Of a DNA stretch of 64,000 bases, positions 1-64,000 are shown piece by piece. The stretch is taken from contig OY970242.1 of the NCBI GenBank assembly GCA_963715505.1, forward strand, positions 1,551,810 through 1,615,809, written 5' to 3'. A model generated the notes under the pieces. The model saw only the letters and a list, made by a program, of their open reading frames with translations. It made no database searches and was not told the origin of the DNA. Made by a program: the position numbers and the translations under genes. Each line of letters opens with the position of its first letter. Position 1 is the stretch's first letter. The stretch comes from an uncultured Microthrixaceae bacterium. GTDB taxonomy: Bacteria > Actinomycetota > Acidimicrobiia > Acidimicrobiales > VFJN01.

Positions 1-314
1 CCTGGTGGATGGGCGAGCACGATGAGGTCCGAGAACGTGCCAGCGTCGACAAGGCGCGACGCGAGGCCCTGGTTGCAGTACCCGCTCACGTTCGCACGCT
101 GGTCGCCCCAGCCCTCTGCTACACCAGGCTGGGAATGGTCGGTGAAGTAGCCGGTCCGGTTCATCGCGATCAAAGGCGCGCGGATCAGCTCGGTCTCCTG
201 ATCGGGTAGGTCGTAGCCGCTCGGGTGCCCCTCGACGCGTCCCTCAAGCCACTGCGCGGTTAGCTCAGCCAGCTCCTCGATCGTCTTGGCGTCGCTCCAC
301 GGATCGTCGCTCAT
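1..314 (-). CDS. Hypothetical protein, DUF6919-like (partial, runs off left edge)
   Basis: Hand translation, not in ORF track: MSDDPWSDAKTIEELAELTAQWLEGRVEGHPSGYDLPDQETELIRAPLIAMNRTGYFTDHSQPG...QRANVSGY; family assignment from memory of the WLEG/SQPG/QRA motifs. Confidence 0.6.
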   Translation of the reverse strand, partial: MSDDPWSDAKTIEELAELTAQWLEGRVEGHPSGYDLPDQETELIRAPLIAMNRTGYFTDHSQPGVAEGWGDQRANVSGYCNQGLASRLVDAGTFSDLIVLAHPP

Positions 315-351
315 CAAGCGTTGCCTCCAACTTCTCGGCTGCTCGTCGCGT

Positions 352-867
352 CTAGGGCGCGTAGTGCCAGAACTGCACCTCGGCCACGATGTCCGTCAGA
401 GTGCTGACCCCCTGATCTGAGGGCAGGATGAACGCCGGCTGTTCGCATCCGTCCCCGTCGATGAGACCTTCGCGTCCGCGCTGAGCCGGCACTTCAGTGA
501 GTGGCGTGCCGTCCTTGAAGTTGTAGTGGACCTTGTGCACCTCGATCGCGCCACCGATCGACCTCCAGCGCATGGTCCACATGCGCTGGCCACAGCCGTT
601 CATGGTCACGGGGAAGTCGCTCCAAGTGCTGGGCTGACCATCGAAGATGCGGGTCCTCAGACGCCATGGCATGCCGTCCTTCATGTAGCCCTCGACGATC
701 TCCGGCATGGGTGGCGCCGACGCACCAATGTGGTCCGGCTTGAGCCTCAGCTGGCGCTCTAATCGGCGCTGGCGTCGGTCGGTCCAGATTTGACCAGCAA
801 GCGCGAGCAGGCCAAGCGTGCCGCCGATCGTTCCGACGAGCTGCGACGCGTCGTCGGCGGAGATCAT
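352..867 (-). CDS. Hypothetical protein with N-terminal membrane anchor
   Basis: 171 aa, hydrophobic N-terminus (LVGTIGGTLGLLALAGQIW); ATGA overlap with upstream ORF. Confidence 0.65.
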   Translation of the reverse strand: MISADDASQLVGTIGGTLGLLALAGQIWTDRRQRRLERQLRLKPDHIGASAPPMPEIVEGYMKDGMPWRLRTRIFDGQPSTWSDFPVTMNGCGQRMWTMRWRSIGGAIEVHKVHYNFKDGTPLTEVPAQRGREGLIDGDGCEQPAFILPSDQGVSTLTDIVAEVQFWHYAP

Positions 868-1043
868 CCGATCAGCTCAGCTTGCGATCGCGGGGCTGCG
901 GCGACCAGGCGTGCGACCTTGGCGAGCACCGCCGGGTCCTGGATCTCCATCATCAGGCCCTGCTCGGCGAGTTCACGCTCGAGGCGAGCATCGCTCTTCT
1001 CGACCATCTCCGGCGTGAGGCCCTGGAAGCCTTCGGCGGCCAT
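864..1043 (-). CDS. Small hypothetical protein (59 aa)
   Basis: MAAEGFQGLTPEMVEKSDARLERELAEQGLMMEIQDPAVLAKVARLV...; translationally coupled at both ends (TGATG and ATGA overlaps). Confidence 0.55.
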   Translation of the reverse strand: MAAEGFQGLTPEMVEKSDARLERELAEQGLMMEIQDPAVLAKVARLVAAAPRSQAELIG

Positions 1044-1474
1044 CAGAGGCGACCGTGCTGGGCCAGGCGAGCGTCGTGCTCGGCGACGGTCAGGACCTCC
1101 AGGACCACCGCCTCGACGTTGCCGATGCCAGCGCGCCGGGCTGCCGCGCGAACGATCCGGTCGGCCGCCCGGGCTGCTGCGACCGCAGTCGCGGCGTCGT
1201 CGATCGTGAGGGTGCTCCCGAGGTTGCGTCCGAGCCCCGAGACGGTTCCTCCCTGCGGGGTGAGTTCGTCAGCGGAGGCGGCCGAGCGCGCCGGCGTCGA
1301 CGTCGCCACTCGCGTTGAGCTCGAGATGGACGGTCCACTCCGTGCGCCGCGCTCGACGGCGAACAGGATCGCCGTGTCCTGCTGTGCTTCGGCATCCTGA
1401 ACCTTCTCTGCGGCGTGGCGGGCCAGCTTGATCGCCCGTTCCTTGTCGCCTGGCTGGGAGTCTCTCGAGGCCAC
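1043..1474 (-). CDS. Hypothetical protein, possibly a chimeric or frameshifted remnant
   Basis: C-terminal part of the 1043..1681 ORF looks coding; an alternative frame (TEWTVHLELNASGDVDAGALGRL) joins it near 1272. Confidence 0.4.
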   Translation of the reverse strand: MASRDSQPGDKERAIKLARHAAEKVQDAEAQQDTAILFAVERGARSGPSISSSTRVATSTPARSAASADELTPQGGTVSGLGRNLGSTLTIDDAATAVAAARAADRIVRAAARRAGIGNVEAVVLEVLTVAEHDARLAQHGRL

Positions 1475-1671
1475 TAGCTGAGCCGTCCGGTGGCCCGGGC
1501 CCATGCCTCCATGTCGCGGCGGCGCCACAACACGCAGCGGCTCTTCTCGATGACGGGTGCGGGGAAGTCGGGGTAGCGGCCTCGATACGCGCTCACCGCG
1601 GTGCGGTGGGAGAGGCCGAGCAGGTGGGCGACTTCGCTGGCGTCGAGGAGGTCCTCGGTGTCGACCTTCAT
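1474..1671 (-). CDS. AlpA/excisionase-like HTH DNA-binding protein
   Basis: MKVDTEDLLDASEVAHLLGLSHRTAVSAYRGRYPDFPAPV...LWRRRDMEAW; the FPAP and W-x5-W pattern is typical of the AlpA family. Confidence 0.75.
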   Translation of the reverse strand: MKVDTEDLLDASEVAHLLGLSHRTAVSAYRGRYPDFPAPVIEKSRCVLWRRRDMEAWARATGRLS

Positions 1672-1686
1672 GTCCACGCACTCTAG

Positions 1687-1741
1687 TAGTTGACCTGCGA
1701 CAACCACCCCCTCTACGGTGCTAGTTGACCTACGCCAACCA
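1687..1741. promoter_or_regulatory. Two tandem operator-like palindromes in a divergent promoter
   Basis: TAGTTGACCTGCGACAACCA (1687-1706) and TAGTTGACCTACGCCAACCA (1722-1741), each GTTG-N8-CAAC. Confidence 0.65.
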
Positions 1742-1761
1742 GAGCCACTAGGAGGAACCTC

Positions 1762-1875
1762 ATGCCAGCCACCGCACCACCGTGGGCGATCGTGCCGCCC
1801 GACCCCATCGATCCCAGCGACGGTCCGGTCGCCGACTACACGGCACCCCGCGACCACGAGGGCAGTGAGCGATGA
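1762..1875 (+). CDS. Small Pro-rich hypothetical protein (37 aa)
   Basis: Strong GGAGGA RBS at 1751-1756, ATG 1762, stop overlaps next ATG (ATGA). Confidence 0.5.
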   Translation: MPATAPPWAIVPPDPIDPSDGPVADYTAPRDHEGSER

Positions 1876-2189
1876 GCGCCATCGTCGACGATTCAGATCC
1901 GGTCGAGCAGGGCTGGACCGTCCTTCACGGCGCCAACGTGGAGGATCTCGTCAGCGGGGTCGCGCATCTCGACAGGCTCGCCCGGGCCCTGCGCACCGCC
2001 GTCCATCACGGCTACGTGGCCAACGCCGAGCTGATCCCCACGCCCGAGGTGTCGCTGGCTGATGCCCGCATGGTCGCCCGCCTCGTGGAGCACACCGAAA
2101 CGTGGGTCAACTTCGTGGCGCAGGACCTCGACGTGATCCGGTCGAAGGTGGCCGAGCTGCTGCGACTGGCCGAGGAGGCGAATCGATGA
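1872..2189 (+). CDS. Hypothetical protein
   Basis: 105-aa ORF, coupled by ATGA overlaps on both sides. Confidence 0.65.
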   Translation: MSAIVDDSDPVEQGWTVLHGANVEDLVSGVAHLDRLARALRTAVHHGYVANAELIPTPEVSLADARMVARLVEHTETWVNFVAQDLDVIRSKVAELLRLAEEANR

Positions 2190-2719
2190 CCACGGAACCG
2201 TCGCTCACGCTCGAGGACATTGCCCAGCTCGACGAAGGCATCCAGTGGCAGCATCTCGATGCTGAGGAGGTGGAAGGCCACCTGGCCTACATCGCTCGTC
2301 GGGTGCTCGCCCTCGAGCAGCGGCTGGCGACCGAGGTGCGTACTCGCCGGGTGGTCGTCGTCGACGAGGCCGGGTTCGAGCGGGTCGTGATCGACACGCT
2401 GTCCACATCGGGCTGGGTGACCGTGCACGGGAACCCCGGCGGCGAGCAGGGCGACGAGCGGTACGTACGGCTTCTCGTCGACGATGAGGGCGGCGCAGGG
2501 CCCACGGCGATCGCTGGTGTCTACGTCGTGACCAGCGGCGAAGAGGTGGTCGCGCTCGATGCGATGGACGACGCTGAGGGGGCGGCGGTCCCCCATCTCG
2601 CGCTCGCTGCGATCCATCGCACCGACGGTGAGCAGCACGTAACCCGGGTGGCCAGTCTCGACGTCGATTCTCTGCGTCTCGGGGGCGGGACGGTGGTCGG
2701 CTGGTCGGATCGCTGCTGA
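2186..2719 (+). CDS. Hypothetical protein
   Basis: MTTEPSLTLED... start after GGAGG; coding-like composition. Confidence 0.65.
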   Translation: MTTEPSLTLEDIAQLDEGIQWQHLDAEEVEGHLAYIARRVLALEQRLATEVRTRRVVVVDEAGFERVVIDTLSTSGWVTVHGNPGGEQGDERYVRLLVDDEGGAGPTAIAGVYVVTSGEEVVALDAMDDAEGAAVPHLALAAIHRTDGEQHVTRVASLDVDSLRLGGGTVVGWSDRC

Positions 2720-2742
2720 GTTCGCTGACAGCACGCCCTCGG

Positions 2743-3276
2743 TTGCATGGCGAGCGCGCCTGCTACCTGTACGGTCCCGACGAGGGGTGTGATCTCTCCT
2801 GGGGCTGCAGGTGCATCCCGTGCCAGGCAGCGAACGCCGCCTACGGACGTCGCCGGCGCAGACGCGCGCGGGGCTTGCCGGCGGAGCCGACGTCGCCAGC
2901 GTTCGTCGATACTGCAGCGGTGAGAGCGCACCTGCGTGCACTCGAGCTTGGGTCCCGTCAGCTGGCAACGCTGACCGGTGTGTCGCGCGAGACGATCCGG
3001 CATCTTCGCGACGGTCGGAGTCAGCGTTGCACCGTCGAGGTTGGCGGAGCGGTTGCTCGACGTATCCGCTTCCCACCTCGAGCACCGGTCTGCGGTGGCC
3101 GCTAGCTGCGCTGAGGCCGCGGGCCAGCCTGCCCTCGCGGGGCCCTGGCTCGTACGTGCGGTGTCGATTTTCGGCAGGTGTACAGGTGGCGCGAGTACGG
3201 CCTCACGGACGAGTCGGCCGACAAGGCTGCGGTCGCACTCGGGTCGCATCCGGCGATCGTCTGGCAGGATTGGTGA
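2743..3276 (+). pseudogene. Frameshifted phage-type Cys-motif/HTH DNA-binding protein
   Basis: HG..Y..GCRC..C motif and HTH (SRQLATLTGVSRETIRHLRDG); coding sense then moves between frames (AERLLDV; LRWPLAAL) and returns as RQVYRWREYGLTDESADKAAVALGSHPAIVWQDW*. Confidence 0.55.
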
Positions 3277-3294
3277 CGCCGACCATGGAGACCC

Positions 3295-3498
3295 TTGATG
3301 CCCTACCGTGAGCTCGACATCGTGAAGCCCGGCGAGGAGATGCCCCCGCCCGTCACGGCCCGGGGTCTACTGATCGACCTGCGGCGTGAGAATGCGCCGC
3401 GCCCCGACCAGGAGCGCGCCGTGGCCGCATGGCTCGGTTGCAACCAGCCTGGTGAGCGCTTGACGGCGAGCTTGCGCCACAACGGCTTTCTGCCGTAG
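3295..3498 (+). CDS. Small hypothetical protein
   Basis: 67-aa ORF preceded by GGAG. Confidence 0.5.
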   Translation: MMPYRELDIVKPGEEMPPPVTARGLLIDLRRENAPRPDQERAVAAWLGCNQPGERLTASLRHNGFLP

Positions 3499-3539
3499 CT
3501 GGGCTTCCTCACGCCGCACCCGCGACGCCTGGGCTCAAG

Positions 3540-4811
3540 ATGGGGACCAGGGATGCCGATGGTTCAACGATGGTCGCGGTGCCGACATGGATGTCCGCGC
3601 TCCGGGAGCGGACCGAGGGCAGGACCGTATCGGCATCCTCGGGCGCCGACGCCGGATTCGCGTGGATCGTCATCGCCGGCGCCGTAGGGCTCGCCTGGAT
3701 CGCCACGTACGTCGGGGGCGGGTCCAAGACCGCACTACCCCACGCGTTCTACGTCCCGCTCATCATCGGCTCGATCCGGTTCGGCGCCCGAGGCGCACTG
3801 GTAGTCGCCGTCGCGGCAGGACTCGCAGCGGGCCCGATCATGCCCCTCGACGTCGCCGCGCAGACTCCGCAGCTGCCGGCCAACTGGCTCACGCGACTCG
3901 GCATCTTCGTCGTGCTCGGCCAGCTGACCGCGTACCTGTCGCGCCACTCCTTGCCCTCCCTCACCGAGGACATCACCACCCGCCGGTTCCGCGACGAGAT
4001 GCGCCGCGCCACGGCCAGCGGGCAGCTGCACGTCGACTACCAGCCTCTGGTCGACCTCCGGACAGGCGACCTGGTCGGCGTCGAGGCACTCGTCCGCTGG
4101 AACCACCCGGTCCGCGGCGTGATCCCTCCAGACGAGTTCATCCCGCAGGCGGAACGCACTGGCTGCATCGGCTACGTGACGCGCTTCGTAATCGGCGAAG
4201 CCTGCCGCCAGGTGGCCACATGGCGCGAGACCGTCCTGGCCGGCGATGAGCCGTTCCTCGTGGCGGTCAACGTGTCGGCAGCGGACCTCCACGACGACGA
4301 CCTGCCCGGTTACATCGGCGAGGTCCTGGCAGCGACCGGGGTGCCGAACCAGTGGCTTCACCTCGAGATCACCGAGACGTCGCTCGTCCTCGACATCGAC
4401 ACTGCCGTCAACGGGCTCATGGCCCTGCGCCTGCTCGGCATTCGGCTCGCCGTCGACGACTTCGGCACCGGCGAATCGTCGCTCGGGCACCTCCACCTCT
4501 TCCCCATCGACGTGTTGAAGCTCGACCGGGTCTTCATCGACCAGCTTGAGCATCACGTACGCGGCGAGGTGCTGGTCCGCGGCGTCGTCGCCCTCGCACG
4601 AGCCATGAACCTCACGGTCGTCGCAGAGGGCCTAGAGACTCCGACCCAGGCGGAGATCGTCGCCCGCCTCGGATGCCACCTCGGGCAGGGCTACCTGTTC
4701 TCCAAGCCGCTGCGCCCCGAAGGCGTCCAGGCCATCATCGAGGACGCCGCACGCTTCAAGTCGACCAACGCTGGACGCCTCACTCCAGGTGCGGGATCTC
4801 GACGCGCGTGA
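3540..4811 (+). CDS. Membrane-anchored EAL-domain c-di-GMP phosphodiesterase
   Basis: About 4 TM helices, then YQPLV, EALVRW, VNVS, LEITE, DDFGTG, KLDR, EGLE and QGY motifs. Confidence 0.9.
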   Translation: MGTRDADGSTMVAVPTWMSALRERTEGRTVSASSGADAGFAWIVIAGAVGLAWIATYVGGGSKTALPHAFYVPLIIGSIRFGARGALVVAVAAGLAAGPIMPLDVAAQTPQLPANWLTRLGIFVVLGQLTAYLSRHSLPSLTEDITTRRFRDEMRRATASGQLHVDYQPLVDLRTGDLVGVEALVRWNHPVRGVIPPDEFIPQAERTGCIGYVTRFVIGEACRQVATWRETVLAGDEPFLVAVNVSAADLHDDDLPGYIGEVLAATGVPNQWLHLEITETSLVLDIDTAVNGLMALRLLGIRLAVDDFGTGESSLGHLHLFPIDVLKLDRVFIDQLEHHVRGEVLVRGVVALARAMNLTVVAEGLETPTQAEIVARLGCHLGQGYLFSKPLRPEGVQAIIEDAARFKSTNAGRLTPGAGSRRA

Positions 4812-4820
4812 CGGCGGCCA

Positions 4821-7800
4821 TCAGTGCGCTCCTGCGATCTCGGCGTCGGTGTTCATGTCTCGGATCACGACCTTGACGCGGTCGTCGACGATGCGCTTGC
4901 CGTCGAGGTACACGTCGGCACGGATCTGCAGGGCGGGCTGCCGGAGGCGCTGCACCGCGGCCGCCATCGCGGCCGTGTCGGGCACCGCAGCGCTCGCGTT
5001 GAGCCGCACGGGCGTGCCGGCGTCCGGAAGCTGCACGACGCCCCCCATCGCGTCCCGGGCCGCCTGGGCGGCCTCACGGATCGCGGGAACGGCGGACGTG
5101 ATGCCGGCGGCGATCGCGTCACCATACGACCGGCCCTGGTCGGCACCCACGAGCGCGAGCTCACCCGTGAGGCGGGCCTGTTCGGCGAGGAACTCCTCGT
5201 TGAGTGCCTCGACCTCCGCCGCGAAGGCGGACCGCATGTCGACCAGCATGCCCCCCAGCGCCGTGTAGGACTGCTGCGCCTCGGCGCGCGCCTGGGCGCC
5301 CGCCTGCTCGTTGCGTGCCGCGACCGCCTCGTTGAGCGCCGCGATCTCCTCATCCGTCGCCGCAGCGAACATGCGCAGCTGCCCGAGCGCCTGCGGGCTC
5401 TCGTCGAGGCCGAGCGCTTCGATCACGCCCTGCGACACGCCACGGGCCCGGGCGGCCGCCAGCTGGTCCTGCCAGTCGGTGAACACCTGGGCCTGATCGG
5501 CGATGTTGCTCGTGAGGGCCCCGACGGTGTTGCCCCACGAGATGACGGCCCGCTCCTCGACCCCGATCCACGCCTGCAGGGCACGGGCGCGGCCGGCGAT
5601 GGCGTCGCGCCGGTCCCGCTCGAGGTCCGCCTCCATGGCACGCAGGCGGGCGTGATGCTCCGTGGTGGCCTGTTCCATGCGGGCATGGATGTCGGCCTCG
5701 GCGTCGAGCAGGTCGTTGAGCGCCTCGACGGCGTCATCGACTGCCCTTCGCTCCGCCTCCGCCCGCTCCTCAGTGAGGCGCTTCTGCTCCTCGAGGAGGC
5801 GTTCGCGTTCGTTGTGCAGGCCCATCCAGGCGTCGGAGTACTTGACCTCGCGGGCCATGCGGCGGTCGAGGTTGAAGAGGTGGTCCTCGAGGCTGATCTT
5901 GCCGAGCTCGAAGAGGTTGTCGTTGATCTCGCGGCGGTGCCGGTAGTCGTCCTCGGCGTCGCGGGCGGCCTCCTCTTGGATCCGGGCCCGGTCGGCTTCG
6001 GCGTCCTCCTCGAAGCGCAGCAGCTGCTGGTAGGCGTCGACCCACTCGGCCGAGTACTGCCGGAACTGCGTGAGCCGCACCTGGAGGTGTCGACGGAAGT
6101 CCGTGTCGCTGATGGCGCCGACCTGGTGCATGACCTGCGTGAGCTCGAACCCTGACGGGACCTCACCGTGGGTGCCGCCGGCGAACCGCCCGACGCCACC
6201 GTTCGCCATGGGGACGACTCGGGCGCCGTACCAGCTGGCCGCGGTGGCGAGGATGCTCATGGAGCGGGTCGGGTCGCCACGGCGTGGGATGAAGGCCTCG
6301 CCGCCGGTCTCCGGTTCGGCGTAGCGGATCAGGTCGCCTCGAGCGATGTGGGCGGGCGTCACACCGCCACGCGCGTACTCGTAGATGTCGCCCCAACGGG
6401 ATTCCCCCACGAGGGCCCGGAGGTCCGCCTCCGAGCTGATCGGGATCCGCACGTGCGGGACCGAGCGCTGCAGCTCGGCGAACTTCGAGATCAGCGCGTC
6501 GATGGCTGCCGTGGCCTGCACGGTGTTCGCGTTGACGGCGGTGTCGACCCGGTTCGGGATCTCATCGAGCAGCCCCAGGTAGTGGTCGACCACGGGTGCC
6601 GGCACGCCAGCTGCTTCGGCCTGATCTCGGAACGACTGCGAGAGGTAGTCGATCCGCGCCTGCAGCTCCTGGCCCCTCACGCCCTGACGGATCCACTCGT
6701 CGATGACGCCCTTGGCGCCTGCGGTCATGCCGCGCATGTGCTCCCGCAGGATGAGGGCACCGTCGGATTGGTCGCCCATCACGTCGCGGAGGTTGAGGCC
6801 GTTCTCGATCGCGCGAGTCATCACGTCGTCGAGTTCGTTGAAGCCCCGCAGCAGCTTGTCGCGGGCCTCCTCGAAGCCGAAGTACTTCTCGAAGAGCTCG
6901 TCCAGCTCAGAGATCAGGTCGTCGATCGCCTGCTCCTGCTGTTCGATCGCCTCGGTCGCGGAGGAGATCTGCGGCACCGACTCGCGCATCGCTCCGCTCG
7001 TGCCCTCGACTTCCGGGATCAGGTACTGCAGAGCGGCAGCCCAGTTGATGGTGCCGTCCTCGAGCGTGGCCATCTCGACGGCGGCATCCACGGCGGACTG
7101 CGTCAGGTCACCGTTGGTGACCGCCAGCTCGATGGTGCGCTGCGCAGCCCCCTGTGCTTCGTCGTCCCAGTCCTCGATCTCCTCGATCAGGCCCTTGAGT
7201 GCCGTCCGGCTGATGCCCATGGCCTCGGCGACACGATCGACCGCGCGAGCAGAGGCGCCCTTGTCGTCGAGCTTCCCGATGTCGAAGCCCTCGAGGTCGA
7301 GGCCCAGCGCTTGAATCTGCGCGCGGAACGGGTCGAGCGCGTCTCCGCCCGCCACGATCGTGTCCTCGATGTCGGCCAGGCTCACACCGAAGGCGTTGAG
7401 ACCCTCAACCTGCTCTGACGACAGCCCCTCGACGCCCAGGCGCAGGAACTCCGCAAGGGCATCGTTCAGGCTCGTCTGTCCGTCGAGCACGGGACTGAGC
7501 GACCTGGCGAGCTCCCGGACCTGTGCCTCGTACTCACGACTCGCGCGCGTCGCCCGCTCGTACGCGAGCGCGCTGACGGCGATAGCTGCTCCGGCGCCCG
7601 CCAGCCACGGCATCGCCGTCGCCGCGACACGACCGGCAGCGCCCATCTCTCGCAGTGAGGTCCGCAGATCACGGATCTTCGGCAGCAGGACACCCGTGGT
7701 TCCCACGATGCCCGTCAGGGTCGCCGAGATCCCCGCCACACCGGTGCCTGCGACCTTGAGCACAGAGGGCATCTCGGAGAACCCGCGAATGAGATTCGAT

Positions 7801-8945
7801 GCTCCGTCCGCGGCCTTCGCGACAGCAGGCAGGAGCACGCCGCCGATGTCGACGCCCAGGTCAACCACCTGGTTGCGGGCCACCTCGAGCTTGGCAGCGG
7901 TCGTCTCGTAGCGCTTCTCCGCCTCCGTCATCAGGGCGGTGTTCTCGTCCCATGCCCCGTTCGCGAGGAGCACCTGGTGCCGGACGTAGTCGGACGCTTC
8001 ACCGGTCGCCAGGAGCGCGCGCATGAGCCGCTGGTCCGCGAGGCCGAGGTCATCGAAGATCGCGGTCGTCGACTGCCCGGCGGCGCTGACGTCGCCCAGG
8101 CCCTCGACGAACGACACGATCGCCTCTGCCGCGTCCTCGCGGAACAGCGCGGAGAACTCGCTGATCGACATGCCCGCTGTCTGTGCGAAGACCTGGAGCT
8201 TGTCGGAGCCGTCCAGCACGGCGTCGCGGATCGAGGTGAAGACCTTGGAGAACGCGGTGCCGCCTGCCTCGGCCTCGACGCCGACCGCCGCCAACGACTC
8301 AGCGAACGCGAACACGTCCGCCTCCGACAGTCCGGCGATGGTGCCGGCGGCGGCGAGGCGTTGCGCCATCTCGGCGATCTCGGCCTCAGTGGAAGCGCCC
8401 GCGTTGCCGAGCGCCACGATCGTCGAGCCCATCCGGTCGAAGTCGGACTGGCTCGTGCCCATCACGTTCGCGATGCGAGCGAACGACGTGGCGGCCTGGT
8501 CGGCCGTGAGGTTTGTCGTCTCTCCCAGGTCGATCATCGTCCGAGTGAACGACCCGATCGACGCGGTCTCGACCCCCAGGGCGCCGGCCGCTTCCGCTAC
8601 TGCGGCGATCTCGCCGTGTGTCGCCGGCAGTTGAGTGGTCATCTCGCGCAGTTCGCCCTGGAGAGCCGACATCTGCTCCGCTGACCCGTCGACCGTCTTC
8701 GCCACTCCGGCCCAGGCGGACTCCCAGTCAATCGCCGCCTTGGCCGACGCGCCGAGGCCGACAGCAAGCGTGCCGGACATGACAAGTGCGGATCTGCCGA
8801 CACGCTCGATGTCGCGCGTCGACGCTGAGCCCATGCCGGAGACCTGTCGCCCGAAGTCCCGGACCGACGCGGCGGCAGCCCCCATGCCAGCAGTGAAACT
8901 GCCGACGTCCGCCTTCAGCTTGACCTCGATAGTGCGGAACGACAT
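4821..8945 (-). CDS. Phage tail tape measure protein (TP901-like core), 1374 aa
   Basis: N-term MSFRTIEVKLKADV; AAIDWESAWAGVAKTV, LGNAGASTEAEI and EAGGTAFS core; YAEPETGGEAFIP motif; long helical Ala/Glu-rich body; VYLDGK C-terminus. Confidence 0.9.
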   Translation of the reverse strand: MSFRTIEVKLKADVGSFTAGMGAAAASVRDFGRQVSGMGSASTRDIERVGRSALVMSGTLAVGLGASAKAAIDWESAWAGVAKTVDGSAEQMSALQGELREMTTQLPATHGEIAAVAEAAGALGVETASIGSFTRTMIDLGETTNLTADQAATSFARIANVMGTSQSDFDRMGSTIVALGNAGASTEAEIAEMAQRLAAAGTIAGLSEADVFAFAESLAAVGVEAEAGGTAFSKVFTSIRDAVLDGSDKLQVFAQTAGMSISEFSALFREDAAEAIVSFVEGLGDVSAAGQSTTAIFDDLGLADQRLMRALLATGEASDYVRHQVLLANGAWDENTALMTEAEKRYETTAAKLEVARNQVVDLGVDIGGVLLPAVAKAADGASNLIRGFSEMPSVLKVAGTGVAGISATLTGIVGTTGVLLPKIRDLRTSLREMGAAGRVAATAMPWLAGAGAAIAVSALAYERATRASREYEAQVRELARSLSPVLDGQTSLNDALAEFLRLGVEGLSSEQVEGLNAFGVSLADIEDTIVAGGDALDPFRAQIQALGLDLEGFDIGKLDDKGASARAVDRVAEAMGISRTALKGLIEEIEDWDDEAQGAAQRTIELAVTNGDLTQSAVDAAVEMATLEDGTINWAAALQYLIPEVEGTSGAMRESVPQISSATEAIEQQEQAIDDLISELDELFEKYFGFEEARDKLLRGFNELDDVMTRAIENGLNLRDVMGDQSDGALILREHMRGMTAGAKGVIDEWIRQGVRGQELQARIDYLSQSFRDQAEAAGVPAPVVDHYLGLLDEIPNRVDTAVNANTVQATAAIDALISKFAELQRSVPHVRIPISSEADLRALVGESRWGDIYEYARGGVTPAHIARGDLIRYAEPETGGEAFIPRRGDPTRSMSILATAASWYGARVVPMANGGVGRFAGGTHGEVPSGFELTQVMHQVGAISDTDFRRHLQVRLTQFRQYSAEWVDAYQQLLRFEEDAEADRARIQEEAARDAEDDYRHRREINDNLFELGKISLEDHLFNLDRRMAREVKYSDAWMGLHNERERLLEEQKRLTEERAEAERRAVDDAVEALNDLLDAEADIHARMEQATTEHHARLRAMEADLERDRRDAIAGRARALQAWIGVEERAVISWGNTVGALTSNIADQAQVFTDWQDQLAAARARGVSQGVIEALGLDESPQALGQLRMFAAATDEEIAALNEAVAARNEQAGAQARAEAQQSYTALGGMLVDMRSAFAAEVEALNEEFLAEQARLTGELALVGADQGRSYGDAIAAGITSAVPAIREAAQAARDAMGGVVQLPDAGTPVRLNASAAVPDTAAMAAAVQRLRQPALQIRADVYLDGKRIVDDRVKVVIRDMNTDAEIAGAH

Positions 8946-8950
8946 GGCGC

Positions 8951-9238
8951 TCAGCTCACGGACCCTGGAGGTTGGTCGACGTACCGAAAGCCGCCTGGGA
9001 GAGTCCCGCCGTTCCGCTTCAGCCACGCCTCGACGTAACGAGTGCCGACGCGATCAGCGATCGCCACCTGCTCCTCGGTGAGGCCCAGCTCGTCGGCGTG
9101 GACGACCGCCTGCATTGCTCCAACCATCTCCAGGGCGATCTGGCTGAGGCCCGCTTTGACGAGCAGGTTCGCCGCACCAGGGAGCGCGCCGGAGCTCGAA
9201 GCGCGCTCCCCGCTCGACCGGCGCTGCTGCCGGTTCAC
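8951..9238 (-). CDS. Hypothetical protein immediately upstream of tape measure gene
   Basis: Coding-like C-terminal part of the 151-aa ORF; probable GTG start (VNRQQRR...). Confidence 0.55.
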   Translation of the reverse strand: MNRQQRRSSGERASSSGALPGAANLLVKAGLSQIALEMVGAMQAVVHADELGLTEEQVAIADRVGTRYVEAWLKRNGGTLPGGFRYVDQPPGSVS

Positions 9239-9383
9239 TCCGCGGCCTGCTCTCCGGCCGCCGCGATGCACGGCCGATCTACGCCGACCGGGGCGAACTG
9301 CGGGCGAGACGCGCCAGCGGTGGGCCTGAGCAGCCACCGGAGTCGCTGCCCCGCCCGCCCTCGACGGCACGCGTGGTACATCG

Positions 9384-10322
9384 TCACACCGCCGTCTCGG
9401 GCTCATCGACTGGGGTCGCTACCTGCTTTGGCACGAGAACCACGTCGCCGGCGCCACCGAACTCGTGGCGCAATGCGTCAGCGCTCGAACACGCGCCGCG
9501 CTCCTTGCGAGCCCGTTCCCGCCCGTCCTCGAGCGCACGCGAGGGGCCGGCAGGCTTGGACGAGCGCGGATCGGCTCCCCGAGCAAGCTCGGACAGCCTT
9601 GCTCGCGCCGCCTCACGCTCGACGGCGAGCCGAGGATCGCCTGTCACCCACGCCTCTTCCATGCCGGCCCGGGCGAGGCCCCGGGCACCCTCGATCGCCT
9701 CGTGCTCGATCCGCTCGCGCACGTCATCCCGGGTGCCGGGCTGCAGCTGGGCGTTCAGCCGTGCTCGCGCCTCGGCCACCATGGCGTCCTCGACCCACTG
9801 GAGCGCCAGCAGGCGGTTCTCAGGCGAGTGCCAGGGCTGGCGGGCGACCGTCGCTCGCAGCTGCGCCTCCTCAGCGCAGCGGTCGTGGTGGCGGCGCACC
9901 GGATCGACGACCTGCGCGACGAGTCGGCGCTCCGTCGAGCTCTCCGCCACGGCGTCGAGCTCGTGCAAGAGGGCGGCGTCCTGAGCGGACACGTGCGCCG
10001 GCGGCACACCGCGCAGCGAGTTCAGGAACTCGACATCGCCGACCGTGAGCGCGCGCGGCCGACCGTTCACCGGGCCCCGCATGGGATGGTCGTACGAGCT
10101 CGACCCCTCCGCCTGGGCGAGCATCCATTCCAGCAGTGGGCGCTGCGGCGTCGGCCGTCCGTAGGACTCGCGTTGTAGGCGGGCGAGCAGCGCCCGCAGT
10201 CGGCCTCGGTGGAGCGGGTCGCGGGGGTCGCGAGACACGACCTCGAGCAGCTCGGCGCCGGCCAACCGGAACGGCGGCCGCTGCCGCGACTCCACGATCG
10301 ATTCCAGCGTCACATCGGACAT
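9384..10322 (-). CDS. Hypothetical helical protein (312 aa)
   Basis: Long ORF coupled to the RHH gene by TGATG overlap; no motif recognised. Confidence 0.7.
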   Translation of the reverse strand: MSDVTLESIVESRQRPPFRLAGAELLEVVSRDPRDPLHRGRLRALLARLQRESYGRPTPQRPLLEWMLAQAEGSSSYDHPMRGPVNGRPRALTVGDVEFLNSLRGVPPAHVSAQDAALLHELDAVAESSTERRLVAQVVDPVRRHHDRCAEEAQLRATVARQPWHSPENRLLALQWVEDAMVAEARARLNAQLQPGTRDDVRERIEHEAIEGARGLARAGMEEAWVTGDPRLAVEREAARARLSELARGADPRSSKPAGPSRALEDGRERARKERGACSSADALRHEFGGAGDVVLVPKQVATPVDEPETAV

Positions 10323-10522
10323 CAGGTGCTCCTCGGGTCAGCAACGGAGTGGCGCGCGAGGTACTCCTCGACGGCCTTGCGCAGCACCCACGAGCGGCTC
10401 CGCTCATCGGACGCGGCGAGCTCGTCGACGGCCGCCACCAGCGATGGATCGAGTCGCAGCGACAACGGCAGGCCGTCGCCCGCCTGGTGCGTTCGTCGGC
10501 TCTGGACCTGGGTGGCGCTCAT
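10322..10522 (-). CDS. Ribbon-helix-helix (CopG-like) regulator
   Basis: LSLRLDPSLVAAVDELAASDERSRSWVLRKAVEEYL. Confidence 0.85.
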   Translation of the reverse strand: MSATQVQSRRTHQAGDGLPLSLRLDPSLVAAVDELAASDERSRSWVLRKAVEEYLARHSVADPRST

Positions 10523-10626
10523 GCCGGCGAGCGTCTACCGGCGACTACTCCGCAGCCCGGATGCACACGCCGTAGCGACGGCCGGGGCGCTACGTTCCCC
10601 GGGGACCACCAAGGGGGGGAGCCACC

Positions 10627-11133
10627 GTGGACCACACCGACGGAGGATCGGAGCCGACAGCCCGCGACGTGCGCTCAGGCGAGCGAGAAGGCGCGGACCG
10701 CGTCCCCTGGCTCGTTGCGGCCGCTCTCGGCGTGCTCGTCGTCGCCTTGTTCGGACTCTGGATCAGCGCCCGCAGCGACGCCAACGAAGCCCAGGTCGAA
10801 CTCGACCGGCTCGAGGAAGCCGAACAGGCGCGTCAGGCTGCCGACGAAGCACTCCCCGATCTCGAGCTGCTCGCCCGGAAGCACCGCCTCGGGACCATCG
10901 GAGCCATCGAGACCATCAACGAAGAGTCCCTGAGCCTCAACTTCGACGGCATCTCGATCGACCAACTAGGCGAGCTCCTCGAGGAGCTCGACTTCAGCCC
11001 TGGAACCATGAGCCGCATCGGCAACACACGCGCCCTTGACGGCACCCTCACCGCCGAAGCGCCCCACGTGCGCGCCAGCTGGACCTACCATCCCGACGAC
11101 GGCCTCAGCATCGTCCTCGAACGAACCGGATGA
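10627..11133 (+). CDS. Membrane-anchored protein of a type seen in actinophages
   Basis: Single TM helix, coiled coil, C-terminal TRALDG...ASWTYHPDDGL motif. Confidence 0.7.
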   Translation: MDHTDGGSEPTARDVRSGEREGADRVPWLVAAALGVLVVALFGLWISARSDANEAQVELDRLEEAEQARQAADEALPDLELLARKHRLGTIGAIETINEESLSLNFDGISIDQLGELLEELDFSPGTMSRIGNTRALDGTLTAEAPHVRASWTYHPDDGLSIVLERTG

Positions 11134-11225
11134 GCCGAGACGTACCGCTGAGGGTGAGTTTCGGTGCACGGCACTCAGCCCAGCCATAGCATCGGGGCCC
11201 ACGTCACCGCGGGGGGAGATCACAC

Positions 11226-11864
11226 ATGGGGGAACCAACGACCGCGTCCGGTCGAGCACGGTGGAAGCGGCCCCTGCCGCTCATCGTCCCGGCAGCCACG
11301 GCGGTAGTCGCCGCGGTCGCGATCGTCGTCATGGCACTCGCGATCAGCGGGAAGGACGACGATATCGCCGCCCTCGAGGCTGCCAACGCATCGATCACCA
11401 GCGAATACGACGACGCTCTCGCTCGCCGTGACGACATCGAGAACGAGCTCGATGACGCGCTCGACGACATTGACGCCGAGCAGCAGAGAGCCGATGAGGC
11501 CGAAGAGGCCGCCCTAGCGGCCGCCGAAGAGGCGCTCGCGGAACGCATCACCGAAGTGGTTGCCCGCGAGGCTGATGCCCAGCGGCGCGAGGACGAGGTA
11601 GCCGGCCGCGAGCGGCAACTCGACGCGACTCTCAACGGCCTCCGCTCCTCGCAGTTCGGCGACGGCGTGCATGAAGTGGGGCGCGACATTCAGCCCGGTC
11701 GATACCACACCGAGGGCAGCGGCCGGACGTGCTACTACGCCAAGCTCGGACCCGACGGCCAAGACATTCTCGACAACAACAACGTCGACGGGCCCGTCAC
11801 CATCATCATCGACTCAGCCTTCTTCGAGTCAGCCCGGTGCGGCACATGGACGAAGGTCGGATGA
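11226..11864 (+). CDS. Membrane-anchored coiled-coil protein with C-terminal beta domain
   Basis: TM helix, acidic coiled coil, GDG.HEVG.DIQPGRY...CYYAKL...FFES..CGTW domain common in actinobacterial exported proteins. Confidence 0.75.
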   Translation: MGEPTTASGRARWKRPLPLIVPAATAVVAAVAIVVMALAISGKDDDIAALEAANASITSEYDDALARRDDIENELDDALDDIDAEQQRADEAEEAALAAAEEALAERITEVVAREADAQRREDEVAGRERQLDATLNGLRSSQFGDGVHEVGRDIQPGRYHTEGSGRTCYYAKLGPDGQDILDNNNVDGPVTIIIDSAFFESARCGTWTKVG

Positions 11865-11893
11865 CACCGTCGTTCGGCGACGAGGTAGCGACG

Positions 11894-12013
11894 TCAGCGC
11901 GCTCGGCGACCCCACGCGCGCCGCACCCGGGCGCGCTGCCGCTCCACCGCCGCCGGCCGGAACGCCAGCACCAAGTCCCGCACGAACCGCACCACCAGCT
12001 CACGATTCGTCAC
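11894..12013 (-). CDS. Small basic hypothetical protein (39 aa)
   Basis: GTGA overlap with WhiB stop; MTNRELVVRFVRDLVLAFRP... Confidence 0.35.
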   Translation of the reverse strand: MTNRELVVRFVRDLVLAFRPAAVERQRARVRRAWGRRAR

Positions 12014-12582
12014 GCCGCACCCTGACCCTCCGCCGCCTCCCGCTCCCTACGCTCCCGCAACGCCCGCCGCTGATCGCGCATGGCTTGCCGGCACGGCTCG
12101 CACCTGCAGCCATTCCCATACGTCGACGCCTTCCCATGCGAAGCACCAGGCGAGACCGCCAGAAGAGGCTCGACGACCTCCCCGGCTGCGAGTCGCCCCA
12201 TCCTGCGCTCATGCGCCCCCACCGCACCACAGAACCGGCACTCGCAGCCCTCGGGACCGTAGAACCGATCAGGATGCGGGCAGCGCGCCAGCTCACGCAC
12301 CAGGCCCCGTCGAACCCGCTCCGTCGCCCCACCCCACAGCCCGAAGCCATAGAGCGTCCACTCACCGAGCAGCGATTCCTGCAGACAGTCGAGCCGGACC
12401 GGGCAGCCAGAACACACCTGACGAGCTGCTCGAGCCTGCCCACCCCGCTCCTCGAACCAGTCGTCAGGGCCCCGGCCACGGCACGCAGCGTGAAGCCGCC
12501 ACACGTCCTCCCGGTGCATCACCGACACCCACGCCGGGAGCTCGTCCACCTCGCCCCCGACGACGACCCGCTGCGCGCTCAC
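12010..12582 (-). CDS. WhiB family Fe-S transcription factor with Cys-rich C-terminal extension
   Basis: AAC...C-x2-C-x5-C (CSGCPVRLDC) and GLWGG motif; extra CECRFC and HG..Y.NGCRCEPC. Confidence 0.88.
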   Translation of the reverse strand: MSAQRVVVGGEVDELPAWVSVMHREDVWRLHAACRGRGPDDWFEERGGQARAARQVCSGCPVRLDCLQESLLGEWTLYGFGLWGGATERVRRGLVRELARCPHPDRFYGPEGCECRFCGAVGAHERRMGRLAAGEVVEPLLAVSPGASHGKASTYGNGCRCEPCRQAMRDQRRALRERREREAAEGQGAA

Positions 12583-14081
12583 CGGGCGCGACGACCGGAC
12601 CCGTGCCGGCGATCCAACACCCGCCCAGTCATCAACGGCCGCGACGGGGCCGACTCGAGCAGCTGATGCGCCGCCAGGCCCAAGGCGAGCGCACGGTCAT
12701 CGTGGTGGCCAGCGTCGTGGTCCATCCGGACAACACCAGGCGACGTCTCCCGCAACCGCACGTTCGCCAGCTCGTCCAACAGCTCCGGATCATCCGGCAG
12801 CGCCAACGCCCGGTTGCGCAACAGCAGATGCATCGTCGACGCCAACCGGCCCACCGACCCCGACGAGAACGTGAACTCCTCGGTCCGCACGCCCCGCACA
12901 TGCAGCCGCTGCGCCATGCCGACGGACTGCCACGGATCGAAGATCAGGGATGCACCGTTGAACGCCTGCGACGCCTGCAGGATCCACTCCTCGACCTCGC
13001 TCAGCTTCACCGGCGACCCCCGCGACCCCTGCCACACCTGCATGCGATCCAACACGATCCGCACGCCACGCTCCGGTGAGCCCCGCTGCACACGCCGCCC
13101 CCGCACCGGGCGCTCCGAGAAGTCGAGATCCGACAACGGGTCGTACCCGCCCCACTCCACCCGCTCCCGCTCGTCGGCCGACACCAGGAACCGGACGCCC
13201 TCCACGTCCGTCGCCTCCGCGTGGCACACCGCCACCACCGTGCGGTCGTTCGTGATGCCCAGGTCAGCGCCGATCACGTAGTCGATGCCCGGCACCGGCC
13301 GCAGCGGCCCATCCAACGTGACGCACGCCCGCAGATCCTCGACGCTCGTCAGGCGGCCCTCGCTGGCCACCCACTCGTTCAGGTGCAGCCGCCGGTACTG
13401 CGACTCGCTGAGCTCCGCCCGCTGCTCCGCCAGCGCCTCAGCGCCGATCCACGGACACGGGCCCGGCGTCTCCGACACCCGCCACGCGTCCGACGCCCTC
13501 GCACGCTCGAGCAGCTTGAACGCCGGCGACGCCGGGTCACCCGCGGACGTCAGGATCGCCAGCCGCGACCCCGGCACCTTCGCCACCCCGGAGAAGATCG
13601 CCTCCCACAGGCGGCGCGGCGCCCCCGTCGTGCGCCACTGCGCGTACTCGTCGACGATCGTCAGGTGCGGCCGCAGACCCCACGCCGACGCGTCGTCGGC
13701 GGACATCACATCGAGCCGGGCAGCGGTGCGCTTGTTGGTGACCTTGTAGGCGTCGACCTTCACGAGCGAGCGCAGGCCCGTGCGGGACACGAACCCCCCG
13801 ATCGAGTCGACCAGCAGGGCAGCCTGGTCCCGGTCGGCCGCGAAGGCGTACGAGCGTGACGCCCGTGGCAGCTGCTCGATCAGAGCCGCGAGCGCGACCC
13901 CGCCGAGATCGCTCGTCTTCGACGCGCCACGAGGGCGCGTGACGTAGTGCATGCGAGGCGCGGAGACGTCGGCGCTGAGGATCGCCCCGGCATCCGCCCA
14001 CTGGAAGGGCTCGGCCACGTCCCCCCACGGCCGGCCGTCCTCGAGGCGCATACCCGCGAGAAGGGCGAGAGCGTCACCCAT
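12579..14081 (-). CDS. Phage terminase large subunit
   Basis: Walker A variant RPRGASKT, AADRDQA, Walker B LTIVDE, ILTSAG coupling motif, nuclease motifs GADLG, FDPWQ and HDD. Confidence 0.85.
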   Translation of the reverse strand: MGDALALLAGMRLEDGRPWGDVAEPFQWADAGAILSADVSAPRMHYVTRPRGASKTSDLGGVALAALIEQLPRASRSYAFAADRDQAALLVDSIGGFVSRTGLRSLVKVDAYKVTNKRTAARLDVMSADDASAWGLRPHLTIVDEYAQWRTTGAPRRLWEAIFSGVAKVPGSRLAILTSAGDPASPAFKLLERARASDAWRVSETPGPCPWIGAEALAEQRAELSESQYRRLHLNEWVASEGRLTSVEDLRACVTLDGPLRPVPGIDYVIGADLGITNDRTVVAVCHAEATDVEGVRFLVSADERERVEWGGYDPLSDLDFSERPVRGRRVQRGSPERGVRIVLDRMQVWQGSRGSPVKLSEVEEWILQASQAFNGASLIFDPWQSVGMAQRLHVRGVRTEEFTFSSGSVGRLASTMHLLLRNRALALPDDPELLDELANVRLRETSPGVVRMDHDAGHHDDRALALGLAAHQLLESAPSRPLMTGRVLDRRHGSGRRAR

Positions 14082-14631
14082 GGTCCACCGCGTCGCCGTC
14101 GTCGTCCTGGTTCTCGTCGCCGTCGTCGTCTCGCTCGACGAGCTCGCCGCGGCTCTCGAGGATCCGTTGACCAGCAGCACGGAGGGCTTCCACACCGGGC
14201 GTGGTGTCCCCCTCCTCGACGCCGGCGGCCTGGATCGCCACGAGCAGCTTCGCCTCCGCCAGCGGACCAAGGCCCAGATCGGCACGCAACGTGCGGGCGC
14301 GCCGCTCGAGCTTCTCCCGGTAGTTCGCCGCCGCCGGCACCTCGCCCTCGTCGTTCACCGCCTGGCGTTCATCGAGCCACCGCCGGACCAGCAGGCAGCG
14401 CGCCTCCGCCCACGCCCACGCCGCCACCGTCGACGCATGAGCCGGCCCACACGCCCAAGGCGCCACGTCCGCCAGATGCTCCGACCACCGCAGCAGCTCA
14501 TCCGCCACCGGCTGGATGCTCCGGGCGGAGTCGGCGCCGTGCTTCAGGGCCGCCCGGTTCCCCTCCTCGTAGGGCTGGGCCGGGCGCCACGGGCGCGACC
14601 ACTGCGGCTCGACAGCGGCCTGGTCGGTCAC
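14074..14631 (-). CDS. Putative terminase small subunit
   Basis: GN.AALKHGA.S N-terminal motif and LGLGPLAEAKL (P27-like LGL.P..R.KL); overlaps terL start. Confidence 0.65.
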   Translation of the reverse strand: MTDQAAVEPQWSRPWRPAQPYEEGNRAALKHGADSARSIQPVADELLRWSEHLADVAPWACGPAHASTVAAWAWAEARCLLVRRWLDERQAVNDEGEVPAAANYREKLERRARTLRADLGLGPLAEAKLLVAIQAAGVEEGDTTPGVEALRAAGQRILESRGELVERDDDGDENQDDDGDAVDHG

Positions 14632-14875
14632 CTCACCACCACCCGACAGGGCGCCCACGACAGGCCACCGTCATGGGGTGCAGACCGCTCCCCCATCCGA
14701 CACGCACCCACCCCATGCGCTCGCGAGCTCACGACCAGGCCAACCACCCGGCCGACGATGCACGCGCGCCCAACCGCGCAGCGGGATGCAGCCCTCACGG
14801 CATCACGCGCGGGTTCCTGCACGACGACGGCTCCAGAGCCGGAGGGCAGGAGGCCCGAGATGGGGCTGGGACCCT

Positions 14876-15047
14876 GGGGGTTCCCTACGTGAACCCCCCA
14901 GTGGTTCCCGGTTGCCCGGTGGTGGTGGTTCCGGGTGGTTCCGGTGGTGGTTCCGGGTGCTGTGACCTGGGGTTTCATGGGTTGGTTCCCGTGGTTCCTG
15001 TCGATGGTTCCGGTGTGGGTGTTGGGGGTGGTTCCCGGAGCGGTTCC
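14876..15047. repeat. GGTTCC iteron cluster with small inverted repeat; putative replication origin
   Basis: Ten GGTTCC copies (14879, 14903, 14927, 14937, 14949, 14984, 14993, 15006, 15030, 15042); IR GGGGGTTC-N7-GAACCCCC at 14876-14898; lies at the 3' end of the helicase gene. Confidence 0.7.
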
Positions 15048-16135
15048 GGGGTGCGTTCGCGGCGGTCGGGGTGGCGGCGCCAGCGTTGGGCGGCGGCGAC
15101 GACGGCTTTGCGGCGGGGGTTGACGTCGGCGTCTCGGAGGGCCTTGAGGGCGTCGTTGACGGAGGTGGTGGCGTGGACTTGGAGGCGGTCGAGGTGTTGG
15201 GCGCAGGGTTCGGTGCCGGCGGGCCAGTTGTCGTCGGCGATGACGTGGCGGAGGGGTTCGTCGAGGCGGCGGATTTTGAGTTGTTCGGGGACCCAGCTGA
15301 GTCGGCTGAAGGACTGGTGGAGGAGGTATTCGTTGCCGCCGGCGGGTCGGAGCTCCCAGGAGAGGTCGACGTCGTCGCCTTTGGCGCTGGAGCCGCGTTC
15401 GCCCTTGTCGGGTTCCTTGCCGCCGTGGTCGAGGCGGAGGGCGCTCACGCCTGCTCGTTTGAGGAGGATGCCGGTGCAGCGGTAGTAGCCCTGGATGGTG
15501 TCGCTGTCGTTCTCTTTGCCGGTGACGACGCGGGAGAGGGTGTCGATGACGACGAGCTGAGCCTTATGTCGTTCGACGAGCTCCATGAGGGCCAGGCCGC
15601 CGGCGTAGTCGTTGAGCGGGGGGAGGCTGGGGAGCAGGTAGTAGTGGAGGCGGCTGAGGTCGTCGTCGGGCCCGTAGCCGAAGTCGATGAGGCGCTCCTC
15701 GAGGTCGTCTTCGGTCATCTCGAGGTCGAGGTAGATGACCTCGAGTGGTGGGACCGGGTCCTGGCCGAGGATGGGTCGCCCGGTGGCGGCGGCGGCGCAG
15801 AGATCGAGGCTGAGGAGGCTCTTGCCGGTCTTGCGCTTGGCCCAGATGGTGCCTTGGCGGCCGGCGGGCAGGATGCTGGGGAGAGCCCAGTCCTCGGTAC
15901 GGTGTTCGCGCTGCCAGAAGGCGGGCCAGTCGATCGGGTCGGGGAGGCCCGAGGGTTCCGTGGTCGTCGCGCCGTGGCCGTTCTGAAGGATGTGGGCGAT
16001 GTCGTGGCGGTGCGGCGGTGCACCAGCCCAGCTGTGCCAGACGTGTTCGACGAGGTCCTCGAGCGAGGCACCGGGCGGTGCCGTGTCGGCGAGGCGACGG
16101 ACGTCGGCTGCGACGGCGGGGGCGGGTTGGGTCAC
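14975..16135 (-). CDS. AAA_25/RepA-like (RecA-fold) replicative helicase
   Basis: Walker A AKRKTGKS, VIYLDLEM, Walker B LVVIDTL, END, DH..K and RGSS motifs. Confidence 0.85.
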   Translation of the reverse strand: MTQPAPAVAADVRRLADTAPPGASLEDLVEHVWHSWAGAPPHRHDIAHILQNGHGATTTEPSGLPDPIDWPAFWQREHRTEDWALPSILPAGRQGTIWAKRKTGKSLLSLDLCAAAATGRPILGQDPVPPLEVIYLDLEMTEDDLEERLIDFGYGPDDDLSRLHYYLLPSLPPLNDYAGGLALMELVERHKAQLVVIDTLSRVVTGKENDSDTIQGYYRCTGILLKRAGVSALRLDHGGKEPDKGERGSSAKGDDVDLSWELRPAGGNEYLLHQSFSRLSWVPEQLKIRRLDEPLRHVIADDNWPAGTEPCAQHLDRLQVHATTSVNDALKALRDADVNPRRKAVVAAAQRWRRHPDRRERTPEPLREPPPTPTPEPSTGTTGTNP

Positions 16136-16623
16136 GTGCGGTACTCGCCGCACCGGCAGCACCAGCCGTCGGCTTCGACGTCCTCACGGATGGCGCGGCA
16201 TCGCGAGCACTGTCGGGCGAAGCGGTCAGCGCCTTCGGGGACCCATCCGGTCCCGTCGCAGATGGGACAGCCGTCGGCGAGCTCCTCGAGGCAGCGGCAA
16301 TCCGTGAGCTCGGCGAGTCGGGAGTCGTGGCTGATCCAGCTGCTTCGCCGGTCGGTGTCGACTGGGGCGGGCTCGAGCATGCCTGCGTCGCCGCCGATGA
16401 GCGCGACCGTGATGCCGTCGGCGAGCAGGCCCCAAGCGGCGACGGGTTCGCGGCGGTACCAGTGTTCTCCGTCGTCGTCGTGAGTGCGGCTGACGACCCA
16501 CCACAGCCCGCTGGTCGGCACGATGCTGCGGACCTCGGTCGCGGCAGCGTCGGGTGGGAGCTGAGGCCCTGGTGTGCATCTGGATTCGGTCGTCGTGTCG
16601 GAAGTGGGATGTACGCTCGTCAC
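16132..16623 (-). CDS. Hypothetical protein with C-terminal Cys-rich (Zn-binding) region
   Basis: CRC, CPICDGTGW, CSRC and CCRC; GTGA-coupled to helicase. Confidence 0.6.
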   Translation of the reverse strand: MTSVHPTSDTTTESRCTPGPQLPPDAAATEVRSIVPTSGLWWVVSRTHDDDGEHWYRREPVAAWGLLADGITVALIGGDAGMLEPAPVDTDRRSSWISHDSRLAELTDCRCLEELADGCPICDGTGWVPEGADRFARQCSRCRAIREDVEADGWCCRCGEYRT

Positions 16624-16767
16624 CGGCGCTCTCCTTTGCTTGGCGGCGTGGGTGGCGCTTTCTGTTGCGGGTGGTGCCGGCTCAGGGGTGGGCCGGCACC
16701 GTCGCGTTCGGACCTCACTCTGGTGGCCGGGTAGGAACCTCTGGCGACGTCGTCAGACAGCGGATGG

Positions 16768-16935
16768 TCATGCGGCGTCGTCCCGTGCCTCGTGATCGCT
16801 GAGCGATCGCTCGTTGTCGTCCCGCACGATCCGCAGGAGCAGCCGGGCGAGCCGTGGCGTGATCGCCGGAGGGCGATCGGGCATCTCGACGGTGACATCA
16901 GGCGCTCGCTGCACCGTCGAGCGGGGCGCGGTCAT
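16768..16935 (-). CDS. Small hypothetical protein (55 aa)
   Basis: MTAPRS...DRPPAITPRLARLLLRIV; ATGA-coupled to HTH gene. Confidence 0.55.
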   Translation of the reverse strand: MTAPRSTVQRAPDVTVEMPDRPPAITPRLARLLLRIVRDDNERSLSDHEARDDAA

Positions 16936-17186
16936 GCGGCACCGATGCCGTGTGGGGCTGCGAGCACCCGCCCGGTCTTTGGGTCGAAGACGTCCTCCAC
17001 CGCAACCCCGCATGCGCCGGCGAAGCGCTGTTGGTACCGGTAGCTGGCTGGGATGAGGCCCGCCTCAACGCGGCTGCAGTAGGAGCGGTCGACGCCGGTG
17101 CGGTTGCTGAGCTGGGTCTGCGTGAACCCGGCTCGTCTCCGGGTGACCTCGTGCATCGAGATGACCTGCTTGACGGTTGTCACCAT
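16932..17186 (-). CDS. XRE/Cro-like HTH regulator
   Basis: RRRAGFTQTQLSNRTGVDRSYCSRVEAG. Confidence 0.85.
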   Translation of the reverse strand: MVTTVKQVISMHEVTRRRAGFTQTQLSNRTGVDRSYCSRVEAGLIPASYRYQQRFAGACGVAVEDVFDPKTGRVLAAPHGIGAA

Positions 17187-17237
17187 CGTGATAGGTTCTC
17201 CTCACGGCAGATATCACGAACGTGATGACACTCTGCC
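17180..17237. promoter_or_regulatory. Operator-like palindromes in the element's divergent switch region
   Basis: TCAC-N4-GTGA at 17180-17191 and ATCACGAACGTGAT at 17213-17226, the latter flanked by GGCAGA/TCTGCC. Confidence 0.6.
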
Positions 17238-17252
17238 CGGTGGGAGCGCCCG

Positions 17253-18110
17253 GTGGAAGGACGAGCCAGCAACAATTTCGTACCACGCATCAGGACCTGG
17301 CCCGACGGCGTGCTTGAGGTGCCCAGGGTCAAAGTCCACGCTGTCCGATCGTGCAGTGACGGCTTCATCACCTTGGCCACGACATCCAAGGAACGAGAGG
17401 TGCCACCCGAGCTGTTCCTACGCGAGCTCCTCGACCTCGACGTCAACGACGACCAGGCAGTCGCCGAGTTCACGAGCACGGCGGGGCTCCTCGCGCACCC
17501 GAACTGGCGTCGCTACGTCGTCCCCGTTCGCCGCGACGACCGCTTCGAGCGCCAATTGCGGAAGCTGTTCGCTGACCACCATCCGGACGTGCCCCTCCCG
17601 CACCCGCGGGGCGACGCCAGCTCCGCCCCAATGCGGCACGTCTTCCATGTCGAAGAGATCCAGACCCACGCCGAATGCATCAGAGCAGCGACCCGCTTCT
17701 GGGTGGGCCACGTCTCCGGCGCATCCCCGAGCGAGCTGCAGACGGTCTGGCCCGAGGAGGGCTTCCCCTCCCCCACGCTCCGCACCGCCTGGAACACCTT
17801 CGAATCGGTGCTCAACGCCGGCCTGCGAGATCAACAGGTGCGCATCAACGTCAGCCCGCGAGCCGACGAGCCCGCGTTCAGCCTCTACCCGTCGCTGTGC
17901 CTCCAGCTTTGGAACCTGATCGACGAGGGGGCGGTTCCTCGACGCTGCGGCAACGAGACATGCAACAGCCCGTTCGTCCGTCAGCGCGACGGCGCCGAGC
18001 ACGGCCAGTTCCACACCAAGGGTGTCCTGTACTGCTCCCGGACATGCGCCCGCGCGCAAGCGCAACGCGAGTACCGACGTCGGCTCACCAAGAAGGGAAC
18101 GAAGCGATGA
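17253..18110 (+). CDS. CGNR-type zinc-finger domain protein
   Basis: C-terminal RRCGNETC...F...YCSRTCARAQAQREYRRR; ATGA-coupled to recombinase. Confidence 0.75.
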   Translation: MEGRASNNFVPRIRTWPDGVLEVPRVKVHAVRSCSDGFITLATTSKEREVPPELFLRELLDLDVNDDQAVAEFTSTAGLLAHPNWRRYVVPVRRDDRFERQLRKLFADHHPDVPLPHPRGDASSAPMRHVFHVEEIQTHAECIRAATRFWVGHVSGASPSELQTVWPEEGFPSPTLRTAWNTFESVLNAGLRDQQVRINVSPRADEPAFSLYPSLCLQLWNLIDEGAVPRRCGNETCNSPFVRQRDGAEHGQFHTKGVLYCSRTCARAQAQREYRRRLTKKGTKR

Positions 18111-19777
18111 CCACCACGACGACCCTCTTTGCGTTCTACGGCCGCGTGAGCACCGAGGATCAGCAGGACCCGACGAGCTCGAAGCAGTGGCAGCTGGCGC
18201 GGTCGACCTCGCTCATCGAGCCTCACGGCGGCGAGGTGGTCGCCGACTACTTCGACATCGGGCAGAGCCGGTCCCTGCCGTGGAAGCGCCGCCCCGAGTC
18301 GGCCCGCCTCCTCGAGGACCTCCGCGATCCCGCCCGCGGCTTCGATGCCGTGGTGATCGGCGAGCCGGCCCGTGCGTTCTACGGCGGTCAGTTCGGGCTC
18401 ACCTTCCCAGTGTTCACGCACTACGGCGTCGAGCTGTGGGTGCCCGAGGTGGGCGGGCGCATCGACCCGGGCAGCGACGCCCACGACCTCGTGATGTCGC
18501 TCTACGGCGGCATGAGCAAGGGCGAGCGCAACCGCATCAAAATCCGCGTGCGGTCCGCCATGGCCAGCCAGGCAGCGACCGAGGGCCGGTTCCTCGGTGG
18601 TCGCCCGCCCTACGGCTACCAGCTCGTCGACGACGGCCCGCACCCCAACCCCGGGAAGGCAGCCGCCGGGCAGCGCGCACACCGCCTCGAGCTCGACCCG
18701 ATCGCCGCACCGGTCGTCGAGCGGATCTTCGACGAGTACCTCGCTGGGCGTGGCCTCTTCGCGATCGCCGAGGGCCTCACCGCTGACGGCATCCCCTCCC
18801 CCAGCGCGCACGACCCGGCCAGGAACCGCCACCGGACGAGCTCTGGCGGGGCATGGGGCAAGTCGGCCGTGCGGGCCATCCTCGGGAACCCTCGCTACAC
18901 CGGCCGGCAGGTCTGGAACCGCCAGCGCCGCGACGAGGTCCTCATGGACGTCGAGGACGTCGCAGCGGGCCACGAGACGAAGCTGCGCTGGAACGACCGG
19001 AGCGACTGGATCTGGTCTACGGACCAGGCCCACGAGGCGATCATCGACCCGGAGATGTTCGCCCGGGCGGAGTCGATGCGCGCCGCGGGTGCTCACCGTC
19101 CGAACACGACGAAGCGCCCTCGCGCCAAGCGCACGTATCAGCTCTCGGGCCTCATCACGTGTGGGCTCTGCGGCCGGCGCATGCAGGGCACGTTCAACAA
19201 TGGGCGCGAGCACTACCGCTGCCAGTTCGCCACCGAGTACGCGCTGGCCAAGGGCATCGACCACCCTCGCACCGTGTACCTCCGCGAGGACCGGGTGACC
19301 GCCGCGCTCGACGCATGGATCGCTGAGGTGTTCGACGAGGACAACGCCGCGGCGACCTGCGACGCTATGGCGATGGCCCAGGCGCCCGACGAGGGAGCTG
19401 CCGCCCGGCAGGAGGCGGCATGCCGCAAGATCGCCGACTGCGACTCGCGGCTGGCGAAGTACCGGGCCGCCCTTGACGCCGGCGCTGACGCCCTCGTGGT
19501 GGCCGGCTGGATGCGTGAGGTCCAGGGCGAGCGTCTGGAGGCTGAGCGGGCTCTAGAGGGCGCTGCACCGGCCGAGGAGCCGCTCACCGTCGCCCAGGTG
19601 CGAGCGCTCCTGGCGGGCATCCAGGACGCCGTGGCGCTGCTCGGCCGGGCCGACCCGAAGATCAAGGCCCAGGTCTACGCCGAGCTCGGCGTCTCGCTCA
19701 CCTTCGACCCTCACCGGAAGGTGGTGAAGGTCAAGGCCCGGCCATGTAGTACAGAGCGTGTCGGAGGGGGGACTTGA
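18107..19777 (+). CDS. Large serine recombinase (integrase)
   Basis: FYGRVST catalytic motif, GGRPPYGY, ILGNPRYTG, HEAII, Zn ribbon LSGLITCGLCG..YRC, coiled coil. Confidence 0.93.
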   Translation: MTTTTTLFAFYGRVSTEDQQDPTSSKQWQLARSTSLIEPHGGEVVADYFDIGQSRSLPWKRRPESARLLEDLRDPARGFDAVVIGEPARAFYGGQFGLTFPVFTHYGVELWVPEVGGRIDPGSDAHDLVMSLYGGMSKGERNRIKIRVRSAMASQAATEGRFLGGRPPYGYQLVDDGPHPNPGKAAAGQRAHRLELDPIAAPVVERIFDEYLAGRGLFAIAEGLTADGIPSPSAHDPARNRHRTSSGGAWGKSAVRAILGNPRYTGRQVWNRQRRDEVLMDVEDVAAGHETKLRWNDRSDWIWSTDQAHEAIIDPEMFARAESMRAAGAHRPNTTKRPRAKRTYQLSGLITCGLCGRRMQGTFNNGREHYRCQFATEYALAKGIDHPRTVYLREDRVTAALDAWIAEVFDEDNAAATCDAMAMAQAPDEGAAARQEAACRKIADCDSRLAKYRAALDAGADALVVAGWMREVQGERLEAERALEGAAPAEEPLTVAQVRALLAGIQDAVALLGRADPKIKAQVYAELGVSLTFDPHRKVVKVKARPCSTERVGGGT

Positions 19778-19842
19778 ACCCCCACGTCCTTGCGGACACC
19801 AGCCCCTCAAGCTGGCGCGTCTGCCAATTCCGCCACTCCGAC
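19759..19842 (-). tRNA. tRNA-Leu(GAG)
   Basis: GTCGGAG/CTCCGAC acceptor stem, TGGCGGAATTGGCAGACGC D arm, CCAGC-TTGAGGG-GCTGG anticodon arm, long variable arm, GGTTCAAGTCC T arm; CCA not encoded. Confidence 0.95.
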
Positions 19843-19919
19843 GTGGCCTCCGGGTCGCCCCGGGGACTGGTCACGGTACACGGCGGCGCCGGAGACCGGC
19901 CAGCCAGCCACGGGGCGGC

Positions 19920-21548
19920 TCAGCGGCCGTCGACGACCCAGACCTGCGACCAGTCGACGGTGCCGTCGACGGCGTGCTCGAGGCGCTCGACCCGGTCGGC
20001 GACGACGACCTGGGTCCGGAACTGGGCGATCGGCACGACCACCGCGGCCCGCAGGACGGCGGCCTCCGCCTCGGCCCAGTAGCGCAGCGCGGCCGTCGCA
20101 TCGCCGGTGCCACGGGCAGTGCCCAGCAGCGCGTCCACGTCGGGCGAGGCGAAGCCCGTCAGGTTGTCGGCGGCCGATGAACCGAACAGCGGGGCCAGGT
20201 AGGCGTCGGGCGAGGCGTACACGCCGATCCACCCGAAGCTGAACAGCTCCTGGTTGCCCGACACCACGAAGCCCTTGTACTCCTCGATCGACAGCGGCCG
20301 CAGCTGAGCCGGGATGCCGACGGCTTCGAGGTCGGCCGCGACCATCTCGGCCATGTCCTCCTGGGCGGGCGACTCGTCGAAGTCGACGTTGACCGTCGGC
20401 ACGGCACCGTCGGGGAACGCCGCGGCGACCAGCGCCTCGGCGCGGGCGGGGTCGTGACCGCACTCGGCGCAGCGCTCGGCGTCGTGGCCGACGACGCCGG
20501 CCGGCACCACCGTCGCCAGCGGGTCGGCGAGGTCGTCGTAGACGGCCGCCACGATGGCGTCGCGGTCGATGGCGGCGGCGATCGCCTCCCGCAGCGGCTG
20601 GCCGGCCAGCTTCGGGTGCTCGACGTTCAACCCGAAGTAGAGCTCGGCGTGGAACGGCGCGAAGTGGTCGTCGCCGTGGCGCTCCACGGCCTCGCCGAAG
20701 CGCTCGGCCGGCACGGCGGCCCAGTCGAGATCACCGCCGTCGAACGCCTCGTAGGCCGCCAGGGCATCGTCGTAGCTGCGCAGCTGCAGCTCGTCGAGGT
20801 GCCCCTCACCTCGCCGCTCCAGCACCAGCTCATCAACGTCAGCGGTGGCGACCGACCAGGCGCCGCTCAGGGGCAGCTCGTCGAAGGCAGCGGCGGTGGC
20901 CGACGCCATGGCGCCGCGGTCGACCACGCCGAACACCGGGCTGGCGAGCAGCTCGGGCAGCACGGAGAGCGGCTCGTCGAGGGCGACGCGCACCGTGGCG
21001 CCGTCGGGCGCGCTCAGCCCGGCGAGGTGGTCGGCCTCGCCGTCGACGAAGGCGCGGAAGCCCTCGATGCCCTCCAGGCGCAGCGCGGCGAGCGAGGTGT
21101 CGCCGGCGGCGGCCACCCGCTCGAGCGATGCCACGACATCGGAGGCGGTGACCGTCCGCCCGTCGGTGAACGTCGCCTCGGGATCGAGCTGGAACTCCCA
21201 CGTCGTGCGCGCCGGGTCGGCCGTCCACGACCGCGCCAGCGCACCTCGGGCATCGCCCGAACCGTCGAGCTCGGTGAGGCCGTCGTGCAGCACGTCGAGC
21301 ACCATCAGCTGGCTCGGCGAGGCGAGCGACGCCTGCACCGGGTCGACCACCAGGGCACCGGCGACCCCGACGCGGACCCGCCCGCCGTCGACCGGTTCGC
21401 CCCCGGCGCTGCCCGACGACGGCGGCGCCGCAGGCTCGTCGTCGTCGTCGCTGCACGAAGCGAGGCCCACGAGCGACGCCGTCAGGAGGACGGCCGCCCC
21501 GCGGGTGAGCGCACCTCCCAGCCGACGGCGCCCCGCCCCGAGGGCCAT
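19920..21548 (-). CDS. ABC transporter substrate-binding lipoprotein, family 5
   Basis: Lipobox LASC, LHDGLT, F.DG..VTA.DV..SL, LREAIAAAIDR. Confidence 0.88.
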   Translation of the reverse strand: MALGAGRRRLGGALTRGAAVLLTASLVGLASCSDDDDEPAAPPSSGSAGGEPVDGGRVRVGVAGALVVDPVQASLASPSQLMVLDVLHDGLTELDGSGDARGALARSWTADPARTTWEFQLDPEATFTDGRTVTASDVVASLERVAAAGDTSLAALRLEGIEGFRAFVDGEADHLAGLSAPDGATVRVALDEPLSVLPELLASPVFGVVDRGAMASATAAAFDELPLSGAWSVATADVDELVLERRGEGHLDELQLRSYDDALAAYEAFDGGDLDWAAVPAERFGEAVERHGDDHFAPFHAELYFGLNVEHPKLAGQPLREAIAAAIDRDAIVAAVYDDLADPLATVVPAGVVGHDAERCAECGHDPARAEALVAAAFPDGAVPTVNVDFDESPAQEDMAEMVAADLEAVGIPAQLRPLSIEEYKGFVVSGNQELFSFGWIGVYASPDAYLAPLFGSSAADNLTGFASPDVDALLGTARGTGDATAALRYWAEAEAAVLRAAVVVPIAQFRTQVVVADRVERLEHAVDGTVDWSQVWVVDGR

Positions 21549-21552
21549 CGGA

Positions 21553-21783
21553 TCAGTCGAGGAGGAACGCCAGGCCGGTGGTGGTGAACACGAACGTGAC
21601 CGCCACGACGACGGTGATCCGGTCGAGGTTCCGCTCGGCTGCCGCCGACCCCAGTGCCGTGGCGCCGGCGCCGCCGCCGAACATGTCGGAGAGGCCGCCG
21701 CCCTTGCCGCTGTGGAGCAGCACGAGGCCGATGAGGATCAGCGCGACGACGATGTGGATGGTGAGGACGATTCCGGTGAGCAC
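21553..21783 (-). CDS. secG: Preprotein translocase subunit SecG
   Basis: LVLLHSGKGGGLSDMFGGG...AERNLDRIT. Confidence 0.95.
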   Translation of the reverse strand: MLTGIVLTIHIVVALILIGLVLLHSGKGGGLSDMFGGGAGATALGSAAAERNLDRITVVVAVTFVFTTTGLAFLLD

Positions 21784-21813
21784 GATCTCTCCTGGCGGGG
21801 CCGACCGACGAGG

Positions 21814-22890
21814 CTACTCGTTGGGTGCGGACACCACGACCTCGCGGACCCTCGCGAAGTGGCAGGCCGCTGGGTGTCCGACGTCGCGCGGCTCGAGCGC
21901 GGGATCCTGCTCGGCGCAGATCGAGGTGTCGGTGCCCTTCGCCTCGAGCTCCTGCTTCCACCAGCAGCGCGTGCGGAAGCGGCAGCCCGAGGGCGGGTCG
22001 GCCGGCGAGGGCACGTCGCCCTGCAGGATGATCCGCTCGCGGGCGTGCTCCGCCCGCGGGTCGGGCAGGGGAACCGCCGAGAGCAGCGCCTGCGTGTAGG
22101 GGTGCGCCGGCTGCCCGTAGATCTCGTCGCGGGTGCCCTCCTCCACGATCTTGCCCAGGTACATGACGGCGACGCGGTCGGAGATGTGCCGCACCACGGA
22201 GAGGTCGTGGGCGATGAAGAGGTACGCCAGGCCGAGCTGGTCCTGCAGCAGCTCGAGCAGGTTCATCACGCCGGCCTGGATCGACACGTCGAGCGCCGAC
22301 ACCGGCTCGTCGAGCACGATGAGCTCGGGTTCGAGGGCCAGTGCCCGGGCGATCCCGACCCGCTGGCGCTGGCCGCCGGAGAACTCGTGGGGGAAGCGGT
22401 TGGCGTGCTCGGGCGACAGGCCGACGATGGTGAGCAGCTCGCGCACCCGCTCGGCCACGCGGTCGTCCTTCCAACCGAAGTGGACCTTCAGCGGCTCGGA
22501 GAGCGTCGTGCCGATCGTCATGCGGGGGTTCAGCGAGGCGTACGGGTCCTGGAAGACGATCTGGAAGCGGCGTCGGGCCTGGGCGAGGCGCCGGCCCTTC
22601 ATCCGGGTGAGCGACTCGCCCTCCATCAGCACCTCGCCCGAGGTGGGCTTGATGAGGTCGAGCAGGAGGCGGCCGGTGGTGGACTTGCCGCAGCCCGACT
22701 CGCCCACCAGCCCGAGGGTCTCCCCCCGCCGGACCTCGAGCGACACGCCGGCGACGGCCGACACGCGGCCCACGGCCCGGCCGAGCACACCCCCGCGGAT
22801 CGGGAAGTCCTTGACCAGGCCGGTGGCGCGCAGCAGCGGCGCGTCGAACCCGACGGCGCTCGTCGCCGGTGCGTCGGTCAGGCCGGTCAC
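21814..22890 (-). CDS. Oligopeptide/dipeptide ABC transporter ATP-binding protein (OppF-like)
   Basis: [29 protein letters not shown] and GCRF motifs; GTG start overlapping upstream stop. Confidence 0.92.
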
Positions 22891-23969
22891 GTCTCGCCTG
22901 CCGTCTCGATGCCGAGCAGGTCGGCCCGGTCGACCTTGGCCCGCAGGGTCTCGATGGTGACGCCTTCGAGCGTCTCCGCGTAGTGGCACGCCGAGCAGTG
23001 CGCGTCGCCGGCGACGAGGCGCAGCTCGGGGACCTCGCTGTCGCAGAGGCCGGGAAGGCGGGCGAAGCGGCAGCGCGGGTGGAAGGCGCAGCCGCTGGGG
23101 CGGCGGATCAGCGACGGGGGCGAGCCGGCGATCGGCACCAGCGGCTCGTCGCCGACGTCGTTGAGGCGGGGAAGGCTGGCCAGCAGGCCGAGCGTGTAGG
23201 GGTGGCGCGACTCGTAGAAGATCTCCTCGGTGCTGCCCGTCTCCACCTGGCGGCCCGCGTACATGACCATCACCGAGTCGGCGAGGCCCGCCACCACGCC
23301 GAGGTCGTGGGTGATCAGCACGATGGCCGAGTCGATCTCGTCCTTGATGTCGACGAGCACCTCGAGCACCTGCGCCTGGACCGTCACGTCGAGCGCCGTC
23401 GTGGGCTCGTCGGCGATGAGCAGGTCGGGCTTGCAGGAGATCGCCATGGCGATCATCGCCCGCTGGCGCATGCCGCCCGAGAACTCGTGCGGGTACATGT
23501 CGACGCGCTTGTGGGCCTGCGGGATCCCGACCAGGTCGAGCATCTGTGCGGCGCGGGCCAGGGCCTGCTTCTTGTTGAGGCCCTCGTGGACCCGTGCCAT
23601 CTCGCCGATCTGACGCCCCACGGTGTGCACCGGGTTCAGCGCGGTGAGCGGGTCCTGGAAGATCATGGCGATCTCCCCGCCCCGGATCTGACGGCGCGCC
23701 TCCTCGGGCAGCGAGAGCAGGTCGCGCCCCTTCCAGAGGATCTCCCCCGAGTGGACCTTGACGTCGGGGAGCAGGCCCATGATGGTCATGGCGCTCACCG
23801 ACTTGCCGGAGCCCGACTCGCCGACGATCGAGAAGATCTCGCCTCGGCGGACGTCGTAGCTGATGCCGTCGACCGCCTTCACGATCCCGTCGTCGGTGTG
23901 GAAGTAGGCGCGCAGGTCGCGGACCGACAGGAGCGTCTCGTTCGAGGTGCTGGGCATGGGGGTGGTCAC
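22887..23969 (-). CDS. Oligopeptide/dipeptide ABC transporter ATP-binding protein (OppD-like)
   Basis: [24 protein letters not shown]. Confidence 0.93.
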
Positions 23970-24897
23970 TTGAGCTTGGGGTCGAGGGCGTCGCGCAGCC
24001 CGTCACCGACGAACACGAACGACAGCACCGTGATGAAGATGGCGACGCCCGGGAAGAACAGCAGGTGCGGTGCCGCGGAGATCTGGCCGCTCCCCTCGGC
24101 GACCATCAGCCCCCAGGCCGGCGTGGGGAACTGCGGTCCCACGCCCAGGAACGACAGCGCGGCCTCGGAGAGGATGACGGTGCCGATGAGGATGGTGCCG
24201 TACACGATGATCGGCTGCAGCGCGTTGGGCAGGATGTGGCGGAACATGATGCGCCGGCGGGAGTACCCGAGGGCGTGCGCGGCCTCGACGTACTCGAGCT
24301 CCTTGAGCGACAGGAAGCTGGCGCGCACGATCCGGCAGATCCCGAGCCAGCCCGTGAACCCGAGCACGAAGATGATCGAGTTCTCGCTGCGCCCGAAGAC
24401 CGTCGCGACGGCGATGGCGAGGACGATGTACGGGATGGCGAGGAAGATGTCGGTGAGGCGCATGATGAGCGTCTCGATCACCCCGCCGAAGAAGCCGGCC
24501 ACGGCGCCGATCGTGAGGCCGATGACGAGGGCCAGCGAGGTGGCCGCGAAGCCGATCTTGAGCGAGACGCGCGCCCGTAGACGACGCGGGAGAACAGGTC
24601 GAACCCGGCGACGTCGGTGCCGAACCTGTGGGTGCCGAACAGGTCCGGTGGCAACCGTGAGGCACCGGGGGTGCGCTGGTCGTAGTCGAACGGGGCGATC
24701 AGCGGCGCGAAGACCGCCACGAGGACCAAGAAGGCGATCACGAACAGGCCCAGCATGGCGAGCTTGTTGCGGCGGAAGCGCCGCCACACGTCGACGCGCA
24801 GGGGCCGCGCCTCGCCGAGATCGTCCTCGTGGAGCGTCGGGGCGGCCGCGACCGCCTCGAGCTCGGTCTGCTCACCGCTTCCCGGCATGATCGTCAC
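23966..24897 (-). pseudogene. ABC permease (OppC-like) with a single-base frameshift near 24575 (possibly a sequencing error)
   Basis: N-half WRRFRRNKLA...GTD..G.DLFSRVVYG and C-half ARVSL...EYVEAA..LG..RHILPN...DGLRDALDP lie in different frames. Confidence 0.85.
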
Positions 24898-25904
24898 TTC
24901 GACCTGCCTCCACCGAGACGGATCCGCGGATCGAAGAACGCATAGGACAGGTCGACGAGCAGGTTGACGACGGCGTAGACGAGCACCACGGCCAACGTCA
25001 GGCCGAGCACGACCGGCAGGTCGCGAGTCTGCACCGACCGGGCGATCTCCGATCCCAGGCCCGGCCACGAGAACGTCGTCTCGGTCAGGACCGCCACACC
25101 GATGACCGTGCCGAGATCGATGCCGATCAGCGTGATGACCGGCAGCATGGCGTTGCGGAGCCCGTGGCGCAGCACGATCTGGCGCTCACGCAGGCCCTTG
25201 GCGCGAGCGGTGCGCATGTAGTCGGCCCGCATCACCTCGAGCATCGACCCGCGGGTCATCCGTGCCGTCAGCGCCGTGGAGACGCTCGCCAGGGCGATGG
25301 CCGGCAGGATCAGGTAGCGCAGCTGCTCGACGCTGCCGGGGATGAAGAAGAGGTCCCACTCGTCGGGGCCCATGCGCGACGTGCGCAATCGCATCCACTC
25401 GGGCCAGTCGTGCTTGTTCGGGTAGACCGCGAAGACGTACTGCAGCAGGAAGCCGAGCACGAAGACGGGGATTGCCGACGCGCCCGCCGTGACCACCGTC
25501 GTGAGCTTGTCGCCGATGGAGTACCGCTTGAGGGCGGAGTACATGCCCACCGAGATCCCGATGATGATCTCGATGATGATCGCCCAGATCCCGAGGCGCA
25601 GGCTGTTGACCGCCTTCTCGCCGAGCAGTTCGTTGACCGAGCGGCCGCTGAGGTAGGAGTCGCCGAGGTCCCACTGGATGGTGCGCTCCCAGTAGCTCCC
25701 GAACTGCACGTACAGCGGGTCGTCGAGGCCGTAGCGCTCGTTGGCCCGGTCGATCACCTCTTGGGGGACGTTGCGCTCGGTGCCGCCCACGATGATGTTG
25801 GTGATGTCGCCGGGCAGCGCGAAGAGCAGGAAGAACAGGAACGACAGCGCGAAGAACACGGTCGGGATGATCAAGAGGATGCGGCGGATGGTGTAGCTGA
25901 TCAT
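24894..25904 (-). CDS. ABC permease (OppB-like)
   Basis: YGLDDPL, DLGDS, DYMRTARAKGL, NLLVDLSYAFFDPRIR. Confidence 0.93.
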   Translation of the reverse strand: MISYTIRRILLIIPTVFFALSFLFFLLFALPGDITNIIVGGTERNVPQEVIDRANERYGLDDPLYVQFGSYWERTIQWDLGDSYLSGRSVNELLGEKAVNSLRLGIWAIIIEIIIGISVGMYSALKRYSIGDKLTTVVTAGASAIPVFVLGFLLQYVFAVYPNKHDWPEWMRLRTSRMGPDEWDLFFIPGSVEQLRYLILPAIALASVSTALTARMTRGSMLEVMRADYMRTARAKGLRERQIVLRHGLRNAMLPVITLIGIDLGTVIGVAVLTETTFSWPGLGSEIARSVQTRDLPVVLGLTLAVVLVYAVVNLLVDLSYAFFDPRIRLGGGRSK

Positions 25905-25935
25905 CGGGGCAGCTCCGGTGAACGTGGCAGTGAAG

Positions 25936-25972
25936 GAGATGGGCGGGGGTGCTGTGCACCCCCGCCCATCTC
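25936..25972 (-). terminator. 17-bp perfect stem-loop between SBP and permease genes
   Basis: GAGATGGGCGGGGGTGC-TGT-GCACCCCCGCCCATCTC. Confidence 0.7.
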
Positions 25973-25995
25973 TCAGCTCGTTGTGGGGGTGGCGA

Positions 25996-27678
25996 CTACT
26001 CCGCCAGCCTCACGCGCTCCCACTTGATGATGCCGAACTCCTGCGGGAAGCTCACGACCCGCTCGGGGTCGTACACGTAGTCACCGCGGTACCAGTTGAT
26101 CGGCACCGCCATGGTGGCCTCGTTCAGCAGGATGCGCTCGGCGTCGTTGAACATCTCGGCCTGCTCGTCGGCGTCGACGGTGCGCTTGGCTTCGTCGACG
26201 AGGGCGTCGAACTCCGGGTTGGAGAAGCCGTAGTTGTTGCCGTCGAGGGCGTCGGAGTGGAACAGGTCGTACATGAAGTTGTCGTACGTCGGGTAGTCGG
26301 CGATCCAGCCCGAGCGGCAGAAGACGCAGGCGCCGTCAGCCAGGTCGCTGAAGTAGGTCTCGCCGACCATCGGCTGCGCCACGGCATCGATCCCGACGGC
26401 GTTGAGGTTGTCGACCATGATCGCGATGACCGGCTCGTGGCCGGCGTCCGCGTTGGTCTGGACCGGGATCGGCTCCGACAGGCTGTTGCCGGCGTCGAGC
26501 CACTCCTGGAACTTCGCCTCGGCGCCTTCGGGGTCGTACGAGCAGTACTCGCAGATGCCCTCGACCCAGCCGGGGATGCCCTCGGGGACGACACCGGTGG
26601 AGCTGGTGCGGGTGCCGTTGTAGACGGCGTCGTTGATCTCCTCACGGTCGATCGCCATCGAGATGGCCTGGCGCAGCGCGAGGTTCTCCTCGCCGCCGAC
26701 CAGCGGGTGGCGATCGTTGAAGACCCAGTGGTACGAGCCGAGGAAGAGCGTGTCGAGCGTGGTCGCGTACTCGGCCTGGGCCTGCTCGGCCAGCGCCGGC
26801 GGGATGTTGGCGTTGTGCGCCTCGCCCGCCTCGAAGGCGTTGTAGGCGGTGTCCGGGTCGGCGCTCACCTGGAACACGATGCGGTCGAGGCGCTCGTCGA
26901 AGGTCTCGCCGTTGGCGGTGCCCGACCAGTTCTCGTTCTTGACGAGCACGGTCTCGGTCGAGGTGCGCGGCGCCTCCATGGCGTAGGGGCCGTTGCCGAT
27001 CATGATGCCGTTCTCCCAGGCCGTGTGGTCCTCGGCCTCGATGGCCTCGGTGGGCATGGGCATGAACAGCTGGAAGCCGGCGACGGCGTGGAAGTTGGCA
27101 TAGGGCTCGGAGAGCGTGACGGTGAGGGTCATCGCCTCGTCGTCGGCCACCACGCCCGAGATGCCGTCCGCGGTGCCGATCGCCTCGGCGCCACCTTCGA
27201 TGAAGTTGAAGAGGTAGCTGTAGTCGCCGGCCATCTCGGCGGCACGGTCCCAACCGTTCTTGAACGAGCTGGGCAGCACGGGCTCGCCGGTGGAGAACTC
27301 CACACCCTCACGGATCTGGAAGGTCCACGTGACGGCGTCCTCACTGGTCTCCCAGGACTCGGCCACGTCGGGGACGATCTCGGGATCGCCGCTCTCGAGG
27401 GAGATGTCGGTGAGGCCGTCGTAGAGCGCCGTGATGATCTGGAAGGCGTCCAGCGTGGTGTTCAGCGCCGGGTCGATGTGCTCGAGCGGGTCACCGACGA
27501 TGGTGCCGGCGTCGATGAACTCGCCCCCGGCCACCCCTTCACCCTCTGCGGGCTCCTCGGTGTCGCCGTCGGTGCCCTCGGGCGTGGCGTCGTCGTCGTC
27601 GTCACCGCAGGCAGACGCGATCAGCGACAACCCGAGGAAGAGAGCAAGGAGCTTGATGCCCCTGCGCTTGAGTCTCAC
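25996..27678 (-). CDS. Peptide ABC transporter substrate-binding lipoprotein (OppA-like)
   Basis: Lipobox ASAC, LYDGL, IGNGPY, LRQAISMAIDR, GWIADYP. Confidence 0.92.
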   Translation of the reverse strand: MRLKRRGIKLLALFLGLSLIASACGDDDDDATPEGTDGDTEEPAEGEGVAGGEFIDAGTIVGDPLEHIDPALNTTLDAFQIITALYDGLTDISLESGDPEIVPDVAESWETSEDAVTWTFQIREGVEFSTGEPVLPSSFKNGWDRAAEMAGDYSYLFNFIEGGAEAIGTADGISGVVADDEAMTLTVTLSEPYANFHAVAGFQLFMPMPTEAIEAEDHTAWENGIMIGNGPYAMEAPRTSTETVLVKNENWSGTANGETFDERLDRIVFQVSADPDTAYNAFEAGEAHNANIPPALAEQAQAEYATTLDTLFLGSYHWVFNDRHPLVGGEENLALRQAISMAIDREEINDAVYNGTRTSSTGVVPEGIPGWVEGICEYCSYDPEGAEAKFQEWLDAGNSLSEPIPVQTNADAGHEPVIAIMVDNLNAVGIDAVAQPMVGETYFSDLADGACVFCRSGWIADYPTYDNFMYDLFHSDALDGNNYGFSNPEFDALVDEAKRTVDADEQAEMFNDAERILLNEATMAVPINWYRGDYVYDPERVVSFPQEFGIIKWERVRLAE

Positions 27679-27983
27679 GTGGTGGACCTCCTATGGCGTG
27701 ATCAGGACACCAGCGGCGAAGTCACCGGATCGCTCCGGGTCGGGCTCCCCCACATGGCTGTGCCGCCGACGTGCCGGACGTGACGCCGGTGCGTGGTGGA
27801 CGGCCCGACGATATCAGCACGGTGCGAGCGCGTTGGTGCATGGTAGGCGTAGGTGACCACGAAAAGCCGGTCAGCCTGCACAGAACCCACATGCATGCCA
27901 ACGATCGGCCCGAAGATCGCCTGCCCAAGCCGTGCATCTCTGGACAGATCGCTCAGTGCCCGGCCACGACACCGGCGGATCGC

Positions 27984-29021
27984 TCACCGGAACTGCCGGA
28001 TCGTCCCGGATTGGTGGGTTCGGGGCAGCGGACCGGGGCGGCCGAGCTGGTAGCCCTGGGCACCCGCCACGCCCATCCCTCGAAGCGTCTCGAGCTCCTC
28101 GGGGGTCTCCACGCCCTCGGCCACCAGCGTGGCGCCGATCTCGGTGGCGAAGCTCACGAGCGCCGACGCCAGCGTGCGCCGGACGGTGTCGACGTTGCAG
28201 CGCCGGATCAGGTCGCGATCGAGCTTGATGATGTCGGGTGCCAGCTGGAGGATGTGGCGGAACGACGCGTACCCCGCCCCGGCGTCGTCGACCGCCAGGC
28301 GCAGCCCCAGCCCGCGGAGGCGCTCGATCGACCGCTGGAGCTCGTCGTAGGACTGGATGTGCACGTGCTCGGTGAGCTCGACGACGCAGCGACGGGCGTC
28401 GTGCTCGCGGAACAGGGAGAAGAACCCGTCCGACACCAGCACCGAGGGGCTCGCGTTGACGCTCAGGTAGCACTCGTCGGGTACGTCGGGCAGCAGCCGC
28501 AGCGCCTGGTCCGCGGCGAGGAGCTCGAGCTCGACGGTGAGCCCGGCGTCGGCGGCGTCACGGAACCACAGGTCGGGTGGGCGAGCGTCGGCGAAGCGGG
28601 CCAGCGCCTCGTACCCGATGACCTCGAGCGGCCCGTTGATCGAGAAGATCGGCTGGACCTCCACCCGCAGGTCGTCGGCCGCGATGCAGCCGCGGACGCG
28701 GGTTCGAAGGGCGGCCAGGGCGTACGCGCTGGCCCGCTCCTTGGCCCGGTACTCCTCGAGGTGTGCCTCCGCGTCGGCGAGCTTGGCCTGCTGGACGATC
28801 GCTCGTCGGCGGCGGCGCAGCAACGGCACGCAGAGCAGCCCCACGGCGACGGCGGCGACGTGGTTGTCGATGGCGTTGCCGGACCACGGCAGCGGGATCT
28901 CGTCGTCCTGCACGATGTTGGCGACCACGTCGGCGGTGAGGCCTGCCACGCCCGTCGCGATGGCGATCGCCATGGACGCCACCCAGGTCCGGGTGAGCAG
29001 ACCTTCCCTGAGCTCGGACAA
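27984..29021 (-). CDS. Membrane-anchored EAL-domain protein
   Basis: Two TM helices; QPIF, EALARF, ELTE, DDAGAG, KLDR, EGVE, QGY. Confidence 0.88.
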   Translation of the reverse strand: MSELREGLLTRTWVASMAIAIATGVAGLTADVVANIVQDDEIPLPWSGNAIDNHVAAVAVGLLCVPLLRRRRRAIVQQAKLADAEAHLEEYRAKERASAYALAALRTRVRGCIAADDLRVEVQPIFSINGPLEVIGYEALARFADARPPDLWFRDAADAGLTVELELLAADQALRLLPDVPDECYLSVNASPSVLVSDGFFSLFREHDARRCVVELTEHVHIQSYDELQRSIERLRGLGLRLAVDDAGAGYASFRHILQLAPDIIKLDRDLIRRCNVDTVRRTLASALVSFATEIGATLVAEGVETPEELETLRGMGVAGAQGYQLGRPGPLPRTHQSGTIRQFR

Positions 29022-29099
29022 GCTGCGCCTCCACGACGTCCCGACGGCGGTCCTCCGCTACCCGCCCGCGGGCTCCCGTAACCGGCGGGCGGCCCCGCC

Positions 29100-29885
29100 T
29101 TACAGCCGGTACTGGACGATCCGGGCGAAGTCCTCTGCCTGGAGGCTGGCTCCACCGACGAGCGCACCGTCGATGTCGGGCTGCGCCATCAGCTCCGCCG
29201 CGTTGTCGGGCTTCACCGAGCCGCCGTACTGGACGCGCACCGTGGCGGCGGCGTCGGCCCCGAAGCGCTGGGCCACCACCTCGCGGACGAGCGCGCAGAC
29301 CGCCTGCGCGTCGTCGCTGCTGGCGGTGCGGCCGGTGCCGATCGCCCAGATCGGCTCGTAGGCCACGACGAGGCCGCCGACCGCGTCGGCGCTGAGGCCC
29401 GCGAGGCCCGCCTCGACCTGGCCGCGCACCTTGGCCTCCGTGCTGCGGGCCTCGCGCTCGTCGAGCGTCTCGCCGACGCAGAGGATCGGCACCATCCCCC
29501 AGCGCAGGATGGCCGCCACCTTGGCGTTGACCTGCTCGTCGGTCTCGCAGAACAGCTCGCGGCGCTCGGAGTGCCCGGCGATGACGTAGCGGACGTCGAG
29601 CTTGGCCAGCATCGCCGGCGACACCTCGCCGGTGAAGGCCCCCTTCTCCTCCCAGTGGCAGTGCTGGGCGCCCAGCGCGATCGGGATCGGCTCCTTCTCG
29701 CTCATGAAGTAGGTCTGGACGGTGCGCAGGTCGGTGAAGGGGGGGTGGACCGACACGTCGACGGCGTCGTGGTCCTCCGCGGTCAGCAGGTAGGCGAGCT
29801 TCTGCACCAGCTGCAGCGCCTCGAAGTGGTTGTGGTGCATCTTCCAGTTGCCGCTGATGAGCGGCTTGCGGGGGGCCGAGGTCAT
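29100..29885 (-). CDS. tpiA: Triosephosphate isomerase
   Basis: GNWKM, GAFTGE, GHSERR, AYEPIWAIGTG, YGGSV. Confidence 0.97.
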   Translation of the reverse strand: MTSAPRKPLISGNWKMHHNHFEALQLVQKLAYLLTAEDHDAVDVSVHPPFTDLRTVQTYFMSEKEPIPIALGAQHCHWEEKGAFTGEVSPAMLAKLDVRYVIAGHSERRELFCETDEQVNAKVAAILRWGMVPILCVGETLDEREARSTEAKVRGQVEAGLAGLSADAVGGLVVAYEPIWAIGTGRTASSDDAQAVCALVREVVAQRFGADAAATVRVQYGGSVKPDNAAELMAQPDIDGALVGGASLQAEDFARIVQYRL

Positions 29886-29929
29886 GGCCGGAGGCTATTG
29901 CCAGCGGCGCCGCTGGGTAGCAACCCCCC

Positions 29930-30937
29930 ATGCGCGACGAGATCGACCTCCACGACCACCGACTCGACCAGGACGGCGACGACCGCGGCCGGGGGGCCGA
30001 GTCGCCCAGCGACATCCCGGCGCGGGGCTGGAAGGACGTGCTGGTCAGGACGGCGGCCGAGGCCAAGCGCGACCACGTGACGCTGCTCGCGGCGGGCGTG
30101 GCGTTCTTCGGGCTGCTCGCCCTGGTGCCCACCATGATCGCCGCCGTGGCGCTCTACGGCCTGGTCGCCGATCCCGCCGACGTGACCCGCCACGTCGACG
30201 AGCTGCTCGGAGCGGCCCCCGGCGCGGCCCGCGACCTCCTGCTCGACCAGCTCCGTGGCGTCACCGAGGAGTCCTCCGGCGCGGGCGTGAGCCTCGCCAT
30301 CGGTCTCGCCGTGGCGCTCTGGGCCGCGTCGAGCGGCGTCAAGCACCTCATCGACGCGCTCAACGCGGCCTACGACGAGGAGGAGGGCCGGGGGTTCTTC
30401 AAGGTGCGCGGCCTGGCGCTGCTCCTGACGCTCGGGGCGATCCTCTTCGTGGCGGTGGCGGTCGTCGTCCTCACGGTGGTGCCCGCCCTCGTGGAGGCGT
30501 CGGGCCTGGGAGACGCCGCCGGCCTCGCCATCAACATCGTCCGGTGGCCGCTGCTGGCGGTCGGCTTCGCCGTCGCGCTCGCCGTCGTCTACCGGTACGG
30601 CCCGGACCGCGACGACGCCGAGTGGCGGTGGGTCTCCCCCGGCGCCGTCGCCGCCACGCTCCTGTGGCTGGCCGCGTCCGCCGCCTTCTCGATCTACGTG
30701 TCGAGCTTCGGCAGCTACAACGAGACCTACGGCAGCCTCGGCGGGGTCGTGGTCGCCATGCTGTGGCTGTTCCTGACGGCCCTGGCAGTGCTGCTCGGCG
30801 CCGAGCTCGACGCGGAGCTCGAGCGCCAGACCCGCCACGACACCACCGAGGGTCGCGACGAGCCGATGGGAGCGCGGGAGGCGCACGCCGCCGACACCGT
30901 CGGCCCCACGGCCGGGCAGGTGAGGGCCACCAGCTAG
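29930..30937 (+). CDS. YihY/BrkB family membrane protein
   Basis: AAGVAFF, ALNAAY, YRYGP, YNETYGSLG, LLGAEL. Confidence 0.9.
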   Translation: MRDEIDLHDHRLDQDGDDRGRGAESPSDIPARGWKDVLVRTAAEAKRDHVTLLAAGVAFFGLLALVPTMIAAVALYGLVADPADVTRHVDELLGAAPGAARDLLLDQLRGVTEESSGAGVSLAIGLAVALWAASSGVKHLIDALNAAYDEEEGRGFFKVRGLALLLTLGAILFVAVAVVVLTVVPALVEASGLGDAAGLAINIVRWPLLAVGFAVALAVVYRYGPDRDDAEWRWVSPGAVAATLLWLAASAAFSIYVSSFGSYNETYGSLGGVVVAMLWLFLTALAVLLGAELDAELERQTRHDTTEGRDEPMGAREAHAADTVGPTAGQVRATS

Positions 30938-32064
30938 GGGCCGGGCCACTCCCCGCGCAGGGCCTGCAGCCCGGGGAGGTCGCCCTTCTCGAGCAGCTCG
31001 AGGGACGCTCCGCCGCCGGTGCTGATGTGGTCGATGCGATCGTCGAGCCCGAACTGGGCGACGGCCGCCGCCGAGTCGCCGCCGCCGACGACCGTGAAGG
31101 CGCTCGTCTCGGCCATCGCCTCGGCGAGGGTGCGGGTTCCCGCCTCGAAGCGGGGGTCCTCGAACACGCCCATCGGCCCGTTCCAGAACACGGTGCGAGC
31201 ATCGAGCACGGCGTCGCCGAACTCGGCGGCGGTGCCGGGGCCGATGTCGAGGCCCTTCCAGCCGTCGGGCAGCGCCGTGCCCATCTGCCGCACGTCGCCC
31301 CCGGCGCCGGGATCGCCGATCACGCCGCCCGGGCCGAGCGCGGTCACGTCGGAGGGGAGGCGGATGGGGGCGCCGCCCTCGAGCAGGCGCCGGCAGGTCT
31401 CCACCATGTCGTCCTCGCAGAGCGAGTCGCCGATGGGGTTGCCGAGGGCCTTGAGGAACGTGAAGCACATGCCGCCGCCGATGAGCAGCTCGTCGGCGAC
31501 GCCGAGCAGCGCCTCGATGACGGTGAGCTTGTCGCTCACCTTGGACCCGCCGAGCACGGCGACGAAGGGCCGCGTCGGCGACTCGCGCAGCGTGGTGAGG
31601 ACCTCGACCTCGCGGGCGAGGAGCCGGCCGGCGGCGCTCGGCAGGAGCTGCGGCGGCCCGACGATCGACGCATGGGCGCGGTGCGACGCACCGAAGGCGT
31701 CGTTCACGTAGGCATCGAAGCCCTCGACGAGCCGGGCGACGAACGCCGGGTCGTTGGCCTCCTCGCCGGGGTCGAAGCGGAGGTTCTCGAGCAGCTCCAC
31801 GCCGTCGACCAGCTCGGCGAGGCGCTCCCGGATCGGTGCGACGGAGTAGCGCGGGTCGGCGCTGCCCTTGGGCCGGCCGAAGTGGGTGCACGCGACCACC
31901 GACGCCCCGTGCTCCTGGAGCCAGGTGATCGTCGGCAGCGCGGCCCGGATGCGCAGGTCGTCGGTGATGCGGCCGTCGCGCACCGGGACGTTGAAGTCGG
32001 CTCGCAGGAGCACCCGCCTGCCCTCGAGGGGCAGGAGGTCCTCCAGGACGGGGACCGTGATCAT
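30934..32064 (-). CDS. pgk: Phosphoglycerate kinase
   Basis: RADFNVP, LLENLRF, NDAFG, WNGPMG, GGGDS, STGGGASL. Confidence 0.97.
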   Translation of the reverse strand: MITVPVLEDLLPLEGRRVLLRADFNVPVRDGRITDDLRIRAALPTITWLQEHGASVVACTHFGRPKGSADPRYSVAPIRERLAELVDGVELLENLRFDPGEEANDPAFVARLVEGFDAYVNDAFGASHRAHASIVGPPQLLPSAAGRLLAREVEVLTTLRESPTRPFVAVLGGSKVSDKLTVIEALLGVADELLIGGGMCFTFLKALGNPIGDSLCEDDMVETCRRLLEGGAPIRLPSDVTALGPGGVIGDPGAGGDVRQMGTALPDGWKGLDIGPGTAAEFGDAVLDARTVFWNGPMGVFEDPRFEAGTRTLAEAMAETSAFTVVGGGDSAAAVAQFGLDDRIDHISTGGGASLELLEKGDLPGLQALRGEWPGP

Positions 32065-32074
32065 GCGCGGGCGG

Positions 32075-33088
<1,014 letters not shown>

Positions 33089-33157
33089 CTCGAGGTGCTC
33101 CTGGGGGTGTAGGCGGATCCGGGCCATCCGAGCAGATCGGTCAGCCCGGTTCCAGTT

Positions 33158-34057
33158 CTAGCGGGCTCCCGCCCCGCTCGTCAGCGAGGCGAGCACCGGC
33201 CCGAGCTTGGCGGGGTCGTGGAGCAGCCCCCGGGCGTTGGCCACCTCCGCCTCCACGACGTCGACGTCGAGGACGCCGCGAGCAAGGGCCCCGGGGTGCA
33301 GCAGCACCTGATCGGGGTGGATGCCGTGCCGGCCCAGGGCGGCCACGTGCGCCGCGACGTCGTACCCGCGGGCCTCGGCCTGCTCGGCGCGCACGTTGGC
33401 CACGTAGACCAGCCGGGCGCTCGTGTCGACGAGCGCCTTGCGGACGTCGCCGACGACCGCAGCCGCGAGCACGCTCGTGTAGAGCGAGCCGGGACCGAGC
33501 ACGACGAGGTCGGCGTCGCGGATGGCCTCGATGGCGACGGTGGAGGCCACCGTGCCCTCGGGCTCGACCCAGACCTCGTGGATCCCGATGGTCGTGGCCA
33601 CCGCCACCTGGCCTGCAACCGCTGCTCCCTCGGCCGTGCGGCCGCAGAGCACGACGGCGTCGTCGGTCACCGGCACCACGCGCGCCCGGGCGAGGTCGAC
33701 GCCGGCGGTGCGCGCCACCTCGTCGCATGCCGACTGCAGCTCGCCGAGCTCTTCGGTGAGGGCGAGCAGCAGCAGGTTGCCCATGGCGTGGCCGGTGAGC
33801 TCGCCGGCGTCGAAGCGTCGCTCGAGGACCTGGGCCCAGACGTGATCGGGGTCGGCCAGGGCGGCGAGGCAGCGCCGCGCGTCGCCGAGGGCGGGGACGT
33901 CCCACGACTCGCGCAGGCGACCGGTGGAGCCGCCGTCGTCGGCCGTGGACACCACCGCCGTGACGTGCCCCGCCCAGGGCGCCACGGCCCGGAGCGTCAC
34001 GGCCAGGCCGTGCCCGCCCCCGATGGCGACCACCCGCGGCGAGGCGGAGCCGGTCAC
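33158..34057 (-). CDS. yvcK: YvcK/GlmR (CofD-like) gluconeogenesis factor
   Basis: GGGHGL, ADDGGSTGRLR, GHAMGNL, GPGSLYTS. Confidence 0.92.
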   Translation of the reverse strand: MTGSASPRVVAIGGGHGLAVTLRAVAPWAGHVTAVVSTADDGGSTGRLRESWDVPALGDARRCLAALADPDHVWAQVLERRFDAGELTGHAMGNLLLLALTEELGELQSACDEVARTAGVDLARARVVPVTDDAVVLCGRTAEGAAVAGQVAVATTIGIHEVWVEPEGTVASTVAIEAIRDADLVVLGPGSLYTSVLAAAVVGDVRKALVDTSARLVYVANVRAEQAEARGYDVAAHVAALGRHGIHPDQVLLHPGALARGVLDVDVVEAEVANARGLLHDPAKLGPVLASLTSGAGAR

Positions 34058-34908
34058 TTGTCGATGTCCCGGTGGACGACGGTGGGCGCGAAGCCCCGCT
34101 GCCGCAACAGCTCGGAGACGGCTTCGGCGATCGTGACGGAGCGGTGCCGACCACCCGTGCAGCCGAAGGCGAGCGTCAGGTACGACTTCCCCTCGGCGAC
34201 GTAGGCGGGCAGCACGAGGGCGAGCAGGTCGTCGAGGCGGGCGAGGAAGTCCTGCGCAGCCTCCTGCTGCATGACGTAGTCGCGCACGGGCTCGTCGAGG
34301 CCGGTGTGGGGTCGCAGCTCCTCGACCCAGTGCGGGTTCGGCAGGAAGCGGCAGTCGAGCACGAGGTCGACGTCGAGCGGCAGGCCGTGCTTGTAGCCGA
34401 ACGACACGACCCTCGTCTGCATCCCGGTGTGGGACGTGTCGTCGCCGAAGAGGCCGACGATGCGAGCCCGCAGCTCGTGCACGTTGAGGTCGGAGGTGTC
34501 GACGACGACGTCCGCCTCGGCCTTGACGGGCTCGAGGGCGGCGCGCTCGCGGTCGATCGCCTCGCCGAGACCCTCGCCCGGCGCCATGAGCGGATGCCGG
34601 CGGCGGGAGCTCTCGTAGCGGCGGACGAGGACGTCGTTGCTGGCATGGAGGTAGAGCTGGCGCACGCGGTCGCCCGAGGCGCGCAGGCCGGCGAGCGCCG
34701 GGAGCAGCTCGGGGTGGTAGGGCCCCACGCCGATCACGAGGGCCACGCGCGAGATCGTCGAGCCGGGGGCCTGGACGAGCTCGGCCACCTTGGGGATCAG
34801 CTCGGGCGGCAGGTTGTCGATCACGAACCAGCCGAGGTCCTCGAGGTCCTTGGCCGCCTGTGACCGACCTGCCCCAGACAGCCCGGTGATGACGACGAAC
34901 TCACTCAT
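34054..34908 (-). CDS. rapZ: RNase adapter RapZ (YvcJ)
   Basis: TGLSGAGRS, DNLP, SFGYKHG, RFLPNP, GCTGGRHRS. Confidence 0.95.
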   Translation of the reverse strand: MSEFVVITGLSGAGRSQAAKDLEDLGWFVIDNLPPELIPKVAELVQAPGSTISRVALVIGVGPYHPELLPALAGLRASGDRVRQLYLHASNDVLVRRYESSRRRHPLMAPGEGLGEAIDRERAALEPVKAEADVVVDTSDLNVHELRARIVGLFGDDTSHTGMQTRVVSFGYKHGLPLDVDLVLDCRFLPNPHWVEELRPHTGLDEPVRDYVMQQEAAQDFLARLDDLLALVLPAYVAEGKSYLTLAFGCTGGRHRSVTIAEAVSELLRQRGFAPTVVHRDIDK

Positions 34909-34977
34909 CCGTCGCCGAGGCTAGGCGCGCGGCGCACCGTCGTCCCCAGTCCGGGAGCCGAGGCCGTGGTGGCTAGT

Positions 34978-36038
34978 TGTAGGTCCCATGGACGTTGCTG
35001 ACAGGTAGGCGGGTCCACCGATGAGTTGAGCCTCCGAGGAAACGTGTGGCTGTCGAGGTCACAACGCTTCCAAGGAGGCTCGATTGCACCGTAACGCCAG
35101 GCTCACCGAGTGGGGCCGACAAGAGCTCGTTCGTCGAATGGACGCCGGGACTCCGGCCGCGACGGTCGCCCGGCAGATGAACGTGTCGCGAGACACGGTC
35201 TACAAGTGGTGGCGGCGCGCCCATGCCGAACCTGACGGCGCGTGGTGGCGGGACCGGTCCAGCCGCCCCCACCGCTCGCCGGCGAAGACCCGCCGGAAGC
35301 TCGAACGGAAGATCCTGAGCCTTCGTCGCAACAAGAAGCTTGGCCCCGGCCGCATCGCGGGGCGTCTGGAGATCGCCCCATCGACAGTGCACGCGGTCCT
35401 CGTCCGCAACGAGGTCTCTCGGTTGGCGTGGATGGACCGCCCGACCGGTCGGGTGATCCGCCGCTACGAGCACGACCACCCCGGCGACCTGGTCCACGTC
35501 GACATCAAGAAGCTCGGTCAGATCCCACCGGGCGGCGGCTGGCGCGCCAACGGTCGCACGACCGAGAGCCGCTCGGCGGCCCGCCGACGCAAGGTCGGCT
35601 ACTGCTACGTGCACTCAGCCATCGATGACCACTCCCGACTCGCCTACAGCGAGATCCACGACGACGAACAAGCCGTCACGGCCGCCGGGTTCTGGCGGCG
35701 AGCCCGCACCTTCTTCGAAGCCCACGACGTCACCGTGCGTGCCGTGCTCACCGACAACGGCGGCTGCTACCGCTCTCGCGAGTGGCTGAAGGAAGTCGTC
35801 GCCGGAGGCGCCTCCGCCCGCTACACCCGGCCCTACCGGCCCCAGACCAATGGCAAGGTCGAACGCTTCAACCGCACCCTCCTCGAGGAATGGGCCTACA
35901 CCCGCACCTACCGCTCAGAAGCCGAACGACGTCGACGACTCGACACCTGGCTCCACCTCTACAACCATCACCGCTGCCACACCGCCCTCGGCGGCCAACC
36001 ACCCATCACCCGCGTCGACAACGTGTCTGGGACCTACA
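34978..36038 (+). mobile_element. Complete IS481-family insertion sequence
   Basis: TGT...ACA ends; IRs TGTAGGTCCCATGGACGTTG / TGTAGGTCCCAGACACGTTG; 6-bp TSD GCTAGT (34972-34977, 36039-36044). Confidence 0.93.
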
Positions 36039-36043
36039 GCTAG
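35084..36043 (+). CDS. IS481 family transposase
   Basis: HRNARLT, HVDIKKLG, IDDHSR, TDNG, PQTNGKVERFNRTL; stop codon supplied by the target site. Confidence 0.95.
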   Translation: MHRNARLTEWGRQELVRRMDAGTPAATVARQMNVSRDTVYKWWRRAHAEPDGAWWRDRSSRPHRSPAKTRRKLERKILSLRRNKKLGPGRIAGRLEIAPSTVHAVLVRNEVSRLAWMDRPTGRVIRRYEHDHPGDLVHVDIKKLGQIPPGGGWRANGRTTESRSAARRRKVGYCYVHSAIDDHSRLAYSEIHDDEQAVTAAGFWRRARTFFEAHDVTVRAVLTDNGGCYRSREWLKEVVAGGASARYTRPYRPQTNGKVERFNRTLLEEWAYTRTYRSEAERRRRLDTWLHLYNHHRCHTALGGQPPITRVDNVSGTYS

Positions 36044-36054
36044 TGTCCGGCGCC

Positions 36055-36909
36055 ATGGGGGACGGCCGGGGTACGTCGGGTGTCACCACGACGGACGGCT
36101 CGGTCTCGGTCGTCATGGCGTGCTTCAACGAGGTGGCGACCGTCGCCGAGTCCTGCCGGCGCGTGCTGGCCTCGCCGCTGTGCGGCCAGCTCGTCGTGGT
36201 CGACGACGCGTCGACCGACGGCTCGTTCGACCAGGTCCGCGGCATCGAGGACCCGCGGGTGGAGCTCGTCCGCCAGGAGGTCAACCGCGGCAAGGGCGCC
36301 GCGCTGCGGCGTGGCTTCGCGCTGGCCGAAGGTCCCTTCGTGATCGTGCAGGATGCCGATCTCGAGTACGACCCTGCGGACCTGCCGCTCCTGGTGCAGC
36401 CACTGGCGGACGGCCTGGCCGACGTCGTCTACGGATCGCGGTTCCAGTCGGGACGCCCGCATCGCGTCCTGTACTTCTGGCACAGCGTCGGCAACCGGGT
36501 GCTCACGCTCGCCTCGAACGCCTTCACCGACCTCAACCTCACCGACATGGAGACCGGCTACAAGGCGTTTCGCAAGGAGGTGCTCGACTCGCTCGACCTG
36601 CGGGAGGACCGCTTCGGCATCGAGCCGGAGATCACGGCCAAGGTGGCCGCGGGGCGCTGGCGCGTCTACGAGGTCGGCATCTCCTACAGCGGCCGGACCT
36701 ACGAGGAGGGCAAGAAGATCGGCTGGCGCGACGGCGTGGCTGCGTTCGTGAGCATCATCCGCCACTCGCCCCTGCCCCGGCGCGTCGCACGTCGAGCGCG
36801 CTCGATCTCGTCCCCGGCCTGCCCTTCGGCGCAGCGCCGATCGATCAGCAGCGACAGGACCGCCAGGCACATGGGTGGCGTCAGGACGCGCAGGGCGTCC
36901 CCGGGATAG
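36055..36909 (+). CDS. GT2 glycosyltransferase (polyprenol-phosphate sugar synthase-like)
   Basis: VDDASTDG, NRGKG, QDADLEYDP, VYGSRF, TDMETGYK, GKKIGWRDG. Confidence 0.9.
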   Translation: MGDGRGTSGVTTTDGSVSVVMACFNEVATVAESCRRVLASPLCGQLVVVDDASTDGSFDQVRGIEDPRVELVRQEVNRGKGAALRRGFALAEGPFVIVQDADLEYDPADLPLLVQPLADGLADVVYGSRFQSGRPHRVLYFWHSVGNRVLTLASNAFTDLNLTDMETGYKAFRKEVLDSLDLREDRFGIEPEITAKVAAGRWRVYEVGISYSGRTYEEGKKIGWRDGVAAFVSIIRHSPLPRRVARRARSISSPACPSAQRRSISSDRTARHMGGVRTRRASPG

Positions 36910-37793
36910 GCCAGCACGTTGTCGCCGAGGCACAGGGCGAGCACACCCCAGGCCCCGGCGTGCCAGGCGAGCGCGCTGCGCGGTGCGCGCACCACCGCAG
37001 CGATCGCGACGACGCCCACGAGCAGCGCCAGCTGCGCAGCCGCGAGGTGGCCACGACCGCCGGTCATGGCGTCGACGATGTCGGCCAGTGGCGGTGAGAT
37101 GGCCCTCGCCCGGGCGGGGCCGTCCGCCAGGAAGGGCCACTCGCCCGAGCGGAGCCGGATCGAGCCCCACCACAGTGCCGCCGGGGCGAGGGCCGCCAGC
37201 CGGCCGAGGGCCGCCCGCCGGTCACCGCCGCGCCACGCGACATAGGCGCTCGGCAACGCCGTGATGGCGCCGACCTCCTTGGTCAGGGTCGCCGCGGCGA
37301 TCGCCACCACGCACAGGCGCTGGCGACCCTCGATGGTCGCCAAGGCGGCGGCCAGCACGAGCGCCGTGAGCAAGGTGTCGGCCCACCCCGCACGAAACGC
37401 CAGCCACAGGCCGGGCACCACCAGCACGGTCAACCCGAGCAGCGGGTGGCGAGCGGCCCGACCGGCGATGGCCACCGAAAGGGCGACGGTGGCTGCGAAG
37501 GCCAGCGGGGTGACGAGCGCCTGGGCGGCGTCGAGGAGGCCCCCCTGGCCCAGCGCCATCGCCCAGGCGAGCAGCGGCAGACCGAGCCGCCCGTAGCGGT
37601 AGGCCGCGTCGCCGCCCTCGACGTCCGAGGCGTCGAGGTCGCCGGCCACGATCCGGAAGTGGACGGCGTCGTAGGCGATGAACCGCTCCCAGCCCTGGTC
37701 CGCGGCCAGCCAGCCCGTGATGACCAGGCCGCAGGCGAGCGCGACCGCTCCGGCCTTCAGGGCAACAGGCCACGAGCGCACCGAGCGCGTCAC
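36699..37793 (-). CDS. Multi-pass membrane protein, GT-C-like (surface glycopolymer)
   Basis: YD..HF..VA, YRYGRLG.PLLAW and TKE motifs; many TM helices. Confidence 0.7.
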   Translation of the reverse strand: MTRSVRSWPVALKAGAVALACGLVITGWLAADQGWERFIAYDAVHFRIVAGDLDASDVEGGDAAYRYGRLGLPLLAWAMALGQGGLLDAAQALVTPLAFAATVALSVAIAGRAARHPLLGLTVLVVPGLWLAFRAGWADTLLTALVLAAALATIEGRQRLCVVAIAAATLTKEVGAITALPSAYVAWRGGDRRAALGRLAALAPAALWWGSIRLRSGEWPFLADGPARARAISPPLADIVDAMTGGRGHLAAAQLALLVGVVAIAAVVRAPRSALAWHAGAWGVLALCLGDNVLAYPGDALRVLTPPMCLAVLSLLIDRRCAEGQAGDEIERARRATRRGRGEWRMMLTNAATPSRQPIFLPSS

Positions 37794-39136
37794 GAGGGCA
37801 GCGGCGAGCCCGCTCGCTCCCTGGCGGTCGGCAGACCACGGACCTCACGGTCCAGCCACCACAAGACGGATGCGAGCAGCACGGCATGCAGCAGCCACCC
37901 CGCCGAGCCGAGCGCCATGGTGAAGATGGTCGGCATGAAGCCTGCGCCGCTCACATCGTCGAGCTGGCTCTCGATCAGCCAGCCGCCGTCCGGGACGAGG
38001 TGTCGGGCATAGAGCGGCCAGAACATCGAGAACGCCGAGATGGCGCCGAGCACGCCCACCAGTCGCGGCCGCGCCGACCACGCAGCTGCGATGCCGATCC
38101 CCAGGAAGGGAAGGGCCGGGGTGAGGTACCGAGGTCCAGGCATCTCACCTCCCCACGGGTTCGGCCAGCCGGCCTGCAGCAAGAAGAACCCGGCCAGGAC
38201 GCCCAGTCCCACGATCCCGTCGTCTCGCCGAGCACCGGGCTTCCGCGCCAGCATCGTCAGTCCCCAGATCCCGGCGGCGACGATGGGCGTGAAGAGGAGC
38301 AGGCCACGACTGCCGAAGAGGATCTCGAGCGCCTGCAGGGGGTCCGGCGCTCCGGTGACGAGCGGTGACGCTCCCTCGTGCACCGGCTTCTCGCGGTACG
38401 CGGTGGTGATCGGGCTGCCGAGCAGCGCCCACTGATACGCGCCGAGCGCCAGCGCAGCGGGGACGCCGCCCGACGCGAACGCGACGAGCTGCCTGCGGCA
38501 CCGAAGGGCCAGCCACCCGATCAGCAGGACCACGACGATGGCGAGCTGATACTCGACCGTGACTGCTGCGCCGGCGAGCAGGCCGGCCGCGGCGGCACGC
38601 CGGGCGGTCAGGTCCCCCGTCCGAAGCAGACGGAAGGCTCCGAAGGCCAACGCCGCAGCAAGCACGTTGCCGTAGAGCTGCGCCGCGAACGGCAAGAGCA
38701 ACGTCCCGAACGCCACGCCGGCAGCACCCGCCAGCGCCGCCCGGTGTCCGAGCGATCGGGCAGCACCGTAGACGAGCAGCACGATGGCCACGGCGGGGAC
38801 GACCGAGGACCACAAGGTGACGAGCCACACCCCGAGGTTCCCTCGCAACCGCACCACGTTGGCTGGTTCGGCACCGAGCGCCTTCGCTGCCGCGTAGGCC
38901 GGAACCGACAGGAACGGCTGGCCCGGCGCCTTGTCCGAGTAGATGTGGCCCTCGTGCTCGAGCCGATCGACGAAGACGCCCGCCTCGTACCGGTCGAGCT
39001 GCAGCGTCTGGTGCTCGAGCAGGGCTGCGGAGAGCACGTATCGGGGCGCGGTCGCCGCGGTGTACTCCTGCACCACCGGGCCGACGACGAGGACGAGCAG
39101 CGCGGCGAGCACCAGCGGGGCACGCTCGGCGATCAT
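37790..39136 (-). CDS. Multi-pass membrane protein, GT-C-like
   Basis: YSDKAPG loop, RGLL.FTP and GG...GPRY motifs; roughly 10 or more TM helices. Confidence 0.7.
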   Translation of the reverse strand: MIAERAPLVLAALLVLVVGPVVQEYTAATAPRYVLSAALLEHQTLQLDRYEAGVFVDRLEHEGHIYSDKAPGQPFLSVPAYAAAKALGAEPANVVRLRGNLGVWLVTLWSSVVPAVAIVLLVYGAARSLGHRAALAGAAGVAFGTLLLPFAAQLYGNVLAAALAFGAFRLLRTGDLTARRAAAAGLLAGAAVTVEYQLAIVVVLLIGWLALRCRRQLVAFASGGVPAALALGAYQWALLGSPITTAYREKPVHEGASPLVTGAPDPLQALEILFGSRGLLLFTPIVAAGIWGLTMLARKPGARRDDGIVGLGVLAGFFLLQAGWPNPWGGEMPGPRYLTPALPFLGIGIAAAWSARPRLVGVLGAISAFSMFWPLYARHLVPDGGWLIESQLDDVSGAGFMPTIFTMALGSAGWLLHAVLLASVLWWLDREVRGLPTARERAGSPLPS

Positions 39137-39876
39137 TCCTTGCGCGCGAGCAGGAAGAGGAGGCGAGGGATGGTGGCCGCCGCCTCGTACTCATGGGCCT
39201 GTGCGAGGAACCCGGGTGGCGGGGCGGGCTCCTCCATCACGTGCACCAGCATGCCGCTGCGAGCCAGGGCGTTCACGTACCGCGAGAGGGGCCGGTGGAT
39301 GAAGGGGATGAGGATGCCCTTCTCCACCTCCTCGAGGCTCTCCTCCTCCACGAGGTACGGCCCGATCCGCCAGTACTGCTCGGGTGGGTCGAGGATCTGA
39401 TCGTCGATCCAGCCGCTGTGAGGGGTCTGGAGGAGCGGGTGGTTCAGGAAGAACAGGAAGCGGCCGCCGGGCTCGAGCACGCGCGCGACCTCGGCGATGG
39501 CGTCGTCCACGGCGCGGATGTGCTCGAACACCAGGCAGGCGACGACCGCGTCGAAGCTGGCGTCGTCGAAGGGCAGCGCCGCCGCCTCGGCGCGCGCCAG
39601 GTCGACGCTGCCGCCACGGCGCGCCGCGACCTCGATCTGCGCCCAGGTGGGGTCGACGCCGACCGCCACCGACGCGCCGCCGGCTGCGGCAAGGCGGGTG
39701 ATCTGCCCCTCACCGCAGCCGACGTCGAGCACCCGGCGCGCGCCGGCGAGTTGCTCGGCGGCGATCGGGAGGATCTGCTCCTCGTACTCGGGGTCGACGC
39801 CGTCGGTGAAGCCGTCCTGCCACCAGCGCGCGTTGCGCTCCCAGAGATCCTCGTCGTCGGATGCCGGCGCGTTCAC
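39133..39876 (-). CDS. Class I SAM-dependent methyltransferase
   Basis: VLDVGCGEG, LPFDDASFD, RVLEPGG. Confidence 0.9.
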   Translation of the reverse strand: MNAPASDDEDLWERNARWWQDGFTDGVDPEYEEQILPIAAEQLAGARRVLDVGCGEGQITRLAAAGGASVAVGVDPTWAQIEVAARRGGSVDLARAEAAALPFDDASFDAVVACLVFEHIRAVDDAIAEVARVLEPGGRFLFFLNHPLLQTPHSGWIDDQILDPPEQYWRIGPYLVEEESLEEVEKGILIPFIHRPLSRYVNALARSGMLVHVMEEPAPPPGFLAQAHEYEAAATIPRLLFLLARKE

Positions 39877-39997
39877 GGGCTCAGCCTTGCATCGCAACGC
39901 CAGAATTGGGTCATCCGGACCATGCCCAGCGGCTCAAGGCGGCCGTACGGTCACGCCGACCATGAGAGGTGACGACCAAGGCGGAAGAGGTGGCCCG

Positions 39998-40198
39998 GTG
40001 ACCGACGGAGTGATCAGGTTGCGAGTCTGGTGGGTCAGCGCCCGCGCCGGCCGCCGCGGCGACCGCGGCGCCTCGCTGGTCGAGTACGCCTTGCTGGTGG
40101 CGCTGATCGCCATGGTCTGCTTTGCCGCGGTGGGCTTCCTCGGCGAGGAGACCAACTCCCAGATCGCCGGCACCGGCAGCAGCTTCAGCGACCCCTGA
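39998..40198 (+). CDS. Flp family type IVb pilin
   Basis: Prepilin site RG|ASLVEYALLVALIA; GAGG RBS before GTG. Confidence 0.85.
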   Translation: MTDGVIRLRVWWVSARAGRRGDRGASLVEYALLVALIAMVCFAAVGFLGEETNSQIAGTGSSFSDP

Positions 40199-40231
40199 GG
40201 TCAGCTGGACCCCCGGCTATCGTCACGGGCC

Positions 40232-40684
40232 GTGCCTGACGACGGGCGGCGCTGGGCGGTGTCGCTTCCTGCCTCCGGACGTGACCGCGCCAAGGCGCTC
40301 GCCGCGCCGCTCCTGCTCGCCACGGTGGCCCTCGTCGGCGTGGTCCGCAGCGCGACGCTCGACCAGTCGTCGTGGCAGGGCGCCAGCTTCGGCATGTTCG
40401 CCACCTACGACAACGACGTCTCGCGCACCGTCGTCGTCACCGCCTCCCTGCCCGATGACCCCGCCCGCGTCGCGCTGCCGAGCCACCTGCACGACGACGC
40501 CCGCCAGCTCCAGGTCGTTCCGACGGATGCCCGGGCCCGGCGCCTCGCCCAGGCCACCCTCCGCGACGCGACGCAGGACCGCGCGACCCGCGTCCACGTA
40601 GCGGTGCTGGGCGTGCGCCTGCAGGACGACGGCGTCCTCACGCTGCGGTTCGAACAGCTCGCGTCCGGCGAGGCGCAGCGGTGA
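40232..40684 (+). CDS. Membrane-anchored hypothetical protein
   Basis: TM helix then SSWQGASFGMFATYD. Confidence 0.65.
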   Translation: MPDDGRRWAVSLPASGRDRAKALAAPLLLATVALVGVVRSATLDQSSWQGASFGMFATYDNDVSRTVVVTASLPDDPARVALPSHLHDDARQLQVVPTDARARRLAQATLRDATQDRATRVHVAVLGVRLQDDGVLTLRFEQLASGEAQR

Positions 40685-41559
40685 CGGCCGCGCCGACGAG
40701 CGTCGAGCGCCCGGCCGCCGCTCCGCTCGCGTGGCTGCGCGGGAGCGACCCGCTGCTCCTGCTGCTCCGCGCCTCGCTCCTCGTGCTCCTCGTCAACAGC
40801 AACGACGACCCGTGGGTGTTCGCTGCGGTGGCCGTCACCTGTGTGATCGCCCTCCCCCGCCCGGCGGTGCTGTGCAGCCCGTGGCTCTGGGGCGCCGCGT
40901 TCGTGACCATCGGACTCCGCCAGCTGATGACCTGGCACACGATCGACGACCACATCATCGCCACCACCTACTGGTGTGGTGCGCTCGCCCTCGGGCTCAC
41001 GGCGACAGAGCCTCGGCGCACGCTCGCCGCGTCGGCGCGCTTGCTCGTCGGGGCGCTGTTCGCGTTCGCAGTGGGTTGGAAGCTCCGATCCGGCGAGTTC
41101 CTCGACGGCAGCTTCTTCCGCTACTCGCTGCTGTTCGACGACCGCTTCGATGTCGTGGCACGGGTCGTCGGCGGCACGGCCACCGCGGCCCTCGACGCCA
41201 ACATCGCCGACGTCAACGCTCTGGTGGCCAGCGGAGGAGGCAGTCCGGTCCATCTGCGCGAAGGACCGCGCAACGTCGCGGTGGCGAACGTCTTCACGTA
41301 CTGGGGCGTCGGGATCGAAGCCGCCGTGGCGGTCGCGTTCCTGCTGCCGCTGCGGCGCCGCTTCGCCTGGCTCCGACATGCGACACTGATCGCCTTCGTC
41401 GCGTCGACCTACGTCGTCGTGCCGATCGGAGGGTTCGGTTCGCTGCTCCTCGTGCTCGGTGCTGCCATGGCACCGGAGGGCCGGTTGCAAGTCGGCTACT
41501 ACCTGGCCGGCGCCAGCCTGTGGGCTTGGGCCGGCGTGTGGCCGTTGGTGTTCCTGTAG
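40681..41559 (+). CDS. Multi-pass membrane protein, possibly HTTM/SdpB-like
   Basis: WHTIDDH...YW, FAVGWKLRSGEFLDG and IEAAVA motifs; GTGA-coupled. Confidence 0.6.
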   Translation: MTAAPTSVERPAAAPLAWLRGSDPLLLLLRASLLVLLVNSNDDPWVFAAVAVTCVIALPRPAVLCSPWLWGAAFVTIGLRQLMTWHTIDDHIIATTYWCGALALGLTATEPRRTLAASARLLVGALFAFAVGWKLRSGEFLDGSFFRYSLLFDDRFDVVARVVGGTATAALDANIADVNALVASGGGSPVHLREGPRNVAVANVFTYWGVGIEAAVAVAFLLPLRRRFAWLRHATLIAFVASTYVVVPIGGFGSLLLVLGAAMAPEGRLQVGYYLAGASLWAWAGVWPLVFL

Positions 41560-41594
41560 GCGTGGCGCCGCCTCGTCGGTGAGGCGTGCGAGCG

Positions 41595-43460
41595 TCAGCG
41601 GCTGGCGCCGTGGACCTTGGCGTGGACGGCCTCGGCGACCGCATCTGGCAGCCATGGGAGTGCCTGCAGCTCCTCCAGGGACGCTTGCTGCACGGCACGC
41701 ACCCCGCCGAGCTCCTTGGTGAGGCGCTTCTTGCGCACGTCGCCGAGCCCCGGGATGCCGTCGAGGACGCTGGTCGTCATCCGCTTGGCGCGCAGCTCGC
41801 GGTGGTAGGTGATGGCGAAGCGGTGGGCCTCGTCGCGGATGCGCTGCAGCAGGTAGAGCGCCTCGGACTGGCGTGGGATGCGGATGGGGTCGGCCTGTCC
41901 CGGCACGAAGACCTCCTCGAACTGCTTGGCCAGGGAGGCCACGGGGATCTCGTCGGCGAGGCCGAGCTCCTCCACCACCCGCACCGCAACGGCGAGCTGG
42001 CCCTTGCCGCCGTCGACGAGGAGCAGCTGCGGCGGGTAGGAGAACTTGCCGGGAGCGTCGGCCACGGGCCGGTCCCGCTCGACGAGGTAGGCGGTCAGGC
42101 GGCGCGTGAGCACCTCCTCCATGGCGGCGAAGTCGTCGTTGCCCTGCCCGCTCCTGATCTTGAAGCGCCGGTACTCGGCCTTCTTGGGCAGGCCGTCCTC
42201 CATGACGACCATGGAGCCCACGTAGTCGCTGCCCTGGATGTGGCTCATGTCGTAGCACTCGATGCGCAGGGGGGCCTCGGGGAGGCCGAGGTGCTCCTGC
42301 AGCTCGTTGAGCGCCCGGGCCCGGCTGTTGTGGTCGGCGGAGCGGCGCAGCCGGTGGCGGACGAACTCCTCCCTGGCGTTGCGGGTGACGGTCTCCTGGA
42401 GCTCGCGCTTGTCGCCGCGCTGGGGCACCCGCACCGTCACGCCAGACCCGCGGATCGAGCTGAGCCACTCCTCGTAGAGCGGCGTGTCGTCGGCCTCGGT
42501 GGGGACGAGGACCCGCTTCGGGACGCCGAGCGGCGGGTCGTCGTAGAGCCGTTCGAGCACGACGCCGACGAGCTCGCCAGCGCTGAGGTCCTCCACCTTG
42601 TCGACGATGAAGCCCTTCCGGCCGACCACGCGGCCCTTGCGCACGAGGAACACCTGCACGGCGGCCTCGAGCTCGTCGTCGGCGATGCCCAGGACGTCGA
42701 GATCCTCGGAGCGCTCGGCCACCATCTGCTGCTTCTCGATGGCCTTCTGCACGCTCGTCAGTCGGTCGCGCAGCCGCGCGGCCTGCTCGAACTCGAGCTC
42801 GCTGGCGGCCGCCTGCATCCGGGCCTCGAGCTCCTTCACCACCGCGTCGGTGTCGCCGTCGAGGAACTCGAGCAGCGCCTGGACGTGGGCGTCGTAGTCC
42901 TCCTTGGAGACCTCTCCCACGCAGGGCCCGGAGCACTTCTCGATGTGGAACAGCAGGCAGGGCCGACCGAGGCGCTCGTGCGTGCGGAACTTGTTGTCGG
43001 AGCAGGTGCGCAGCGGGAACGTGCGCAGCAGCAGGTCGAGGGTCTCCCGGATGGCGTAGGCGTGGCCGTACGGGCCGAAGTAGCGCACGCCCTTGCGCTT
43101 GCGGCCCCGCATCACCATCGGTCGAGGCCACTCGTCGTCGGTCGTGACCGCCAGGAACGGGTAGCTCTTGTCGTCGCGGAGGCGCACGTTGAAGCGGGGC
43201 TGGTGCTGCTTGATCAGCGTGTTCTCCAGCATCAGCGCCTCGACGTCGTTGCGGACCTGGATCCACTCGACGGTCTCGGCGGCCTCGACCATCGAGGCGG
43301 TGCGCGGCGGGAGCGACGTGGGCTTCACGAAGTAGTTGGAGAGCCGCTGGCGCAGCGAGCGGGCCTTGCCCACGTAGATGACGCGGCCGTCCCGGTCCTT
43401 GAACTGGTAGGACCCGGGAGCATCAGGGATCGTCCCCGCGGGGGGCCGTTGCACCATCAC
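41595..43460 (-). CDS. uvrC: Excinuclease ABC subunit C
   Basis: GIY-YIG (IYVGKA..LRQRL), DDKSYP, IECYDMSH, VDGGKGQ, RDEAHRFA, HhH. Confidence 0.97.
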   Translation of the reverse strand: MMVQRPPAGTIPDAPGSYQFKDRDGRVIYVGKARSLRQRLSNYFVKPTSLPPRTASMVEAAETVEWIQVRNDVEALMLENTLIKQHQPRFNVRLRDDKSYPFLAVTTDDEWPRPMVMRGRKRKGVRYFGPYGHAYAIRETLDLLLRTFPLRTCSDNKFRTHERLGRPCLLFHIEKCSGPCVGEVSKEDYDAHVQALLEFLDGDTDAVVKELEARMQAAASELEFEQAARLRDRLTSVQKAIEKQQMVAERSEDLDVLGIADDELEAAVQVFLVRKGRVVGRKGFIVDKVEDLSAGELVGVVLERLYDDPPLGVPKRVLVPTEADDTPLYEEWLSSIRGSGVTVRVPQRGDKRELQETVTRNAREEFVRHRLRRSADHNSRARALNELQEHLGLPEAPLRIECYDMSHIQGSDYVGSMVVMEDGLPKKAEYRRFKIRSGQGNDDFAAMEEVLTRRLTAYLVERDRPVADAPGKFSYPPQLLLVDGGKGQLAVAVRVVEELGLADEIPVASLAKQFEEVFVPGQADPIRIPRQSEALYLLQRIRDEAHRFAITYHRELRAKRMTTSVLDGIPGLGDVRKKRLTKELGGVRAVQQASLEELQALPWLPDAVAEAVHAKVHGASR

Positions 43461-43507
43461 CTGGAGGATAGGGAGCGATCAGGCAAGCGAGATCGTCGGC
43501 GCGGTCC

Positions 43508-45193
43508 TCAGCGGCCGACCAGCCAGACGATCACAGCGCCGTCGTCGGCCAGGACGGTGAGGCCGAGTCGCTCGATGTAGGCGCGCGCCAGCGGGGCCGG
43601 CTCGCGGCGGTCGTAGGCGACGAACCCGATGCCCAGGGCCGCCAGGTCCTCCCGGTCGAAGGTGGCGGCGTCGTCGAACCCGGGCTCGCCCTGCAGCGCG
43701 AGCACCTGCCGGTAGGCCTCGGTGCCGAGCAGCTCGGCGAGCCGGTCCTCCGGGTAGCGAGAGGCGGCGCCGGACACGGTCGCCCGCTCGTGCACCGTGG
43801 CGTTGACGAGGAACAGGAAGTCCTCCCGACGACCTGGCGCGTAGCCGATGGCCCGCTGGCCGGTCGACCACTGGATCGGGATCTCGAGCACCGCCCCCGG
43901 ATCGGGGTGGTCGGCGATGGCGCGGTAGGGCGCCGGGGCGTCGGCGGGCGCCTCGGGCAGCGATCGGGGCAGCAGCTCCACGAGCACCAGCCCGAGCGCC
44001 AGGGCCGTAGCCGTGCCGGCGCAGCGGGGGTACCGGCGCAGCAGGACCGCCAGCGCCATGGCGGCGAGCACCACGAGCCCCAGCGCCCCGACCACGGCGA
44101 AGCGCCCGGGCACCCGGAACGCATCGAAGCCGGGCAGGGCGCGCACCACGAAGAAGGGCAGCGGGACCTCCACGTAGGTGTCGCGCACGTAGGGGTACGG
44201 GCCGAGCGACAGGACGATGCCGACGATCGCCATGGCCACCCAGCCGCGACGCTCGTCGCCGGTTCGCAGGCGCCGGCCGGCCAGCGCCAGCGCGATCACC
44301 ACGGCGCCCGGGTAGGCGATGCCCTCCGGCGTGAGCGCCGGGGGCTCCAGGGAGGCGAAGCGCCCGAGCCACAGCTGTTCGAGCGGCGGGACCACCCAGG
44401 ACAGCGGCGAGGCCGCGTAGACCATCGAAGCGCCGGTCGGGATCGGTTCGCCCGACTCGCCGGCGAGCATCGCCGCGGCCAGGGGCACGAGGAGCGGCGC
44501 CGCCACGACGGCGGCGAGTGCCCCTGCCGCGGCGAGCGGGCGCCAGGCGCCCGCCAGTGCTGAGCGGTGCACCACGGCGAGCGGCACGATGGCGACCAGC
44601 GCCAGGATCACGAGCTGCGGGTCGACCAGGAAGGTGCACCCAGCCGCGATGCCGAGCAGCGCGATGCGCCCTCGGTCCGGGCGATCGAGGGCGCGCAGGA
44701 ACGCCAGGACGAGGAGCGGCACGAGGCCGAGGTGCACGAGGTTCAGGTGACCGCTGGCGACGTGTGCGAAGCGGTGCGGGAGCAGCGCCCATGCCGCGCC
44801 CGCCAAGAAGGCGGCACAGCGGTCGTGCGTCACGTGGTGCGCGAGCAGGTAGGCGCCGCCGGCCGCGACGAACATCCCCGCCAGCTGCACCGCGTTGACC
44901 TGTGCCGCCGGGCCGAGCAGCGCCTGCAGCGGCCAGGTCAGCGCCGACACCAGGGGCGCCGACGTCGTCGTCGCCAGGTCGGCGCCGACGGGGTGGAACA
45001 TCTGGTCGGTCGCGTACGGGTTGTCGCCGCGCCCGAGCGCGCGCGGCATGGCCCACCAGATCCAGCGGAACACCGACCCGTCGGCCACGTCCACCATCGG
45101 CCGCGACGAGAAGTGCACCACGGCCGGCCAGAGCACGACCGCGGTCATGGCTGCGTAGGCGGCCATGGCCGGCAGGTGCCGCCGCGTGGCCAT
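43508..45193 (-). CDS. Multi-pass membrane protein, GT-C/YfhO-like
   Basis: D..VF.W..WW, MFHPVGADL, GHLNL, LSLGP, FRVPGRF, VLEIP. Confidence 0.7.
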   Translation of the reverse strand: MATRRHLPAMAAYAAMTAVVLWPAVVHFSSRPMVDVADGSVFRWIWWAMPRALGRGDNPYATDQMFHPVGADLATTTSAPLVSALTWPLQALLGPAAQVNAVQLAGMFVAAGGAYLLAHHVTHDRCAAFLAGAAWALLPHRFAHVASGHLNLVHLGLVPLLVLAFLRALDRPDRGRIALLGIAAGCTFLVDPQLVILALVAIVPLAVVHRSALAGAWRPLAAAGALAAVVAAPLLVPLAAAMLAGESGEPIPTGASMVYAASPLSWVVPPLEQLWLGRFASLEPPALTPEGIAYPGAVVIALALAGRRLRTGDERRGWVAMAIVGIVLSLGPYPYVRDTYVEVPLPFFVVRALPGFDAFRVPGRFAVVGALGLVVLAAMALAVLLRRYPRCAGTATALALGLVLVELLPRSLPEAPADAPAPYRAIADHPDPGAVLEIPIQWSTGQRAIGYAPGRREDFLFLVNATVHERATVSGAASRYPEDRLAELLGTEAYRQVLALQGEPGFDDAATFDREDLAALGIGFVAYDRREPAPLARAYIERLGLTVLADDGAVIVWLVGR

Positions 45194-45285
45194 GGTGGGC
45201 GAGGATACGGGCGGCCCACGACGGCGGGGCGGATGTCCCGGCTTGCCGCGTCGCACCAGGGGATGCTGGCTAGGATGGGCGTCAA

Positions 45286-45393
45286 CGCCGGCCCGGTGAT
45301 CCGGCGACATATCGGTTCCGGGGACGACATCCCCGCGGGAGAGGCGACCGGGCTGTCCCCGCCGTCCAGCAACCGGAACCTCCAGCGTGGAGG
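45286..45393 (+). ncRNA. Structured nadA 5' leader; candidate NAD+-I-like riboswitch
   Basis: Nested stems GGTTCCGG/CCGGAACC, GGACG/CGTCC and GCGGG/CCCGC with 8-nt bulge ACATCCCC; RBS hairpin CCTCCA/TGGAGG; -10-like TAGGAT at 45271. Confidence 0.55.
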
Positions 45394-45404
45394 GCACCCA
45401 CAAC

Positions 45405-46541
45405 ATGTTGAGGCTCCAAGACCCGCTCGACGAGCGCTACACCGCGGCGACCGCCGAGGAGCTCGAGGCCCGGATCGCCACGGCCAAGGCCACGCTCGGC
45501 GACCGCGTCTTCATCCTCGGGCACCACTACCAGCGCGACGAGGTGATCCGCTGGGCCGACGCCCGCGGCGACAGCTACCGCCTGTCGGTGCTCGCCCAGC
45601 AGCAGGAGCAGGCCGAGCACATCGTGTTCTGCGGCGTGCACTTCATGGCCGAGTCGGCCGACATCCTCACCGCGGACCACCAGAAGGTCATCCTCCCCGA
45701 CCTGAACGCCGGCTGCTCGATGGCCGACATGGCCGACATCGACGAGGTCGAGGAGGCCTGGGCCGCCATCGCCGCCGTCACCGACATCAGCCGCGTCGTG
45801 CCGATCACCTACATGAACTCCTCCGCGGCGCTGAAGGCCTTCGTGGGGCGCAACGGCGGCGCCGTGTGCACCTCCACCAACGCCCGGGCGGTGCTCGACT
45901 GGGCGCTCGGCAAGGGCGACCGGGCCGGCCGGGAGGCCCAGGGGTCGACCGGCGGCGGCGACAAGGTGCTCTTCTTCCCCGACCAGCACCTCGGCCGCAA
46001 CACCGGCCTCGCCATGGGCTACGGCCTCGACGACATGCGGGTGTGGAACCCGCGGCTCGACCAGGGCGGCCTCGAGGACCTCGACATCAAGGCGTCCACG
46101 CTGCTGCTGTGGAAGGGCCACTGCTCGGTGCACCAGCGCTTCCGCCCCGAGCACATCGAGGCATTCCGGGCAGAGCACCCCGACGGCATCGTGGTGATGC
46201 ACCCCGAGTGCAGCCACGAGGTGTGCCAGCTCGCCGACCAGGTCGGCTCCACCGACTACATCATCCGGGCGGTCGCCGAGGCACCGGCCGGCTCGGTGAT
46301 CGCGGTCGGCACCGAGATCCACCTCGTCAACCGGCTGAACGACGAGACGCCCGACAAGACGATCGTCTCCCTCGACCCGCTGGTGTGCCCCTGCTCCACG
46401 ATGTTCCGCGTCGACGCCGCCCACCTCTGCTGGGTGCTCGAGAACCTCGTCGAGGGCACCGTGGTGAACCAGATCACCGTCGATCCGGAGACCACGGAGT
46501 GGGCCAGGGTGGCGCTCGAGCGGATGATCGAGATCGTCTAG
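45405..46541 (+). CDS. nadA: Quinolinate synthase
   Basis: LGHHYQ, FCGVHFMAE, AGCSMA, YMNS, CTS.NA, PDQHLG, GHCSVH, HPEC, GST, CPC.TM. Confidence 0.96.
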   Translation: MLRLQDPLDERYTAATAEELEARIATAKATLGDRVFILGHHYQRDEVIRWADARGDSYRLSVLAQQQEQAEHIVFCGVHFMAESADILTADHQKVILPDLNAGCSMADMADIDEVEEAWAAIAAVTDISRVVPITYMNSSAALKAFVGRNGGAVCTSTNARAVLDWALGKGDRAGREAQGSTGGGDKVLFFPDQHLGRNTGLAMGYGLDDMRVWNPRLDQGGLEDLDIKASTLLLWKGHCSVHQRFRPEHIEAFRAEHPDGIVVMHPECSHEVCQLADQVGSTDYIIRAVAEAPAGSVIAVGTEIHLVNRLNDETPDKTIVSLDPLVCPCSTMFRVDAAHLCWVLENLVEGTVVNQITVDPETTEWARVALERMIEIV

Positions 46542-47617
46542 TGACCTGAGTCGTTGATTCGCTGGCAGTAGGCGGCGAGGTTGTCGAGGATTTCGTCGGC
46601 GGTCTTGTGCCAGACGAACGGCTTGGGGTCGTCGTTCCAGTTGGTGATCCAGGTGCGGATCGACGCGACGAGGTCTTTGACCGAGCGGTGAGCGCTGCGC
46701 TTGAGCCACTTGGTCGTCAGCTCGGCGAACCACCGCTCGACCAGGTTCAGCCAGCTCGAGTAGGTCGGCGTGAAGTGCAGCGTGAAGCGGGGATGGCGCA
46801 CGAGCCATCTCTGGATCGAGGGTGTCTTGTGCGTCGAGCTGTTGTCGACGACGACATGCACGTCGAGGTGCTCGGGGACGTTGCGGTCGATGAGGTTCAA
46901 GAACCGACGGAACTCCTCGGCGCGGTGCCTGGGCGTCAGATCCGCGATCACCTGGCCGGACGCGACATCGAGCGCCGCGTAGAGGTTCGTGGTCCCGTTG
47001 CGCTTGTAGTCGTGTGTCTGGCGGGCCGGCGTGCCTGGCAACAGCGGCAGGATCGGCGCTGACCGGTCGAGCGCTTGGACCTGGGTCTTCTCATCCACGC
47101 AGAGCACGACCGCCGACTCGGGCGGGTTCAGATAGAGCCCGACCACGTCGCGGACCTTGTCGATGAACTGCGGGTCCGGTGACAGCTTGAAGTCCTCGAC
47201 CCGGTGCGGCTTCAGACCAAAGGCCCGCCAGATCTTCGAGACCGCCGTCTGCGACATCCCTGTCGCCGCCGCCATCGACCGCGTCGACCAGTGCGTCGCG
47301 TTGACGGGCGTCTCCTCGAGCGTCTTGACGATCACCCGCTCCACATCGTCATCGCTGATCGTCCGCGGCTTTCCCGGACGAGGCTCGTCGTGCAGGCCAT
47401 CGATGCCCTTGGCCGCGAAGCGCACCCGCCACCTCCCCACCGTCGACGGCGTGCACCCCAAACGGGCCGCGATGTCGGTGCTCGACTCCCCGTCAGCGGC
47501 CCCCAAGATGATCCGGCACCGCAACGCCAGCGCCTGCGCGCTGTTCCGTCGCCGAGCCCACCGCTCCAGCGTCTCCCGTTCCTCGTCGGTGAGCGTGATC
47601 GTCGTCCGTTGCGCCAT
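46538..47617 (-). CDS. IS630 family transposase
   Basis: THWSTR, VDEK, YKRNGT, DN.STHK, PTYSSWLNLVERWF. Confidence 0.95.
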   Translation of the reverse strand: MAQRTTITLTDEERETLERWARRRNSAQALALRCRIILGAADGESSTDIAARLGCTPSTVGRWRVRFAAKGIDGLHDEPRPGKPRTISDDDVERVIVKTLEETPVNATHWSTRSMAAATGMSQTAVSKIWRAFGLKPHRVEDFKLSPDPQFIDKVRDVVGLYLNPPESAVVLCVDEKTQVQALDRSAPILPLLPGTPARQTHDYKRNGTTNLYAALDVASGQVIADLTPRHRAEEFRRFLNLIDRNVPEHLDVHVVVDNSSTHKTPSIQRWLVRHPRFTLHFTPTYSSWLNLVERWFAELTTKWLKRSAHRSVKDLVASIRTWITNWNDDPKPFVWHKTADEILDNLAAYCQRINDSGH

Positions 47618-47697
47618 CGCGAACCCCCATCGTCGTCGTTGACGACAGACTTCGCGACCACACCCACCCGTTCCTGCGAACTAACGACTCAGATCAC
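46541..47697 (-). mobile_element. Complete IS630-family insertion sequence
   Basis: 15-bp IRs GTGA(C/T)CTGAGTCGTT; duplicated TA at 46539-46540 and 47698-47699 within CTAG. Confidence 0.92.
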
Positions 47698-49094
47698 TAG
47701 GAGCCCCGGAGCAGATCTCGCAATAGACGCGCGTCGCTGCGCTGAGGAATCAGCAGCTCCCGCAGGCGCACGCCCCTGGAGACCCGTAAGAACATCAGTC
47801 CCAAGATCGCGAAGGTCGTGGCATAGGCGATGCTCGCCGCCCACGCCGCGCCCTGTACCCCGTGGCGCGGGATCAGCACCAGGTTGAGCACCACGTTGAC
47901 GACCAGCGTCGTGACTGTGGCGCCGAGGTTGAGGAGCGGCCGGCCTCGACCCGCGATGTCGCTCGCCAGGATTCGGGCCTGGCCGAGAAGCACCACCCCG
48001 GGCAGCAGCGCCTGGAGCGCCCCGGCCGCAGCCTCGTAGGTCTCCGAATAGAGCAGCACGACGACGACCTCGGCCACCAGGGCGACCACCACGCTCAGCG
48101 CAATTGTGATCGTGAACACCACTCGGCTGACCGCCACAGTGAGCTCGTCGCGAGCCTGATCGTCGGGCTCCGCTGCGGTCCTCGGCAGCAGGATCGTGCT
48201 GGCCACCTGTGACGGCAGCCACAGCCGCTCCGCCAAGCCGACCGCAACCGCGTAGACGCCTGCGGCCGATGCGTCGGCGAGCAGCCCAACGAGCAGGACA
48301 TCCAACCGGTACAGCAGGAGCGTCACGAGGTTGGCGGCATGGAGCTTGACGCCGTACGCGAGCGCGTCTCGAACGGCGACGCTGAGCACCGCAGGATCCG
48401 CTGGCGCGGTGCCGCGGCGTCTCGCTGGCAGGAACTCAGCTATGGCGCCACCGACCGCGGAGCCGAGCATCCATGCAGCGAGCGCGCCGGTGACACCGTG
48501 CGGAAGGACCACGACGAGCACCACGGTTCCGACGAGGCGTAGGACCGACTCGGCGACCTGGCTGATGCTGAAAGCGCGGTACTCGTGAAAGCCGAGCGCC
48601 AGTCCCTGGGACAGCAACAGGTACAGACCTGGCGCCACCCCGAGCAGGGCCACGAGTGCGCTTCCCATGCCGGAGCCTTCGGCTGGCTCGTATTCCAGCA
48701 GCAGGATCACCGCAGCGCCGACCGCCGTGGCGAGCCCTCCGAGCACCACCGACAGGCGCCGACTGAGGGATCGCAGCGTCGCGAACGAGTAGCTGCCGCT
48801 GGCACCGAGATAGGTGATTGAGGACCCGAGGCCCAGGCTGCCGCCGGAGATCGCGAACGCTGCGATCACTAGTGCGATGGCGAGCTCACCGTTGCGCGCG
48901 GGCCCGAGCGACCGCGCTGCGATGATCGACGTCGCCGAAGCGAGCACGACGCTGACGACATTGGCCAACCCCGTTCGCCGAGAGGCAGCGCGGAATCGCT
49001 CCGGAGCATCAGCCGTGCTGTCACCGAGATCCGCCAAGGGCTGTTCCGGCCTAGGGCGCAGCCCGTGGAAGCCGAGCGACGACGACGAGCCCAT
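47697..49094 (-). CDS. Oligosaccharide flippase (Wzx/MATE-like)
   Basis: ARSLGP...G, RLDVLLV, AGVYAVA, LNLVLIP..G..GAA; about 12 TM helices. Confidence 0.85.
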   Translation of the reverse strand: MGSSSSLGFHGLRPRPEQPLADLGDSTADAPERFRAASRRTGLANVVSVVLASATSIIAARSLGPARNGELAIALVIAAFAISGGSLGLGSSITYLGASGSYSFATLRSLSRRLSVVLGGLATAVGAAVILLLEYEPAEGSGMGSALVALLGVAPGLYLLLSQGLALGFHEYRAFSISQVAESVLRLVGTVVLVVVLPHGVTGALAAWMLGSAVGGAIAEFLPARRRGTAPADPAVLSVAVRDALAYGVKLHAANLVTLLLYRLDVLLVGLLADASAAGVYAVAVGLAERLWLPSQVASTILLPRTAAEPDDQARDELTVAVSRVVFTITIALSVVVALVAEVVVVLLYSETYEAAAGALQALLPGVVLLGQARILASDIAGRGRPLLNLGATVTTLVVNVVLNLVLIPRHGVQGAAWAASIAYATTFAILGLMFLRVSRGVRLRELLIPQRSDARLLRDLLRGS

Positions 49095-49818
49095 CCGCCC
49101 AGAAAGACGTCCGCCGGTACAGCAGGTTCGCGATCAGGCGCCGGGGCAATCCACGGAGCAGGGACGACACCCGAGTCCCGCCGCCGCTCACATACGGCTC
49201 AGATGGCGACGGGGCCTCGACGGTGACCCTGCGACGTAGGCGCCAGGACTCGAATGTGTAGGTGTACACCTCGTCGATCCGCAACCCGCATGACCGAACG
49301 AGGTGACACAGAGTCGCGTAGGAGAACCAGTACTTGTGATCGGGATGCACGAACTCCACGCCGCGCAACATCTGACGCAGCGTGGTGAGTCGGAAGGCGT
49401 TGGGCACGGTGATGATCAACTCCGTCCGCTCCGGTTCGAGCAAGTCCTGAACCGAACGCAGGAACGATCCCGGTTCGAGGAGGTGCTCGACGACCTCGCT
49501 CGCGATCACGACGTCGATGTGGCCGGGCTCGAGCAGCCGCGTCCACGACGGATCACAGAGGTCCGCGTGGATCAGGTCGGCATAGCCCCGCGCTTGTAGG
49601 AACGCGAGGCCGGCCTCGTCGGCATCGACACCCCACAGCCGTTGCGCGACGGCGCCCAGTCGGCTGTGCAGGAGATCGCCGTCTGCGAATCGCTCCTCGA
49701 ACAGTCCCGAATCGACGCATCCGAGGTGGACGACACACTTACCCCTGCTGCGGTCGACCAGGAAGTCGAAGCGGCCGTCGAGCATCTCGACATCCGGGAG
49801 GCGAACGTGGTCGCTCAT
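49051..49818 (-). CDS. SAM-dependent methyltransferase
   Basis: VVHLGC, GVD, SEVVEHL, ITVPNA. Confidence 0.82.
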   Translation of the reverse strand: MSDHVRLPDVEMLDGRFDFLVDRSRGKCVVHLGCVDSGLFEERFADGDLLHSRLGAVAQRLWGVDADEAGLAFLQARGYADLIHADLCDPSWTRLLEPGHIDVVIASEVVEHLLEPGSFLRSVQDLLEPERTELIITVPNAFRLTTLRQMLRGVEFVHPDHKYWFSYATLCHLVRSCGLRIDEVYTYTFESWRLRRRVTVEAPSPSEPYVSGGGTRVSSLLRGLPRRLIANLLYRRTSFWADGLVVVARLPRAAP

Positions 49819-51005
49819 GCCGCTGCCCCCGCGTAGACGGCATCGAGTCGCGCCGAGATGGCATCCAGCCCGTACCTCGACAGGGATCGTTCGGCGATGG
49901 CTCGTCGGTCGAGCGGGGTCTCGAGCAACGACGCGATCGCAGCACGCAGGGCGGGGACATCGCCCGGTTCGACGAGCGCGCCACAGGAGCCGTCGACTAC
50001 CTCAGGAATACCTCCCACCCGTGAGGCTACGACGGGAAGGCCAGTGACGAGTGCCTCGACGATCACGCAGGGAAGGTTCTCCCTCGAACTCGGGACGGCC
50101 AACACATCGGAGGTTCTCATCAGGTCAGCGACGGCCTGCTTCGGGACTGCACCGCACAGTCGAACGCGAGCCGTCAGGTCCTGGACGTGGATCCGCCGCT
50201 CCAGTTCGCCGCGGAGCGGGCCATCTCCGGCGATCACGAGGTTGACGCCGGCGAGGGGGACGATCGCCTCGAGGATGTCCGTCACGCCCTTCTCGGAAGA
50301 GAGTCGCCCCACGAACAGCACCTGTCGGCTCCACTCTCGGGGCGCGCCGCAGTGGAACACCGCCGGGTCGACCGTGTTCGGTACGACGACGTAGGCGCCG
50401 TGCAAGCCGCAGGCGCGCATGGTGCACGCGAGATCCTCGGACACCGGCATCAGCGTGCTGGCGACTCGAGCCGTCCACCGCGCCTTCAGCGCGGACAGGA
50501 AGCCGAGGTCTCCGCGCCCGAAGACGGAAGAGTGCTCAGTCATCACGAGTGGGATCCGCAGGAGCCTGGCGGCGACAGCTCCGAAGAAGGCGGCCTCGTG
50601 GACATGGGCATGGAGGATCGACGGCCGGAACCCGTCGCGCCTGAGCTGAACCAGCGCGATGCCGAGCAGCAGGAGCACCACCATGTTCTCGACGACCGCG
50701 GGACCGCGCACTCCCGGCCGTAGCCGGCGGACGGCAACACCGCCGTCGACCTCGTGATCCACGCTGTCGACCCACGACGGCCATGCAGGAAGGGTGGCGC
50801 GATGCCGGTCGAGATGGATGATCCGGAGGCGCGCAACCCGAGCGGCTGCCTTGGCGTGCTCTCGCACGAAGGTGCCCTGGATGTCCGCGTCGTCGGCGGG
50901 ATACCAGGCGGTGAGAAACAGGACTTGGCGCATCTGGTTCGCTTGTTCGACGTGACCACCGAAATCTAGGTGGTGGGCCGTGCCGACAGGGCGATGGCTT
51001 GTCAT
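49815..51005 (-). CDS. GT4 glycosyltransferase
   Basis: FVGRL..EKG, ENLPCVIVEA..G.PVV.S.VGG.PE. Confidence 0.9.
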   Translation of the reverse strand: MTSHRPVGTAHHLDFGGHVEQANQMRQVLFLTAWYPADDADIQGTFVREHAKAAARVARLRIIHLDRHRATLPAWPSWVDSVDHEVDGGVAVRRLRPGVRGPAVVENMVVLLLLGIALVQLRRDGFRPSILHAHVHEAAFFGAVAARLLRIPLVMTEHSSVFGRGDLGFLSALKARWTARVASTLMPVSEDLACTMRACGLHGAYVVVPNTVDPAVFHCGAPREWSRQVLFVGRLSSEKGVTDILEAIVPLAGVNLVIAGDGPLRGELERRIHVQDLTARVRLCGAVPKQAVADLMRTSDVLAVPSSRENLPCVIVEALVTGLPVVASRVGGIPEVVDGSCGALVEPGDVPALRAAIASLLETPLDRRAIAERSLSRYGLDAISARLDAVYAGAAA

Positions 51006-51018
51006 GAGCGCTGGCGGC

Positions 51019-51705
51019 TCATCGCTTCCTCCCGAGCAGCAGGAGGTTGCTCCGCGACAGAAGCGGCAGCTTGCCGAGCACGGCGCTCAAGGTGGGCCGC
51101 GTGGCGAGCCGCGAGGTCGCTCGGTGGTGGAGGGCTCGCGTCACCGAGGGCTCGACACCAGGGAACAACGACCGAACCCGCTGCTCAGATATCCCGTCGG
51201 GGATCGCGCCGGGAGCTCGGACGGTCAGGTCGTACCAGAGCAGCCAGCCACCAGGGCGAAGCACGCGCGTCATCTCTCGCGCGGTCGCCTCCTGGGCCGC
51301 AGCGCCGGGGATGGACGAGAACACCACGAACTGCGACACGAGGTCCACGCTGGAGTCTTCGAAGGGCAGTCCGAGCGAGGCATCCGCCGTCCTGACGTCC
51401 AGCCCCGGGTTGCACCGGCGCGCGCGCGCCACCCGCTCCTCGATCAGGTCGACGCCGTGGAGGTGCTCCGGGTCGGCGCCGAGCTCGACGAAGTAGCGGA
51501 GCCATCCGCCGCCTCCGCAGCCCACATCGAGGATGCGGAGGTCGCGGAGCGGCACCGCCTCGGCGACGAGGGCATCACGGATCGCCCACTCCAGCTCGTG
51601 GCGATGCGCGATCGACACGGGGTTGAGGGCGTGCCACGGGTGCGACGGGTCGGGATCGGCCGGGTACCGCTCGCGGTAGAGTCGCTCAAGCTCTTCGGCG
51701 TCCAT
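51019..51705 (-). CDS. SAM-dependent methyltransferase
   Basis: ILDVGCGGG, LPFEDSSVDLV, RVLRPGG. Confidence 0.88.
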   Translation of the reverse strand: MDAEELERLYRERYPADPDPSHPWHALNPVSIAHRHELEWAIRDALVAEAVPLRDLRILDVGCGGGGWLRYFVELGADPEHLHGVDLIEERVARARRCNPGLDVRTADASLGLPFEDSSVDLVSQFVVFSSIPGAAAQEATAREMTRVLRPGGWLLWYDLTVRAPGAIPDGISEQRVRSLFPGVEPSVTRALHHRATSRLATRPTLSAVLGKLPLLSRSNLLLLGRKR

Positions 51706-51821
51706 CGCTGCCTTCTCGGGGCTGGGCCACCGTCGAGCCGCTCCCGTCGGGACGCCCATGGTAGTTGGGCTCCGCACCGACACGACGACCCCTCGCGGCC
51801 GGAAGGGATCCAAGCCAGCGA

Positions 51822-53009
51822 ATGCCAGGCAAGCTCGACGGGATCCGCGTGGCCGCCTTCGTACCGCGACTGTGGCCGACGTTCGGTTCGGGCACGCAGC
51901 GGACCACCGCCTACGTCGACGGGCTCGTCCGGGCAGGGGCCGAGGTCACCGCGGCCGTTCCCATCGAGCGACCTCCCGGCATCGAGCCCCCCGCCGAGCT
52001 GGCGGACATCGACCTGCGTCTGATCCCCGATCCGCTGCGACGGGTGCCCTGGCAGCTCTTCCAAGCGGGTTCGCTGCTCGGCATGCCCGACCGCGCCGCA
52101 GCGGTGCATCGGCGAGTGCGGCGGCGGCTCGGGTCGTCGAGCCGCTACGACGTGGTGTTCGCGTCGGGGGCACCGTTCAGCGCGGTCTCCTCGGCGGCGC
52201 GCCTGGCGCAGCAGCACGACATCCCGCTGGTGGTCGACCTCCGGGACGAGTGGTCGGCCAACCCCTTCCAGCAGCGCCGCGGCCCGCTGCATCGCGCGGC
52301 AGAGCGACGCCGCGAGGGCGCAGCACTCCGGCACGCGGCTCTCGTGACGGCACCCATCCCGGAGATCCTCGACTCGCTGGTCGTGCGCCCCGAGGGTCAG
52401 CTCGAGGTCGTCGAGCACGGCTGCCACGCCGACACGATCCGGGCTCGGGTGGGGCCGGTACCTCCACTCGGGCCGGCGAGCCGACTCGTCGTCGTCTACG
52501 CAGGCACCCGCTACGGAGCGCTGAACGAGGAGCCGTTCCTCGAGGCCTACGCACGTTCCCCCTCACCTCCGCCCGTGGAGCTCCGGCTCATCGGAGCGGA
52601 CCGGCCGCTGCGCACGACCCCACCACCGGGCCTCACGGTGAGCGTCCGCGGCGCGATCCCCCACGCATCCCTGCTCGAGGAGTACGACGCTGCACACGCG
52701 CTGCTCAACTTCGTCCCGGCGACCTGGGGACCGGCGATCGTGCGCTCGAAGTTCGACGAGTACAAGGCGACGGGGCGTCCCCTGCTGGCGTTCGCACCCA
52801 GGCAGGGACGCCTCTTCCAGGCCACGGCAGCGACGCCGGGCGGCCACGCCGCCGACACGCCCGAGAGCCTCGCCACGGCGCTGTGGCGGATCTGCGATGA
52901 CGTTCGCGCGGCGCGCGACTTCCGTGACGCCCGCGAGGTGCGCAGCTGGACCGATGCCGGCGACCAAGCCGCGCGCGCGATGGCCGAAGTCCTCGGCGCC
53001 TCCCGCTAG
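51822..53009 (+). CDS. GT4-like glycosyltransferase
   Basis: SGAPFS, VDLRDEW, YAGT, SKFDEY.ATGRPLL. Confidence 0.82.
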   Translation: MPGKLDGIRVAAFVPRLWPTFGSGTQRTTAYVDGLVRAGAEVTAAVPIERPPGIEPPAELADIDLRLIPDPLRRVPWQLFQAGSLLGMPDRAAAVHRRVRRRLGSSSRYDVVFASGAPFSAVSSAARLAQQHDIPLVVDLRDEWSANPFQQRRGPLHRAAERRREGAALRHAALVTAPIPEILDSLVVRPEGQLEVVEHGCHADTIRARVGPVPPLGPASRLVVVYAGTRYGALNEEPFLEAYARSPSPPPVELRLIGADRPLRTTPPPGLTVSVRGAIPHASLLEEYDAAHALLNFVPATWGPAIVRSKFDEYKATGRPLLAFAPRQGRLFQATAATPGGHAADTPESLATALWRICDDVRAARDFRDAREVRSWTDAGDQAARAMAEVLGASR

Positions 53010-53052
53010 TGCGCCGCTCCGGCACCGGGGAGCCACGTGGTGGACTGCCGTG

Positions 53053-54042
53053 ATGCGGTGGCTCCTTGTCGGTGACGGCACGTCGGTGCACGTGCAGCGC
53101 ATGGCCGCGGGACTCACGGCCGCGGGCGTCGATGCACACGTCGCGACCCTTGCTCCTGGCGCGGCTGGCGACGCGCAGACCCACACGCTCTGGCCAGCCG
53201 GGACGGGCCGGGCACGCTACCCGGCCGCCATCGCATCTCTGCGATCGCTGGTGCGGCGCATCGCACCTGACGTGGTCAACGGCCACTACCTCACGGGCTA
53301 CGGCGCCCTCGCCGCCTTCGCACCGCAGGGCACGCTCGTCCAGACGACCTGGGGCAGCGATCTGCTCCGCACCGCGCAACGACCTCCCATGCGCCAGCTC
53401 GCGCGGTGGGCGCTGCGACGTGCCTCACTGATCACCGGCGACAGCGACGATCTGCTGGCGGCCGCGGGGGCGCTGGCGCCCGAGCGCCCGCGACATCGGT
53501 TCCTCTTCGGCCCACCGGACAGCGCCTGGGCCTCGCCGGCGCGCCCACGGGAGTCCGTGGTGGTCAGCGTCCGCAACCACGAACCCCTCTACCGGATCGA
53601 GCGCATCCTCGAGGCGTGGCCGCTCGTCACCGCTCGGCTTCCCCATCACCGCCTGGTCGTGGCCGGCAGCGGGCGGTTGTCGGAGGTGCTCCAACGGCGC
53701 GCGCCCGATGGCGTGCGCTTCACGGGGTCCCTCCCCCACGACGACATCGTTCGACTCCTCGGCACAGCTGACGTCGTGGTGTCGATCCCCCGGTCGGACG
53801 CCACGAGCGCCTCGGTGCTCGAGGCGCTGGCATCAGGCTGCGCGGTCGTGGCGTCCGACATCCCCGCGAACCGGGAGTGGGTCGACCCGGACCTGCTGTG
53901 GCCGGCGGCCGGCACGCCGAGCGACCTGGCCGACCTGATCGTCAGGGCCGCCGGACGGCAGGGATCGTTGGATCCGGCGCTGTCGTTCGAGCGCCAGGTG
54001 GCGTCCCTGATCGATCGGGTGTCGTCCATGTCGACGACGTAG
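53053..54042 (+). CDS. GT4 glycosyltransferase
   Basis: H...YG, WGSD, RNHEPLY, SD.TS.SVLEALASG. Confidence 0.85.
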   Translation: MRWLLVGDGTSVHVQRMAAGLTAAGVDAHVATLAPGAAGDAQTHTLWPAGTGRARYPAAIASLRSLVRRIAPDVVNGHYLTGYGALAAFAPQGTLVQTTWGSDLLRTAQRPPMRQLARWALRRASLITGDSDDLLAAAGALAPERPRHRFLFGPPDSAWASPARPRESVVVSVRNHEPLYRIERILEAWPLVTARLPHHRLVVAGSGRLSEVLQRRAPDGVRFTGSLPHDDIVRLLGTADVVVSIPRSDATSASVLEALASGCAVVASDIPANREWVDPDLLWPAAGTPSDLADLIVRAAGRQGSLDPALSFERQVASLIDRVSSMSTT

Positions 54043-55861
54043 CGGCCTGGGGCGCCTCGCAGACGACGCGGAGGCGTTCGATCGCCTCGGGCCGCGCGCG
54101 TGGTGCCAGGAGGCTCGTCGCGCGGTCGACCGGCAGGGGCGGAACCCACACATGGGAGATGAGCGGGTGTCCGTCGCGCCGTGACCCCTCGCCCGGCGCG
54201 AAGAGCTCCTCATGGAGCTTCTCACCCGCGCGCAGGCCGGTGAAGGTCACGGGCACGTCTCGGCCGGACTGCGCGATGAGCTGCTGGGCGACGTCGAGGA
54301 TCCGCACCGGGCGCCCCATGTCGAGCACCAGCACCTCGCCACGCGCCCCCACGGCACCCGCCTGGATCACCAGCTCGCACGCCTCGGCGATGGTCATGAA
54401 GAACCGGGTGACCTCGGGGTGGGTGACCGTGACGGGTCCGCCGGCAGCGATCTGCGCACGGAAGGTCTCGAGCATGGACCCGCGGCTGCCGAGCACGTTG
54501 CCGAACCGGACCGAGAGCATCTCGCCCGTTGCCGACCTGCCGATCTCGGCGGTGAGGCGCTCCGCGATGCGCTTGGTGAACCCGAGGACGCTCGCCGGGC
54601 CCGCGGCCTTGTCGGTCGACACGTTCACGAGGCGCTCCACTCCGTGCTCGCAGGCGAGCTCGAGCACGTTGAGCGTCCCCATCACGTTCGTCTTGATCCC
54701 CTCGTCGGGGTACTGCTCGAGCATCGGCAGGTGCTTGAGCGCGGCGGCATGGAAGACGACCTGGGGCCGATGGGTCTGGAAGATCTGCTCGAGCGCGGCA
54801 CGATCGCGTATGTCGGCGAGCACCACGTCGGGGGTGTCGAGGCGGGCGTGGCCGGCGATCGACAGCTGCACGCCATGCAGCGCAGACTCGTCGCGATCGA
54901 GCATCACGAGCTCTGCCGGATCGAACCGGTGGATCTGCCGGCACAGCTCGCTGCCGATCGATCCACCGGCACCCGTGACGAGCACCCGCTTGCCGGTCAG
55001 GTAGGCGGCGATCGAGGCGACGTCGGTGTCGATGGGCTGGCGGCCGAGCAAGTCGGCGGGCTCGAGCTCGCGGATGTCTCGGACCGTCACGTCGCCCTCG
55101 ATCAGCTCGACGACCGTCGGCAGCAGCTTCACCACGAGCCCTCGCTGGTTGGCACCTGCGGTCACCCTGCTGATGAGATCCCGCGATGCCGAGGGGATGG
55201 CGATGAGCACCGTCGAGACCTCGGCCGCGTCGGCGGCGGCCGCCACGTCCCACGTGGTCCCCACGACGGGGACGCCACGGATGCGGAGGTTGCGCTTCTC
55301 GGGATCGTCGTCGACCAGCGCCACCGGCAGGTAGCGGCCGAGCGGATCGCGCAGCATGGAGGAGATGACCTGCCGACCTCCTTCCCCAGCGCCCGCGATG
55401 AGCACCCGCTCCGCGCGGTCCTGGTGCGGGCGGTGTCGCCGATCGTCTCGCGCGCGTGCCCAGTAGCGGAAGCCACACATCAGCACGAAGGCGATCACCG
55501 CGCCTCCCACGACGGCGGTCAGCGGCACCATCCTCGGCCTGGTCGCGACGGCGTCGACCACGAGCAGACCGGCGCCCGCCAGGGCGACGGTCTTGGTGAC
55601 GGCAGCAACCTCCTCGAAGCTCCCTCGCTGCCACCGCCCGCTGTACAGGCCGCTCAGGCCTCCGGCGACGAGCTGGCACAGCAGTGCCACCGGCAGGATG
55701 GCGAGCTGACCCCACCACTCCAGCTTCGAAAGGTCGAAGTCGACGCGCAGCAGCGAGGCGGCCGTCAGACCGATGGCCCAGGCGAGCCAGTCGAGATCGG
55801 CCTGCACCGCGAACGTGTGGTTCAGGATGATCCGCCGTCTGCGAGTGGTTGCTGGGCTCAC
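53942..55861 (-). CDS. UDP-GlcNAc 4,6-dehydratase (CapD/PglF-like)
   Basis: N-terminal TM helices, GAGEGG, TGAGGSIGSE, HAAALKH, STDKA, RFGNVLGSRGS, GEKLHEEL. Confidence 0.92.
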   Translation of the reverse strand: MSPATTRRRRIILNHTFAVQADLDWLAWAIGLTAASLLRVDFDLSKLEWWGQLAILPVALLCQLVAGGLSGLYSGRWQRGSFEEVAAVTKTVALAGAGLLVVDAVATRPRMVPLTAVVGGAVIAFVLMCGFRYWARARDDRRHRPHQDRAERVLIAGAGEGGRQVISSMLRDPLGRYLPVALVDDDPEKRNLRIRGVPVVGTTWDVAAAADAAEVSTVLIAIPSASRDLISRVTAGANQRGLVVKLLPTVVELIEGDVTVRDIRELEPADLLGRQPIDTDVASIAAYLTGKRVLVTGAGGSIGSELCRQIHRFDPAELVMLDRDESALHGVQLSIAGHARLDTPDVVLADIRDRAALEQIFQTHRPQVVFHAAALKHLPMLEQYPDEGIKTNVMGTLNVLELACEHGVERLVNVSTDKAAGPASVLGFTKRIAERLTAEIGRSATGEMLSVRFGNVLGSRGSMLETFRAQIAAGGPVTVTHPEVTRFFMTIAEACELVIQAGAVGARGEVLVLDMGRPVRILDVAQQLIAQSGRDVPVTFTGLRAGEKLHEELFAPGEGSRRDGHPLISHVWVPPLPVDRATSLLAPRARPEAIERLRVVCEAPQAATSSTWTTPDRSGTPPGARTTAPDPTIPAVRRP

Positions 55862-55943
55862 CGGGCACCGATCGTACTTGTCGACGCTCGCGCCGAACGC
55901 TGCGCCTCACTGGGATCGGCGGGCCGGCACCGCTGCTGAAGCA

Positions 55944-57038
55944 TCAGCGAAAGCTGCCGACGCGCTCACAGACCTGGTCGACCTGGTCCTCGCTGAGGTG
56001 CGGGCCCATCGGCAGGGAGACGAGCTCGGCGGCGGCCTGCGCTGCGACCGGGCACGGGGAGGGGGCGAAGGGTCGCGTCGCCGGTTGGTTCGAGAGGTCG
56101 ATGGGATAGTGCACACCCGTGCCGATGCCGGCATCGGCGAGCCAGCTCTGGAGGTCGCTCCGGCGCTCTGCGGACGTGCGCACGCAGAGCAGGTGGTGCA
56201 CCGCACCGTCCTCCCATGGGACCAGCCGCACCGACGACACCGACGCGAGGTTGGCCCGGTAGCGCTCGGCGAGGCGACGCCGGGCGGTCGTCCACGCCTC
56301 CAAGTGGCGGAGCTTGATGCGGAGCAGGGCCGCTTGGAGGCCGTCGAGCCGGGAGGCGACCCCGATGTGGTCGTGGCGGTACTTGTCGCTCCGGCCGTGG
56401 TCCCGCCGCCGCCGAGCCGCGTCGGCCAGCGTGGCGGCGTCGGTCACGAGCGCGCCGGCATCACCGAGCGCCCCGAGGTTCTTGCCGGGGTAGAAGCTGA
56501 AGCAGGCCGCAGCACCGACGGTGCCGACGGGCGTGCCGTGCCACGTCGCGCGGTGCGCCTGCGCGGCGTCCTCGATCACCACGAGGCCCTCGTCCCTCCA
56601 GCGCTCGAGACGATCGAACGGCACGGTGTGACCGTAGAGGTGCACGGGGATCACCGCCCGGGTGCGCTCGGTCCGGACGGCGTCGAGCGCGTCTGCGGAG
56701 AGCAGGAGCGTCTCCGGGTCGACGTCGGCAACCACGGGAGTCGCGCCGACGTGCACGACGGCTTCGGCCGTGGCGACGAAGGTCATGGCTGGCACGACGA
56801 CCTCGTCGCCCGGTCCGATCCCGGCCGCGTGGAGGGCCAGCGCCAGCGCGTCCGTCCCCGAGGCGCAGCCGACGGCGTGCGTGCGGCCGTGTGCAGCGGC
56901 CAGCTCCGCTTCGAAGGCGCGCACCTCCTCACCGCCGATGAAGGCGCTCGACGCGAGGATCCGCTCGAAGCCGGCGCGCAGCTCCTGCGCGATCGGCTCG
57001 TGCAGTGCCGCCAGGTCGAGGAAGGGGATGGGGTCCAC
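55944..57038 (-). CDS. DegT/DnrJ family sugar aminotransferase (WbpE-like)
   Basis: SGTDAL, PVHLYG, EDAAQAH, SFYPGKNLGA.GDAG. Confidence 0.92.
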   Translation of the reverse strand: MDPIPFLDLAALHEPIAQELRAGFERILASSAFIGGEEVRAFEAELAAAHGRTHAVGCASGTDALALALHAAGIGPGDEVVVPAMTFVATAEAVVHVGATPVVADVDPETLLLSADALDAVRTERTRAVIPVHLYGHTVPFDRLERWRDEGLVVIEDAAQAHRATWHGTPVGTVGAAACFSFYPGKNLGALGDAGALVTDAATLADAARRRRDHGRSDKYRHDHIGVASRLDGLQAALLRIKLRHLEAWTTARRRLAERYRANLASVSSVRLVPWEDGAVHHLLCVRTSAERRSDLQSWLADAGIGTGVHYPIDLSNQPATRPFAPSPCPVAAQAAAELVSLPMGPHLSEDQVDQVCERVGSFR

Positions 57039-57041
57039 CGG

Positions 57042-57626
57042 TCAGCCCTGGCCCGGCGCGAGCACGGTCGCCGGGTTCCCCACCACACGCGCTCCGTCGG
57101 GCACGTCGCGCACCACGACGGCACCGGCCCCGACGATGGCTCGGGGGCCGATCACCACGCCGGGCAAGATCACCGCTCCGGCACCGATCACCGCGGCCGC
57201 ACCGACCGTCACGCCCCGGAGGTCGTCCTTCGTGCCGGGCTGGTTCGGGTAGCGAGCGTTGGTGAGGATGACGCCCGGTCCGATCCAGGCCCCGTCGTGG
57301 AGCACCGAGTGCTCCGGCACGAAGGCACCGCCGTGGATCCGCACCCCCTCGCCGATGGTGACGTGGTGCTCGATCATCGTGTGGCTTCCGACCGACGAGC
57401 CATCGCCGATCGTCGTCTCCTCGCGCACGAGCGAACCGTGCCCGAGGTGGACGTCGCGCCCGAGGCGGGCACCGCGGTAGACCACGGCGTGCGAGCGGAT
57501 GGTCGAGCCGGCGCCGATGACCGCCGGCGCATCAGCCGGGCCGTTCATGCCGACGACCGCGAGGGCTTCGATCGTCACCCCCGAGACGTCGACATCGTCG
57601 GCCACGACCGCCGCATCGTGCTTCAC
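57042..57626 (-). CDS. Hexapeptide-repeat N-acetyltransferase (WbpD-like)
   Basis: Left-handed beta-helix repeats, IGPGVILTN, VVGNPA. Confidence 0.88.
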   Translation of the reverse strand: MKHDAAVVADDVDVSGVTIEALAVVGMNGPADAPAVIGAGSTIRSHAVVYRGARLGRDVHLGHGSLVREETTIGDGSSVGSHTMIEHHVTIGEGVRIHGGAFVPEHSVLHDGAWIGPGVILTNARYPNQPGTKDDLRGVTVGAAAVIGAGAVILPGVVIGPRAIVGAGAVVVRDVPDGARVVGNPATVLAPGQG

Positions 57627-58654
57627 GTGCGCACCTCGACCGGGGCTCCACGCATGGCCATCGATCGTGACATGGCCTCGAGGACGGCCACGGTGACCGC
57701 TCCGTGCCGTCCGTCGGTGACGGGTCGCTCACCGGTGGCGCACGCACGACCGAAGGCCTCGAGCTCCACGAGGAGCGGCTCTCGGTAGGGCAGGTGCGGG
57801 ATGACGATGTCGCCGGCCCTGGTCTTCACCTGGAACTCACCCATCGAGGCGTACTCTCCCAACGACTGGTCGCGGGCCACGCCCGCATCGACGATCCAGA
57901 GCTTCTGATCGGGCGAGACGTCGTTGTAGATCGCCATCTGCTCGTCGCCGACCACGGTGAGCAGACGCGTCTTGCGGGGGTCGACCCAGCTCACGTGCAG
58001 GCCGGCACCCTCGCCGCCCGGGAAGCGCATGGTGGCGAAGCAGACGTCCGCGATGCCGGGCTGCACGAAGTCGAACCCGGTGGCGCTGACCTCGACGGGG
58101 CCCGCGCCCATCAGGTGGCAGATGATCGACACATCGTGCGGTGCGAAGTTCCAGAGCGCGTCGCAGTCACGCCGGATGCGGCCGAGGCTGAGGCGCTGCG
58201 ACGACAGGTACTGGACCTTGCCGAGCTGGCCGTCGTCGATGATCTGCTTCAGGTGCCCGACGGGCGAGGAGTAGAGGAACGTGTGGCCCACCATCAGCGT
58301 GAGCCCCGCACGCTCTGCCGCCTCGTTGACCTCGTGGGCGTCCTCGACCCGGAGGGCGAGCGGCTTCTCCACCATCACGTGCCGTCCCGCGTGCAGACAG
58401 GCGAGGGCCAGAGGGTGGTGCGTCGCAGCCGGCGTGGCGAGCACGACGGCGCCGACGGCGGGGTCGGTGAGCGCCTCGTCGAGGGTCTGCCACGTCGTGA
58501 TGCCGCGAAGCGCGCCGGCAGCCGCGGCGCGCGCCGCAGCGTCGGGATCCACCACGCCGATCAGCGACGTCGTGGCCGATGCCACGACGTTCCGGGCGAG
58601 GTTGGCCCCCCAGTAGCCGTAGCCGACGACCGCCACGCCAACCTGGTCACCCAC
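57623..58654 (-). CDS. Gfo/Idh/MocA oxidoreductase (WbpB/WlbA-like)
   Basis: GYGYWG, ATPAATH, EKP, VGH, APHD. Confidence 0.88.
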   Translation of the reverse strand: MGDQVGVAVVGYGYWGANLARNVVASATTSLIGVVDPDAAARAAAAGALRGITTWQTLDEALTDPAVGAVVLATPAATHHPLALACLHAGRHVMVEKPLALRVEDAHEVNEAAERAGLTLMVGHTFLYSSPVGHLKQIIDDGQLGKVQYLSSQRLSLGRIRRDCDALWNFAPHDVSIICHLMGAGPVEVSATGFDFVQPGIADVCFATMRFPGGEGAGLHVSWVDPRKTRLLTVVGDEQMAIYNDVSPDQKLWIVDAGVARDQSLGEYASMGEFQVKTRAGDIVIPHLPYREPLLVELEAFGRACATGERPVTDGRHGAVTVAVLEAMSRSMAMRGAPVEVRT

Positions 58655-58804
58655 CGCGTGGCCTCCTCAGCAGTCCAGCCTGGAACGGCCACACCGTACG
58701 CGAGGCGTGCTCGGCAACACCGACCGGGACCGACGAAGGCGGGCTCGCTCCCTAGGATCGCCGCCATCGCAGCGGCCCCGAACCCCCATGAGCACCAGCG
58801 GACG

Positions 58805-59821
58805 GTGACCGTCATCATCCCGCTGCTCGACGACGTAGCGGGCATCGGCGAGTGCCTCGCATCGATCCGCGCGCAGCGTGGTGCGCAGAGCCGGATCGTC
58901 GAGATCCTCGTAGCCGACGGCGGATCGTCGGACGGATCGAGGGAGCTCGTCCAGGAGATGCGCCGTGACGACGACCGGATCCAGCTGCTCGAGAACCCGG
59001 ACCGGTTCGTGCCCACGGGGCTCAACCAGGCGATCCGCATCGCTCGAGGAGAGGTCATCGTGCGGGTCGACAGCCACACCACCATCGAGCGCGACTACGT
59101 CGACACCGCCGTCGCCGTCCTCGCCGCATCGGATGCGGACGTCGTCGGCGGCCCGATGCGGCCCCGAGGCCAGACGCCGTTCGGGGAAGCGGTGGCCTGG
59201 GCGCTCTGCAGCCGATGGGGCATCGGCGGATCTCGCTTCCACGACGAGACCGCCGAGGGCGAGGCGGACGGCGTGTACCTGGGCGTGTTCCCCCGCGCGA
59301 CCTTCGAGCGGTTCGGGGCCTACGACGTCCGCTTCCAGCGCAACCAGGATGACGAGCTGACCTACCGCATCCGCGAGCAGGGAGGTCGTGTCTGGCTGTC
59401 GCCGACGCTGCGCTCGCGCTACACGCCTCGCCACGACCTTCGCTCGCTCGTGCGCCAGTTCCACGGGTACGGGCGGTTCAAGCCGCTGGTGCTGCGCCTG
59501 CACCCGTCAGGGCTTCGTCTCCGACACCTCGCGCCGCCGGCCGCGACCGTCGGGTGGCTCATGCTCCCCGTGTCGCCCTGGCTGCCCCCGCTGGCGGTCC
59601 CGGCACTCGTGCATGCCGCACTCCTCGTGGCCGTCTCCGTGCGCCCTGGGCTCCGGGGCGCGGCGCACCGGTCCCTTGCGCTGCTCGGGATGCACCTCGG
59701 CTACGGAAGCGGCTTCCTTGCGGGCAGCCCCGCCTTGCTCAGCGGGCGACGAGGACGCCCGCGAGGTGCGTCCGGGCGCCCGGGAGCAGCTCCAGCACGG
59801 CGGCCACCCGCGGAGCCCTGA
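58805..59821 (+). CDS. GT2 glycosyltransferase (ExoA-like)
   Basis: DGGSSDG, GLN.AI, RVDSH, VGG, RNQDDEL.YRI. Confidence 0.88.
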   Translation: MTVIIPLLDDVAGIGECLASIRAQRGAQSRIVEILVADGGSSDGSRELVQEMRRDDDRIQLLENPDRFVPTGLNQAIRIARGEVIVRVDSHTTIERDYVDTAVAVLAASDADVVGGPMRPRGQTPFGEAVAWALCSRWGIGGSRFHDETAEGEADGVYLGVFPRATFERFGAYDVRFQRNQDDELTYRIREQGGRVWLSPTLRSRYTPRHDLRSLVRQFHGYGRFKPLVLRLHPSGLRLRHLAPPAATVGWLMLPVSPWLPPLAVPALVHAALLVAVSVRPGLRGAAHRSLALLGMHLGYGSGFLAGSPALLSGRRGRPRGASGRPGAAPARRPPAEP

Positions 59822-60410
59822 GCAGCCGGCGCGCGATCGGTGGCGCGAGCACCACGCGGCGCAGCTCGACACGGCGGGACGGGAAGAGCGCCGCGACGTC
59901 GCGGCGCTGCACGCCCCGGACGTCGGGGTTGCGTGGGTTGCCGATCGCGAAGTCGAACCAGAGGATGACGCCGCCGGGCCGAAGGACCCGCTCGACCTCG
60001 CCGGCCACCCCAGCCGCCACGCCGTCGTCGAGGATCGAGGAGAACAGCGTCGAGCAGACCACCGTGTCGAGTGCACCGCTCCGCACGGGGAGGTGCCGAC
60101 CGTCGGCAGACACCACGTCGACGAGGGGGTTCAGCGCGAGCGCCGCTTCCAGCCGGGACCGGACGACATCCACGCCCACCGATGGCCGAGCGCCGACCTC
60201 GACCGCCCAGCGCAGCACCGCACCGCTTCCGCACCCGATCTCGAGCGTCGCGCCGAGCTCATGGCCGTGGGCGAGCAGACCCGTCCCCCATGCCGCGCGA
60301 CGGGCGGCGTCGATCGCGACCTGGTCGGGCCGGCGCTGGTCGTAGCGCGCCGCGACAGGCGCTCGTGCCGCGTAGGCGGCGCGCACGCGGTCGAGCTCGT
60401 CGTCAGGCAT
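59739..60410 (-). CDS. SAM-dependent methyltransferase
   Basis: LEIGCGSG, TLFSSI, RVLRPGG, NP.NPDVR. Confidence 0.86.
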   Translation of the reverse strand: MPDDELDRVRAAYAARAPVAARYDQRRPDQVAIDAARRAAWGTGLLAHGHELGATLEIGCGSGAVLRWAVEVGARPSVGVDVVRSRLEAALALNPLVDVVSADGRHLPVRSGALDTVVCSTLFSSILDDGVAAGVAGEVERVLRPGGVILWFDFAIGNPRNPDVRGVQRRDVAALFPSRRVELRRVVLAPPIARRLLRAPRVAAVLELLPGARTHLAGVLVAR

Positions 60411-61086
60411 GGGGGAGCACGCTCGACTCGCGCACCGCTCGCCCCGCCCTGGCCCGCAGGCGCGGCGCTCCCCTGCCGGCGAGCGTCCGGGCGAGCGAGC
60501 GCAGGATCAGGAGGTCGAGCGCCGGCGTCGCGCAGCGGACGTACCACTCGTCGAGCGCCACCTTCACCGGCAGGATCTCGTGACGGTAGGCCGCATCACC
60601 GGTGGTCGACCGCAGCACCTCAGCCTCCCAGCGGTTGACCAGGATCTGCGTCGCGCCGGCGATCCCGGGGGGCGTGGACAGGATCGTGCGCCACCGGTCA
60701 TCGGCGAGATCGACGTAGCCGGGCGCCTCGGGACGCGGCCCGATCAGGGCCATCTCTCCGCGGACCACGTTCACCAGCTGTGGCAGCTCGTCGAGGCGCC
60801 AGCGGCGCAACCGCGCGCCGATCGGCGTGACGCGGTCGTCGTCGCGGGCCGTGAGGTCTGCGCCTCCGGCCAGCCCTCCAGGCGCGCTGGCACGCATGCT
60901 GCGCAGCTTCCACATGCCGAGCAGGTTCCCCGACCGTCCGACGCGCGGGACCCTGACCAGCGCCGGTCCCCCGTCGCCGCGGCGAACCAGCAGCGCCAGG
61001 ATCGCTACCACCGGCGCCACCGGCACCAGGAGCACCGCCGCCACGAGGCGGTCGAGGATCAGGCGTCGCCGAAGCCAGGGACTCAC
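60403..61086 (-). CDS. Initiating sugar-phosphate transferase (PglC/WcaJ-like)
   Basis: KLRSM, DDRVT.IG..LRRWRLDELPQL.NV.RGEM.LIGPRPE. Confidence 0.92.
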   Translation of the reverse strand: MSPWLRRRLILDRLVAAVLLVPVAPVVAILALLVRRGDGGPALVRVPRVGRSGNLLGMWKLRSMRASAPGGLAGGADLTARDDDRVTPIGARLRRWRLDELPQLVNVVRGEMALIGPRPEAPGYVDLADDRWRTILSTPPGIAGATQILVNRWEAEVLRSTTGDAAYRHEILPVKVALDEWYVRCATPALDLLILRSLARTLAGRGAPRLRARAGRAVRESSVLPHA

Positions 61087-62222
61087 GCGAGCACCGACCG
61101 CAGCTCGGCGCAGACGCGGTCCACCTGCGCGTCGCTGAGCGCCGACGACAGCGGCAGGGAGAGCACCCGATCGGCGAGCGACTCGGCCGTCGCGACGCCC
61201 AGCGGCCCGACCTCGGCGTGCGACCGGAACCACTCGAAGCGATGGAGCGGCCGGAAGTGCACCGACGTGGCGATGCCGCGCTCGGCGAGCGCAGCGATGA
61301 CGTCGTCGCGGGCGACCCCGCCGGGCAGGCGCACCACGACAAGGTGGTCAGCGCTCTCGGGCACCAGCGATCCCGGCAGGAAGGCGAGGCCGGGCACGCC
61401 CCCGAGGCCGGCTCGGTAGCGCTCGACCAGGTCTCGACGGCGGGCCTGGAGGCGCTCGAACCGGGCCAGCTGCGAGCGGGCGAGCGTGGCGAGCACGTCA
61501 GGGAGGTTGGCCTTGATGCCCGCAGCGATGAGGTCGTACTGGGCGAAGCGGCCCGGTCGGTAGCGGTCCCAGGCATCGTGCGACATGCCGTGGAGGCGGA
61601 ACGACCTTGCGAAGCGCGCCGTGTCGGCGTCGTCGGTGGCCAGCGCACCGCCCTCGCCGGACGTGAGGTTCTTGGTGGCGTAGAAGGACAGGGCGGCGCC
61701 GGCGGTGCCACGGCCGAGCGCCCGGCCCCGGTGGTCGCTCGCCCCGAGCGCGTGGGCGGCGTCCTCGATGACCGGCACGCCGGCCGACGCGCAGCGCTCG
61801 AGCACCTCCCTGCCGACCGGGACCCCACCGAAGTGGACGGCCACCACGGCGGCCAGCCCGGCCTCGAGTGCCGCTTCGAGCGAGTCGGGTGCCAGGTTCA
61901 GCGTCTCGGGGTCGACATCGAGCAGGACCGGCACGGCGCCGTGGTGGTGTGGCGCGAGGGCGGAGGAGACGAAGGTCCAGGTGGGCACGCCGACGCGCGC
62001 ACCGGGCGGCAGGCCCAGCGCCGCGTAGGCGATCTCGATCGCCGCGGTGCACGACGAGACGGTCACCACGTGCGCCATGCCGAGGTAGCTGGCGAGCTCC
62101 GCTTCGAGGGCCTGCGCCTCCTCGCCGGTGGTCAGCCACCCCGAGCGCAGCACCCGCTCCACGGCCCTGACGTCGTCGTCGTCGATGTCAGGCGGCGCGA
62201 AGGGCACCGGGTCGTCGGGCAT
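61083..62222 (-). CDS. DegT/DnrJ family sugar aminotransferase
   Basis: SGWLTTG, SSCTAA, EDAAHA, SFYATKNLTSGEGG. Confidence 0.92.
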   Translation of the reverse strand: MPDDPVPFAPPDIDDDDVRAVERVLRSGWLTTGEEAQALEAELASYLGMAHVVTVSSCTAAIEIAYAALGLPPGARVGVPTWTFVSSALAPHHHGAVPVLLDVDPETLNLAPDSLEAALEAGLAAVVAVHFGGVPVGREVLERCASAGVPVIEDAAHALGASDHRGRALGRGTAGAALSFYATKNLTSGEGGALATDDADTARFARSFRLHGMSHDAWDRYRPGRFAQYDLIAAGIKANLPDVLATLARSQLARFERLQARRRDLVERYRAGLGGVPGLAFLPGSLVPESADHLVVVRLPGGVARDDVIAALAERGIATSVHFRPLHRFEWFRSHAEVGPLGVATAESLADRVLSLPLSSALSDAQVDRVCAELRSVLA

Positions 62223-62236
62223 CGGCCCGACGTTAC

Positions 62237-64000
<1,764 letters not shown>

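What the first reader, a model, noticed from the sequence alone, without database searches (positions are those of the whole stretch)
4821..19777. Capsid-less satellite-like element encoding its own terminase and tape measure protein
Seen: order int, CGNR regulator | divergent cro, small ORFs, helicase, iterons, terS, terL, whiB, then RHH, two unknown ORFs and a full-length tape measure gene. No portal, protease, capsid, tail-tube or tail-tip gene is recognisable between terL and the tape measure gene, where siphophages keep them, and the core genes look intact and translationally coupled. Established: PICIs share the int/regulator/replication layout and often carry terS; capsid-forming PICIs carry head genes but no tail genes; Vibrio PLEs were reported to encode their own tape measure protein. 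Inference: this may be a little-described actinobacterial satellite that borrows helper heads and tail subunits while supplying its own packaging motor and tail ruler/DNA-delivery protein.
Basis: partly seen in the sequence, partly recalled or inferred. Interest (0 to 1): 0.85.

Follow-up and report, generated by a model that had tools for sequence, protein, structure and literature searches.

The report
Actinobacterial satellite with terminase and tape measure
A 20-kb mobile element sits at a tRNA-Leu gene and carries its own DNA-packaging enzymes and its own tail tape measure protein but no head genes, so it most likely spreads by borrowing the heads and tail parts of a helper phage.

Summary
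Next to tRNA-Leu(gag) lie a large serine integrase, a divergent HTH regulator, an AAA_25 helicase, iterons, terS-terL, whiB, an RHH gene, two unknown ORFs and a 1374-aa tape measure protein (TMP). No portal, protease, capsid or tail-tube gene was found by Pfam or PHROGs. The only unknown ORF large enough to be one (312 aa) folds confidently as an all-helical protein.

The element is larger than reported: about 20.1 kb. Its second att-like site lies 338 bp left of the window start, so 5 kb of cargo beyond the TMP, including an EAL protein, belongs to it.

It does not look like a deletion remnant. The TerL family is common in Actinomycetota MAGs. There it sits in small, tRNA-integrated, att-flanked elements. 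These carry terS-terL plus a TMP (5 of 23 informative loci; three measured at about 20-21 kb), a large head protein (7 of 23) or neither.

Distant TerL relatives (32-46% identity) sit in real phages next to a portal of the family also found in this genome's resident prophage.

Satellites with their own TMP are already published (Vibrio PLEs, mycobacterial EPIPs). I rate this a new variant of a known kind. Function is inferred and no helper is identified.

The parts
1..317 (-). Cargo gene, DUF6919 protein. The whole gene is window -267..317. The element's left att-like site lies at window -338..-323, outside the window.
   Evidence: PF21897 7.5e-42. The att-like 16-mer with 1 mismatch is at genome 1551471-1551486.
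352..3498 (.). Cargo region of unknown ORFs: 352-867(-), 1043-1681(-), 1872-2189(+), two overlapping frames at 2012-3249(-), and 3295-3498(+).
   Evidence: No Pfam or PADLOC hit. The only PHROGs hit is phrog_21251 (unknown function, 6e-09) for 3295-3498. ORFs 2012-3085 and 1043-1681 have no tblastn match in phage genomes. GC3 is about 0.8, like the element and below the host's 0.93-0.96.
3540..4811 (+). Cargo gene, an EAL-domain protein (cyclic-di-GMP phosphodiesterase type). It is convergent with the TMP gene.
   Evidence: PF00563 6.8e-68. Ten paralogous places elsewhere in the genome at 29-46% identity.
4821..8945 (-). Tape measure protein, 1374 aa. It is the last gene of the late operon.
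   Evidence: PF10145 6.2e-20. phrog_13339 3e-114, plus 13 further TMP PHROGs. The N-terminal 500 aa match annotated TMPs in 281 phage records, top listed rows 41-48% identity. The ATG at 8945 was read.
8951..9406 (-). Small unknown ORF just upstream of the TMP. Only its last ~80 codons look coding.
   Evidence: No Pfam or PHROGs hit above cut-off. The Atlas search gave no usable hit. Frame plot.
9384..10322 (-). Conserved all-helical 312-aa protein of unknown function. A member of its family also lies just upstream of the TMP in L019.
   Evidence: 19 relatives among 1.84 billion representatives. An HMM of the family hits the L019 311-aa ORF at E 1.6e-06. AF2 model pLDDT 85.5 with 12 helices. 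No significant fold match.
10322..10522 (-). Ribbon-helix-helix (CopG/Arc-like) protein.
   Evidence: PF01402 1.2e-11.
10627..11864 (+). Uncertain ORFs on the opposite strand (10627-11133 and 11226-11864).
   Evidence: Weak frame signal. No family above cut-off.
12010..12582 (-). WhiB-like protein. Its start overlaps the terL stop by 4 nt.
   Evidence: PF02467 5.2e-15. A whiB homologue lies beside terL in 4 of 29 related loci.
12579..14081 (-). Terminase large subunit, 500 aa.
   Evidence: phrog_9 4.5e-37. PF03354 2.6e-05. It carries all invariant columns of the family alignment A1. Start read.
14074..14658 (-). Terminase small subunit (P27/Terminase_4-like family), overlapping the terL start by 8 nt.
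   Evidence: A homologue lies directly upstream of terL in 16 of 29 loci. 9 of 20 family members hit PF05119; this one does not. HK97 TerS is only a weak fold lead.
14900..15037 (+). Iteron cluster (7 copies of GGTGGTTCCSG with up to 1 mismatch), the probable replication origin. It overlaps the 3' end of the helicase gene.
14975..16162 (-). AAA_25 (RepA/DnaB-like) replicative helicase.
   Evidence: PF13481 1e-25. Helicase and primase PHROGs.
16132..16623 (-). Unknown 163-aa ORF in the early leftward operon.
   Evidence: No Pfam hit.
16932..17186 (-). Cro/CI-type HTH regulator, divergent from the integrase operon.
   Evidence: HTH_31 7.9e-10, HTH_3 1.6e-06.
17253..18110 (+). 285-aa protein with a Cys-rich C-terminus. 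It overlaps the int start by 4 nt; function unknown.
   Evidence: No Pfam, PHROGs or PADLOC hit. Sequence.
18107..19777 (+). Large serine integrase, 556 aa.
   Evidence: Resolvase, Recombinase and Zn_ribbon_recom domains. phrog_95 1.1e-64. 66% identical to the integrase of L018 at the same tRNA.
19756..19842 (-). attR and tRNA-Leu(gag). The 3' end of the tRNA doubles as the last codons of int.
   Evidence: ARAGORN. An 18-base exact identity, within a 20-column alignment with one mismatch, links this site to the site at window -338.

Best explanation
This is an integrated phage satellite of an actinobacterium, about 20.1 kb long.

A large serine integrase inserts it into the 3' end of tRNA-Leu(gag). 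A divergent HTH switch controls an early operon with an AAA_25 helicase that acts on the adjacent iterons. A late operon encodes a complete terminase (TerS and TerL), WhiB, an RHH protein, two small or unknown proteins and a 1374-aa tape measure protein.

Inferred mechanism. When a helper siphophage is active, the element excises and replicates. Its own TerS-TerL recognises satellite DNA and pumps it into helper procapsids through the helper's portal. Its own TMP replaces the helper's TMP as the core around which helper tail-tube and tip proteins assemble. This gives chimeric tails whose length and DNA-delivery protein are set by the satellite.

Sister elements with the same terminase carry a large head protein instead of a TMP, so the module after terL appears to be an exchangeable hijacking module.

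Shown: gene content, att sites, recurrence of the layout, and the lack of detectable head genes. Inferred: helper dependence, packaging into helper heads, and TMP incorporation into tails.
For: Anatomy and family assignments.

Boundaries:
- The same tRNA-3' 16-mer occurs at window -338 and at 19759.
- The left copy is preceded by a 105-aa remnant of another serine integrase's C-terminus (34% identity over 82 aa, E 1e-09). This fits tandem insertion.
- A same-genus genome has a 4.9-kb element flanked by the same motif at the same tRNA.

No head genes found:
- Pfam and PHROGs gave no structural hit on the ORFs tested.
- u312 folds as an all-helical protein, pLDDT 85.5.
- phrog_777, PF05065, phrog_2662 and PF04860 hit the five host genomes only outside the elements.

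Recurrence:
- TerL has 843 homologues at E<=1e-20. The 119 listed besides the query itself are 52-64% identical.
- 29 genome loci and 5 of 400 sampled phylum genomes carry the family.
- Att repeats delimit elements of 8-21 kb.
- Among 23 loci with at least 3.5 kb downstream of terL, 5 are TMP-type: L019 (PhageMin_Tail 1.3e-29), L040 (phrog_1533 4.5e-44), L035 (phrog_7025 2.1e-11), and L037 and L026 (TMP_3 plus glucosaminidase/M23). Seven carry a phrog_777 major head protein.
- TMP-type elements measure 20.5, 20.9 and 19.9 kb; this one measures 20.1 kb.
- They sit at four or more separate places in a TerL tree.
- A u312-family ORF sits upstream of the L019 TMP.

The TMP is a true phage TMP, matching 281 phage records.

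Phage origin of the terminase: TerL relatives at 32-46% identity sit beside a phrog_2662-type portal in G067 and in IMG/VR contigs of up to 61 kb. The resident prophage at 2.25-2.29 Mb has a phrog_2662 portal, a capsid, a tube protein and a 701-aa TMP.

Precedent: PLEs build chimeric tails with their own TMP and TAC (PMC12987554, passages). EPIPs are 11-kb actinobacterial satellites with a serine integrase, terS and a TMP, and their tails are longer than the helper's (PMC12822802, main text).
Against: - There is no experimental or read evidence of excision, induction or packaging; no sequencing run was listed.
- No helper is identified. The element's TerL and TMP have no tblastn match at E<=1e-3 to the resident prophage.
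- TerL was not found in 29 same-genus genomes or in 60 same-family genomes. This copy therefore looks like a lone recent arrival whose helper may not be present.
- No tail assembly chaperone was recognised. u312 and the small ORF have no known fold or family.
- Several related loci have terL split into separate tblastn pieces (L027, L036, L039, L042, L073) and L042 has a fragmented head gene, so decay does occur in this family.
- 11 of the 23 informative loci have neither module by my HMMs, and not every ORF in the relatives was scanned against Pfam or PHROGs.
- A divergent capsid or portal below detection cannot be fully excluded. However, outside int, helicase, TerL, TMP and EAL, no frame-plot-supported ORF exceeds 312 aa. 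The 357-aa frame at 2012-3085 is uncertain and unmatched.
Confidence: 0.6

Rival explanations
1. Deletion remnant. A temperate siphophage lost its portal-to-tail-tube block and its distal tail and lysis genes, leaving terS-terL and the TMP by accident. The element would now be immobile.
For: The gene order terS-terL ... TMP is what a siphophage would show after an internal deletion. The TMP is followed directly by non-phage cargo. Decayed copies exist among relatives. A remnant of another element lies next door.
Against: The same compact layout recurs in 5 related loci in different TerL lineages and with three different TMP families. Three of them are bounded by att repeats. All core genes here are open and overlap as coupled genes do. 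The TerL carries every invariant column of its family. No relative with TerL at 40-56% identity is a full prophage.
Confidence: 0.1
2. It is a satellite, but the TMP serves mainly as interference or defence. It would act as a dominant-negative ruler that poisons the helper's tail assembly and protects the host population, rather than being needed for the element's own transfer.
For: Satellites commonly interfere with helper assembly, and tail assembly is a known target: PLE11's Rta restricts ICP1 tail assembly (PMC12987554, passages). The element's TMP is about twice the length of the resident prophage's TMP (1374 against 701 aa) and has no detectable similarity to it.
Against: In PLEs the satellite TMP is incorporated into satellite virions, and deleting it lowers transduction when Rta is present. 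EPIP particles have altered tails. A 4-kb gene is a costly way to make an inhibitor.
Confidence: 0.15
3. Mosaic of two unrelated pieces. A small terS-terL satellite (like L025 or L038, which end soon after terL) lies next to a TMP-plus-cargo fragment of a different decayed prophage.
For: Tandem insertions do occur at this tRNA. Opposite-strand ORFs of uncertain status separate whiB from the RHH-to-TMP block.
Against: No att-like junction lies between window -323 and 19759; the only hit at up to 3 mismatches on the 16-mer is on the opposite strand at 14687. The same juxtaposition is seen in L019, L035, L040, L037 and L026. L019 also shares the u312-family ORF and an opposite-strand ORF after terL.
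Confidence: 0.08
4. Not virion-borne at all. TerL-like and TMP-like proteins would serve a non-viral DNA-transfer or envelope-penetration apparatus, in the manner of a conjugative element.
For: No capsid or portal was found. Some relatives' TMP-like proteins carry peptidoglycan hydrolase domains.
Against: TerS-TerL pairs are known only from capsid packaging. The TMP matches virion TMPs of 281 phages. Sister elements carry a major head protein. No conjugation gene was seen.
Confidence: 0.03

Closest known systems
Vibrio cholerae PLEs (PLE11, PLE1, PLE4)
   Same: An integrated satellite with a large serine recombinase and its own TMP. PLEs use TMP plus TAC to build chimeric tails from helper parts (PMC12987554, passages read).
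   Different: PLEs have no terminase of their own. They parasitise a lytic myovirus, live in Vibrio and remodel capsids with TcaP (TcaP from the listing of PMC10945586). Sequence homology to PLE genes was not tested here. No TAC or baseplate hub was recognised in this element.
EPIPs of Mycolicibacterium aichiense (bioRxiv 2025, PMC12822802)
   Same: An actinobacterial satellite with a serine integrase, an HTH regulator, terS and a TMP. Tails longer than the helper's suggest the TMP sets tail length (main text read).
   Different: EPIPs are 11 kb. They are reported with head-to-tail adaptor, stopper, scaffold and major capsid annotations, and without terL. This element is 20 kb, has terL and shows no head or connector genes. 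EPIP sequences were not at hand, so homology is untested, and their supplement was not seen.
Capsid-forming PICIs (cf-PICIs)
   Same: Satellites that carry terL as well as terS (PMC10085698, passages). Some are shown with putative tmp genes (legend of Extended Data Fig. 10 in PMC12987554).
   Different: The cf-PICI core includes capsid genes and head-tail adaptor and connector genes. No capsid or portal family was found here, and none of the ORFs scanned hit a protease, adaptor or connector family.
PhiRv1/PhiRv2-like small prophage-like elements of mycobacteria
   Same: Small actinobacterial elements that SatelliteFinder classed among PICI-type satellites. From recall, PhiRv1 uses a serine integrase and carries terminase, protease and capsid genes but no tail genes. 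The MCP-type sister elements found here (L018 and others) resemble that layout.
   Different: This element has a TMP in place of the head protein. Homology to PhiRv genes was not tested.
Temperate siphophage prophage, such as the resident one at C1:2.25-2.29 Mb
   Same: terS-terL and TMP are of phage type. TerL falls in the same PHROG (phrog_9) as the resident prophage's TerL.
   Different: The resident prophage has portal, protease, capsid and major tail proteins. This element has none of them and is half to a third of the size.

Membership tests
Phage satellite (general) | Small integrated element with its own integrase and att sites | tested here: met
   Serine integrase. Att-like 16-mer at both ends, 20.1 kb apart.
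Phage satellite (general) | Own replication module | tested here: met
   AAA_25 helicase beside 7 clustered iterons.
Phage satellite (general) | Lacks most virion structural genes | tested here: met
   No portal, protease, capsid, tube or tip family in any ORF scanned. u312 is all-helical. Genome-wide family searches hit only the other prophage.
Phage satellite (general) | Induced by, and packaged in particles of, a helper phage | not testable with these tools
   No sequencing run was listed. This needs induction and virion sequencing.
PICI (SaPI-like) | int, divergent regulators, primase/replicase with ori, and terS, without terL | tested here: not met
   int, a divergent HTH, helicase plus iterons and terS are all present, but a full terL is present too.
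cf-PICI | Capsid genes and head-tail adaptor and connector genes beside terS and terL | tested here: not met
   terS and terL are present. None of the head or connector families was detected.
PLE | Vibrio element with PLE core genes (RepA, TcaP, TMP plus TAC) | tested here: inconclusive
   A TMP and a serine recombinase are present. A TAC was not recognised. No PLE sequence was compared. The host is an actinobacterium.
EPIP | About 11 kb, with serine int, terS, TMP, adaptor, stopper and scaffold/capsid annotations | tested here: inconclusive
   int, terS and TMP are met. The size (20 kb) does not fit, and connector and capsid genes were not detected. Sequence homology could not be tested.
Tape measure protein | PhageMin_Tail domain in a long, largely helical protein matching virion TMPs | tested here: met
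   PF10145 at 72.4 bits against a cut-off of 33.2. 14 TMP PHROGs. 281 phage records.
Terminase large subunit | ATPase and nuclease domains with conserved catalytic columns | tested here: met
   phrog_9 covers residues 111-522 of the 568-aa ORF. All invariant columns of A1 are present, including the G52/K55/T56, D144/E145 and H460/D461/D462 columns; reading them as Walker A, Walker B and nuclease motifs is from recall.
Complete temperate siphophage | Portal, capsid, tail tube, tail tip and lysis genes | tested here: not met
   None was detected within window -322..19777.

The most novel reading that the evidence does not exclude
Actinomycetota may harbour a widespread, undescribed family of tRNA-integrated satellites built around a private terS-terL terminase whose downstream slot holds alternative hijacking modules.

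- The head-protein version is about 8-12 kb and would make or remodel heads.
- The TMP version is about 20 kb. It would take helper heads unchanged and re-rule the helper's tail, with the satellite dictating tail length and the DNA-conduit protein. Here the TMP is 1374 aa against 701 aa in the resident prophage. By the usual ~1.5 A per residue (recalled), that means tails roughly twice as long.

This would be the first satellite type that supplies both the packaging motor and the tail ruler while encoding no head or connector protein.
Probability: 0.45. Interest if true: 0.75.

Novelty: new variant of a known kind. Interest (0 to 1): 0.62.

Why it matters
Satellite-encoded tape measure proteins were recognised only in 2025-2026 (PLEs, EPIPs). 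Why a parasite of a phage should bring its own tail ruler is still an open question.

This element and its relatives show the trait in soil and freshwater Actinomycetota. Here it is combined with a complete private terminase and no detectable head genes, and it arose in several TerL lineages with unrelated TMP families. That points to a general selective advantage for controlling tail assembly or DNA delivery.

The finding also offers contrasting sister elements, one type with a head protein and one with a TMP, for testing what each module does. In addition, it flags a TerL family with no tblastn match among 50,697 sequenced phage genomes. Prophage and satellite finders may misread that family.

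Tried and rejected
- Single-protein scans for close TerL relatives found nothing in genome contigs or viral contigs. The metagenome-contig scan gave only two 38%-identity fragments. The alignment-based scans were used instead.
- TerL has no tblastn match in the phage collection.
- u312: the word-index search found only the query itself. The Atlas gave no usable hit. Foldseek against pdb and viral found nothing at E<=0.001. VIA wide gave only generic helical rows at Z<=6.3.
- Small ORF upstream of the TMP: the Atlas scores (up to 0.83) are leads only.
- terS: the profile search against PDB sequences found nothing meaningful. Foldseek placed HK97 TerS at ranks 4-5 with E about 3, which is a weak lead only.
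- PADLOC gave no hit on 10 cargo or unknown ORFs.
- The idea that the resident prophage is the helper could not be supported by similarity. It rests only on a shared portal PHROG with phages that carry related TerLs.
- The look-up of sequencing runs: none was listed. No read test for excision or expression was therefore possible, and read laying was not used.
- Complex prediction of u312 with TMP residues 28-690 gave no verdict. It counts neither for nor against binding.
- L071 (the same record as L032) has a 978-aa ORF after terL that I first took for a TMP. It has no TMP similarity and was not counted.
- The TerL tree is a FastTree, midpoint-rooted, and I read no support values. It has 26 rows. 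Six loci whose best TerL alignment was under 380 aa were left out (L031, L036, L039, L042, L043, L044).
- Supplements of the three papers were not seen. They may list elements of this kind.
- No paper describing terS-terL-TMP satellites without head genes in Actinomycetota turned up in searches. This covers the held library only.

Full report
**What is there**

The window is G000:C1:1551810-1615809 of a single-contig, 3.16-Mb, roughly 70% GC genome. GC3 frame analysis and family scans give the following map, read from right to left.

- tRNA-Leu(gag) lies at 19758-19842 (-).
- A 556-aa large serine integrase lies at 18107-19777 (+). It has Resolvase, Recombinase and Zn_ribbon_recom domains and matches phrog_95 at 1.1e-64. 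Its last codons are the 3' end of the tRNA.
- A 285-aa Cys-rich ORF at 17253-18110 (+) overlaps the int start by 4 nt.
- A divergent HTH_31 regulator lies at 16932-17186 (-), followed by small ORFs.
- An AAA_25 helicase lies at 14975-16162 (-).
- Seven iterons lie at 14900-15037. The whole window has 18 matches, against 3.79 expected from shuffles.
- terS lies at 14074-14658 (-).
- terL lies at 12579-14081 (-): phrog_9 4.5e-37, and Pfam TerL_ATPase just over its cut-off.
- whiB lies at 12010-12582 (-).
- About 1.5 kb of uncertain opposite-strand ORFs follows.
- An RHH gene lies at 10322-10522 (-).
- A 312-aa ORF (u312) and a small ORF follow.
- A 1374-aa tape measure protein lies at 4821-8945 (-): PhageMin_Tail 6.2e-20, phrog_13339 3e-114, and 13 further TMP PHROGs.

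The genes overlap as coupled genes do. terS/terL overlap by 8 nt and terL/whiB by 4 nt.

**Boundaries**

The 16 bases that form the tRNA 3' end at attR recur, with one mismatch, 338 bp left of the window start. The two sites share an 18-base exact identity within a 20-column alignment that has one mismatch.

That left copy is preceded by a 105-aa open frame that is 34% identical to the integrase C-terminus over 82 aa (E 1e-09). This is what tandem insertion of two serine-integrase elements into one tRNA would leave. Further left lie a Doc/RHH toxin-antitoxin pair and then host genes with GC3 of 0.93-0.96.

A same-genus genome (G015) has a 4.9-kb element at this tRNA, flanked by the same motif. 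It holds an integrase (51% identity over 480 aa) and a 129+70-aa minus-strand ORF pair that I did not scan. By size and order the pair resembles the Doc/RHH pair left of this element.

The element is therefore about 20.1 kb (window -322 to 19777). It includes 5 kb of cargo beyond the TMP: an EAL protein, a DUF6919 protein, a phrog_21251 protein and unknown ORFs. None of these hit a structural or PADLOC family. The two largest have no match in phage genomes.

**Are head genes hidden?**

Apart from int, helicase, TerL, TMP and EAL, no frame-plot-supported ORF exceeds 312 aa. The 357-aa frame at 2012-3085 is uncertain and had no hit.

u312 is a real, conserved protein, with 19 relatives among 1.84 billion representatives. 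With that alignment it folds at pLDDT 85.5 as twelve helices and no sheet. It has no significant match in PDB or BFVD. That fold is not the mixed alpha/beta HK97 capsid fold or a beta-rich tail tube (fold descriptions recalled), and no portal matched either.

Genome-wide searches for HK97 capsid (PF05065), the phrog_777 head protein and portals (phrog_2662, PF04860) hit only a separate prophage at 2.25-2.29 Mb.

**Remnant or design?**

Close TerL relatives are rare near this organism. None was found in 29 same-genus genomes or in 60 same-family genomes. Two of 100 relatives had one, at 45-48% identity in their best segments.

The family as a whole is large. It has 843 proteins at E<=1e-20, and the 119 listed besides the query itself are 52-64% identical. 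Where a source gives a name it is Actinomycetota, Gaiellaceae or Nitriliruptor. Five of 400 other sampled phylum genomes carry it at E<=1e-40. No phage genome among 50,697 matched by tblastn.

An alignment-based scan returned 29 genome loci.

- In 16 of the 29, a homologue of the ORF I call terS lies directly upstream of terL.
- Nine of 20 members of that terS family match Terminase_4.
- These loci are small tRNA-integrated elements with tyrosine or serine integrases and varied replicases (Prim-Pol, D5_N, DnaB/AAA_25).
- tRNA-derived direct repeats delimit them to 8-21 kb.

Twenty-three loci have at least 3.5 kb of sequence downstream of terL: 19 and 4.

- Seven carry a 500-600-aa phrog_777 'major head protein' soon after terL: L018, L020, L028, L033, L041, L069 and the fragmented copy in L042.
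- Five carry a TMP instead. They are L019 (1017 aa, PhageMin_Tail 1.3e-29), L040 (1199 aa, phrog_1533 4.5e-44), L035 (990 aa, phrog_7025 2.1e-11, the weakest call), and L037 and L026 (TMP_3 at 36.8 bits, below its cut-off of 41, plus glucosaminidase and M23 domains).
- In three loci a tyrosine integrase follows terL closely: about 0.7-1.1 kb downstream in L038 and L039, and about 2.5 kb in L025.
- The remaining eight have neither module by my HMMs.

The att-delimited TMP-type elements measure 20.5, 20.9 and 19.9 kb, close to this one. L035 and L040 are sisters, so these represent three independent lineages including this element. The head-protein type measures 8-12.5 kb.

In a rough TerL tree the TMP-type elements fall in at least four places, interleaved with the others. 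L019 also has a u312-family ORF directly upstream of its TMP (HMM E 1.6e-06) and an opposite-strand ORF after terL, as this element does.

L018 is the nearest relative by integrase (66% identity) and sits at the same tRNA-Leu(gag). It is an 11.9-kb head-protein-type element. Capsid and portal genes in the genomes hosting TMP-type elements lie on other contigs.

This recurrence argues against an accidental deletion. Decay does occur in the family, though. terL is split into separate tblastn pieces in L027, L036, L039, L042 and L073.

**Where the parts come from**

The TMP's first 500 residues match annotated TMPs of 281 phages, and the top listed rows are 41-48% identical. They include Glutamicibacter, Brevibacterium and Arthrobacter phages.

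TerL relatives at 32-46% identity sit in phage-like contexts next to a roughly 1100-1200-aa protein. In G067 that protein matches the phrog_2662 portal profile, and its homologues follow terL in IMG/VR contigs of up to 61 kb.

The resident prophage of this genome has a phrog_2662 portal, a protease, a phrog_10 capsid, a phrog_117 tube protein, a phrog_9 TerL and a 701-aa TMP. It is therefore a conceivable helper. However, the element's TerL and TMP show no direct similarity to it.

**Mechanism (inferred)**

The element most likely behaves as a satellite. The serine integrase excises it. The helicase and iterons replicate it. Its own TerS-TerL select its DNA and fill helper procapsids through the helper's portal. 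Its TMP then nucleates tails from helper tube and tip proteins.

Two published cases make this plausible.

- Vibrio PLEs encode a TMP and a chaperone, and their particles carry chimeric tails (PMC12987554, passages read). The legend of that paper's Extended Data Fig. 10 says PLE-like elements and some cf-PICIs also have putative tmp genes.
- EPIPs are 11-kb satellites of Mycolicibacterium with a serine integrase, terS and a TMP. Their tails are longer than the helper's (PMC12822802, main text read).

terL is otherwise a hallmark of capsid-forming PICIs, and PhiRv1/2-like elements were classed as PICI-type (PMC10085698, passages).

A terS-terL-TMP element without head or connector genes did not turn up in four literature searches. 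Supplements were closed.

**Verdict**

- I rate this a new variant of a known kind, namely a TMP-encoding satellite.
- My odds: about 0.6 for a satellite whose TMP serves its own chimeric tails, 0.15 for a satellite whose TMP acts mainly as interference, about 0.1 each for a deletion remnant or a mosaic of two pieces, and a few per cent for a non-virion role.
- No helper, excision or packaging has been shown. No sequencing run was listed, and the complex prediction gave no verdict.

Noticed in passing
L001:205-1231 (genome C1:1550514-1551540; window -1295..-269): Remnant of a second element in tandem at the same tRNA. It holds a Doc-like toxin (phrog_577 2.4e-25), an RHH antitoxin and a 105-aa C-terminal fragment of another serine integrase that ends in the same tRNA-derived motif.
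   Followed up: partly
L059+L060 (G015:C1:715057-720006): A same-genus genome has a 4.9-kb mini-element at tRNA-Leu(gag), flanked by the same 16-mer. It holds a 129+70-aa minus-strand ORF pair (not scanned) and a serine integrase 51% identical over 480 aa, but no terminase. This tRNA is an insertion hotspot in the genus.
   Followed up: partly
G000:C1:2252000-2285000 (L045 covers 2252001-2272000): A siphophage-like prophage with a full head and tail gene set in the same genome: TerL, portal, protease, capsid, major tail protein and a 701-aa TMP. It is a candidate helper but shows no sequence similarity to the element's TerL or TMP.
   Followed up: partly
L035:15930-17668: The cargo after the TMP in a related element is a phosphoribosyltransferase-domain protein followed by a DprA/SLOG-like protein. 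The pair may be a defence system. L040 carries an IrrE-like M78 peptidase fused to an HTH in the same position.
   Followed up: no
L071:215-3151 (same record as L032): In one related element terL is followed directly by a 978-aa ORF with no TMP or head-protein similarity. By eye its sequence is helix-rich and repeat-like. This would be a third kind of module in the same slot.
   Followed up: partly
window 12579-14081 and alignment A1: This TerL family has 843 or more members in public proteins but no tblastn match in 50,697 sequenced phage genomes, and only 7 loci in IMG/VR. It appears to live mostly in small integrated elements of uncultured Actinomycetota.
   Followed up: partly
window 2012-3249 (-): Two overlapping minus-strand frames (2012-3085 and 2521-3249) each show coding-like GC3 over part of their length. 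This may be a frameshifted cargo gene of about 400 aa. It has no family or phage match.
   Followed up: partly
window 3540-4811: The element carries an EAL-domain protein with ten paralogous places elsewhere in the genome (29-46% identity). A mobile element could use it to alter host cyclic-di-GMP signalling.
   Followed up: no

Follow-up and report, generated by a model that had tools for sequence, protein, structure and literature searches.

A conserved RNA of 95 bases, placed by prediction at the start of the nadA transcript, lies in the DNA analysed here, a stretch of 64,000 nucleotides from an uncultured Microthrixaceae bacterium (the window; all coordinates are window positions on the + strand). 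The RNA occupies positions 45286-45380 and precedes the gene for quinolinate synthase (nadA, 378 aa, 45405..46541, ATG at 45405; Pfam PF02445 NadA, E 1.7e-91), whose product carries out the first committed reaction in making NAD+ de novo. The RNA is a conserved feature of the class Acidimicrobiia (Actinomycetota; soil and water actinobacteria). Its structure covaries, unpaired nucleotides within it are conserved, and it lies on the sense strand in the leader of a metabolic gene, which fits the general description of a riboswitch aptamer. One of its junctions is built like the ligand pocket of domain 1 of the NAD+-I riboswitch (the nadA motif), and we therefore infer from this likeness that the RNA senses NAD+ or a related ADP-bearing metabolite. 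The reading that we favour, with moderate confidence, is that 45286-45380 is a riboswitch-type aptamer with the NAD+-I domain 1 pocket, acting as an OFF switch on nadA.

From 5' to 3', the RNA begins with a hairpin P0 (45286..45306), in which CGCCGG (45286-91) pairs with CCGGCG (45301-06) around the 9-nt loop CCCGGTGAT (45292-45300). The start of this loop, CCCGG (45292..45296), is the 5' half of a loop-loop (kissing) pairing with 45348-52. The hairpin is followed by a single-stranded joiner J0/1 (ACATATC, consensus ACAUAUC, 45307..45313), whose sequence is conserved across alignments A3, A4 and A5, and then by the outer helix P1, whose 5' strand GGTTCCGG (45314..45321) pairs with CCGGAACC (45373-80). 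Helix P2 is formed by GGACG (45322..45326) and CGTCC (45363-67), with C45325:G45364 as the penultimate pair before a one-sided 8-nt bulge, ACATCCCC (45327..45334), for which the family consensus is ACANCCCC (exact in 73/76 rows of A3). Beyond the bulge, the distal hairpin P3 (45335..45362) consists of GCGGG (45335-39) paired with CCCGC (45358-62), a 5' bulge AGA (45340-42), GGCG (45343-46) paired with TGTC (45354-57), and a 7-nt loop ACCGGGC (45347-53), in which positions 45348-52 form the 3' side of the kissing pairing. P3 has 9 pairs in total, interrupted by a 5' bulge of 1-3 nt as read by eye from the alignments. The 3' strands of P2 and P1 (45363..45380), both supported by pair covariation, are parted by an A-rich 3' bulge, AGCAA (45368-72), which is variable and 3-7 nt long in the alignments.

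A preliminary description of this leader, made from its letters and open reading frames, had named the box TAGGAT (45271-76), the outer stem P1, the two stems GGACG/CGTCC and GCGGG/CCCGC with the one-sided bulge between them, and a pairing of CCTCCA (45379-84) with TGGAGG (45388-93), and all of these elements were found at the coordinates given; hairpin P0 and its loop-loop pairing with the terminal loop were absent from it. The minimum-energy fold of this single sequence includes the helices so named, with an energy no better than that of shuffled sequence (z 0.15; 109/200 shuffles at least as stable). The window by itself therefore proves nothing, and the proof is comparative.

In 75 distinct homologous leaders, 98.2% of 2295 cells are paired and compensatory (double) changes occur in 21/31 pairs, a level that 0/500 shuffles reached, while slid controls were 21.6-52.1% paired. 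The earlier proposal of a conserved cis-acting RNA before nadA in an actinobacterial lineage is borne out by these leaders, in which all three of the stems first noted covary: both sides change in 8/8 pairs of P1, and covariation is seen in 4/5 pairs of the GGACG stem (P2) and in 3/4 pairs of the GCGGG stem (lower P3). In P0, both partners have changed in 4/5 pairs, and paired cells make up 99.7%; a sixth P0 pair (alignment columns 1 and 30), with 88% standard pairs (CG 34, GC 13, UG 11, UA 3), was added from a mutual-information scan. The GGCG/UGYC segment of P3 is nearly invariant (GC 74; GU 64 and GC 10; CG 75; GU 74). The kissing pairing joins the consensus CCNGG in the P0 loop to CCN'GG in the terminal loop, and 100% of its cells are paired. 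Its centre pair occurs in all four Watson-Crick types (UA 49, CG 19, GC 6, AU 1), an outer pair is CG in 73 and UA in 2 sequences, and the complementarity is present in 76/76 copies of a second set. This pairing was absent from the model used for aligning the sequences. In the mutual-information scan neither the joiner nor the bulge gained a pairing or tertiary partner; the sixth P0 pair alone emerged, the other high values being attributed to shared ancestry.

The distribution of the RNA was determined with a covariance model built from relatives (R1) and a more diverse model (R2). Exactly one full-length R1 match was present in each of 88/151 genomes sampled from the order (68/118 among the high-quality genomes of that sample), and one each in 42/151 genomes sampled from the class, 30 of the 42 belonging to other orders. 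In the phylum sample, matches to R1 and R2 were confined to 4 genomes of the class, with 0/140 in genomes of other classes; the 8 best R2 matches outside the class score at most 30.7 bits, none lies near nadA, and they were dismissed as chance. The gene nadA stands directly downstream in 76/76 aligned copies (A3) and in 78/78 copies (A4), and the distance from the end of the motif to the nadA start is 16-51 nt in 76/76 copies and 16-63 nt in the second sets, with about 22 nt between motif end and start codon as the general figure. By coordinate comparison, 87/88 of the order matches adjoin nadA, and the remaining match is 186 nt short of the end of its contig. The gene itself was found in 102/151 genomes of the order sample, and in 9 or 10 genomes of the order its 5' region is intact and the motif is absent. 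Two of the 80 loci from a contig pattern scan, L097 (labelled Micromonospora) and L165, were discarded as chance matches inside coding sequence. The fold energy of the single sequence would suit GC-rich inverted repeats that arose by chance and have no function; one full-length copy per genome in so many genomes, its position before nadA and its compensatory pairs refute that explanation, and we give it a negligible chance.

The bulge is the most conserved single-stranded part of the RNA. It matches the solved ligand pocket at 7/7 fixed positions, its fourth position being free to vary (T, A or C), and the flanking pairs match too: the penultimate C:G pair before the bulge (alignment columns 54 and 94; C45325:G45364 in the window) is CG in 75/75 leaders, and the first pair after the bulge is G-C in 75/75. 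According to the structural study of NAD+-I (PMC7297122), the penultimate C:G pair of domain 1 is the adenosine contact, and the NAD+-I bulge has the same consensus with its free position flipped out in the crystal structure. The bulged module thus corresponds, in the ACANCCCC bulge, the same free fourth position and the flanking pairs, to the NAD+-I ligand-binding core, as had been suggested for the window. The Rfam nadA model likewise places its ACAUCCCCG exactly on 45327-35. Among 20 low-scoring divergent copies, 14 have exactly ACANCCCC; in three divergent copies the first base of the bulge is C and not A, and one has CCAUAUCC. One genome (G124) keeps the entire RNA without the bulge.

Domain 1 of NAD+-I (nadA motif, RF03013; Acidobacteria), as set out in two papers (PMC6859854, PMC7297122), shares with the present RNA its occurrence upstream of nadA only, the one-sided 8-nt bulge ACANCCCC where two coaxial helices meet on the 5' strand, the C:G pair in the penultimate position ahead of it, the G-C pair that opens the next helix, the ribosome-binding site just 3' of the aptamer and, as a prediction in both cases, the OFF logic. 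The two differ in that NAD+-I has two tandem bulged domains, the second of which carries the ribosome-binding site, whereas the Acidimicrobiia leaders have one ACANCCCC domain each and, upstream of it, the plain hairpin P0. In NAD+-I the bulge is followed by a helix of strictly 7 bp and then by a GYG loop in the 3' strand, whose G36 and G38 pair with two bulge cytosines; in the present RNA the helix has 9 bp with a 5' bulge of 1-3 nt, there is no GYG in the 3' strand, and the contacts of G36 and G38 have no evident counterpart. It is speculation that the invariant G-C-G of the 5' strand, opposite U-G-Y, could be an analogue of the GYG loop. The kissing of P0 with the terminal loop, the ACAUAUC joiner and the outer helix P1 beyond the 3' bulge are extras of the present RNA, and the hosts are different, Acidobacteria for NAD+-I and Acidimicrobiia (Actinomycetota) here.

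The Rfam nadA model, named in the preliminary description as a check, does not recognise the motif, which reaches 15.4 bits where the gathering score is 37.5, with E 1.9 genome-wide, and ranks second in its own genome (G000), where another site scores better. None of the 151 genomes of the order has a match to the nadA model over the cut-off, and for 20 further leaders searched together no match was listed at E<=10. Weak matches to the model (15.4-18.2 bits) do coincide with the R1 site in at least 7/88 genomes, among the matches listed, and this overlap is far above chance placement in genomes of 2-4 Mb. At Rfam gathering thresholds the whole window contains only a tRNA; weak matches to mir-132, c-di-GMP-II-GCG and Guanidine-II obtained in E-value mode were set aside as noise.

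An ordinary diverged member of the existing NAD+-I family would have the same gene, the same bulge and the same flanking pairs, as the present RNA does. Neither the tandem second domain, nor the 7-bp helix with the GYG loop, nor a score at the Rfam gathering threshold is found, however, and P0 and the loop-loop pairing, conserved here, are lacking in NAD+-I; a 2023 paper also states that single-domain nadA riboswitches were unknown (PMC10702441). We regard plain membership in that family as highly improbable. Of the NAD+-I-like, single-aptamer reading first given to the window, the matching bulged core stands, but the RNA is not simply one NAD+-I aptamer. The architecture is uncatalogued, a variant of the NAD+-I kind, and no published description of this nadA-leader RNA was found in the literature covered, the main texts of articles in open journals.

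Two other RNAs bear on the comparison. The ubiB motif (Malkowski et al. 2019; PMC6859854) is reported as a variant of nadA domain 1, represented nine times in Nocardia, and it resembles the present RNA (PMC6859854, PMC7297122) in being an actinobacterial, domain-1-like ADP module joined to an additional element other than a bulged domain. It is set apart, by its textual description, in that it keeps the 8-nt bulge, 7 bp and internal loop, followed by a plain 11-bp stem-loop, and it precedes ubiB/aarF and not nadA. The NAD+-II riboswitch (pnuC motif; Streptococcus), as described (PMC8632094), is also NAD+-related, uses a pseudoknot and controls translation; it is different in that its sequence and fold are unrelated, it binds the nicotinamide side and it precedes pnuC. 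Rfam gave no match to NAD+-II in the window.

Under the mechanism that we propose, the P2-bulge-P3 junction would form the same adenosine-diphosphate pocket as NAD+-I domain 1, with the penultimate C:G pair as the seat of the adenosine and Mg2+ holding the phosphates at the neck of the bulge, as in NAD+-I. The kissing contact would bend P0, together with the conserved joiner, back against the helical stack, and may take the place of the NAD+-I tertiary brace (the GYG loop) and perhaps also of the second domain. Bound ligand would lock P2 and P1, and the pyrimidine tract at the 3' end of P1 would then be available for pairing with the Shine-Dalgarno sequence, which lies 8-12 nt downstream, the compact aptamer presumably sitting about 22 nt from the start codon, so that plentiful NAD+ would lower nadA translation. 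Likeness to a binding pocket is, as a caution, not binding. Since ATP and ADP are bound about equally well by the published NAD+-I aptamer (PMC10702441), even a true ADP pocket would leave the physiological ligand unfixed. The junction ACANCCCC might bind ATP/ADP as an energy signal, NaAD or ADP-ribose, or P0 and the joiner might specify an intermediate, e.g., NaMN or quinolinate. Such a riboswitch for another ligand would agree with the reports that isolated NAD+-I domain 1 sees the ADP moiety only and does not discriminate against ATP (PMC7297122, PMC10702441), and the different periphery (P0, kissing loop and ACAUAUC joiner) could form a second sub-pocket. For an RNA associated exclusively with nadA, though, the end product is the best-fitting ligand, and nothing in the data favours any particular alternative; we hold another ligand to be unlikely, with an appreciable chance, and the ligand to be probably NAD+ or an ADP-bearing relative.

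The putative expression platform (45379..45393) consists of CCTCCA (45379-84), a loop GCG and TGGAGG (45388-93), which holds GGAGG; the pyrimidine tract CCTCCA overlaps the last 2 nt of P1. Most of 76 tails have a C/U-rich tract right after P1 together with a G-rich Shine-Dalgarno sequence, and the predicted fold pairs at least 4/5 Shine-Dalgarno bases in 48/74 tails. The hiding of the Shine-Dalgarno sequence, as first described for the window, is plausible, but the pairing is no greater than in a composition control with shuffled upstream sequence (3.7 vs 3.6 bases; mean z -0.4). An alternative pairing GGGGAC/GTCCCC, which had been thought to disrupt the bulged module, is not conserved: of its six pairs, one is unpaired in 41 and another in 51 of 75 sequences. 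The leaders yielded no conserved alternative (ON-state) structure. A structured leader that senses nothing, serving as a protein-binding site or in mRNA stability or constitutive translational tuning, with a coincidental likeness of the bulge, would be consistent with the missing ON-state fold, with Shine-Dalgarno pairing within the expectation from composition and with the one genome in which the fold persists without its bulge. Against it stand the bulge itself, both as the best conserved unpaired part and as a counterpart of the solved pocket down to its flanking pairs, and the tertiary fold by kissing loops and the specificity for a single gene, both typical of riboswitch aptamers. On balance a leader of that sort appears distinctly unlikely, and an aptamer for NAD+ or an ADP-bearing relative is the preferred reading.

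To our knowledge, only two classes of NAD+ riboswitches have been described, both narrowly distributed, and we know of no demonstration that the tandem NAD+-I reads the nicotinamide side. NAD+-I is puzzling in that only its domain 1 binds anything, reads the ADP half alone and does not reject ATP. The Acidimicrobiia RNA would be a single-domain form from nature that bears this pocket signature and is braced by a different, well-defined tertiary contact. In the sample from its order, a large and mostly uncultured group of actinobacteria, over half of the genomes have it. The RNA offers an experimental handle on two questions, i.e., which surroundings the conserved bulge needs and whether this bulge could serve as the basis of a full NAD+ sensor. 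The RNA is also a new family for genome annotation, which marks nadA as putatively RNA-regulated in Acidimicrobiia. Tentatively, and with more doubt than belief, we suggest that the RNA may represent a third NAD+-sensing architecture, a single ADP-pocket module related to NAD+-I by descent or convergence and clamped by a 5' kissing hairpin that brings the ACAUAUC joiner beside the bulge; one domain might then read the whole dinucleotide, including the nicotinamide side, and de novo NAD+ synthesis in Acidimicrobiia might be controlled mainly by this RNA.

A -10-like hexamer, TAGGAT (45271..45276), precedes the RNA, and in 76/76 aligned leaders a TANNNT box lies upstream of the motif, ending 5-11 nt before it; the transcript start is predicted at ~45283-45285, just before P0. 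A scan with sigma-70 and terminator consensus sequences gave no full promoter and no terminator. Contigs from four RNA-labelled libraries cover the leaders of relatives, and one of them extends >250 nt upstream of the predicted start; these libraries are therefore uninformative on transcription start or expression. Among public runs, the stretch is present only in small shares (about 0.15), in soil and compost libraries.

The nadA leader occupies window positions 45286-45380 on the forward strand, and on re-reading the window sequence every sequence element of the preliminary description was found in its place. A -10-like box, TAGGAT (45271-76), precedes a 5' hairpin, P0 (45286-91 paired with 45301-06, 9-nt loop), which is followed by a conserved joiner, ACAUAUC (45307-13), and the outer stem P1, in which GGTTCCGG (45314-21) pairs with CCGGAACC (45373-80). 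P1 encloses P2 (GGACG, 45322-26, with CGTCC, 45363-67), the one-sided bulge ACATCCCC (45327-34), and the distal hairpin P3, which is made up of a lower helix (GCGGG, 45335-39, with CCCGC, 45358-62), a 5' bulge AGA, an upper helix (GGCG, 45343-46, with UGUC, 45354-57) and a terminal loop ACCGGGC (45347-53); a variable A-rich 3' bulge (45368-72) lies between P2 and P1. CCTCCA (45379-84) is able to pair with TGGAGG (45388-93), and nadA, which starts with the ATG at 45405, encodes quinolinate synthase of 378 aa (E 1.7e-91 to Pfam NadA). The helices named in the preliminary description are present in the minimum-energy fold of 45280-45420, the stability of which is not above that of shuffled sequence (z 0.15; 109 of 200 shuffles as stable). 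Given GC-rich DNA and an unremarkable fold energy, the single window proves nothing.

Within the genus, 19 other genomes carry the 131-base leader at 82-97% identity, and four other families share its first 70-120 bases at 77-86%. A covariance model, R1 (95 positions, 28 pairs), was built from an alignment of 22 leaders. In the order sample it matched 88 of 151 genomes, exactly one full-length match in each (68/118 high-quality genomes, 69/122 genera); in the class sample 42 of 151 genomes had a match, 30 of them from other orders; and in the phylum sample there were four of 151, all in the same class, with none among the 140 genomes outside it. A second model, R2, from 84 diverse copies, found the same four genomes; its eight best outside-class matches scored at most 30.7 bits and none lay near nadA. 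The order counts for R1, nadA and the Rfam nadA model take in genomes flagged as unpublished (G066 and G089, plus G167 for the Rfam model), and one row (L051) of the alignment A3 described below comes from G066; no claim hangs on such genomes alone. An exact-pattern scan over one genome per species matched at least 120 stretches, of which 80 loci were fetched: 78 were full motif copies, two of these clipped by a contig end, and the remaining two were chance matches in coding sequence. The labels among the scan matches listed are almost all Acidimicrobiia, Acidimicrobiales, Acidimicrobiaceae, Microthrixaceae, Iamiaceae or Candidatus Poriferisocius, which identifies the host class as Acidimicrobiia. 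Four true copies (L116, L135, L142, L144) sit on MAG contigs titled Burkholderiales, Nocardioides or Bifidobacteriaceae, probably through binning or labelling errors and not transfer.

Pairing was counted over six helices in the 75 distinct sequences of A3, an alignment of 76 copies in which many rows are close kin and which was fitted to the nested helices: standard pairs fill 98.2% of 2295 cells and both-sided changes occur at 21 of 31 pairs. None of 500 shuffles reached any of five measures, and sliding the partner by 1-3 columns reduced pairing to 21.6-52.1%. The stems of the preliminary description are thus conserved and covarying among homologous nadA leaders, with both-sided changes at 8/8 pairs of P1, 4/5 of P2 (GGACG) and 3/4 of lower P3 (GCGG); P0 has them at 4/5 pairs, and upper P3 (GGCG/UGYC) is almost invariant. 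The sixth helix is a kissing interaction between five P0-loop bases (45292-96; CCNGG in the family) and five bases of the 7-nt P3 terminal loop (45348-52; A-CCN'GG-C). All of its cells are paired, with the centre pair U-A in 49 sequences, C-G in 19, G-C in 6 and A-U in 1, and an outer pair C-G in 73 and U-A in 2. Because the kissing helix is absent from the alignment model, it is free of alignment-fitting bias; the loops are also complementary in 76/76 copies that include P0 in the independent pattern-derived set, and the pairing is kept in divergent copies apart from L231, where it is unclear. By mutual information P0 gains a sixth pair; the scan detected no further tertiary pair. A TANNNT hexamer ends 5-11 nt ahead of the motif in 76/76 copies, and from this placement we infer that the RNA probably begins at P0.

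The gene downstream is constant. nadA lies on the same strand and starts 16-51 nt (mostly about 22) 3' of the motif in 76/76 aligned copies, and it is likewise downstream in 78/78 copies of the pattern-derived set. nadA was found in 102 of 151 order-sample genomes; by hand comparison of coordinates 87 of the 88 motif copies adjoin it, and the 88th (G067) is 186 nt from a contig end. In 15 order-sample genomes nadA had no R1 match, the gene being clipped by a contig end in about five. Unfiltered motif search of the ten available upstream regions of this kind returned nothing in nine, all within the order (L210-L214, L216-L219); in at least two of the nine (L211, L219) the end of another ORF lies 16-45 nt upstream of nadA, which indicates a different gene context there. 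The tenth, from the low-GC genome G098 (L215, G098:C48:122090-122440, minus strand, 52-140), holds a weak divergent copy of 21.7 bits with CCAUAUCC in place of the bulge and the kissing pair UCUGG/CCAGA; the NadA of this genome shares only 58% identity with that of the window. The RNA thus has a defined fold, a location in the 5' end region of the mRNA and an exclusive link to nadA, and its reality as a conserved, structured leader of nadA is all but certain.

The preliminary description read the leader as a variant of the NAD+-I riboswitch (Rfam RF03013). Rfam at gathering thresholds gave only a tRNA in the whole window. In E-value mode on 351 bases RF03013 scored 15.4 bits (E 0.9) at 45320-45367, short of its gathering score of 37.5, ACAUCCCCG being matched letter for letter and the remainder fitting poorly. 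It reached its cut-off in none of the 151 order genomes, ranked the leader second in the window's own genome (E 1.9), and was not listed at E<=10 in a joint search of 20 further leaders; the catalogued model therefore fails to recognise this RNA. Among the matches listed, however, at least seven genomes (G000, G037, G048, G065, G080, G099 and G103, by comparison with R1 positions) have a weak RF03013 match (15.4-18.2 bits) placed precisely at the leader; with a target of 95 bases and genomes of 2-4 Mb, chance does not account for this.

According to Huang, Wang and Lilley 2020 (PMC7297122), Malkowski et al. 2019 (PMC6859854) and a 2023 Biochemistry paper (PMC10702441), NAD+-I domain 1 consists of P1, an 8-nt ACANCCCC bulge, P1a of exactly 7 bp, an internal loop carrying GYG on its 3' strand, both G paired with two bulge C, and P1b, with the adenosine on the penultimate C:G of P1; 101/101 representatives are tandem, the second bulged domain carrying the ribosome-binding site, and all are from Acidobacteria and precede nadA. 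No single-domain nadA riboswitch is known according to the last paper. The present motif shares the bulge consensus with the same free fourth position (73/76 in A3, 14/20 divergent copies), the penultimate C:G before the bulge (75/75), the G-C pair opening the helix after it (75/75) and the gene. It differs in having neither the 7-bp helix with GYG loop nor a second domain, and in its RF03013 score, and it adds P0 with the kissing loop, the conserved joiner and an outer helix beyond a 3' bulge. The likeness thus holds for the pocket signature and the gene, and in view of the differing and extra features we read the RNA as a variant built on the same pocket and do not file it under RF03013. Within Actinomycetota the closest precedent for this module, compared by text description, is the ubiB variant in Nocardia (PMC7297122, PMC6859854). 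Rfam 15 has no family for this RNA, and no description of it was found in the openly available main texts searched, the two discovery papers included. An NAD+-I-type pocket signature in a different architecture without an Rfam family is of clear interest to the riboswitch field.

We consider it rather probable that the leader acts as a riboswitch whose ligand is NAD+ or an ADP-bearing relative. The P2-bulge-P3 junction would bind the ADP part of NAD+, as NAD+-I does. By simple helix arithmetic (9 bp in P3 compared with 6 bp in P0 and 5 bp in the kiss), the kissing loop would fold P0 back along P3, bringing the P0 3' end and joiner near the bulge, and may stand in for the GYG brace. A speculative docking site is the invariant 5'-strand G-C-G that faces U-G-Y, where G·U pairs occur in 64 and 74 sequences. 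Downstream, a pyrimidine tract starts at the last P1 bases ahead of a G-rich Shine-Dalgarno. The proposed hiding of the latter by CCTCCA/TGGAGG stands as a feasible pairing, and the fold pairs at least 4/5 Shine-Dalgarno bases in 48/74 tails, but a shuffled upstream tail does equally well; the alternative helix suggested to disrupt the bulged module is not conserved. We favour a translational OFF switch, given that nadA encodes a biosynthetic enzyme and that NAD+-I offers an analogy; the switching step is itself a proposal.

Several natural variants were seen. In G124 (L239, G124:C1:2570368-2570618, minus strand) the 8-nt bulge is absent and two unpaired bases are left, with P0, complementary kissing loops and all helices kept; this may be a natural pocket-less form. 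CCAUCCCC occurs at the bulge in two copies. L106 and L132, labelled uncultured Actinomycetes, carry an insertion of about 35 nt after the P0 loop region and a shortened outer helix (33-38 bits). G017 has a second leader copy (L220, G017:C4:1688300-1693400, minus strand, 2073-2168; 97% identity across 99 bases), which sits 2.7 kb further downstream than the first. In this copy P0 and the kissing loop are mutated, and it runs straight into the final third of a duplicated nadA (query residues 259-378, identity 71%); the arrangement resembles what a rearrangement would leave behind.

In the window, nadA faces a convergent ORF (46538-47617, minus strand) for a DDE_3/HTH transposase, IS630-like by Pfam (E 4.9e-25), with a 4-base overlap at the nadA stop codon; nadA is accordingly monocistronic here and followed immediately by a mobile element. 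On the other side, nadA shares a 214-base intergenic region with a divergent gene (43508-45190, minus strand) for a large membrane protein that has a weak PMT_2 glycosyltransferase match (E 3.3e-4, under the Pfam cut-off).
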